Below, one piece after another: positions 1-31,521 of a stretch of DNA of 31,521 nucleotides. The notes beneath the pieces were generated by a model. That model did no database searches. It saw only the letters and a list, made by a program, of their open reading frames with translations, and was not told where the DNA came from. The position numbers and the translations under genes are program-made. The stretch covers positions 1-31,521 of IMG/VR virus record IMGVR_UViG_3300037422_000339. The stretch is one strand, 5' to 3'. The first letter of the stretch is position 1. Every line of letters starts with the position of its first letter. The stretch is from a virus. Its lineage: Duplodnaviria > Caudoviricetes.

Positions 1-629
1 TTGTTTCCTGCCAGCAGTTCCAACGAGAACTGGGTGGCGCAAGCTCTCAGCAGGATCTCAGCCTGACTGAACGGATCACCTACGGCAAGATCCTGTTGGG
101 TGATCGGATCCTTCACGGTGCCGAGCGGGTCATTCGTGTGGACGCCCAACACCACCACCATGATCCCTTCGTCGCGAGCGGCTTCGAGCATGTGGTCGAA
201 GCACAGATCGGCGTCCAACACGATCCCACCAGGTGCAAGCACCCCCGTGCCGGTACCGATCGGGACCAACAGGTCCAACAACTGGACGACCGGCGCGAAC
301 TGCTGGACGAGCCCCCCGAGCCCATAAAAGAAGGGTTCCGAGAACGGCCCGAAGAACCCGCTGGCGTTCTGGATCAACGGCCAGTAACGCTCGGCGTCGA
401 GCCCGTCGAGCCCGATCGCCGTCGCAATCGCCAGCGGATTGGCAGGCTGGCCCGGCCCGTACGTGACGGTCAGGACCGTCGCGTCCTCGTCGATCAGCGT
501 CTCGGCAATGCCCCGCGCGATCACCGAGTAGGTGCGGGAAAGCCCAAAGTGCGGCGGCTGGTCGATCAACCCGCGGCTGATCCCGCGGGCCAGCATGGTA
601 CCGGCCATGGCGGAAGGATCGAGGGCCAC
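1..629 (-). CDS. Hypothetical protein, baseplate region (runs off window)
   Basis: Not in ORF track; manual translation from GTG 627-629 (MALDPSAMAGTMLARGISRGLIDQPPHFG...) is open to position 1 and starts 3 nt after the previous stop. Confidence 0.75.
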   Translation of the reverse strand, partial: MALDPSAMAGTMLARGISRGLIDQPPHFGLSRTYSVIARGIAETLIDEDATVLTVTYGPGQPANPLAIATAIGLDGLDAERYWPLIQNASGFFGPFSEPFFYGLGGLVQQFAPVVQLLDLLVPIGTGTGVLAPGGIVLDADLCFDHMLEAARDEGIMVVVLGVHTNDPLGTVKDPITQQDLAVGDPFSQAEILLRACATQFSLELLAGN

Positions 630-632
630 GCG

Positions 633-1016
633 TCACAGAACCGTGATCTTGACGGGCAGCTTGTTGGCGTCCAACTGGATCGAAATGACGCTGCTGAGCC
701 ACCCCAAAGGGCTGGCGAGTTGCTGCTTGACCGCGTCGATCTGCTGTTGGCACCCGGAGAAATCGGGGGCGGGCGGAAGGCTCGGGACCGGCGGCATGGT
801 GCAGCCGGCCGCCGCATAGGCGGCGGCGAACGCGTCGAGCAAATACTGGTGCTGGTCGTTTAGCACCAAGCGGGCCTCAAGCGAAAGATCCGCGGTTCCG
901 CTGAAGTCAGCCTCGAGCCCCCCGACGTTGAAATCGACGCCCAAATACTCGTAAGCCAGCAAGATCGCTTGCATGGCGGCGGCGGAACAGGCGTCAGGGA
1001 TAAACTCACACGACAT
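633..1016 (-). CDS. Hypothetical Cys-containing protein, paralog of 1034-1417
   Basis: 127 aa; MSCEFIPDAC...CTMPPVPSLPPAPDFSGC...PLGWLSSVI aligns end to end with the neighbouring ORF. Confidence 0.85.
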   Translation of the reverse strand: MSCEFIPDACSAAAMQAILLAYEYLGVDFNVGGLEADFSGTADLSLEARLVLNDQHQYLLDAFAAAYAAAGCTMPPVPSLPPAPDFSGCQQQIDAVKQQLASPLGWLSSVISIQLDANKLPVKITVL

Positions 1017-1033
1017 AAGGATTTACCTGTCGG

Positions 1034-1417
1034 TCAGGGGTTGCTGATCTGAATGGGAAGCCCGTTCGTCCCGAACGTCACGTTGATCACCGACGAGAGG
1101 ATTCCGAGCGGGTCGGCACCCTCGGCTGTCAGATCCTCAAGCTGCTCGAGGCAGTCCTCGAAATCGGGGGCGTCGGGGAATTCTGGAAGCGGCGGCAGCG
1201 TGCAGTTCGACTGGACGAACGCTTGAATCATAGCTGCGATAAACCGGGCGTTGAGTGACGCGATTCTTAGGTGCAGGTCTCTAAACCCCGTCAACGTCTT
1301 GTCCATGCCGAGGGTCATACCAGGAAGGCTCAGCGCTTCGACCGAGCAGCCCCGCTTGACGACACAGTTGGCGATCCGGGTGGCTTCGCACGGGGCTGGT
1401 ATGAAGTCACAGGCCAT
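1034..1417 (-). CDS. Hypothetical Cys-containing protein, paralog of 633-1016
   Basis: 127 aa; MACDFIPAPC...CTLPPLPEFPDAPDFEDC...PLGILSSVI; starts 1 nt after spike gene stop. Confidence 0.85.
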   Translation of the reverse strand: MACDFIPAPCEATRIANCVVKRGCSVEALSLPGMTLGMDKTLTGFRDLHLRIASLNARFIAAMIQAFVQSNCTLPPLPEFPDAPDFEDCLEQLEDLTAEGADPLGILSSVINVTFGTNGLPIQISNP

Positions 1418-1418
1418 G

Positions 1419-2357
1419 TTACCCTATCAAAACAGAGGGCACACCGACTATCGGTATGCCGGTTATGTAATCAACCGGGTGGCTAAGTGTCGATACCGCA
1501 AGACCCTGAGATACTGCGGGGCCTACCGACACGGACGGGGCCTTCAACGACGCGAGGGTGGCGCCCTCGAGCGCGAGGGTCTGACCGCGAATGCTGACCT
1601 GCCCGATCGCCACGGCCTCGAGACCACCCGTCGAAGAAAGCCGGTAGCCCCGACAATTGATCGTGTACTTGCCGCGCGCCTTCAGCGTCGCCTCGCCCTC
1701 GACCAGCACGTCTTGCCGGCCCGACACCAACTGCTGGTTGTCGCCCGCGACCGCAACGAAGAGCTTCTGATTGACCTTGACGACGACCGATCCGTTCGGG
1801 TGGATCTCGACGAACGACTTGCTGGGGCCGTGCGTGACGCCGATCCGTTCCTTGCCGGGCGTGTCGTCCAATTCGACCAGGTGCCCGGCGCCTGGCGTCT
1901 TGAACACGAAGTTGTGAGGGTACTCGGGCGGACCGTACGGATCTGAGGGTTCTTGTAGCTGGGCGCTGTCGGCGCCCGACCCCGTAGTGGTGCCGCGAGG
2001 ATCACGGATCTCGTCGACCAGACCGAGCGCTGCCAACGGGATCTGGGACTGCTCGCCGGCCTGCGCCCAACCGGCCCCCACCACGACGGGACGGTTAGCG
2101 TCCTCGGCCTCGAAGACGACGTGGACGAGAGCGTCGAGCGGCGGAACCGCGAATCCACCGGTGTTCTGGCCGGCAACCGGTTGCAAGACGCGCGCCCACG
2201 CCAGATCGTACTGACCGCCAAGCTCGGGAACCCGGACCTTTACGCGGCCGATCTTCCGGGGGTCGTCCCGGTCGGTCACGACCCCCAGGTAGACGCCGGG
2301 GTACCGGCGTCCGGCGCCGGGGCTGTTCGCGCTCGTGTGGGTGCGGGCCTGCGTCAT
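1419..2357 (-). CDS. Baseplate central spike (gpV / T4 gp5 / Vgr OB-fold family)
   Basis: YLGVVTDRDDPRKIGRVKVRVP...WARV...GGFAVPP...VHVVFE...PVVVG OB-fold signature; GHLVELDDTPGKERI and beta-helix-like C-terminus. Confidence 0.93.
   Translation of the reverse strand: MTQARTHTSANSPGAGRRYPGVYLGVVTDRDDPRKIGRVKVRVPELGGQYDLAWARVLQPVAGQNTGGFAVPPLDALVHVVFEAEDANRPVVVGAGWAQAGEQSQIPLAALGLVDEIRDPRGTTTGSGADSAQLQEPSDPYGPPEYPHNFVFKTPGAGHLVELDDTPGKERIGVTHGPSKSFVEIHPNGSVVVKVNQKLFVAVAGDNQQLVSGRQDVLVEGEATLKARGKYTINCRGYRLSSTGGLEAVAIGQVSIRGQTLALEGATLASLKAPSVSVGPAVSQGLAVSTLSHPVDYITGIPIVGVPSVLIG
2172..2185. repeat. Dispersed palindrome, 13/14 match (in spike gene)
   Basis: GGCAACCGGTTGCA. Confidence 0.75.
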
Positions 2358-3595
2358 GGGCCAACCACCGCCGTGCCCTCTTGAGGACTGTCGACCGTCA
2401 CGTCGATCCTACGGCTCGACGGGCCCGCCGGGTTGAAGTGGTCGTCGAGCCGGCCAACGCCCGGCCGCACCACCTCGAACTGCATGTCGTAGCCGCCGGG
2501 GCCGATCCGGTGGGTCACGGCCGTCACGTAGTAGTCGCCGCTCAAGTGGCCGATCCCCACGATCGAGACGATCTGGCGAGCGTGAAGCTGCTCGATACCG
2601 CGGACGTTGCCGGACGCACACACGACCCACTCGGCCGCCCGGTTGAACCCCTGGACTTGTTGGCGAGCTTCCCCCTCGGTCTGCTCGTGGCCTTCGCCCA
2701 TGACGTAGCGGCGCGGCTGTGTCCGGTCCCACGCGAGATCCCGCCCCAACGTGAAGCCTGGTCCCCCGGACTGTCGGATCGACTGGGCGACGGGGTCGAG
2801 TGATCCGTCGGTACGGAACTCCCACTCGGCCCCGGTGGTCCGGTCGATCCCGCTCTTGGTCCAAGCCGCGCCCTTGACCCACGGGTCCGACACGACCTCG
2901 AAACGGCTGAGTAGCCCCGTCTCGCCACCGCCGTAGTAGAGCACCAGATCAGACCGCTCCAGCCGAGGCTGGTGGAAGTGGAGCACACCGTCGCGCACGT
3001 AGAAGTCGTAGCCGTAGAGCAGCGCTCGGTTCTCAAGGAACTCAGCGTCGGTCATGCCCAGTTGGGCCACATGCTCGTGGACAGGGTCGGTCGGCTCAAT
3101 GTCGGACTCGAGCCGATAGGCCCCCGCCACCTTGTCGGCAATGTCGCTGTCGCGCAGGTTCTCGTAGGTGCGGCGTTCTTCCGAGAGCGACAGCGGCCAC
3201 TCTTCGCTGAAGCATTCCAACGTAATGGTCGCGACCGCACGGTTACGAAACGCCCACCGCGGCACCACCGAGTAGTAGAGGCCGCGCCGCACCAACCGGG
3301 TCGCCTGCCAGCCTGTGAAGAACTCGACTTCGAGGCCCCGACCCTGAAGTAGATCGTGGTCGGTGAACCTGAGCCCGCTGTTCTGTAGCACAAGCGCGGC
3401 ACGGCCCATGCCGCGCGCCCGTTCTTCGACGCACAGCTTGACGACGCGGTCGTCCAGCAATTCGTCCCGCAGGTCATGGCCGCCGATCCTGACCATGCGG
3501 GTCGAAGCCGAACGATCGACCGTCCGACCAACCCCCGCTTCAGGGGCGACCGGATCGGGCGCCGGCTGTTCGAGGATCCGGCAGATCTCAGGCAA
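2354..3595 (-). CDS. Baseplate hub / phage late control D (VgrG-like) protein
   Basis: RRTYENLRDSDIADKVA, QLGMTDAEFL..RA..YGYDFYVRDGVLHF, GIGHLSGDYYVTAVTHRI motifs; position before the spike. Confidence 0.9.
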   Translation of the reverse strand: MPEICRILEQPAPDPVAPEAGVGRTVDRSASTRMVRIGGHDLRDELLDDRVVKLCVEERARGMGRAALVLQNSGLRFTDHDLLQGRGLEVEFFTGWQATRLVRRGLYYSVVPRWAFRNRAVATITLECFSEEWPLSLSEERRTYENLRDSDIADKVAGAYRLESDIEPTDPVHEHVAQLGMTDAEFLENRALLYGYDFYVRDGVLHFHQPRLERSDLVLYYGGGETGLLSRFEVVSDPWVKGAAWTKSGIDRTTGAEWEFRTDGSLDPVAQSIRQSGGPGFTLGRDLAWDRTQPRRYVMGEGHEQTEGEARQQVQGFNRAAEWVVCASGNVRGIEQLHARQIVSIVGIGHLSGDYYVTAVTHRIGPGGYDMQFEVVRPGVGRLDDHFNPAGPSSRRIDVTVDSPQEGTAVVGP

Positions 3596-4058
3596 TCAGC
3601 ACCACGTCGGTCAACTGGGCCTCTTCGTACTTGAGCGCCGCGTCGATCGGTGAGCCGCTTTGGCCCACCAGGTCGGTGTCGGCCACGACCACGGTCTCGG
3701 GCCGGAACGCGATCTTGTCGGTCGCGGTCGCGAACGCTTGGTCGAACTCGACCAGGAACAGAATCGAGCCCGGCTGGATCAACGAGCGAAACCGTCGGCC
3801 CGCCGTCGGGACCAGGCAACCGGTTGCCGGATCCAACGCCTGACCGTTGCGGTTCCACGCCCTGAGCGCGACGAGTGCGTGCGGCGCCGTCGATCGGATC
3901 CCGTAGAGCGGGATCAGGTGGTTGCCCGAATACAGCGCGAAGTTGTAGCGGACCAGCGAGTCGCCTTTGAGAAGAAGTTGCCCGTCGGCGATCTCACGGG
4001 CGAGACGGCTGTGCCGCTTGAGCGCGTCGAGCGGCACCAACGGGACGGGCAGGCTCAT
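3588..4058 (-). CDS. Hypothetical protein
   Basis: 156 aa; ATGA overlap with the LysM gene and 8-nt overlap with the hub gene. Confidence 0.75.
   Translation of the reverse strand: MSLPVPLVPLDALKRHSRLAREIADGQLLLKGDSLVRYNFALYSGNHLIPLYGIRSTAPHALVALRAWNRNGQALDPATGCLVPTAGRRFRSLIQPGSILFLVEFDQAFATATDKIAFRPETVVVADTDLVGQSGSPIDAALKYEEAQLTDVVLIA
3815..3828. repeat. Dispersed palindrome, perfect (in CDS 3588-4058)
   Basis: GGCAACCGGTTGCC. Confidence 0.9.
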
Positions 4059-4366
4059 ACGAGCCCCAGATCGGCCAGCACGGCCGGATCCGGCACGATC
4101 AAGACGGTCCCGACCGGAATGTCAAGCGGGAACAGGATCTCGTTGACGTCGGCGATCAACCACCACAACCGCTCGTCCCGGTAGTAGCGCTCGGCCAACG
4201 TGTCCAACTGCTCTTCGCCCTCGACGACGTGCTCGATCGCACGGTCGCTAATGTCCTGGGCGGTGAAGTGGCGGCGCAGCGCCAGCACCTTCCGGCTGCA
4301 CCCGTCGTCAGTCTTGATCCCGGTGTAAGCGACACCCTGGAACCGACTGCCCCGCAGGATCGCCAC
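4055..4366 (-). CDS. LysM / tail-X-like baseplate protein
   Basis: HVVEGEEQLDTLAERYYRDERLWWLIADVNEILFPLDIPVGTVLIVP is the LysM-like signature of contractile-tail baseplates. Confidence 0.9.
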   Translation of the reverse strand: MAILRGSRFQGVAYTGIKTDDGCSRKVLALRRHFTAQDISDRAIEHVVEGEEQLDTLAERYYRDERLWWLIADVNEILFPLDIPVGTVLIVPDPAVLADLGLV

Positions 4367-4368
4367 GG

Positions 4369-5094
4369 CTAGTCCTCGCCGCCCGCTGCCGGCGCCTCTA
4401 CGTACTCGGTCAACTTGATCGACACGTTGGCCCGCGTAATGAAGTTGGACGCCCTTACTCCACGGGCGACGAAGCGACCGTCCGGCGTGATGGTATCGAA
4501 GCTGTTGACCCCCTGGAACACCGTTGTGGCGTCCGCGTTGTTGAGCACGCAGATGAATGGTTGACTTAGACCGAACAACACCATAATGGGTGGTCGGTTA
4601 CGCGCCTCGAGATCCTGTACGTTCAACCACGGGACACGTCGCCGCCTATCGCCGCCAGGACGAGAGATTTCAGCGTCAGACCGACTGCTCAATCGGGAAT
4701 GAAGCCACTGAAGAGAGTCCTCCGTAGAGCGCTGAATCGGAATGTCTGACGGCGGCGCAATGTCATTGAGTAGCATCTCAAACATCACGACCGCCAACTC
4801 AGTACCCTTAAACTCTATCGTTTCGGTACCGCCGTCCACCGCCGTGGTTACCCACTTGGCCGACCGGCTGATCCTGTAGCTCGAGGGATTGAAGTGGAAC
4901 TCAAGGTACTCGTCGGGTCGATCGCGCTCGACCAGGCTGGCCCGAATCGAGAGGCGCGGCGGTGACCCGGCGACCAGACTCCCGTTCGCAGAAACCCCAG
5001 ACGATCCACGCCCTTGACTAGCGAGACCCTCGAAATTACGACCTGACCCAAGAGGATCGTTGGCGCCTCGGTGGAATTCTTGAATGTCCGGCAC
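4369..5094 (-). CDS. Tube initiator (CIS tube protein-like)
   Basis: YLEFHFNPSSYRISRSAKW...IEFKG...PPIMVLFG...RANVSIKLTEY; located between TMP and LysM. Confidence 0.8.
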   Translation of the reverse strand: MPDIQEFHRGANDPLGSGRNFEGLASQGRGSSGVSANGSLVAGSPPRLSIRASLVERDRPDEYLEFHFNPSSYRISRSAKWVTTAVDGGTETIEFKGTELAVVMFEMLLNDIAPPSDIPIQRSTEDSLQWLHSRLSSRSDAEISRPGGDRRRRVPWLNVQDLEARNRPPIMVLFGLSQPFICVLNNADATTVFQGVNSFDTITPDGRFVARGVRASNFITRANVSIKLTEYVEAPAAGGED

Positions 5095-5096
5095 TG

Positions 5097-8000
5097 CTAC
5101 CCAATCCCCGCGAGGCGAATGCCTCGCGATCCGAAGTGCTGGCGGATCTGATCCTCGGTGACGTTAACGATCGCGCGGCCCAGTTCCACGCCCTCGAGCA
5201 TGACCTGAACGGGAATGGTCAAGCTCAAGCTCACGGGGGCGGTATTGGTGGAGGCGGACCCAGGGCTGTTTACACCTGTCGGGGGTGCTGTGGCCCCGCT
5301 AAGCGCCGCCGTAGGTTGGGGCGGCGGACCGAACCTCGATACCAAACGAGGGAGTTGGTCCAGCGGTGCCACCACTTCGCCGGGGTGGACCAGTGCCGGT
5401 GTCGTCGTGGTGGTGATTCCGCCGGCACTCAGAGGAACAAACGGGATACCCAACCAACCGGTGATCTGCCCGCCGATCGCTCGCGCCAGCGCCTCGAATT
5501 CCTGCCAGAGCCCGTCAAAGAACCGACGCGGCCAGTCAATAATTTCGTTGAAGACACCGGCCACGATCGTCCCGAAGTTCTCGAACTTACGCTTGAACCA
5601 GTCGCTCAGGCTTTCGCCGGCCGATTGGATCGACACCATGGTCTTCCAGAACATAACGAACGGCGCCAAGATCTTGTTGATCGCCGACACAACAGGCGCC
5701 ACGACCGTCGCGATCGTGCGGGACAACAGCCGGAATCCACGGACGATCAACTGGACGGTGAAGAGCAACCCCCGGATCGGCAGCAGGATCAGCGTAACAA
5801 AGACGCGTACGACCGCGGCAACACCTTGGACGATTACGCCGAACAGATCGAATTCAGCACCTAGTCCGCCGAACAACTCGCTGAACGTGGCGATCAACGG
5901 CTCGAATGCCGCCTTCAGATCGGCAAAGATAAAACCGATCTCGCTTCCGATCAGAAGCAGATCGTCGAAAGCCGGCCCTAGACCGCGTTCTATCCCTTCG
6001 ACCACCCCACCGAACACCGCCAACGACAAGTTAAGCATGAAACCGAGGAAGTCTAAGATCACAACAAGTGGTTGCACCAACGCCCACACGACACCGCGAA
6101 CGATCGCCAAGAAAACGCTGAGCGCCGAAAATCCCCCTTGAAGACCGAAAAGCGCCGCGCCGAAACGCTGAAACTTCTCGAGCAGCACGTTGATCCCGCC
6201 GATAAAGCGCAGGATAGGCTGAGCCACGTCGAGAAGAGCCGGTTTGATAGCTTCGACCGCTGTTGACAGCGCAGTAGACACAACGCGGAGTACCCCGGCG
6301 ACCAAATTAAGAATGCTGGCGACGGGTGCGAACGCGAAACGCCACGACGCCAACATGATAGAAAGCAGACTGACCTGACCGGTCATTCCTAGAAGCTCAC
6401 CAAACAACGACACGGCCGACCTAACAGGATCAGCCAAACTCATAAAAGCGTCTACAACACCGTTGATCTCGTCCTTGAAAGCCGCAGCGGTGAATGCGAT
6501 CAGTCCGATCCCCGCCGTGACGGCCGCGACAATCGGCGCGATCACACTCGCGAAGCGAAGAACAACCGACAAAGCTGCTGGAATCGAAGTCATGAAGGCT
6601 TCGGCCTGCAACAACAACGTGTCGAGCTTCCCTGCTTGGGGACCCAAAGCGCCACGTACACGGCCAAGAATACTTGCGGCCGAAGGGCCTCCCATTTGCC
6701 CCGCGTCAAAAGCCCCGACCAATCGGCGTTCGCCGGCAGTGTGCCGAGCCCCAGCCATTGGCGTGATCAAACCCCGCTGCACCATCATGACGGTTTGTTC
6801 GATCGTCGATTGGGCCTGAAGAGTTCGCACAAAGTCCAAATAGGTGTTGCGGGCTTCCCTGAACGAACGGCTCAGGAATCCGACCGCCACAACCAACGCG
6901 GTGAATCCCGCGATAGCCGTAGCGGTAGCCCCAACAGCACCAAACAACGCCGCACTCAACCCCAGCACCGCCACGATTCCGAACTTGACGGGGCTGGGCA
7001 GTTCCACCATGAAGTTGATCAGGCGGGTCAACAACTCGAGGATCGGTACAAGGATCGGCTTGAGGGTTTGGCCGAACTCAGCCTTCAAGTTCTGCCAGGC
7101 GCCCGCCAACGTTTGCAGCACCTTCTTGAGCGAACTGCTGGAAACGTCGAACCGCTCTTGAAGATCCCCAGCCGCGCCGGCCGACAGATCAAGCTGCCGC
7201 CGCAACTCAGGGTACTGTTGGATCAGACCGACCAGCACGTCGCGCTGGCGCTTGCCAGTAATCCCGAGACCCGTAAACGCTTCTTGTAGGCGGATCGGGT
7301 CGATTTTGCCTTGTGCGTCAGAGACGCGCGCGAGGATCCCGCCGAACACCGTCTGGAAGGCTTCTAGGCCGCGACCCGACCGAATCATGTCTTGGACGGC
7401 CGTGGTGGATACGCCCGCGGCTTGAGCGTACTGAGCGGTCCGGGCGGCCAGCGCCGAGTAGGTCTGGGCCAGAGCGGTGCCGGCGACCTCAGCGCTCGCG
7501 CCCATGTTCAGGACGGCGGCCGATACGGCTAGAGCTTCCCGTTGGGTCAGGCCAAGCGACCGAGCCGCTTGGCTCGACCGAACCGTCACGTTGGTAATGG
7601 CTCCCTCGGTCGTGACGCCTTCAGCAGCCAGTCGAACAAGAGCGTCTCCGAGGAACCGGGCGTTACCGGCCATGTCCTCGGTGGCGGTGCCGAAGTTGTT
7701 GCTGATCCGAATGAGCGCGCGGGCCGCTTCGTCGGCCGAAAGGTCGTCGGCAACGGCCGCGATCTGACCCGACACCAACGAAAACTGCTCGATAGCGTCA
7801 CGCCCGGCAATACCAGCCCGAGCCACCTCGACGCCGACTTCCCCGAGCGCCGCAGCCGACAACGGCACCGTGCTGGACAATCTCACGAACGACTCGCGCA
7901 ACTCGTCAATGGTGGCGCCGAGGCGCTCGCCACCGACCGTCGAGATCCGGGTCATGACGTCGTCAAGTTCAATCGCCGCGTCAGCCAGTGACGTTACGGC

Positions 8001-8183
8001 ACCGCCCGCCACCGACGACAGCCTCAGGAACGCGTCGCCTAGTTGTTCGATCGAGCCGGCAATCTGCTCGAAGCCGAGCAGATTGATCCGCAGGTCGCGA
8101 ATGTTGGCCTGGAACGCCCGGAAACCGGAAGTGTCGCCCATTTCGGCGAAGAACCGGATTCCTGCCGTGACGACCCCAGCCAT
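5097..8183 (-). CDS. Tail tape measure protein
   Basis: 1028 aa, Ala/Gly/Leu-rich helical; TP901-type core (ELDDVMTRI...AEVAGTAL), amphipathic repeats, C-terminal GGI...ALVHPGEVVAPL. Confidence 0.93.
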   Translation of the reverse strand: MAGVVTAGIRFFAEMGDTSGFRAFQANIRDLRINLLGFEQIAGSIEQLGDAFLRLSSVAGGAVTSLADAAIELDDVMTRISTVGGERLGATIDELRESFVRLSSTVPLSAAALGEVGVEVARAGIAGRDAIEQFSLVSGQIAAVADDLSADEAARALIRISNNFGTATEDMAGNARFLGDALVRLAAEGVTTEGAITNVTVRSSQAARSLGLTQREALAVSAAVLNMGASAEVAGTALAQTYSALAARTAQYAQAAGVSTTAVQDMIRSGRGLEAFQTVFGGILARVSDAQGKIDPIRLQEAFTGLGITGKRQRDVLVGLIQQYPELRRQLDLSAGAAGDLQERFDVSSSSLKKVLQTLAGAWQNLKAEFGQTLKPILVPILELLTRLINFMVELPSPVKFGIVAVLGLSAALFGAVGATATAIAGFTALVVAVGFLSRSFREARNTYLDFVRTLQAQSTIEQTVMMVQRGLITPMAGARHTAGERRLVGAFDAGQMGGPSAASILGRVRGALGPQAGKLDTLLLQAEAFMTSIPAALSVVLRFASVIAPIVAAVTAGIGLIAFTAAAFKDEINGVVDAFMSLADPVRSAVSLFGELLGMTGQVSLLSIMLASWRFAFAPVASILNLVAGVLRVVSTALSTAVEAIKPALLDVAQPILRFIGGINVLLEKFQRFGAALFGLQGGFSALSVFLAIVRGVVWALVQPLVVILDFLGFMLNLSLAVFGGVVEGIERGLGPAFDDLLLIGSEIGFIFADLKAAFEPLIATFSELFGGLGAEFDLFGVIVQGVAAVVRVFVTLILLPIRGLLFTVQLIVRGFRLLSRTIATVVAPVVSAINKILAPFVMFWKTMVSIQSAGESLSDWFKRKFENFGTIVAGVFNEIIDWPRRFFDGLWQEFEALARAIGGQITGWLGIPFVPLSAGGITTTTTPALVHPGEVVAPLDQLPRLVSRFGPPPQPTAALSGATAPPTGVNSPGSASTNTAPVSLSLTIPVQVMLEGVELGRAIVNVTEDQIRQHFGSRGIRLAGIG

Positions 8184-8192
8184 GATCGAGCG

Positions 8193-8420
8193 CTACCTTC
8201 TGCCCCTCATGCTACCCTTCGACTTGCTCAGTTCTGATTGGCGGTTGTCGTTGACGTCTTGGGCCTGCTTGAACAGCCACTCGATCTCGTCGACGGGAAG
8301 TTCTTGAATCTCCGACCATGTGATCGCCCCCTCGAACACCTGCACGACGAACAACCACTTGGACCAGACCGCCTCGGCCCAGTTGGCTAACCCGGGGGTT
8401 CCGGCCGACGGAACAAGAAA
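8193..8420 (-). CDS. Tail chaperone C-terminal extension (GpE'/gpGT-like, -1 frame) or small separate ORF
   Basis: ITWSEIQELPVDEIEWL resembles P2 GpE-type segments; lies in the -1 frame overlapping the chaperone end, just before the TMP; 5' boundary uncertain. Confidence 0.65.
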   Translation of the reverse strand, partial: FLVPSAGTPGLANWAEAVWSKWLFVVQVFEGAITWSEIQELPVDEIEWLFKQAQDVNDNRQSELSKSKGSMRGRR

Positions 8421-9232
8421 CCGAGCAGCGCCACCTGGACCTTGTGGTCGTGGCCGTTCTTGCAGGTCAGATCCGCGTTGGTATCGACACCAGGCATGGC
8501 GGCGGCGAACGCCGGCTGGGCCCAGTCGAGAATATCGAGATCGACCTCGTCCCAGAAGTGTGGGTGGACGCCCTGGGGCCCGACCTTGACGCTCTGGTTG
8601 TCCGGGTCCGACCACGCCAAGCACGTCATGGACATGAGCTTCCACAGGGCTTCGACGGGTCGATCACCAAGAGACGCCACAGCCTTCTGGTGCAGACCCG
8701 TCGGGTAGCGGAACGTCCCGGTCGCCCCCGACTCTTCGTGCCGGATCTGAAAGCAGCGGAAACGAATCTCGTCGCGCTCAACCGGCGTCAGCGTATCGAT
8801 CTGCTGCTTCGTGAGGGTCTGGCCCTTGTGCCACCAGAGCGCGTCGTCGCCCAACAGCGTGACCGGCAGGTCCGCCAGATTGAAGTTGGGGTACTCGGTC
8901 TCGTTGTCGTCCTTGGGACACTTGGGGCACCGCTCCGACAACGTGGTGGTGGGGCCCCGTAGCATGACGGCAGCCTCGCGGATCACCCAGTCGCGATCAG
9001 CCAGCAGCAGCCGCGAGAGCAGCGTGCTGCTCACGTCGGCGCCACCGATCCGGGCGAGACAGAGCCGTAGTGTCGCGTCGAGGATCTCGGCGGTGTTGGG
9101 GTTCTTCTGGCCGGCGAGCACCGCCAGTTCCCGCTGCAACTTCCCTTTGATCTTGTGGATCTCGACGCTGCGGACGACGCGGGCGCCCGGCTCTTCCAAA
9201 CCACACGGCAAATCCAACTGCTTGGACGACAC
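8387..9232 (-). CDS. Tail assembly chaperone / T4 gp26-gp51-like protein with two internal repeats
   Basis: Between tube and TMP; LPCG, LLLADRDW, CPKC, RYPTG, CKNGH; SD-like GAGGGAG upstream. Confidence 0.8.
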   Translation of the reverse strand: MSSKQLDLPCGLEEPGARVVRSVEIHKIKGKLQRELAVLAGQKNPNTAEILDATLRLCLARIGGADVSSTLLSRLLLADRDWVIREAAVMLRGPTTTLSERCPKCPKDDNETEYPNFNLADLPVTLLGDDALWWHKGQTLTKQQIDTLTPVERDEIRFRCFQIRHEESGATGTFRYPTGLHQKAVASLGDRPVEALWKLMSMTCLAWSDPDNQSVKVGPQGVHPHFWDEVDLDILDWAQPAFAAAMPGVDTNADLTCKNGHDHKVQVALLGFLFRRPEPPG

Positions 9233-9304
9233 AGATCACTCTCCCTCGGACTTCTCGCCCGACGGCACAATCCGCCCCAGCGTCTCACTGGGGACGGTTA
9301 CGTG

Positions 9305-9847
9305 TTACGTATTGCCGACGATCAACCCTTCGTGGACCAACTCGACTCGCTCGATCACGACGGCGTTGCCGTCCCCAGAAAACTCGTCAATCTCGAGGGT
9401 CGTCGGCCAAGATTCCATGAGGGTCCACGTCCAGGCCCCGTCGGGGCCCGCCTCCGCATGGAAATCGCCGAGATCCACACTGACTTCCCGACGAACGAGG
9501 TTTCCTTGAGTCCCCCCCGCCGAACCCGAAGCGTCGCCTTCCGACGCGAAGCCGTTGGTGCTCGACCTGTTCCCCACGTTCGTGATCAACCGACGCCACA
9601 GTAGCCACTCGTTGTTGGTGGTGAGGCCCCGCTCCAACGTCACGTTATCGAACGTAGTCTGGCCGAACAGCTTGCGCGGACGACCCGGCTCGGTGCCCTC
9701 ACGGTAATCGACCACCTCGGTCGTTTCCTTCAGACCCTTCACCGACGAGAAGCCGCTCCGTGCCTGCCCGCCGTTTGTCGCGGCAAATCGAACCTGGAAC
9801 TTGAAGTTCCTGATCGGATCCGCAGAGATTCCACGAAAGTTTCCCAT
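9305..9847 (-). CDS. Tail tube protein (T4 gp19 family)
   Basis: DPIRNFKFQV, GFSSVKGL, VVDYREG, RKLFGQTTFDNVTLERG, WTLMESWP, IERVELVHEG; SD GAGGAG. Confidence 0.96.
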   Translation of the reverse strand: MGNFRGISADPIRNFKFQVRFAATNGGQARSGFSSVKGLKETTEVVDYREGTEPGRPRKLFGQTTFDNVTLERGLTTNNEWLLWRRLITNVGNRSSTNGFASEGDASGSAGGTQGNLVRREVSVDLGDFHAEAGPDGAWTWTLMESWPTTLEIDEFSGDGNAVVIERVELVHEGLIVGNT

Positions 9848-9871
9848 GTCGAGCTCCTCTCGCCGGACCCG

Positions 9872-12433
9872 TTACGACTCGGTGACGTCAGCGGTACCGT
9901 CGAAGATACCGACGGTGAACAAGATCTTCTCGGCGGCGAGCGGCGGGTTGATCCCCGAATCGACGTTGAGTTCCCCTCGCAGCCGCGAGTCTTCGGTGTT
10001 GTTCTCGCTGTCGCACTTGACGAATTGAGCCTGGCCGAAGTCGTCGTTGGGGTAGAGGCCACCCTTGCGCCAGAGATCCCGGTAGAAGCTCTCGATCGAC
10101 TTACGGATCGTGCGGAACAGCGTCGGCTGGATCGGGGCGAACAAGAAGCCCCGCAACGACGCCGACACGCTGATCTTCACGAAGTTGAGCAGCCGCCGGA
10201 CGTTGACGTAGTGGCGCCCGTCCCGCAGGTTGCTCAACGTGCGGATACCCCAGGGACGCGTACCCTCGCCCGGGAACGTGCGGATCACGTTGATCCCGAG
10301 CGGGTCGAGAATGTCCTGCTGGCCGTCGGTCACGCGAACGGCCGGGCCGATCACCTCGCGGAGCAACCGGTTGCCCGGCGGCGTCCACACGCCCGACTCG
10401 GCGTCGACCTGCGCGTAGACCCCCGCCATGATCCCGCTGGGCGGCGCCAGCTTGATCGCGGTGCGGCTCGACGCGTAACGATCGCGGATCTCTTGCCACG
10501 GGTAGTAGAGCGCCGAGTAGCTGGTGTCGCGGTTGTGGACGTTGAGCCGCCAGTCCTTGACCTCGACGGGCTGGTCCATGCTACTGGGCGGATCGACCAG
10601 CGCGATCAAGTTGGTTTTTCCCTCGGCGAAGTCCGAGAGGGCCTGCTGGACCGCCTGGGTGGTAACCCCCGGAATCGCGACGGTGTTGACGTCACCGGCG
10701 TTGAGCGCCGCGATCAACTGCAAGCCGCTGGCCGGGTCGGTCGTGCCAATGTAGTCGTTGTCGGTCGGGACGCCGCCGTCGTTGCCGCCCGTCAACAGCA
10801 GGTTCACGACGGGGGCCGGGCGATCGTTGATATCGGGGCTGATCACCGGGTTGAGATCGACGAGCGTCACGTTGAGCGACTCGTTGGAATCGCCCGACAG
10901 ACGAAGCTCGATCCAATCGGTCTCGTCGGTGTCCTCGAGCGACAGGTTCGAGTGGGTCCGATCCGTCTGGTTGTCGACGATCACGGTCAGGTTGAAGTGG
11001 TGGGACGTGACGGGCACGCCGATCGCGAACGTGAAACCGACGGCCGCGTTGAGCGTCAACTCGCTGCCGTTGACCTGCGTGACCACCCGGAAGATCACGT
11101 TGGTGCCGTCGTCGAGCGACAACTCGGTGCCGACCCGAGCGTGAATCGCGCTCGACACCTTGATCTTGGTGTCGGCCGCCACCGCCGCGGCCGACAAGGC
11201 CGTGCGAACCCGGTGGGAACTGGCCGTGTGGGCGAGGGCGCCGACGGCGATCGGCGCGCCAATCACGATCGCCTTGAAGTCGATCTGCTTGTTGACGACG
11301 TCCACGGCGTTGACGTGGACGATCACGGTGGTGGTGCCGTCGCTGATCTTGACGACGTCGCCGACCTCGGCCTTCGACACGTCGGCGAGCGTCGCGGTGG
11401 TGGCGCCGGTCGCGAGGATCGCGGTGGTGGCGGCCCTCCACCGCTCGGTCGTGACGGCCACGCTGTTGCCCCACGAGCCGACGTTGTGGGCCAGCACCGT
11501 CGCAATGCTGATCGGCGTCGCGTTGGTGCCGGTAACGAGCCCGGCGGGCAGGCCGAACACGGCAGGCGCGGCCGTCACCTCGAGCGTGAAGGCCAAGCCG
11601 GCGGTCAGATGGGTGATCCGCAAGGCGCCGCTGTTGCTGGTGGCGGTGGCGCCGACCAGACCGGCCAGCAGCGCCACGACCTCGGCGATCGTCACCGCGT
11701 CAATGTTGACGACGTTGCCGGTACCGGTGGTGGTGCCGACCGTGTGGCCGATCTCGACCAAGGCGCTGCCGCCTGTGATCGACACGATCGACCCGGTGCC
11801 GCGCGTGTCCGAGCGAATGTCCACCTCGGGGCCGGTCACGACCGCGCTGCCGCCCGTCAACTGCGAGTTGATCGTGGCGGCGACGGCGGCGGCCGTCGTA
11901 TCGCCCGCCCCGAACGTAATGGTCTGGCTGGGGCCGCCGTCAATCGACAGGATCAACGTGTCACCCGTCAAGCTGACGATCGCGAGGCCGGCGCCCGCAC
12001 GAATTGCACGGGTCGCCAAGAACGTGAACGTCTGGGGGGCGCCGCCGTCCACTTCGATCGAAATGGCGTCGGCCGGTTCGAGGTTGAACGGGGCGACGCC
12101 GGTCCCGTCGATCTGGGCGGCGGTCGCGCCCGTGCCGATCGCCGGCAGATCCACCTCGGCCTGAAGCGCCCCGGTGCCGACGACGCGGGCGCCATACATG
12201 CGGCGGCCACCGTTCTGGAAGAACAGGTAGGCCGCGTCCTCCCCGAAGCTGTCGGGGTAGTTGGTGCCGTAGAGCCGCTGCCAGTCGCGGAAGCTCGTGA
12301 CGAACCCAAGCTCGTCGGTGGGTCCGCGACGCGACGTGAACACCATGCCGAACGTGCTGGTGGACGCCGCCTGAATGGTCGGCGTGCCGCCACGCTCGAA
12401 CGTGTAGACGTCAGGGTGAAGCAGTTCGACCAC
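9872..12433 (-). CDS. Tail sheath protein with multiple inserted domains
   Basis: N-terminal HPDVYTFE, FFQNGGRRMYGARV; C-terminal SALYYPW, PPSGIMAG, GVWTPPGN, GINVIR, WGIRTL, YVNVRRL. Confidence 0.96.
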   Translation of the reverse strand: MVELLHPDVYTFERGGTPTIQAASTSTFGMVFTSRRGPTDELGFVTSFRDWQRLYGTNYPDSFGEDAAYLFFQNGGRRMYGARVVGTGALQAEVDLPAIGTGATAAQIDGTGVAPFNLEPADAISIEVDGGAPQTFTFLATRAIRAGAGLAIVSLTGDTLILSIDGGPSQTITFGAGDTTAAAVAATINSQLTGGSAVVTGPEVDIRSDTRGTGSIVSITGGSALVEIGHTVGTTTGTGNVVNIDAVTIAEVVALLAGLVGATATSNSGALRITHLTAGLAFTLEVTAAPAVFGLPAGLVTGTNATPISIATVLAHNVGSWGNSVAVTTERWRAATTAILATGATTATLADVSKAEVGDVVKISDGTTTVIVHVNAVDVVNKQIDFKAIVIGAPIAVGALAHTASSHRVRTALSAAAVAADTKIKVSSAIHARVGTELSLDDGTNVIFRVVTQVNGSELTLNAAVGFTFAIGVPVTSHHFNLTVIVDNQTDRTHSNLSLEDTDETDWIELRLSGDSNESLNVTLVDLNPVISPDINDRPAPVVNLLLTGGNDGGVPTDNDYIGTTDPASGLQLIAALNAGDVNTVAIPGVTTQAVQQALSDFAEGKTNLIALVDPPSSMDQPVEVKDWRLNVHNRDTSYSALYYPWQEIRDRYASSRTAIKLAPPSGIMAGVYAQVDAESGVWTPPGNRLLREVIGPAVRVTDGQQDILDPLGINVIRTFPGEGTRPWGIRTLSNLRDGRHYVNVRRLLNFVKISVSASLRGFLFAPIQPTLFRTIRKSIESFYRDLWRKGGLYPNDDFGQAQFVKCDSENNTEDSRLRGELNVDSGINPPLAAEKILFTVGIFDGTADVTES
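10362..10375. repeat. Dispersed palindrome, 13/14 match (in sheath gene)
   Basis: AGCAACCGGTTGCC. Confidence 0.75.
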
Positions 12434-12461
12434 GTTGCACCTGTCGTACGCGTTTTAGTCT

Positions 12462-12475
12462 GGCAACCGGTTGCC
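12462..12475. repeat. Dispersed palindrome, perfect (intergenic, upstream of sheath)
   Basis: GGCAACCGGTTGCC. Confidence 0.9.
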
Positions 12476-12483
12476 GGGCCGAC

Positions 12484-12675
12484 CTACACCGACCGGCTAC
12501 GGAGCCGACCGGCCTGCTTGAGCTTCTGGACGCACCGACTCGCCCACTGGGCGTCGGTCAGCGTCACCTTGGCGCGGGGCCCGAGGTGCAGCACCTCGAG
12601 CTTGCCCTCGACCGTCTTGGTGTCGAGGTTCTCGACGAGAGGCGTCCGCGTCACGTTCTCGACTTCGTAAGCCAT
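12484..12675 (-). CDS. Small hypothetical protein upstream of sheath
   Basis: 63 aa, SD GAGGA, GC-rich third codon positions. Confidence 0.75.
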   Translation of the reverse strand: MAYEVENVTRTPLVENLDTKTVEGKLEVLHLGPRAKVTLTDAQWASRCVQKLKQAGRLRSRSV

Positions 12676-12684
12676 GTCCTCGCC

Positions 12685-13920
12685 TCACTCGGCCGCAGCG
12701 CCTAGACCATACCCGATCGGACGGAACCGCGCGACGATCTGCGTGACCATGGGGACGGCCCGGTAGTGGGGCAGCCATTCAAGGACACTCACGCTCACGT
12801 CCACGATCCTCATGAACACCTGGTCGGGAAGGCGATCGGTCTGCCCAACCGTCTCCAATCCTACCAAGGTGGCGTCCTCGTCGAGCGCCAGCAAGCGGAC
12901 CCACTCGCGTTCGTCGAAGGCCCGGCGGACCGCGTCGGCCAGCTTTTTGTCGTGCAGCGAGTACTGGGCGGGGCACGCGATCCTCACCACGTAGGTGTGG
13001 CGCGCCGGTGTAGATCTGAGCAGAACCTCACCGCGGCTACGCAGCGGTTCCTCGAAGTAGGGCACCAGGAAGTCGCGGACCCGGTTCTGACCGACCAACT
13101 GGATCACGACGGCCGGCAACGACTGAAGCTCGAAATCGGCGTCGCTGCTGGCTACGTGGACGCTGCGGGGCGTGCCTCGGAACTGAACGACGATCGGACC
13201 GGTCTGGGCGCTCACGAGCGTCACGGTCGTGGCCGTGTAGGACGCCAGCAGGTTGGTACGACGGCAGGGATCGTCGGTCAGGTGGTAGACCTCGACGGGG
13301 CTGTTGATCGACCAGACCAGATCGACCAGGTCGACCACGACGGTCGGATCAACCAATTCGGTCGTAAACTCAGCATTGACCGATACTTCCGACGTGATCT
13401 TGGTGTGAATGCTGCGAAGCAGATCCTCGGTCGGGTCGTACCGGGCTTCCCAGAAGACGTGGTAGCCCTCGAACGTCGGCGTGGACGACCCGGCGCCCGT
13501 GACCAACCGGACGATCGTCGTGAACGAGCAGTCGATCGGGAACGACCCGATCCCCTCGTCGACCTCGACCTCGTCGTTCCATTCGGTGTCGTCGGCGGGG
13601 GCCCGCCATGCCGCGCCGTCCCAGAACAAGGCCGTGACGCCCTCGTCGGTCGACAGGCGGAACTGGACGAAATCACCCGCGGCCGTATCGACCTCGACGA
13701 ACGCGCAGAACCCCAGAAAGGCTCGCAGTGCCGTTGGCCGCCAGGTCTCAAGCTGAAGCGAGCCCGTCGTGTAGACACCGACGGGATCCCACAGACCCGT
13801 CACCGGGTTGGTGCGGCGAAGCCGCAGCTTGCCCCCCGCCTGGTACATGCGGCCGGCCGGGTCCACCAACTCGAGGGGGACGACGTGCGGGTTCGCCAGA
13901 ATGTAGTCGTGACGGGCCAA
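12685..13920 (-). CDS. Putative tail terminator/completion protein with N-terminal extra domains
   Basis: 411 aa; synteny between neck gene and sheath; C-terminal LPAVVIQL...YVVRI pattern resembles tail terminators. Confidence 0.55.
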   Translation of the reverse strand: MARHDYILANPHVVPLELVDPAGRMYQAGGKLRLRRTNPVTGLWDPVGVYTTGSLQLETWRPTALRAFLGFCAFVEVDTAAGDFVQFRLSTDEGVTALFWDGAAWRAPADDTEWNDEVEVDEGIGSFPIDCSFTTIVRLVTGAGSSTPTFEGYHVFWEARYDPTEDLLRSIHTKITSEVSVNAEFTTELVDPTVVVDLVDLVWSINSPVEVYHLTDDPCRRTNLLASYTATTVTLVSAQTGPIVVQFRGTPRSVHVASSDADFELQSLPAVVIQLVGQNRVRDFLVPYFEEPLRSRGEVLLRSTPARHTYVVRIACPAQYSLHDKKLADAVRRAFDEREWVRLLALDEDATLVGLETVGQTDRLPDQVFMRIVDVSVSVLEWLPHYRAVPMVTQIVARFRPIGYGLGAAAE

Positions 13921-13923
13921 GCT

Positions 13924-14526
13924 CTACCTCGAGATCTTGGCCCAGAGTCTAGCGAACAAGCCGGGCTGGGCGGGGGGTGCTTGTTCGAGTTCCCGCCGTA
14001 CTTCCTGCTCGACGATCGTGCGGATCAACGGTAGCGTCTCGTCGACGACCGGTTGGAACACAGGCCGGGCCGGAATGTTGAGCCATTGGGTCGCCGGATT
14101 GAGATTGAGCCCTTGGGCGGCTAGGTAACCGCGCATTCGATCGGTCACGACCAACAGCGCACCGGTCTCATGCACGCGGGCTCGCAGCGCAAGTTCACCG
14201 TCGGGAATACCAATCAAATACTCGAAACTGGCACCTTGCGCGGCCACAGCCAGTTCGACTGCTTGAGCCATAGCGCCGGTATCGTAAAGCGGCTGCGTGT
14301 TTCCGCCTTTCTGAGCGATCGTGAAAGGGTTGAGCGGTGCGTGCCCCGGAAGACCGTGCTGATAGGCGACCTGCAAGTTTTCGTGGAATAGTCGAGCACC
14401 TCGACGAGTAGCTCGATCCAGCGCGCTGCGGGCCTGTTCGGCCGTCAACTTCAAGAACCCGTCGATCCGACGCCAGTCCCCCACCGGTGTAACACGGACG
14501 TGAAACCCCGGCGTTTTCTTAGCCAC
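13924..14526 (-). CDS. Neck / virion morphogenesis protein (HK97 gp10 / Mu gpG-like)
   Basis: PLNPFTIAQKG, PLYDTGAM, ARVHETGA, IPARPVF motifs. Confidence 0.85.
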   Translation of the reverse strand: MAKKTPGFHVRVTPVGDWRRIDGFLKLTAEQARSALDRATRRGARLFHENLQVAYQHGLPGHAPLNPFTIAQKGGNTQPLYDTGAMAQAVELAVAAQGASFEYLIGIPDGELALRARVHETGALLVVTDRMRGYLAAQGLNLNPATQWLNIPARPVFQPVVDETLPLIRTIVEQEVRRELEQAPPAQPGLFARLWAKISR

Positions 14527-14953
14527 CAGGGCCCCGATTGACGTTCTCGCGGAACGGCAAGTAGATCAACAGGGGGCGCCCCCGCAGCGGGCTCTCGTGC
14601 CTCAACTCCTCGACGACGTACTCGACGGCCTGCTCTTGGTCGGTTCCCGCGTAGATCGCCACGATCTTCCAGCCCTTCTGGGGCTTGGGCAGCGTCGTGT
14701 TGGGCGACAGGTCCAGCGTCCGCATGACCAAGTGGGCCATGGTGACGGGGCGGTCGCCCTCTTCGGTCCGCCATTTACGATCCTGACGCTTCGATCCGAA
14801 GTTGATCTGGGCCTGGTAGTCGTAGGTGACGGGCCGGATCTTCTGGTTGATCGGCGTATTGAAGATTGGGTCGATCGTGACGCCCGTGCGGGTCAGATCC
14901 GCGATCCTGACGCCGACGGGGTTCCAGTGATACGGCCGGTTCAACAGCGCCAT
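14519..14953 (-). CDS. Putative head closure protein
   Basis: 144 aa, beta-rich, IDPIFNTP...PQKGWKI; located directly before the neck gene. Confidence 0.6.
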   Translation of the reverse strand: MALLNRPYHWNPVGVRIADLTRTGVTIDPIFNTPINQKIRPVTYDYQAQINFGSKRQDRKWRTEEGDRPVTMAHLVMRTLDLSPNTTLPKPQKGWKIVAIYAGTDQEQAVEYVVEELRHESPLRGRPLLIYLPFRENVNRGPGG

Positions 14954-14962
14954 GCCGTCAGT

Positions 14963-15835
14963 TTAGCTCTCGGGCTCTTCCAGCGCGTAGAACACGATCG
15001 TCATGCGTTCGCCGCCGAACGCCCGCTTGTTCTCGGTCCACGACTTGATCGTCATGCCGCCAGCGATCGACGACTTGAGAACGATCGGCGACAGGTACTC
15101 CCACCGGAACAACATGCTGGGCTGCGTCGACCCGCGCCCGCAATTGCTCGTGACCGCCGGGTACTCGACGAACGAGCCGTAGCTGTAGTCCAGAATGTTG
15201 CCGACGTTCTCGTAGCGAACCTGCTGAGACAGCGGCGTAACACCGTCGCCAGCGAACACCTGCATGACGATACAGTCGTCGAACGACGTGTCTTTCGACA
15301 CCTGGGCTTCCGCGTAGTCGATCGTCAGCTTCTTGCCGGCCGCCGGCTTGAACTGGACGGTCGGGCCGGCCGTCGCCGGCACGTACCAGTAGGTGACGGT
15401 GACGGCCGCCTGATCGGCCGGGGCCGACGCGAACGTCAACAAGCCCGTGTCGAAGTTGAGCCACCAGTCACCCCCGCTCGTCTCGTAGGGCTTCCGCATG
15501 GTCTTGACGACGCCGTCGATCTTGACGACCGGCCGGTAACCGCCAGGCACGCTATCGCCCGGCGCCACCATGAGGTGGTCGTCGGTAATGAGACCGCGGG
15601 TCAGATCGAGGATCGCTTCGTTGGCGACGCTGCCGGTACCGTGCCCCAGTTGGAACACCGTGGCGACACCGTCGCCGACGTGAGCTTCGTCCGTGGTCTT
15701 GACGGAATCGACCCACCAGGTCCGGCGCTTCGTGAAGTCGATCGAGAACGCATAGGCCCGTGAAGCGCTCGGCTTTTGCGGAATGACCGCGGGCGCATTG
15801 ACGATCGAGACGTTGGCTTCGGGCGTGGCCGGCAT
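14963..15835 (-). CDS. Putative virion structural protein (beta-sandwich module)
   Basis: GDGVATVFQL...VKIDGV...LNFDTGLLTFASAPADQAAVTVTY motif typical of phage structural beta modules. Confidence 0.7.
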   Translation of the reverse strand: MPATPEANVSIVNAPAVIPQKPSASRAYAFSIDFTKRRTWWVDSVKTTDEAHVGDGVATVFQLGHGTGSVANEAILDLTRGLITDDHLMVAPGDSVPGGYRPVVKIDGVVKTMRKPYETSGGDWWLNFDTGLLTFASAPADQAAVTVTYWYVPATAGPTVQFKPAAGKKLTIDYAEAQVSKDTSFDDCIVMQVFAGDGVTPLSQQVRYENVGNILDYSYGSFVEYPAVTSNCGRGSTQPSMLFRWEYLSPIVLKSSIAGGMTIKSWTENKRAFGGERMTIVFYALEEPES

Positions 15836-15837
15836 GG

Positions 15838-17277
15838 CTACTCCACGGCCGAGCAGTAGACGAGGGCGCTGCTCGGATTCGTAATGGTCCCGACGGTAGC
15901 GGGCAGCGTCGTGCCCGTCGAAGACTCACGTCTGACCGGCAAGAAACCGGTCCGGTAAACGCCCGGCGACACGCTGAACTTCAGCGCGGCAGCGTTGTTG
16001 GTAATGAACGCGACCCAGTAGTAGCCGGTGACCGGGACGGTGTAGCTCGCGGTCAACGCTTTGGTGAAGAAAGCACCGTCAGCCCCGGTGGTTGCTTCCG
16101 AGTTGGTCTGGGCGACGCGCGTGGCGGGGACGCTCGAAGGGTTGGTCGGGTCAGCCTGCGAGTACACGCCCATGCGAACAAATCGGCTCGCGCTACCGCC
16201 GGTGTCTACGTAGCACCGCATCGCCGTAATGATTGTCCCGCCCGTCAGGAACGTCTTGGTGTACTGAACCTCGCCGGCCGTGACACCACCGGCGCCGCCG
16301 TAGTCCATGAGGCTGCCGAGGAAGTGCTCGCCAGGCGTCAGCGATCCCGTGGGCGTGTCGTTGGTCTGGACGAACGACCAGAAAGCCGCGCCTTCCGTCG
16401 CGTTCAAGCAAGTATAGAGCGTACCGGTGGTGACGTTGAGCCAACGAGATCCAGTTGCGTAGCCTTTGGTCACGTCGTCGGTCAGGGCCGGATCGGTGGT
16501 GGTGTCTAGATTGTTTCGTGGGAATTCCAGATCGTGCTTCGTCACGACGCCTTGAATGTCGTAGCCCGAGACGACATTGGCGGTATCGAGTTCCACAGAC
16601 GAATCGGCAGCGGTCTTGAGTCCCAGGGTGGTGCCGTGCAAATGGCAGCCGAACAGTTGCAACGATCCAGCCAGAACTTCGATCCCAACGTCCCCGGTAA
16701 ACGACGAATCCCGGCAAGCCGCCACGAGCGAATCGTTGTTGACTCGAAGCGCCGGATTACCTGTGCCCAGCCCATTCAACTCACACAGCTTCAGGTTGGT
16801 CTTGCCGGACCCCACCTGGCCCGAGAACGTAAACTCACAACCGACAATACTTCCGGTAGAGCTTGGGTTCACGCTAATGTTGGCCGCGTTGCCGCTCACG
16901 TCCGTAATCTGAAAGCCGGTGGTGGTCCCGCCCGTAGGATTCAACACCAAGTCGAAATTGACCAGGTGGCCGCGGACACCGATCGACACGACCGCAACGC
17001 TGGCCGAGCCCGCGTAGGTGAGACGGCACCGACGCCGATCAACACCCACCAACGAGACACCCGTAGGAATCACAATCTGCGTGTCGGTCGCGGAATAGCT
17101 ACCAGGCCGGACCCGGACAACGTCACCGTCGATCGCGACCGCTAGCGCCGCCTGAATGGTCGCGAACGGCCGTTCGTACTGGCCTCGCGCTGCGATCGAC
17201 GGGTCGGCGCCTTTATCGACCCACAACTCGTTGGTGGTCGTGAGCGAAAGCTGCGTCGCTGCGTCCTGCCGGGGCAC
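15838..17277 (-). CDS. Putative fibre/appendage protein with right-handed beta-helix domain
   Basis: LWVDKG...RPFATIQAAL...GDVVRVRPGSY...IPTGVSLVG pectin-lyase-like start; TDPALTDDVTKGYATGSRWLN fibre linker; C-terminal beta domain. Confidence 0.7.
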   Translation of the reverse strand: MPRQDAATQLSLTTTNELWVDKGADPSIAARGQYERPFATIQAALAVAIDGDVVRVRPGSYSATDTQIVIPTGVSLVGVDRRRCRLTYAGSASVAVVSIGVRGHLVNFDLVLNPTGGTTTGFQITDVSGNAANISVNPSSTGSIVGCEFTFSGQVGSGKTNLKLCELNGLGTGNPALRVNNDSLVAACRDSSFTGDVGIEVLAGSLQLFGCHLHGTTLGLKTAADSSVELDTANVVSGYDIQGVVTKHDLEFPRNNLDTTTDPALTDDVTKGYATGSRWLNVTTGTLYTCLNATEGAAFWSFVQTNDTPTGSLTPGEHFLGSLMDYGGAGGVTAGEVQYTKTFLTGGTIITAMRCYVDTGGSASRFVRMGVYSQADPTNPSSVPATRVAQTNSEATTGADGAFFTKALTASYTVPVTGYYWVAFITNNAAALKFSVSPGVYRTGFLPVRRESSTGTTLPATVGTITNPSSALVYCSAVE

Positions 17278-17280
17278 CCG

Positions 17281-18759
17281 TTAGAAGCTCGCGAGGCTCT
17301 CGACGACGATCCGGTCGCCCGTCTTGACCTTGTCGGTGAACGAGATCTGCGTCGTCGAGATCCAGGTAATGTCTTCGCCGGCCCCCTTGGACTGGAGGTT
17401 GCCGTTGCGCCAGACCTTGACGCGGTTGTCGTCGCGGAACTGGGCGGCGGTGGCCGGCAGGATCGGCGTGCTGAAGCTGGCGAACACCGTCGAGGTACCG
17501 GTCCCCGAGAACACGCCCGTCTGAATGTTGAACGTCTCGCCGGCCGCCGCGCCCGACGTGACGTTGAACTGGCGGAACGGCAGCCGCGGAACACTCGAGG
17601 CCGACGGGTCAATGACGTCCGGCAGGACGCCACCGGACAACAGAGCGCCCCGGTCCAGCCCTTGAAAGCTCTGCTGGTACGGAAGCTGGAACTCGTAGTC
17701 GCCGGCCGGCAACGTCACGGCCGTGATCGAGTTGGTGTCGGGGTGGATCTTGACGAACGAGATCTGAAGATTCTCGCTGCCGGGCCCCGCAATGGCCGTC
17801 CCGTCGGCCGTGCCCGAAAGGGCCTGCAACAGACCGAAGACACGGGCGCCGCCGTCGAGCGGCGGGTCGTCCGTGGCCTCTTGCATGAGATCGACCGCGT
17901 TGAGCGTGACGGACAGGCCCGACGCCGCCACCGACGTGCCCGCCCCGGCCGTGCCGGCGATCGTGAAGGACGCCTCGGTGGCGGCCACGTAGGCGTTGTT
18001 CTGGGTGCTGCTGGGGCCCACCGCAATGATCCCGGACCCGCCCGCGATCTTGGCGCTGCTGATCACGACGGCCTGGGCGGTTGAGTTGGTCCCCTGCTGG
18101 GTCACGCCAATGGTGAATCCGGGCGACGAAGCACCGTTGGCCGTGTCGGTGACGTTGCCGGGGTCGTCGTTGGTCAGCGTGATCGTGTCGGTCACGACCC
18201 CGGCGGTCGTGCGGGCCACACTCGCGTTGATCGCCGTGTTGGTGAGGGACGCGACCGTCGCGGCAGTGTCGCCCGTCGTGATCGCCACCATAATGCCCGT
18301 GAAGACCACGCCGCCTGGGGGCGTTGGGGCTGGGTCGGTGCCGCCGCCCGACACGTTGTACCAGACGTAGTAGCCCCGGGTCGTGGACTCGTAGAACACG
18401 AAGTAGTCGTTGTTGAGGCTTCCAGCCACGTCCGCGACGGTCTGGACCGTCGAGATCTCGGGCAGGCCGATCCGAAACGCGTTGGCGGCGTCGCGCGGCG
18501 TCTTGAGCGTGAACTTCTTGTCGTGGATCTGGCGAAGTCCGAAGTTATCGAGGGCCGTCGCGATCGACACGAACCAGTCGGCCGTGCCCGGGAGACCCTG
18601 CGGGTCAATGATCCGGCGGATCTGCGAACGGATACCGTTGAGATCGTGCCGAAGGTTCTGATCGGCGGCGACCGGCGCCTCGAGGCCAGCGCCCGCCGCG
18701 ACCGTGTCGTCGTACACGTCGGAGTTGCGGACCTGCGTTTCCTGGTCGATCTTCGGCAT
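17281..18759 (-). CDS. Putative virion structural/decoration protein
   Basis: 492 aa Thr/Gly-rich; C-terminal ~100 aa paralogous to 18786-19310. Confidence 0.75.
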   Translation of the reverse strand: MPKIDQETQVRNSDVYDDTVAAGAGLEAPVAADQNLRHDLNGIRSQIRRIIDPQGLPGTADWFVSIATALDNFGLRQIHDKKFTLKTPRDAANAFRIGLPEISTVQTVADVAGSLNNDYFVFYESTTRGYYVWYNVSGGGTDPAPTPPGGVVFTGIMVAITTGDTAATVASLTNTAINASVARTTAGVVTDTITLTNDDPGNVTDTANGASSPGFTIGVTQQGTNSTAQAVVISSAKIAGGSGIIAVGPSSTQNNAYVAATEASFTIAGTAGAGTSVAASGLSVTLNAVDLMQEATDDPPLDGGARVFGLLQALSGTADGTAIAGPGSENLQISFVKIHPDTNSITAVTLPAGDYEFQLPYQQSFQGLDRGALLSGGVLPDVIDPSASSVPRLPFRQFNVTSGAAAGETFNIQTGVFSGTGTSTVFASFSTPILPATAAQFRDDNRVKVWRNGNLQSKGAGEDITWISTTQISFTDKVKTGDRIVVESLASF

Positions 18760-18785
18760 GGGCGGACCCTCGCTGCTGCACTACT

Positions 18786-19310
18786 CTAGGCGGTCGGGTA
18801 CGGCGCCGCCACCGTAAGTTCGTCGCCCGTCTTGATCTTGACGCGCAACGCCACCTGCGTGGTGCTGACCCAGTAGACTTCGTCGTCGCCCGAGCCCGAG
18901 CCCTTGTTGAGCAACTGGCCGTTCAGGTGGATCTCAATGCGGCCGTCGCCCTCGAAGAGCGCGCCGGTCGCCGGCAACGTCACGTCGGTGTCGCCGTCGA
19001 GCGCGGCAGGGCCACCACCGAAGTAGACGCCCGTCTGAATGCTGATCGCCGTGTCGATCGCGACGTTGTCGGGGAACGTCAAGACCACTTCACGGATCTC
19101 AATGGCGCCGGCCGCGCTCGTGGTGATTCGGGCCACACCCGTCGCCGGGTTCGTCAGGGTCCCGTTGGAAACTTCCAGAATGCTGACCGGTGAGATCGAA
19201 GGCGAGCCGTCGATCTCACGGACCGTCTGGATTCCATTTCGCCGCGGGAAGCTGCTGGACTGGTTGGGCACGTTACGTAGGTCCGAGAATGCCGACGTCT
19301 GGTTCGACAT
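18786..19310 (-). CDS. Putative virion structural protein
   Basis: 174 aa; IQTGV...LPAT...NGQLLNKG...WVSTTQ...KIKTGD shared with the downstream ORF. Confidence 0.75.
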   Translation of the reverse strand: MSNQTSAFSDLRNVPNQSSSFPRRNGIQTVREIDGSPSISPVSILEVSNGTLTNPATGVARITTSAAGAIEIREVVLTFPDNVAIDTAISIQTGVYFGGGPAALDGDTDVTLPATGALFEGDGRIEIHLNGQLLNKGSGSGDDEVYWVSTTQVALRVKIKTGDELTVAAPYPTA

Positions 19311-19357
19311 GGCCGTGCTTCAGCATAGCTCGGCCTTGCACGTCGGCGAGCCCGGGC

Positions 19358-19690
19358 CTACCTGTTGAAGCTGCTGCTCTGCAACTTCTTCTGACCGGAC
19401 TGAGCCTTCTCGGCGGTTCCGGCCCGGACCCGCGCCCGCTGCATGGCCTGCGTGTAGACTTCGTCGCGGGCCTTGTCGGCCGCCGCCAAGACTCCGTCGT
19501 ACTCGGCCTGGCACGAGCCGCAAAGCTCTTGGCCGTCGAGCGACCCGACACGGCCCCCCGGGAACGACGCCTTTGACACCCACCCGGACGGCAGCGGGAT
19601 CTTCGAGAGGTCCAGGGCGCCGCCCTTCCCAAGGTCCACAGACTCTCGGGAACCGCACCACTCGCACTCGCGCTCGATCTTGAGACCCAC
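19358..19690 (-). CDS. Small Zn-finger-like protein (CEWC...CGSC) with helical basic tail
   Basis: Start reassigned to GTG 19688-19690 behind SD GAGAGGAG; 110 aa. Confidence 0.75.
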   Translation of the reverse strand: MGLKIERECEWCGSRESVDLGKGGALDLSKIPLPSGWVSKASFPGGRVGSLDGQELCGSCQAEYDGVLAAADKARDEVYTQAMQRARVRAGTAEKAQSGQKKLQSSSFNR

Positions 19691-19711
19691 GTGTCCGCTC
19701 CTCTCGGATCC

Positions 19712-19725
19712 GGCAACCGGTTGCC
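19712..19725. repeat. Dispersed palindrome, perfect (intergenic, upstream of Zn-finger gene)
   Basis: GGCAACCGGTTGCC. Confidence 0.9.
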
Positions 19726-19728
19726 CGG

Positions 19729-20163
19729 CTACGTATCGATCCGGCCGCTCATTTCGATCTTGATGCCGCCGTCCACCACCGACGACTTGGGCGTCACCAC
19801 GAGACGCGCAAGCCTCATGGTGTCCTCTTGGTTGTGCTCGAACAGGTCGTTGGGCTGGGCCACGCCAACACCCAGACCGCTCTTGGTGGCCCACGTTCCG
19901 TTGGCCGGGTCGCCGTCGTTGGGGTAGCCGGGGGTCGGCAGGAACTCTTGGATCTCGACCTCAACGGTCGGGGTGCCGCCGCCCGCGTGGATCGGCAACA
20001 CCTTGAACGCCTGCCGGGCGTATCCGGTGAAGTCCACGATCATGGCGGCGTCGGTATAGGCCGTGTCCACCGCCAACGCGGCCGTCGCGACGAAGTGCTC
20101 ACGAAACAGGCGGTAGCCGAACGTCGCGACGTTGATCGGGCTGTACTTTTTGTTGTGGATCAA
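19729..20163 (-). CDS. Hypothetical (probably structural, beta-rich) protein
   Basis: 144 aa, TTG start 1 nt after adaptor stop, GC-rich third codon positions. Confidence 0.7.
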   Translation of the reverse strand: MIHNKKYSPINVATFGYRLFREHFVATAALAVDTAYTDAAMIVDFTGYARQAFKVLPIHAGGGTPTVEVEIQEFLPTPGYPNDGDPANGTWATKSGLGVGVAQPNDLFEHNQEDTMRLARLVVTPKSSVVDGGIKIEMSGRIDT

Positions 20164-20164
20164 G

Positions 20165-21058
20165 TTACACCCACGATCCCGTCACGGCCGACGCTCGGAA
20201 ACGGCTCAGGATCGCGTCGGCCCGCGGATCCCCCGTTCCGGCAAACACTTTACCACCCTTGACCCCCTCGAAGAACTCGACCTCGTAGTTGTCGGTTTCT
20301 TCGCGGCGCATACGCTTGCGCTCGTCGGCGCCCGTTTCCTCGTCGCTGCCGGGCGCCGAAACGTTCGCCAGGACCGTACGGACCACCGCTTCCCGTACCA
20401 GCCGGGGAACTTGACCGTAGCGGATCACCGACGAGCCGACCGCCGCGCTCTTTGGGCTGGGGTCGATCTCGACGACTCCCGGCGTCGGAACAGCCCCAAC
20501 GATCACCCAGAACCGCCGGTCGATCAACAGCAGATCGTTCCGGCCCAGATCCGTCGTGTCGCCAAGATCTAGCGTCACACCCCCCAGGGACAGCGCACTC
20601 GTCAGCGTCGTTTCAATCTTTACGTCAAGATCAAGCCAGCCGAACGTCGCGGTGAACCTGACGTTTTGGTAGTCGTAGGGGAACCGGTTGTCAGGAAACG
20701 CGCGAAACGCCCGATCAAATGCCCAGGGGCTCTTGTCAAACGGCCGCAACTGGACTCGCCGCTCGTCCACCACGTAGGTGTTGGCCGAGAGCGGCGTGAG
20801 CGTGCCGTCCGCCGACAAGTGTTGGACCGCCACCAACTCAATGATCTTGTTGCGGTACGGCTCTTCCACGTAGATCTGCCCGAGCCCGTTGACCGGGACG
20901 GTCTTGTAGACGGGACCGAACACCTGTTGGGTCAGGCTCTCGATCAGGGCAGCCGAATACTCGAGCCGATCAATCAACACGTCGTCCGGGTAGACCGTCA
21001 CGTCCGAAAGGCCCGCGGCTCTCAAGTCCGCGATCCTGGCGTAAACGGATCGGCCCAC
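20165..21058 (-). CDS. Head-tail adaptor (HK97 gp6-like) with inserted domain
   Basis: YARIADLR...LEYSAALIESLTQQVF...FPYDYQNVRFTATFGW...VPRLVREAV...AILSRFR. Confidence 0.8.
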   Translation of the reverse strand: MGRSVYARIADLRAAGLSDVTVYPDDVLIDRLEYSAALIESLTQQVFGPVYKTVPVNGLGQIYVEEPYRNKIIELVAVQHLSADGTLTPLSANTYVVDERRVQLRPFDKSPWAFDRAFRAFPDNRFPYDYQNVRFTATFGWLDLDVKIETTLTSALSLGGVTLDLGDTTDLGRNDLLLIDRRFWVIVGAVPTPGVVEIDPSPKSAAVGSSVIRYGQVPRLVREAVVRTVLANVSAPGSDEETGADERKRMRREETDNYEVEFFEGVKGGKVFAGTGDPRADAILSRFRASAVTGSWV

Positions 21059-21081
21059 CCGAACGACCTAGCGGCGGCCTG

Positions 21082-21621
21082 CTAGACCGAGATCGACTGG
21101 CTGACGGACCCGTCGCGATTCAGGATCTCGACGGGCGACTCGTTGCCGGTCCTGGGGCGAGGGGCTCGAGGATTCGGCACCGGCGGCTGTACCAGCGGAA
21201 CCCCAGCCAACGGGGACCGCCCAACCGGCTGAACGGCGCGCCCACCAACCTGTACGACCGCGGCGGGCTGGGCGCCGCTGTTGGGGGCTGGGGGCGGTGC
21301 TTGCACGTTACGAGCGCCAGGCGCCACTGCTTGGGGTAGCGGGGCCTTGCTGTAGACCGCGAACGACTTGGTCTTCTTGGGATCGAACCCGTTGACCAGG
21401 CCGACCTGATCGAGCGGGACCCCCGCCTGGTTGCACTCGACCATGACGTCACCTCGGGCCCGGAAGAACTCGAGATCGGTCTGCTGCGTGACCGGCACGA
21501 TCTGGCCGCGCACGAGGATCACGGCCTTCTGGCCGAGGCGGTTGTAGAACCGGTAGTCCAAGCAGTTCTTGAGCTTGAAGTACCCGAGAACCTTGCGGGG
21601 GGTGCTGATCGACGGCGTCAT
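21082..21621 (-). CDS. Hypothetical capsid-associated protein with Pro-rich C-terminus
   Basis: ATG 21619-21621 behind SD GAGGT; follows the capsid gene. Confidence 0.7.
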   Translation of the reverse strand: MTPSISTPRKVLGYFKLKNCLDYRFYNRLGQKAVILVRGQIVPVTQQTDLEFFRARGDVMVECNQAGVPLDQVGLVNGFDPKKTKSFAVYSKAPLPQAVAPGARNVQAPPPAPNSGAQPAAVVQVGGRAVQPVGRSPLAGVPLVQPPVPNPRAPRPRTGNESPVEILNRDGSVSQSISV

Positions 21622-21631
21622 GCTGTACCTC

Positions 21632-21671
21632 AAAACGGAAGTGGGGCGGCCGACAGTTCGGCCGCCCCACT
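21632..21671 (-). terminator. Intrinsic terminator-like hairpin after major capsid gene
   Basis: Perfect 14-bp stem AGTGGGGCGGCCGA / TCGGCCGCCCCACT (21640-21671), 4-nt loop, then TCCGTTTT on the minus strand. Confidence 0.75.
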
Positions 21672-21704
21672 ACTTTACCGTAGCGCCGTCTTGTTGGCTA
21701 GACG

Positions 21705-23051
21705 CTAGGGCGTGGCCGTCGCGACGTGGCGCTTGCCGCGCAGGTTGATCCCCAGCACGCACGCGTCGAGGTTCTCGACCTGCGCGTCCGTCTGGTTGTA
21801 CGCAATCGTCTCGATCCGATCGAAGTCCTTGTTGAACTCCGTGAACATGCGAGTCCCCGCCAGGATCCCCCAGATCAGGTTCATGGGGTTGGTCAGCATG
21901 ACGAACGTGCCCTCGTAGACGGTACCGGTCACGGCCGCGCCCGTCACCGTCACGGGCGTGACCCCGTCGGTGAGGCCGAACGTGTAGCTGGCGTCGCGGG
22001 TTGCCGGGATCGTAATGGCCACCGACGTGGCCGCGCCCGTGTTGGTCGTCTTGATCCGCAGACGCCCGTAGGTGTCGTCGAACGCCACGGCCAGCAGGCC
22101 CGCCGCCACGAACGCCGCATTGATCGTCGCGACGATCTCTCGGGTCTCACGGACCCCCGCCGTAAACGTCACGGTGAGGGGCGCGCCACCGTTGATCGCC
22201 ACGACCAACTGGTCGTTGACGCCCGACTCGATCTGGAACGCCCCGAAGGCCGAGCCGCCAACCTCAGCGGGCGTCGCCTCGCTGACGGTCAGCGGCAGGT
22301 TGTTGGGGATCAGCGGGACCATCTGGAGGGGCCGCCCGTAAGGGGCAATGTTGGCCCCGGCGGACCCGAGAGCGGCGTCTCCCAGGCCCGTCTGGCGGCC
22401 CTGAAGGACGTCCTGCCAGTCGATCACGGTGGTGTGGCCCACAATGAACCGAAGGTTTGGGTCGCCCTGGTACTGCGCCGGCATCATGCGAAGCATCTCG
22501 CTGAACACGCCGGGCTCAAGCTGAGCGCCGCCGAGATCGAGAACGTGACCACCGTCCCGCGCCAGCTTGTACCAGCCGTCGTTGCCGACCAGCAGGTTGC
22601 CCAGCTTGTCGTTGGGGGCGGGCGTCAGCGTCGTGTCACCCAGCAGCGCCAGGTACTCGAGGTCCGTCGCCGAACGGCCAGCCATGGCGCGCATGGCCGT
22701 CATCTCGAACTCCTCACCCTCGATGTTCTGCTGCAACACCTCGGTGGTGAGGTCGTACTGGCTCTTGGTCTTGCGGGCGTCCAGGTGGACCTGGTTGGAC
22801 AGCAGCTTGTTGTTCTGCTGGGGGTTGCTGTTCTCGCTGACCGAGATCGTGATGGGCTCGCCCGAGTGCAGCTTGCTGATGTCCATGGCGGCCTGCGGCA
22901 TCACCACGGTGCGGGCCGCCGCCAACAGGCTGGCGTACCGCTTCATCAGCACGATGTACTGGGTCTGCTGCTCACGAGTGAGAAGACCCTGCCCGCCGGC
23001 AAAGTCCCCCGTCTCGATCGCCTTGAGCACCGCTTCCATGTCGTAAGTCAC
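21705..23051 (-). CDS. Major capsid protein (HK97 fold, P2/PBSX-like) with ~115-aa insertion
   Basis: GLLTREQ, EVLQQNIEG, DLEYLALLGD, NDGWYKLA, MPAQY, LTNPMNLIWG; SD GAGGAG; follows the protease. Confidence 0.92.
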   Translation of the reverse strand: MTYDMEAVLKAIETGDFAGGQGLLTREQQTQYIVLMKRYASLLAAARTVVMPQAAMDISKLHSGEPITISVSENSNPQQNNKLLSNQVHLDARKTKSQYDLTTEVLQQNIEGEEFEMTAMRAMAGRSATDLEYLALLGDTTLTPAPNDKLGNLLVGNDGWYKLARDGGHVLDLGGAQLEPGVFSEMLRMMPAQYQGDPNLRFIVGHTTVIDWQDVLQGRQTGLGDAALGSAGANIAPYGRPLQMVPLIPNNLPLTVSEATPAEVGGSAFGAFQIESGVNDQLVVAINGGAPLTVTFTAGVRETREIVATINAAFVAAGLLAVAFDDTYGRLRIKTTNTGAATSVAITIPATRDASYTFGLTDGVTPVTVTGAAVTGTVYEGTFVMLTNPMNLIWGILAGTRMFTEFNKDFDRIETIAYNQTDAQVENLDACVLGINLRGKRHVATATP

Positions 23052-23090
23052 GTTAGTCTCCTCTTGCTCGTTCCTGGCTTCGAGCCCAGG

Positions 23091-24962
23091 TTACCGACGG
23101 CTCGCCATATAGGCCAGCCGCGCCTTGTCGAACAGACCACGGTAGGGGTTCGCCGCGTCGGGCTGGCGCACCTGACCCCCCGCGTCCTTGTTGACCACGG
23201 TGTTCTGCGGCGTCTGCCCCGTCGGCGTCTGCCCGATCACCACCTGGTTGTCCTGCTGGGGGGCCGACTGCCGCACGCCCGCCGCCGCCTCGAGCTTGCT
23301 GAGGCGCTCGCCCGACGTCTTCTCGATCGAATCGAGACGCCCGTTGATCCCGGCCGTCTGCTTCTCGACCAGCATCTTGAAGCCGTCGGCCATGCCGACC
23401 AGCCCCTTGGCAAGCTCCTGAGCGAGGGCCTCGAAGCTGACGCCGAACTGCCGGACCACCTCGGCGTTGTTGTTGGGCAGACCCGTCAGCGCCTTCGCGA
23501 CGATCTGCTCGATCTGAGCGGCCGACACCGACTTCTCGGTGGTCTCGGGGGCCGGCTCGGGCTCGCCCAGCAGCTTGCTCATGGCCTGACGGATCTTGCG
23601 GATCGAGTCGCCCGACTTCTCGACGAGCCCCGCCGCCTTGACGGCGTCCCACGCCTTCACCAGCGCCGTGATCTCGATGGGCTCGGCCGGCGGGGCCGGC
23701 GGATCGAACGTCTTGGCGATCCGACCCAGAACCTCGAGGCCCTTGCTGACCGCCTCGGCGTTGATCGTCGCGATCAGCGACGAAGCAGCGGCCGGCGTGG
23801 CCGACTGGCTCGCCGCCTTGTTGGTGTCGTTGGCCGTGGTGATCGGGGCCTCCGGGGCCGCCGTCGGCGTCGCGCTCGCGCTCATGTCAAGTCCCTTCAT
23901 GTCGAAGCCCATGGCCTCGTGGTACCGATTGAATTCGTCCGCGCTGTAGTCTCGCAACTCAGGCGGTTCCCTGTCCAGATCACGATAGTGTCGGGCCAGG
24001 TGGTTGTAAACGGCAGAACGGTCCGCCGCCGGAATGTTGGTTCCGCCTCGCGCCCCCAGCAACGCAGCCATGGCGGCGATCACGCCGCGCTCATGCGTCA
24101 CCAGGGCACCGTCCACCAAGGTGTGGTGGGGCAGCTTGTAGGCCGTCTTCAACTGGGGGGTGGTTCCGTCCGTATCTTCGATCCACGCGTGGGCGGCCTT
24201 GTAGCGGTCCCAGTTGCCGTCACCCAGGACAGCGTTGCTGGCGGCTGAGTTCCAAGACCACGCGGCGCCCCGAAGCGCCGGGTACGCGCGATAGGGCACG
24301 GCCGTTTTGGCAACCGGTTGCCCGTCGGTCTGGGGCGGGACGGTTTTGCGCGGCTCGTTCACGACGATCGGGTCGGCCGCCGCAATCGGAACCTCTTCGG
24401 TGGTGGGCTCACCGCCGAAGCAGTCCTTAATGACTGCGTCAACGAACTTGGTTCGGGGAACCGCCGCCTGGCCCGGGCGGGTCGTCGCAATGTGCTCGAG
24501 CACGAGATCGTCGAGCACTCGGATCCGACGACCTTTCGGGCCGTCCTCGAACTTCACGGCCTTGGGGTTCTCGAGGTTCAGGAACCCACCGATCGACAAC
24601 TGCTTGGTGGGCTTCCCCGACGACACCTCTCGGAACAGATCCATGGACTGGGGGTAGCGGTCGTCCAACTCGAAATCGACGTGGAACTGCGTGACGGTCT
24701 TGTCGCCGTTCTGAACCTTCTTGACCCAAGCGTCATGGGTGTGGCCGAACCCGAACGTCGCCCGGTGGTTGTCGAGCAGCGACAGCTTGTTTTCCTTGGC
24801 CTGTTTGACCATCGACGAGATCGCACGATCCGACATGCGATCCCCAGTCCGGTCCTCAGCGGAATCCGACGCGATCCCTACGACGTGAAGTTTGCCCTCA
24901 GGCGTCTTGTATGCCTGGGCGTAGTCCATGTCGAACGAAAAGTCGCGCCGCGTGTCGGTCAT
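23091..24962 (-). CDS. Prohead protease-scaffold fusion
   Basis: VVGIASDSAEDRTGDRM, LLDNH, QLSIGG, LEHIATTRPGQAAVP protease motifs; central YKLPHH domain; helical C-terminus. Confidence 0.85.
   Translation of the reverse strand: MTDTRRDFSFDMDYAQAYKTPEGKLHVVGIASDSAEDRTGDRMSDRAISSMVKQAKENKLSLLDNHRATFGFGHTHDAWVKKVQNGDKTVTQFHVDFELDDRYPQSMDLFREVSSGKPTKQLSIGGFLNLENPKAVKFEDGPKGRRIRVLDDLVLEHIATTRPGQAAVPRTKFVDAVIKDCFGGEPTTEEVPIAAADPIVVNEPRKTVPPQTDGQPVAKTAVPYRAYPALRGAAWSWNSAASNAVLGDGNWDRYKAAHAWIEDTDGTTPQLKTAYKLPHHTLVDGALVTHERGVIAAMAALLGARGGTNIPAADRSAVYNHLARHYRDLDREPPELRDYSADEFNRYHEAMGFDMKGLDMSASATPTAAPEAPITTANDTNKAASQSATPAAASSLIATINAEAVSKGLEVLGRIAKTFDPPAPPAEPIEITALVKAWDAVKAAGLVEKSGDSIRKIRQAMSKLLGEPEPAPETTEKSVSAAQIEQIVAKALTGLPNNNAEVVRQFGVSFEALAQELAKGLVGMADGFKMLVEKQTAGINGRLDSIEKTSGERLSKLEAAAGVRQSAPQQDNQVVIGQTPTGQTPQNTVVNKDAGGQVRQPDAANPYRGLFDKARLAYMASRR
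24309..24322. repeat. Dispersed palindrome, perfect (in protease gene)
   Basis: GGCAACCGGTTGCC. Confidence 0.9.
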
Positions 24963-24980
24963 GGGGCCTCTGTAAACCGC

Positions 24981-26666
24981 TTACGTTTTACCGAGACGCA
25001 ACTCGGAAGGCAACGACCTAACACGATTCACCGCAACCTTTACAGCTTCGTCGAACACGGCGGTCGCGTTGGTCGGTGGTGTCTCGGCGGTCTCGTCACC
25101 GCCCTCTTCCTCGTCCTGATCGTCGGCGGGCTCTTCGGACCCTTCCGCCCCGTCCGGCTCTTCGTTGACGGGTGGGGCTTCGGCGTCCTCACCTTCGGGC
25201 TCGACCGCCAATTCACTGGCGTTGGTGAGGCGGCCTTCCGCCGCGAGCAGCGCAATTGGCAGCGGAACCTGAGCCCACTCTTCCGTCTTGGGGAACGGCT
25301 CTCGGCCTAGATCCGCTCGGATCTCGTTGGGCGACAACACCCCCGACAACGAATAGGACCGGTGGACGACCGCCCGTTCAGTCGGGTCCGACGTCTCGGG
25401 CCGAACGAACCGGAACAGTACCTTCGTGGCTTTCAATTCCTTGCGGACGATCAGCTTGTTGATCGTGTGCTCTTTGAGGGCTCGTGCCGGTCCGAACTCT
25501 TGCTCGTCGGTCGTGGCCTTCGCGACGACCGCCGACGCCTTCGTGAGCTTCTCGCTCTTGAAATAAACCTCGGACAACCCCAGCGCCTCACGGATCTCTT
25601 CGTCGTTCATGCGACGGTAGTTCAAGAAACTACCGTCCTCGTTCTTTCCGACCGTGAGGGGCTGAAGCTCGAGCGTCGCCGTATTCTTGTCGTCTACGCC
25701 GATACCCTCTCGGGTGGCCTGCAACACGATCAACCGACCGTGCTGGTCGGGGCCCTGGCCCTCTCGGAATAGATTGGAGATCTGGTCGCGGCTCTTATCG
25801 TCGAGCACACCGCCCGTCACCAGCACGGCCATGCGGGGCACGCTGTCGTGTTTCATGAGCGACACGTTGCGCTTGGCCGCGTGGAAGTTTCCAGCAATGG
25901 CCGCACCAGCCGGAACAAACCGCGGCACCCCGTAGTACTCGCTGGTGGGGCTGTACAGCAAGAAATGCATGATCTCGCTGGCGCGGTGCTCGATCGGAAG
26001 GGGGCCTTCAACCCCCCGATTGAAGCCGGGCTCGCCCGCGAAAGCACCGTTGCGCGCGTCCATGACGCGGTCGTCGCCGAACCGCTTGAAGTACCGACGG
26101 CCAACTTCCCGGATCTGAACGAATCCCCGATAGTTCCTGAGGATCCTCACCGTCGTGGACATGACGTGGAATGCCGACTTGACCTTGCCGGCGCCGTCCC
26201 GCACGAACTCGACGTAGCCGTTGCCCGTCGCCTCTTCGTCGGTGACGACGCATTCCATGAGCGCGTTGAACGGGACCGTCGGGTTAATGTCCTCGAAGAA
26301 CGCCTTGACCCGAAGGATCTCAGCCTGGATCTGGGCCTTCTCTCGGTCGGTGGTGTCTCGCGTGATCTGCTGGCCCGGCACCACCGTCCAGCCGAGCCCC
26401 ACCGTGTTGCGGGCGATCACCCGGATACCACGGGCCAGGCGGGTCGCGCGGGCCAACTGTGACGCCCAGAGCCGCAAGTCGATCGGCGGCTCGACGATCT
26501 GATCGCCTGATAGTCCCTCGCGCGGTTCGATCTGGTTGGATCCCGGTTGCCAACCCTTCTCAACAGAATCGCCCCGCCGCTGCGTAACGGGGCTGACCAA
26601 CCACTCGATTTCGCTGATCGAAGCGTTGGCGGCGTCGTTTGGTCCAAACATTTCCATACGGCTCAT
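24981..26666 (-). CDS. Portal protein (PBSX family-like)
   Basis: IVEPPIDL, DEEATGNGYVEFVRD, YFKRFGD, SEYYGVP, DGSFLNYR, GVLSPNEIR; acidic C-terminal tail. Confidence 0.93.
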   Translation of the reverse strand: MSRMEMFGPNDAANASISEIEWLVSPVTQRRGDSVEKGWQPGSNQIEPREGLSGDQIVEPPIDLRLWASQLARATRLARGIRVIARNTVGLGWTVVPGQQITRDTTDREKAQIQAEILRVKAFFEDINPTVPFNALMECVVTDEEATGNGYVEFVRDGAGKVKSAFHVMSTTVRILRNYRGFVQIREVGRRYFKRFGDDRVMDARNGAFAGEPGFNRGVEGPLPIEHRASEIMHFLLYSPTSEYYGVPRFVPAGAAIAGNFHAAKRNVSLMKHDSVPRMAVLVTGGVLDDKSRDQISNLFREGQGPDQHGRLIVLQATREGIGVDDKNTATLELQPLTVGKNEDGSFLNYRRMNDEEIREALGLSEVYFKSEKLTKASAVVAKATTDEQEFGPARALKEHTINKLIVRKELKATKVLFRFVRPETSDPTERAVVHRSYSLSGVLSPNEIRADLGREPFPKTEEWAQVPLPIALLAAEGRLTNASELAVEPEGEDAEAPPVNEEPDGAEGSEEPADDQDEEEGGDETAETPPTNATAVFDEAVKVAVNRVRSLPSELRLGKT

Positions 26667-26672
26667 ATGTTA

Positions 26673-26688
26673 CGGCAACCGGTTGCCG
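26673..26688. repeat. Dispersed palindrome, perfect 16-mer (intergenic, upstream of portal)
   Basis: CGGCAACCGGTTGCCG. Confidence 0.9.
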
Positions 26689-26733
26689 AAAAGAACACAA
26701 GACCGACCTGGACACGCGCCCGGTCAGTCTTGT
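26689..26733 (-). terminator. Terminator-like hairpin immediately upstream of portal
   Basis: Minus strand ACAAGACTGACCGGG-7nt-CCAGGTCGGTCTTGT (one G-U, one mismatch) followed by GTTCTTTT. Confidence 0.55.
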
Positions 26734-26760
26734 GGGGTTGAGGCGAAGAAGGGTTGGGTG

Positions 26761-27267
26761 TTAGCCGCTGCTGGGCCGGTCCGACCGACCCCTCATGGTT
26801 CCGCTCATGAGCCCGCCGGCCGGCGGGCTCGACAAGGCGTCACCGCGGGGACCCGGCGCGTCCGGGTGGGTCGGCGTCGCCGTCGGAAGCGCCGGGGTAC
26901 CGATCCGCTTGGGATCCATGGGGATCCGGCCGCCCGACAGCGCCGTGGAAGCAAGCCCGGCCTGCTCGGCCCGCATGGTCGGGGCGCCCAGCGCCAGCGG
27001 TGCCGTCAGCAGCTTGGCCGGCGCGTTCCTGGTGGCGGGCAGCCGGCCGGGCTGACCGGGATACGGCGTCGTACCCTCAGCCATGGGCGTGGGCGGCATG
27101 GCACCGCCCGGACCCTCGGCCCGCAGCGCCGTCGCGGCCATACGCTGGGTCCGCGAGGTCTTCGCGTCCTCAATGCCACCCACGACCGTACCGCCGGGCG
27201 TCATGACCGGCATGATCTTGCTGCCGAACGGACTCGTCGCCTTCGTGACCTGCATGGGCTGCTTCAT
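26761..27267 (-). CDS. Pro/Gly/Met-rich, probably disordered hypothetical protein
   Basis: 168 aa; SD GAGAGGA upstream of ATG. Confidence 0.7.
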   Translation of the reverse strand: MKQPMQVTKATSPFGSKIMPVMTPGGTVVGGIEDAKTSRTQRMAATALRAEGPGGAMPPTPMAEGTTPYPGQPGRLPATRNAPAKLLTAPLALGAPTMRAEQAGLASTALSGGRIPMDPKRIGTPALPTATPTHPDAPGPRGDALSSPPAGGLMSGTMRGRSDRPSSG

Positions 27268-27334
27268 GTTGTCGATCCTCTCGTTGGGTATTTATTTGTA
27301 TTGAGGAAGCGGGGCGGTGTGGACCGCGCTGAAC

Positions 27335-27811
27335 CTACGTCGGCTCAGGCGCCCACGACGAGACAGCCATGCCCACGACCCCGTCTTCGATCTTGAAGTA
27401 GGCGACGCCGTCGGGCCCAGGCCGCTTGAAGCCGGGCTGGCACCACGACTGCCACTCTACCCCGGTGACCGCGCCCTTCTCGAAACTGCTGCACTGACGC
27501 ACTTCAAGCCACGAGGCCCTGGAATGCAGGCTTCGCCGCTGCGTGCTGAACAGCACCCCCGCGATCTTCCAGATGGTCGTACCGCCGCGATACCCGCTGA
27601 CCCAGCAGGATCGCGTGTAGCTGGTGGCGGGCGTCTCGGCGGTACTGACGGCTGTCAAATGATTGCGACACGCGTAGCAATCAGTCTGGTGGCCCGGCAC
27701 CACCGCGCCGCCCGAAGACCGCGCGATCACGTGCAAACACTCGCCGCACAAGGGCCGCGAGCCCCGCCAGCTTACCGCCGGCACCGCCACCTTGATCGCC
27801 GTATCGCTCAC
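27335..27811 (-). CDS. Hypothetical Zn-finger protein (CGEC...CYAC)
   Basis: 158 aa; GTG start with AAGGA SD. Confidence 0.65.
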   Translation of the reverse strand: MSDTAIKVAVPAVSWRGSRPLCGECLHVIARSSGGAVVPGHQTDCYACRNHLTAVSTAETPATSYTRSCWVSGYRGGTTIWKIAGVLFSTQRRSLHSRASWLEVRQCSSFEKGAVTGVEWQSWCQPGFKRPGPDGVAYFKIEDGVVGMAVSSWAPEPT

Positions 27812-28223
27812 GTCGCCGTCCTTGTTGCAGGGGCAGACCAGGTGTTTTTGGTCCGCTTCTTTGTCGCGCCAGAATCGTAACGACCCGCAGGGTACCTTAG
27901 CAAGCCCCCGTGACCCCTACGGTTGTGCGTTTTCTTTAGGGGCGGCGCCGCCAACTGTCCAGTGATAGGCGCAACCAGCAAAGAGTCTCCCGACAAGACA
28001 ACCGACTGGACAGCGGTTTCTAAACGGTGGGGGCGCGCCTCGTAGTCCTGACCGCCACTTAGCGTCGATCAAGTACATGACGGATCGTGCAGGGCCCCGA
28101 CGCTCTTATCGATCGGCAGGACGGCTCACAACCCCATCGTCGAACACCCACCACCCACCTGTGAAGCTCTACCAGGCCCCGGCGGGTTGATCGGGGGTGG
28201 CGGTGTGGGGGCGGATCCTAGTT

Positions 28224-28352
28224 TTAATCTGAACGGGCGACCAGAGAGCGCCCCAAAAACCGCCGCACCAAGTGGTCGATCACGCGGCCCAACACCCGGC
28301 GGAACAACCAGTCGGCGGTACGGCGCCACCAAGAAGTCCTGACAGACGTCAC
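28224..28352 (-). CDS. Small cationic amphipathic peptide (42 aa)
   Basis: Manual translation MTSVRTSWWRRTADWLFRRVLGRVIDHLVRRFLGRSLVARSD; GTGA overlap with upstream stop. Confidence 0.45.
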   Translation of the reverse strand: MTSVRTSWWRRTADWLFRRVLGRVIDHLVRRFLGRSLVARSD

Positions 28353-28636
28353 GGAGGCGGTCGGCGCTTGCGGACTGGACGGCGCCGCGTGGGTGCCGGG
28401 GGCGTTTGACCCCGGGTCTCAAGCCGACCGTCCACGGCCTGCACGAACTGGACGGCCCGACCCGACCGGTACCCCGCCAGGAATGCCTCGGCGACGAAGC
28501 CTTCGGCCCAAGCGGGGGCCCGCTCAAGCTTGGCGGGGTTGAGAATCCACCGCTCGAACACCTGCTTGGCGTCGGCGTCAACGCTCCCCACGGTCAGCCT
28601 CATATCCTTCGTGTCCCGCAACACCTTGCCAGCCAC
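28349..28636 (-). CDS. Hypothetical protein
   Basis: Fits operon packing; true start may be ATG at 28603. Confidence 0.6.
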   Translation of the reverse strand: MAGKVLRDTKDMRLTVGSVDADAKQVFERWILNPAKLERAPAWAEGFVAEAFLAGYRSGRAVQFVQAVDGRLETRGQTPPAPTRRRPVRKRRPPP

Positions 28637-28787
28637 ACGCGCAGCAAAGCCTCAGGCGCCTTACGTAGTAGCGCAAGACAGCGTCCGGCAAGATCCACCG
28701 CCACAACGCCCTGAAGTGCTTCCTGGGACAGCCTGGATATGGTCCAGGCCAGCGAATCACACGTTGTGTCGGTAGCGTTTCCGTCAT
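28578..28787 (-). CDS. Small hypothetical Cys/His protein (69 aa)
   Basis: ATGA overlap with RNase H stop; CPRKH...CCAC. Confidence 0.45.
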   Translation of the reverse strand: MTETLPTQRVIRWPGPYPGCPRKHFRALWRWILPDAVLRYYVRRLRLCCACGWQGVAGHEGYEADRGER

Positions 28788-29440
28788 GGTGCCGACTGTA
28801 CCTTCCGGGCCTTGTTGGCGGCTCGAGCCTGGCGCTTCATTTCGGCCTTGTAAAAGAACTGCTGGCGCTCTGCGACGACGTCCCACCCGGCCTTGAAGCC
28901 GGTGGGCGGTAGACCCTTGAGCTTGGCGCAGGTACCGAAACACAGCCGATCGGCCCAGTCGTTGAACACACAGAAGTGGCTGCCGTCGCGTTGGTGGCCG
29001 CGCGTGTGAATGAATCGGACTGAGAGGCGCTTGACCTGCACGGTCTTGAGGATCGTGATGGTCAGGTCCACAACGGTGGCGTCGTTGGCGCCCCAGTTGC
29101 CAGTAAGCCACGCGGCCGACCCCAGGTAGTCGCTGACGAGCGACACAACCGACCCGTTGGGCTGGCACGAGACCCCAAGCAGCACGCCCCGCAACTCGGC
29201 GCCAACGTTCCGGGTTGAGTCAGGCGTCGTGAACGCGGACGTCCCGATCACCCAACGAAATGGACTGACCGTCACGGCCGTATGCCACCCCGACGACGAG
29301 CCGTCCGTGAAGACCCACCGGTGCTCGGCTTCAGGATTGGGCGGCTCGGCAATGTAGCGGCTGGTTCGCAACTGAACCCACCGGTTGGCTCGGCCCGCTG
29401 CTGTCTTGGGCTCAGTAGTCCACACGACCGGATCGATCAC
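28784..29440 (-). CDS. rnhA: Ribonuclease HI-family protein
   Basis: Catalytic motifs VFTDGS, RNVGAEL, VSDY, HTRGH, NDWADRL; start placed at GTG overlapping the upstream stop (GTGA). Confidence 0.88.
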   Translation of the reverse strand: MIDPVVWTTEPKTAAGRANRWVQLRTSRYIAEPPNPEAEHRWVFTDGSSSGWHTAVTVSPFRWVIGTSAFTTPDSTRNVGAELRGVLLGVSCQPNGSVVSLVSDYLGSAAWLTGNWGANDATVVDLTITILKTVQVKRLSVRFIHTRGHQRDGSHFCVFNDWADRLCFGTCAKLKGLPPTGFKAGWDVVAERQQFFYKAEMKRQARAANKARKVQSAP

Positions 29441-29901
29441 GAGTAGCGCTCTTCGCAGAACGGGCAATCGAACGTCCTGCCGTCCGACGGCCTCGTCACC
29501 ACACCCTCGCCCTTGCAGTGGGGGCAGTCTCGGTACCCGAACAACGGTTCTGGCGCGGGTGTCGGCTCACCTCGAGCCAACCTGAGCATGAGACTTCCGA
29601 GCGGCATTGGGTCGGTACTGCGCTCGAGCGCCAACAAGTGGCTCAAGATCTCGCTGGTGGGGATCGCGAAGGTGACGAGATCGTTGAGGCGTGTCTCGAG
29701 ATCCTGGTCGGATTGAAACACAGCCTCGAACGTCCGATCACGCATGGCTCTGGCGAATCTCACGACCGACGCGACCTGCACGACCTGTCCGGGGGTGAAC
29801 CGCCCGCCCCGGAAGTAGTGGGCGAGCAACTGCTGGGACGTCTCTTCGTCGATCTGGCCGCCGCGCCACGCCTGTTCCAATGTTCTGGTTGCTTGGTCCA
29901 T
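29437..29901 (-). CDS. Hypothetical protein with C-terminal DnaJ-type Zn ribbon
   Basis: CPHCKGEG...CPFC. Confidence 0.75.
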   Translation of the reverse strand: MDQATRTLEQAWRGGQIDEETSQQLLAHYFRGGRFTPGQVVQVASVVRFARAMRDRTFEAVFQSDQDLETRLNDLVTFAIPTSEILSHLLALERSTDPMPLGSLMLRLARGEPTPAPEPLFGYRDCPHCKGEGVVTRPSDGRTFDCPFCEERYS

Positions 29902-29907
29902 GTCACT

Positions 29908-29935
29908 GTTTTACCATAGGATCTAACTGTGTCAA
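29908..29935 (-). promoter_or_regulatory. Sigma70-like promoter, probably leaderless transcript
   Basis: TTGACA-16nt-TAAAAC with TG extension; ATG begins 7 nt after the -10; no SD. Confidence 0.5.
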
Positions 29936-30534
29936 CCGGAACCCCCGACTTCGTCGATCCCACCACACTCGTGGTCGAGCCGTTGGGTCCACTGGGCGAG
30001 TTCCCGCCACCCAGCCTCTTCTTCCCGACGATTGCGTGGGATCGGGCGGCTCTTGGGCCAGTCCAACAGAAACGGACGATCCCGTTCCGGCAGGGGATCC
30101 GAGTGGTCCGCCGGCACCGACTCGGGCGCCCACGGCTTAGGCCCGCACCCGCCCCACGAGCGCAGCAAGTTGGCCGCGTGGGCCTGTCCGCACCACCCGC
30201 ACGGCACCGGGACGGCGCCGCTCGTCGCTATCCACGCGGAAGCCTCTAGCTCGTGCCGCTCAATCATGACGACGGCGTCTTCTACGTCGGGAAGGTACCG
30301 GTGGGATTCAGGAAGCCGTTTGTAAACCGATTCGTAAACCAGTTCCCCACCGGGCGGGGCTTCCGGGACCAATTCGTCACCGGGTGGCGAGTCGGTTGAA
30401 CTGGCCGGTTCTACCTGGGGTCCAGCCGGCAACCGGTTTCCGAGAAGCTCTAAGAAACGCCCAAGCGAACAACCGTCCTGGGGACGGTGTCGTGTCGGTA
30501 CCGGTTGAACCGACGGTTCTTCCAACAGCAACAC
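29932..30534 (-). CDS. Hypothetical protein (CGWC..H motif)
   Basis: Start reassigned to GTG 30532-30534 just after the upstream stop; start uncertain. Confidence 0.55.
   Translation of the reverse strand: MLLLEEPSVQPVPTRHRPQDGCSLGRFLELLGNRLPAGPQVEPASSTDSPPGDELVPEAPPGGELVYESVYKRLPESHRYLPDVEDAVVMIERHELEASAWIATSGAVPVPCGWCGQAHAANLLRSWGGCGPKPWAPESVPADHSDPLPERDRPFLLDWPKSRPIPRNRREEEAGWRELAQWTQRLDHECGGIDEVGGSG
30428..30441. repeat. Dispersed palindrome, 13/14 match
   Basis: GGCAACCGGTTTCC. Confidence 0.7.
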
Positions 30535-30541
30535 CCTTGGG

Positions 30542-30823
30542 TTAGCTGGGCGGTGTCGTGTCGTCGGTCTTGGCCGGCGCCGTAACGTCGGCCGCGACCA
30601 TGACGGCCGCCAGACAATCATGGCAGACCTGACCGCTCAGGATAGAGCGGTTGACCCACCAGGCGTCGAGCCCTTCAACGACCGGTACGATCGGCGCCAC
30701 CTTCATGGTCATGGTCTTGGTGGCGGCGTCGTAGTGACGTTGGATCTCACCGACCTGACGGCCGCACAGACTCTTGCCGCCAGCGTCGGCGTCCAGATCG
30801 ATCAAACAAACGAGGTCCGCCAT
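30542..30823 (-). CDS. Small hypothetical Cys-containing protein
   Basis: 93 aa; strong SD AAGGAGG; SLCG...CHDC. Confidence 0.8.
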   Translation of the reverse strand: MADLVCLIDLDADAGGKSLCGRQVGEIQRHYDAATKTMTMKVAPIVPVVEGLDAWWVNRSILSGQVCHDCLAAVMVAADVTAPAKTDDTTPPS

Positions 30824-30890
30824 TCAGATCCCCTCCTTCCGGGCGCACGCTGATCTCGAAACATACGCTCTGTGGGTCAGTTAGGCATAC

Positions 30891-30919
30891 AGGCTATACG
30901 GACCCCACCGGAATGTCCA
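30891..30919 (-). promoter_or_regulatory. Leftward sigma70-like promoter
   Basis: TGGACA-17nt-TAGCCT, ~70 nt upstream of the first minus-strand gene. Confidence 0.45.
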
Positions 30920-31193
30920 CCATTAACTGGCGGCTCAGAACCGGGGCGTTAAGCGCCCCCAGACGAGATCTGAGCGGTGCCCGCACTCTCGGACGCGAGT
31001 CCCGAAATGCCAATCAATATGAACAGAACCCGCACAAGAACTATGCTCCCGTGATCTTCAATGGTTCAATCGATTGAGATAAAGGTAGTGCCGGTAGGGC
31101 CTGAGACCTATACGAAACGATTGTTTTGACTCGAGGGGGAGTCTTAGCGGGGAGGAACGAACAAGCTCCCGAAGGGCCCCGGGTGGGTGATTT

Positions 31194-31222
31194 TTGACAG
31201 GGGGTGGGGGGTGGGCGATAGT
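31194..31222 (+). promoter_or_regulatory. Rightward sigma70-like promoter
   Basis: TTGACA-17nt-GATAGT. Confidence 0.45.
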
Positions 31223-31468
31223 CTATGCGCCACAAAGAGTTACGTAACCCATGGGCGCCGCTAGGGCCGATGATAGCGCTATGCGTCATGAGCGCTGTAG
31301 GGTCGGTGAGGGGCAGGCGCTGCGGAAGCGAACCGCGGGGCGGCGCCAGTTTTGCCGTCGGGCAATACCCGCCCAATAGGCCAGCCGTATTCGGGTCCTA
31401 TTGGGATAGGGTAAGCGGCGCCGCGGGGCGGTTCAAACAAAATGCTTAACCCCACGGGACCGCAGGGC

Positions 31469-31495
31469 TTGCAGTTAGCCGTTGTGTGCTATAAT
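31469..31495 (+). promoter_or_regulatory. Rightward extended -10 promoter
   Basis: Perfect TGnTATAAT (31487-31495); TTGCAG 15 nt upstream of the -10. Confidence 0.55.
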
Positions 31496-31521
31496 GAGAG
31501 TGTCGCAAGTAGCGCATAGGA

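Follow-up and report, generated by a model that had tools for sequence, protein, structure and literature searches.

A dispersed 14-bp palindrome in the structural gene block of a large myophage and a candidate ParB-fold protein that may read it

A 14-bp palindrome recurs along the head-tail block of a large myophage, is selected as DNA, and has re-spelled counterparts in related phages, where it co-occurs with one unnamed protein family. We lean, with modest confidence, towards the view that the window's palindromes are sites of a phage-encoded dimer of the ParB/KorB type without a CTPase clamp, a likely genome-wide repressor.

The window (the whole stretch of DNA that was analyzed, 31,521 nt) carries about one copy of the palindrome per 3.5 kb. 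A sequence-only reading had listed nine sites (five perfect, three at 13/14 and one at 12/14), and a recount gives exactly the same set. The sites and the genes that provide context are as follows; strand is given for genes only.

2172..2185: palindrome copy, 13/14, within the baseplate spike gene, reads QPVA
3815..3828: palindrome copy, perfect, within ORF 3588-4058, reads ATGC
9872..12433, minus strand: tail sheath gene (context), PF04984/PF17482
10362..10375: palindrome copy, 13/14, within the tail sheath gene, reads GNRL
12462..12475: palindrome copy, perfect, intergenic, 8 nt past the previous stop and 28 nt ahead of the sheath start
19712..19725: palindrome copy, perfect, intergenic, 3 nt past a stop and 21 nt ahead of the GTG (19690) of a Cys-rich, Zn-finger-like ORF
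20679..20692: palindrome copy, 12/14, within ORF 20165-21058, reads DNRF
21134..21147: uncertain candidate for a weak tenth site, 3 mismatches, within ORF 21082-21633
21705..23051, minus strand: major capsid gene (context; query for finding relatives)
24309..24322: palindrome copy, perfect, within the putative prohead protease gene at a stretch that varies, reads QPVA
24981..26666, minus strand: portal gene (context), PF04860
26674..26687: palindrome copy, perfect, intergenic, 7 nt ahead of the portal ATG
30428..30441: palindrome copy, 13/14, within ORF 29932-30621 (of doubtful coding status), reads GNRL

Two of the three mismatches of the candidate at 21134 fall in the central pair, which is variable among relatives. 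As had been estimated, the copies lie far above chance: nine sites within two mismatches compare with a mean of 0.29 in dinucleotide shuffles (maximum 2; 0/100 reach nine), and Markov models of orders 1-5 predict 0.0003-0.005 perfect 14-mers in the window. All nine AACCGGTT octamers in the window fall inside the nine sites. In a synonymous-codon shuffle that keeps the proteins, the five coding sites within one mismatch compare with a mean of 0.33 and the six within two mismatches with a mean of 1.8 (0/2000 shuffles reach either count); the two perfect coding copies compare with 0.02 (1/2000 reach). For these counts the ORFs were picked by hand, an automatic gene caller having misassigned the GC-rich genes of the window. 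Three of the nine sites are intergenic (P=0.025, with non-coding DNA making up 7.5% of the window), and their proposed location in short gaps before the portal, sheath and Zn-finger genes was confirmed at 7, 28 and 21 nt. The intragenic copies use all three reading frames, giving QPVA in spike and protease, GNRL in sheath and ORF 29932, ATGC in ORF 3588 and DNRF in ORF 20165, and the 20-bp inverted identity noticed between the copies at 19712 and 3815 is real. Since the coding score of ORF 29932 is negative (-0.17), the copy at 30428 may sit outside any gene. The claim that intragenic copies favor A/T-ending codons stands in part: some contain rare codons (GCA 4%, GTT 12% and CAA 18% of their synonymous sets), but those in the sheath gene and ORF 20165 use common ones.

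Comparison with relatives supports the proposal that selection acts on DNA rather than protein. The closest relative, G001 (capsid 69%, portal 61%), has its own palindrome variant directly ahead of the portal gene, and relative L240 has the window's 12-bp core in the same protease stretch in a different frame. Of 16 records found via the capsid protein, seven contain their own 14-bp palindromes (G001, G008, G010/G011, G015 and G017/G018). These are re-spelled versions, mostly GCAA-N4-TTGC, a motif that recurs in phages of 35-63% GC with differing hosts. In G018, TGCAA-N4-TTGCA has 16 copies, whereas the same arms at spacers 0-3 or 5-10 have none. Among 12 whole or near-whole records, eight have 10-47 sites at p<=1e-11, one of these (G050) having been chosen by DNA. 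Sites in the relatives lie genome-wide, some beside sigma70-type promoters and most far from promoters. Two other candidate arrays were rejected, TATA-N5-TATA in G020 because it resembles a -10 promoter box and GCAA-N6-TTGC in G009 because its spacers are unrelated. Sigma54 promoters have a GG-GC spacing of 10; in the sites this spacing is 9, and a sigma54 reading was rejected. The exact 14-mer is found at 83 IMG/VR loci; in the stretches examined, no locus had a perfect copy beyond the first, and thus no other piece of the window's phage was found. In 2 of 64 parts of a genome collection, matches are scattered and single.

In their layout, a 5-4-5 dyad often centered on CG, the sites are like LacI and LexA operators. 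They could be operators of a host regulator of this kind, or a host chromosome motif exploited by the phage. We regard this as improbable. The motif tracks a phage gene across phages of different hosts and GC contents, and a dense host repeat, once offered as an alternative, was not seen in the host-family genomes of two cultured carriers (0-3 copies per genome): a 109-kb Rhizobium plasmid record has 41 sites vs 0-3 per genome in 31 genomes from the family of an Ensifer genome, and the site version of phage DLP5 occurs 0-2 times per genome in 31 genomes from the family of a Xanthomonas genome. A Myxococcaceae genome that matched twice in the scan is not enriched (6 copies vs 4 control in 8.4 Mb). 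The suggested LacI connection likewise found no counterpart among the phage genes scanned, with no LacI, cI or LexA family match among the scanned genes of the near-complete relative G017/G018 and no LacI-family regulator among those of G017/G018, G001, G008 and G020. It is more improbable still, to the point of being negligible, that the repeats are RNA hairpins, terminators or processing sites. Several copies do lie a few bases past stop codons, and T runs follow some copies in G010 and G015; however, asymmetric variants occur in both orientations within same-strand genes (G018, G008), the arm sequence is kept beyond what pairing alone would need, and 0/15 terminator-like matches in positions 12000-31521 coincide with a site.

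The candidate reader is an unnamed phage protein, similar to PHROG 17202 and without a Pfam family, whose gene follows RecA-exonuclease-RuvC. The family comprises 1,789 clusters at 50% identity; its carriers are tailed phages of 80-135 kb, and it appears as a "hypothetical protein" in cultured phages of Rhizobium, Rhodobacter, Stenotrophomonas, Vibrio and Aeromonas, with L338C, DLP5 and SIO-2 among the cultured phages that carry the system. In L338C the protein is encoded around 60464-61090 of KF614509.1, and in Rhodobacter phage RcZahn it is gp66. The association holds in both directions. When loci of at least 10 kb were chosen by the protein alone, a dispersed spaced palindrome (p<1e-7) was present in 19/42 vs 3/49 controls. 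GCAA-N4-TTGC occurs 102 times in 41 such loci vs 23 (N3) and 26 (N5), and the 49 control loci have 21 copies beyond their 49 selecting sites vs 23 (N3) and 18 (N5). Conversely, among 80 loci picked by TGCACACGTGTGCA, the family is found in two contigs, both multi-copy; the family member (E 2e-31) is encoded by a contig picked by the window's 12-bp core, which has 19 TGCAAC-N2-GTTGCA, 14 of them containing that core. G001 encodes the protein as well. The family had no match in the examined stretches of multi-copy loci L578, L590/L591, L625 and L626/L627. By protein cluster, 11/28 have at least three GCAA-N4-TTGC in the stretch examined, and several others spell their sites differently. Recognition-helix variants pair with site variants (K/H-K with GGACC, T-K with CCAAT, R-V and R-T with GAAAT). 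This covariation is imperfect: G036 and L485 pair the common RKAxY helix with sites of other spellings, and the GCAAC site of G001 goes with a helix that differs. G020 (with a divergent protein) and G042 encode the protein without a palindrome array, and G049 has three sites only. The window itself contains no candidate reader (best E 5.6), and kinship and motif likeness are what would tie it to the family.

The protein is predicted to have a ParB-family DNA-binding fold without the CTPase clamp. Residues 17-145 of the G018 model align with Spo0J (1vz0: Z 8.4, rmsd 3.5, 107 aligned), ParB-parS (6s6h: Z 8.2, rmsd 8.8, 121 aligned) and KorB-OB (1r71: Z 6.7, rmsd 3.4, 108 aligned), and the top Foldseek match is Spo0J-parS (prob 0.99, E 0.2). 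For a helical protein, Z-scores near 8 are middling, Raf1 scoring similarly (7.9). From residue 18 on, the 248-residue model is helical, and its matches are to the DNA-binding domain only; no ParB_N (CTPase) domain was found in the chain of any of 8 family members. A homodimer is also predicted (score 0.74 vs 0.10 for the best control, contact agreement at least 96%, pLDDT at least 80), at a mark reached by 20/30 solved homodimers and 1/23 monomers. Thus the idea of a dimeric protein bound along the genome is likely, being supported by the comparison with relatives, with the dimer predicted and the binding putative. Sequence searches vs PDB and Pfam gave no match, a search with the G001 protein matched only itself, and in an Atlas search only unnamed clusters exceeded the 0.9 bar, DUF3102 and ParB-HTH clusters falling below. 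Mycobacteriophages were absent among the matches listed in a low-sensitivity test (36 and 45 tblastn records). In mostly open-access main texts, we found no published description of the family or of palindromes in L338C, DLP3/DLP5 or SIO-2; "palindrom" is absent from the DLP3 paper.

Evidence for regulation comes from the relatives, where coupled sites stand 7-12 nt upstream of TTGACA. This arrangement is seen at 9/47 sites in G038, 8/48 in G037, 7/28 in G035, 4/20 in G018 and 3/20 in G033 (expected 0.06-0.16), and in G038, G037, G035 and G018 the coupled sites include the promoter before the protein's own gene or operon. No coupling is found in G036 (0/19) or G040 (0/16), although sites are present, or at any of the window's nine sites; only two sigma70-like promoters were seen in positions 12000-31521, neither at a site. 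A site centered near -50 could equally suit an activator or a repressor. The earlier suggestion of a role specific to late transcription finds no support in relatives, which carry sites genome-wide and beside sigma70-type promoters.

The closest parallel is KorB of plasmid RK2, a CTP-dependent sliding clamp with partner KorA, whose palindromic OB operators lie in some cases 4-10 bp upstream of target promoters and in others far off (PMC11790492). Like KorB/OB, the phage system combines a predicted ParB-family fold (G018 protein) with dispersed palindromes and likely global repression. Dispersal is seen in the window, and coupling to the -35 element, like that of the proximal KorB operators, in G018, G033, G035, G037 and G038, but not in the window, G036 or G040. 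Unlike KorB, the candidate has no CTPase domain in its chain and so could not slide in the KorB fashion; no ParA was found, and the carriers are tailed phages of 80-135 kb. ParB-parS and Noc-NBS place two DNA-binding domains on a two-fold palindrome, and small changes to the recognition helix and to one later helix, a few residues in all, re-spell their specificity (PMC7383237). The phage system is similar in its predicted dimer on a palindrome and its apparent helix-linked re-spelling. It differs from ParB/Noc in that the chain lacks a CTPase domain, ParA was not found and the sites are evenly spread rather than clustered, and from ParABS in that the sites lie genome-wide rather than at one locus. 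Of the earlier parS/matS/Noc comparison, parS/Noc supplied the right fold (predicted) and a classical partition function is unlikely. A role in classical segregation lost ground, as ParA (PF13614) exceeded the cut-off in 0/19 records and 0/6 near-complete ones, the window itself being a fragment.

Two mycobacteriophage systems also bear comparison. Cluster A stoperators are asymmetric 13-mers whose orientation follows transcription and to which a monomer binds; each phage has numerous sites of its own kind spread over the genome, both at promoters and in short gaps between genes (PMC9283540). The distribution is shared, but the likeness fails on symmetry: sites in the window and relatives are dyads, perfect or nearly so, their asymmetric variants are found in either orientation, and the protein is a predicted dimer. 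Stoperators belong to integrating temperate phages that have an immunity repressor; here, the tyrosine integrase PF00589 is found in 0/19 records. Cluster O phages, described in PMC4351075 as lacking integrase and ParAB, have more than 30 dispersed 17-bp dyads of variable spacer, within and between genes and mostly off promoters, with a dimeric reader predicted and not identified. The phage sites resemble these in being many dispersed dyads, intragenic and intergenic, mostly off promoters, with a predicted dimeric reader; they differ in length and layout (14 bp vs 7-3-7) and in being linked to a specific protein family.

With the same protein and sites, the function could instead be chiefly architectural, a reading we hold as a tentative second: evenly spaced dimers would bridge or compact the replicating genome, or pass it to a separate ParB_N protein ("split ParB") for phagemid maintenance or packaging. 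Sites are spaced more evenly than random in three of six relatives tested (G038, CV 0.60, 0/5000 simulations; G035, 0.53, P=0.0004; G037, 0.69, P=0.005), which, with the majority of sites distant from promoters, favors architecture; evenness is not significant in the window (CV 0.61, P=0.13), G018, G036 or G040. Phagemid replication is known for DLP5 (PMC5834331), and one carrier was deposited as a circular plasmid, both in keeping with maintenance. In G040, G044 and G046 the gene directly behind the HTH gene encodes a ParB_N protein; in G018, G035, G037 and G038 a ParB_N gene is found 4-7 kb downstream. However, no ParB_N was found in site-bearing G033 (complete), G050 or SIO-2, ParB_N domains in phages are often linked to genes for DNA modification (PMC12704722), no ParA exceeded the cut-off in 19 records, and the strict -35 spacing calls for a transcriptional explanation. 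The G018 ParB_N gene was rejected as sole reader, with homologues lacking arrays in G004 and G014 (fragments) and arrays lacking a ParB_N match in G033 and SIO-2. It is doubtful that a large unnamed tailed-phage clade uses split ParB, a CTPase-less dimer every 2-8 kb recruiting a separate ParB_N protein into a viral nucleoid that silences early promoters and holds a ParA-free phagemid. Somewhat less probable again is that the sites are read by a full-length ParB of the phage, or by some other phage HTH protein encoded outside the window, and that the CTPase-less family merely shares the clade. Prophages of 35-40 kb with TGCACACGTGTGCA every 6-7 kb do encode full ParB with GERRW and HTH motifs, and G018 and G001 have further HTH genes. 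The prophages are unrelated, though, G033 and SIO-2 have sites and no ParB_N match, and the two-way co-occurrence, the own-promoter site in four genomes and the helix-site covariation favor the CTPase-less family.

For the favored repressor, each subunit would very probably read one GCAA(C)-type half-site. Protein bound 7-12 nt upstream of a -35 element, its own promoter included, would hinder RNA polymerase; the remaining sites may be roadblocks, or anchors that bridge and organize the genome. The late-gene block of the window would hold only sites of this non-promoter type, the reader gene presumably lying outside the fragment. Given binding, repression is probably the main job. The complete genome of the window's phage should then have further GGCAACCGGTTGCC copies and the reader gene after ruvC, and the sites could act as a barcode joining contigs of one phage. 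An unannotated family is now tied to dispersed dyad repeats, which in Cluster O had been noticed without a reader. The cultured carriers L338C, DLP5 and SIO-2 are new here and make the system directly testable, and the helix and site variants that nature provides are a test bed for the evolution of specificity. If the favored reading is true, a ParB DNA-binding domain would serve phages as a master regulator or nucleoid protein with no clamp attached.

All nine positions that the sequence-only reading gave for the 14-bp palindrome proved exact. Every copy of AACCGGTT in the window falls within these sites, and dinucleotide shuffles predict only 0.29; thus, the dispersed palindrome is real. As described, six sites fall within ORFs, using all three frames, and the other three are in intergenic DNA; ORF 29932, which holds one of the six, may not be a genuine gene. 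The claim of selection at the DNA level also held when synonymous codons were permuted with each protein kept: five coding sites with at most one mismatch were seen versus a mean of 0.33, and none of 2000 shuffles reached five. The argument from rare codons applies to some copies and fails for the rest.

The window makes up the entire record. Its genes (portal, putative protease, capsid, sheath, tube, tape measure, and baseplate) all lie on the minus strand and belong to a contractile-tailed phage. Scans with Pfam, PHROGs, and the profile of the candidate-reader family considered below yielded no DNA-binding candidate in the window. Other features are:

633-1016 and 1034-1417, minus strand: a pair of neighbouring 127-aa ORFs, alike at their starts and ends and without a family match, which look like tandem paralogues.
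8193-9232, minus strand: ORFs that overlap one another and separate tube from tape measure, probably a frameshifted tail assembly chaperone, judged from the usual layout.
28784-29467, minus strand: an RNase H-like ORF that lies upstream of the structural genes (PHROG 531, E 7e-8).

A terminase gene ahead of portal is absent both in the window (26666-27811) and in its closest relative, G001 (L001 2007-8921), where DNA polymerase and helicase genes, not tail genes, come after the portal-protease-capsid block. Several 6-bp palindromes are strongly depleted in the window (CAGCTG, 0 versus 11.9 expected; TTCGAA, 0 versus 10.6; TCCGGA, 0 versus 7.5; TGGCCA, 1 versus 15.9), which suggests restriction-site avoidance.

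The exact 14-mer of the window is present in 83 IMG/VR loci and repeated in none of them over the stretches examined. Among the relatives traced by capsid protein, its core, GCAACCGGTTGC, is single-copy in two (L240 and L254) of the six closest short contigs examined, with a variant in L238. In L240 its position is in the variable part of the protease gene that also holds the window copy, read in a different frame, which again points to selection on DNA. Among 16 longer records of such relatives, seven carry a 14-bp dyad of their own (G001, G008, G010/G011, G015, and G017/G018) and the other nine have none. The G001 dyad, AGCAACCGGGTGCW, has three copies, one immediately ahead of portal. The G018 arms TGCAA and TTGCA are separated by a spacer of 4 in 16 cases and by spacers of 0-3 or 5-10 in none, as expected for a dimer with fixed geometry. 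G010 has four tandem copies or near-copies of its palindrome, ~26 bp apart, immediately ahead of the terminase large subunit gene (L301, about 950-1050), and G015 also has a site ahead of this gene. The gap between tail tube and the next gene holds a site, differently spelled, in G010 (22402), G015 (22113), and G018 (70166); the corresponding gap of the window holds no site.

G017 and G018 share sequence at each end and appear to form, between them, a circle of ~104 kb. Among their called genes, 107 of 108 in G018 and 26 of the 27 that only G017 has were scanned with Pfam and PHROGs, with no LacI, cI, LexA, or integrase. The same scans found a ParB_N gene close to the terminase and, following RecA, exonuclease, and RuvC, an unnamed protein of 248 aa (PHROG 17202). 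A contig of 104,294 bases is on record for this candidate reader. G017 has, in addition, a gene for a stand-alone RNA polymerase α C-terminal domain (L267 6069-6368; PF03118, E 9e-10). G001 encodes a homologue of the 248-aa protein, and so, in diverged form, does G020, which has no array; homologues are absent from G003, G006, G009, G013, and G021 and from the fragments G008, G010, G011, and G015. The AlphaFold model of the protein (pLDDT 73.5) finds its best matches in the DNA-binding domains of Spo0J (Z 8.4), ParB on parS (8.2), and KorB on OB (6.7), with Raf1 interleaved (Z 7.9); Foldseek also ranks Spo0J-parS first, at an E value of only 0.2. The protein contains no ParB_N domain, and its homodimer model scores 0.74 versus 0.10 for the best control. 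The family comprises 1,789 clusters at 50% identity.

When 46 loci were chosen by the candidate reader only, a dispersed, spaced palindrome (p<1e-7) was found in 19 of the 42 of at least 10 kb versus 3 of 49 control viral loci. The 46 loci represent 28 protein clusters, and in 11 of these the examined stretch holds at least three GCAA-N4-TTGC. Of twelve whole or nearly whole records, eight have 10-47 sites (p<=1e-11); in two that share a lineage, a pattern chosen post hoc gives 16 and 21 GGACCATATGGTCC-like sites; G049 has three, and G042 has none. Two carriers of the protein, L484/G033 and L485, have 13-bp rather than 14-bp dyads. In the reverse direction, with loci chosen by DNA only, the 80 loci for TGCACACGTGTGCA include two multi-copy contigs that encode the protein, and the 77 for TGCAACCGGTTGCA include one that encodes it and has 19 TGCAAC-N2-GTTGCA sites, 14 of them with the window's 12-bp core. 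Two results speak against a strict pairing of protein and sites: further multi-copy loci lack a match to the protein within the stretches examined, and 35-40-kb prophages with TGCACACGTGTGCA encode instead a full-length ParB. The latter still supports a ParB-type reader. Prophage-like records of this size with long, full-length ParB proteins (about 750-830 aa where complete) are L317, L328, L357, L362, L363, L369, L371, L374, L387, and L390, and many of them have a copy of TGCACACGTGTGCA every 6-7 kb. Changes in the recognition helix track site changes in several lineages, not all. We consider it quite probable that the candidate-reader family reads the sites. A split ParB, in which this protein would act with an adjacent ParB_N protein, has low odds. 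In its favour, a ParB_N gene lies directly downstream in G040 (31769-33419), G044 (57605-59790), and G046 (1458-3555); against it, G033, G050, and SIO-2 have no ParB_N match.

Sites 7-12 nt upstream of TTGACA number 3-9 per genome in five of eight relatives tested, versus 0.06-0.16 expected; the count is one in G050 and zero in G036 and G040. In G038, G037, G035, and G018, one of these sites lies ahead of the promoter of the candidate reader's own gene or operon. A dimeric reader would thus repress its own gene and damp σ70-type promoters; sites in this position may instead serve activation. Most sites, including all nine in the window, lie away from TTGACA-type promoters, in short gaps past stop codons or within genes, and could act as roadblocks or bridging anchors. 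Three of six relatives space their sites more evenly than random; in the window the evenness is not significant. On balance, we lean slightly toward the full repressor reading. Partition of the ParABS type is unlikely, with ParA over the cut-off in none of 19 records; tyrosine integrase was likewise found in none of the 19.

The proposed mode of action would resemble that of KorB, whose proximal operators are reported to precede the promoters they control by 4-10 bp (PMC11790492). However, the phage system is not a KorB/OB member, because its protein chain lacks the CTPase domain. The earlier comparison with stoperators fails on symmetry (PMC9283540). The sites do resemble the Cluster O dyad repeats, for which no reader was reported (PMC4351075). 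A 2025 survey of ParB-fold proteins reportedly used the CTPase domain as query and so would miss the CTPase-less family (PMC12704722); the literature searched, supplements aside, held no published description of it.

Palindrome copies number 0-3 per genome in the family of an Ensifer genome and 0-2 in that of a Xanthomonas genome (31 genomes each); thus, the palindrome is not a host repeat. G038 is a 100% match to Rhizobium phage L338C and has 47 sites, and a 109-kb circular Rhizobium plasmid record encodes the candidate reader and has 41. The protein is also present in DLP3, DLP5, SIO-2, other Vibrio phages, Rhodobacter RcZahn, and Aeromonas HJ05. The stretch from DLP5, which reportedly replicates as a phagemid (PMC5834331; PMC7326821), has nine TGCAAT-N2-ATTGCA in 30 kb, and that from SIO-2 has four weaker sites. 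These cultured carriers make the reader hypothesis testable at once.
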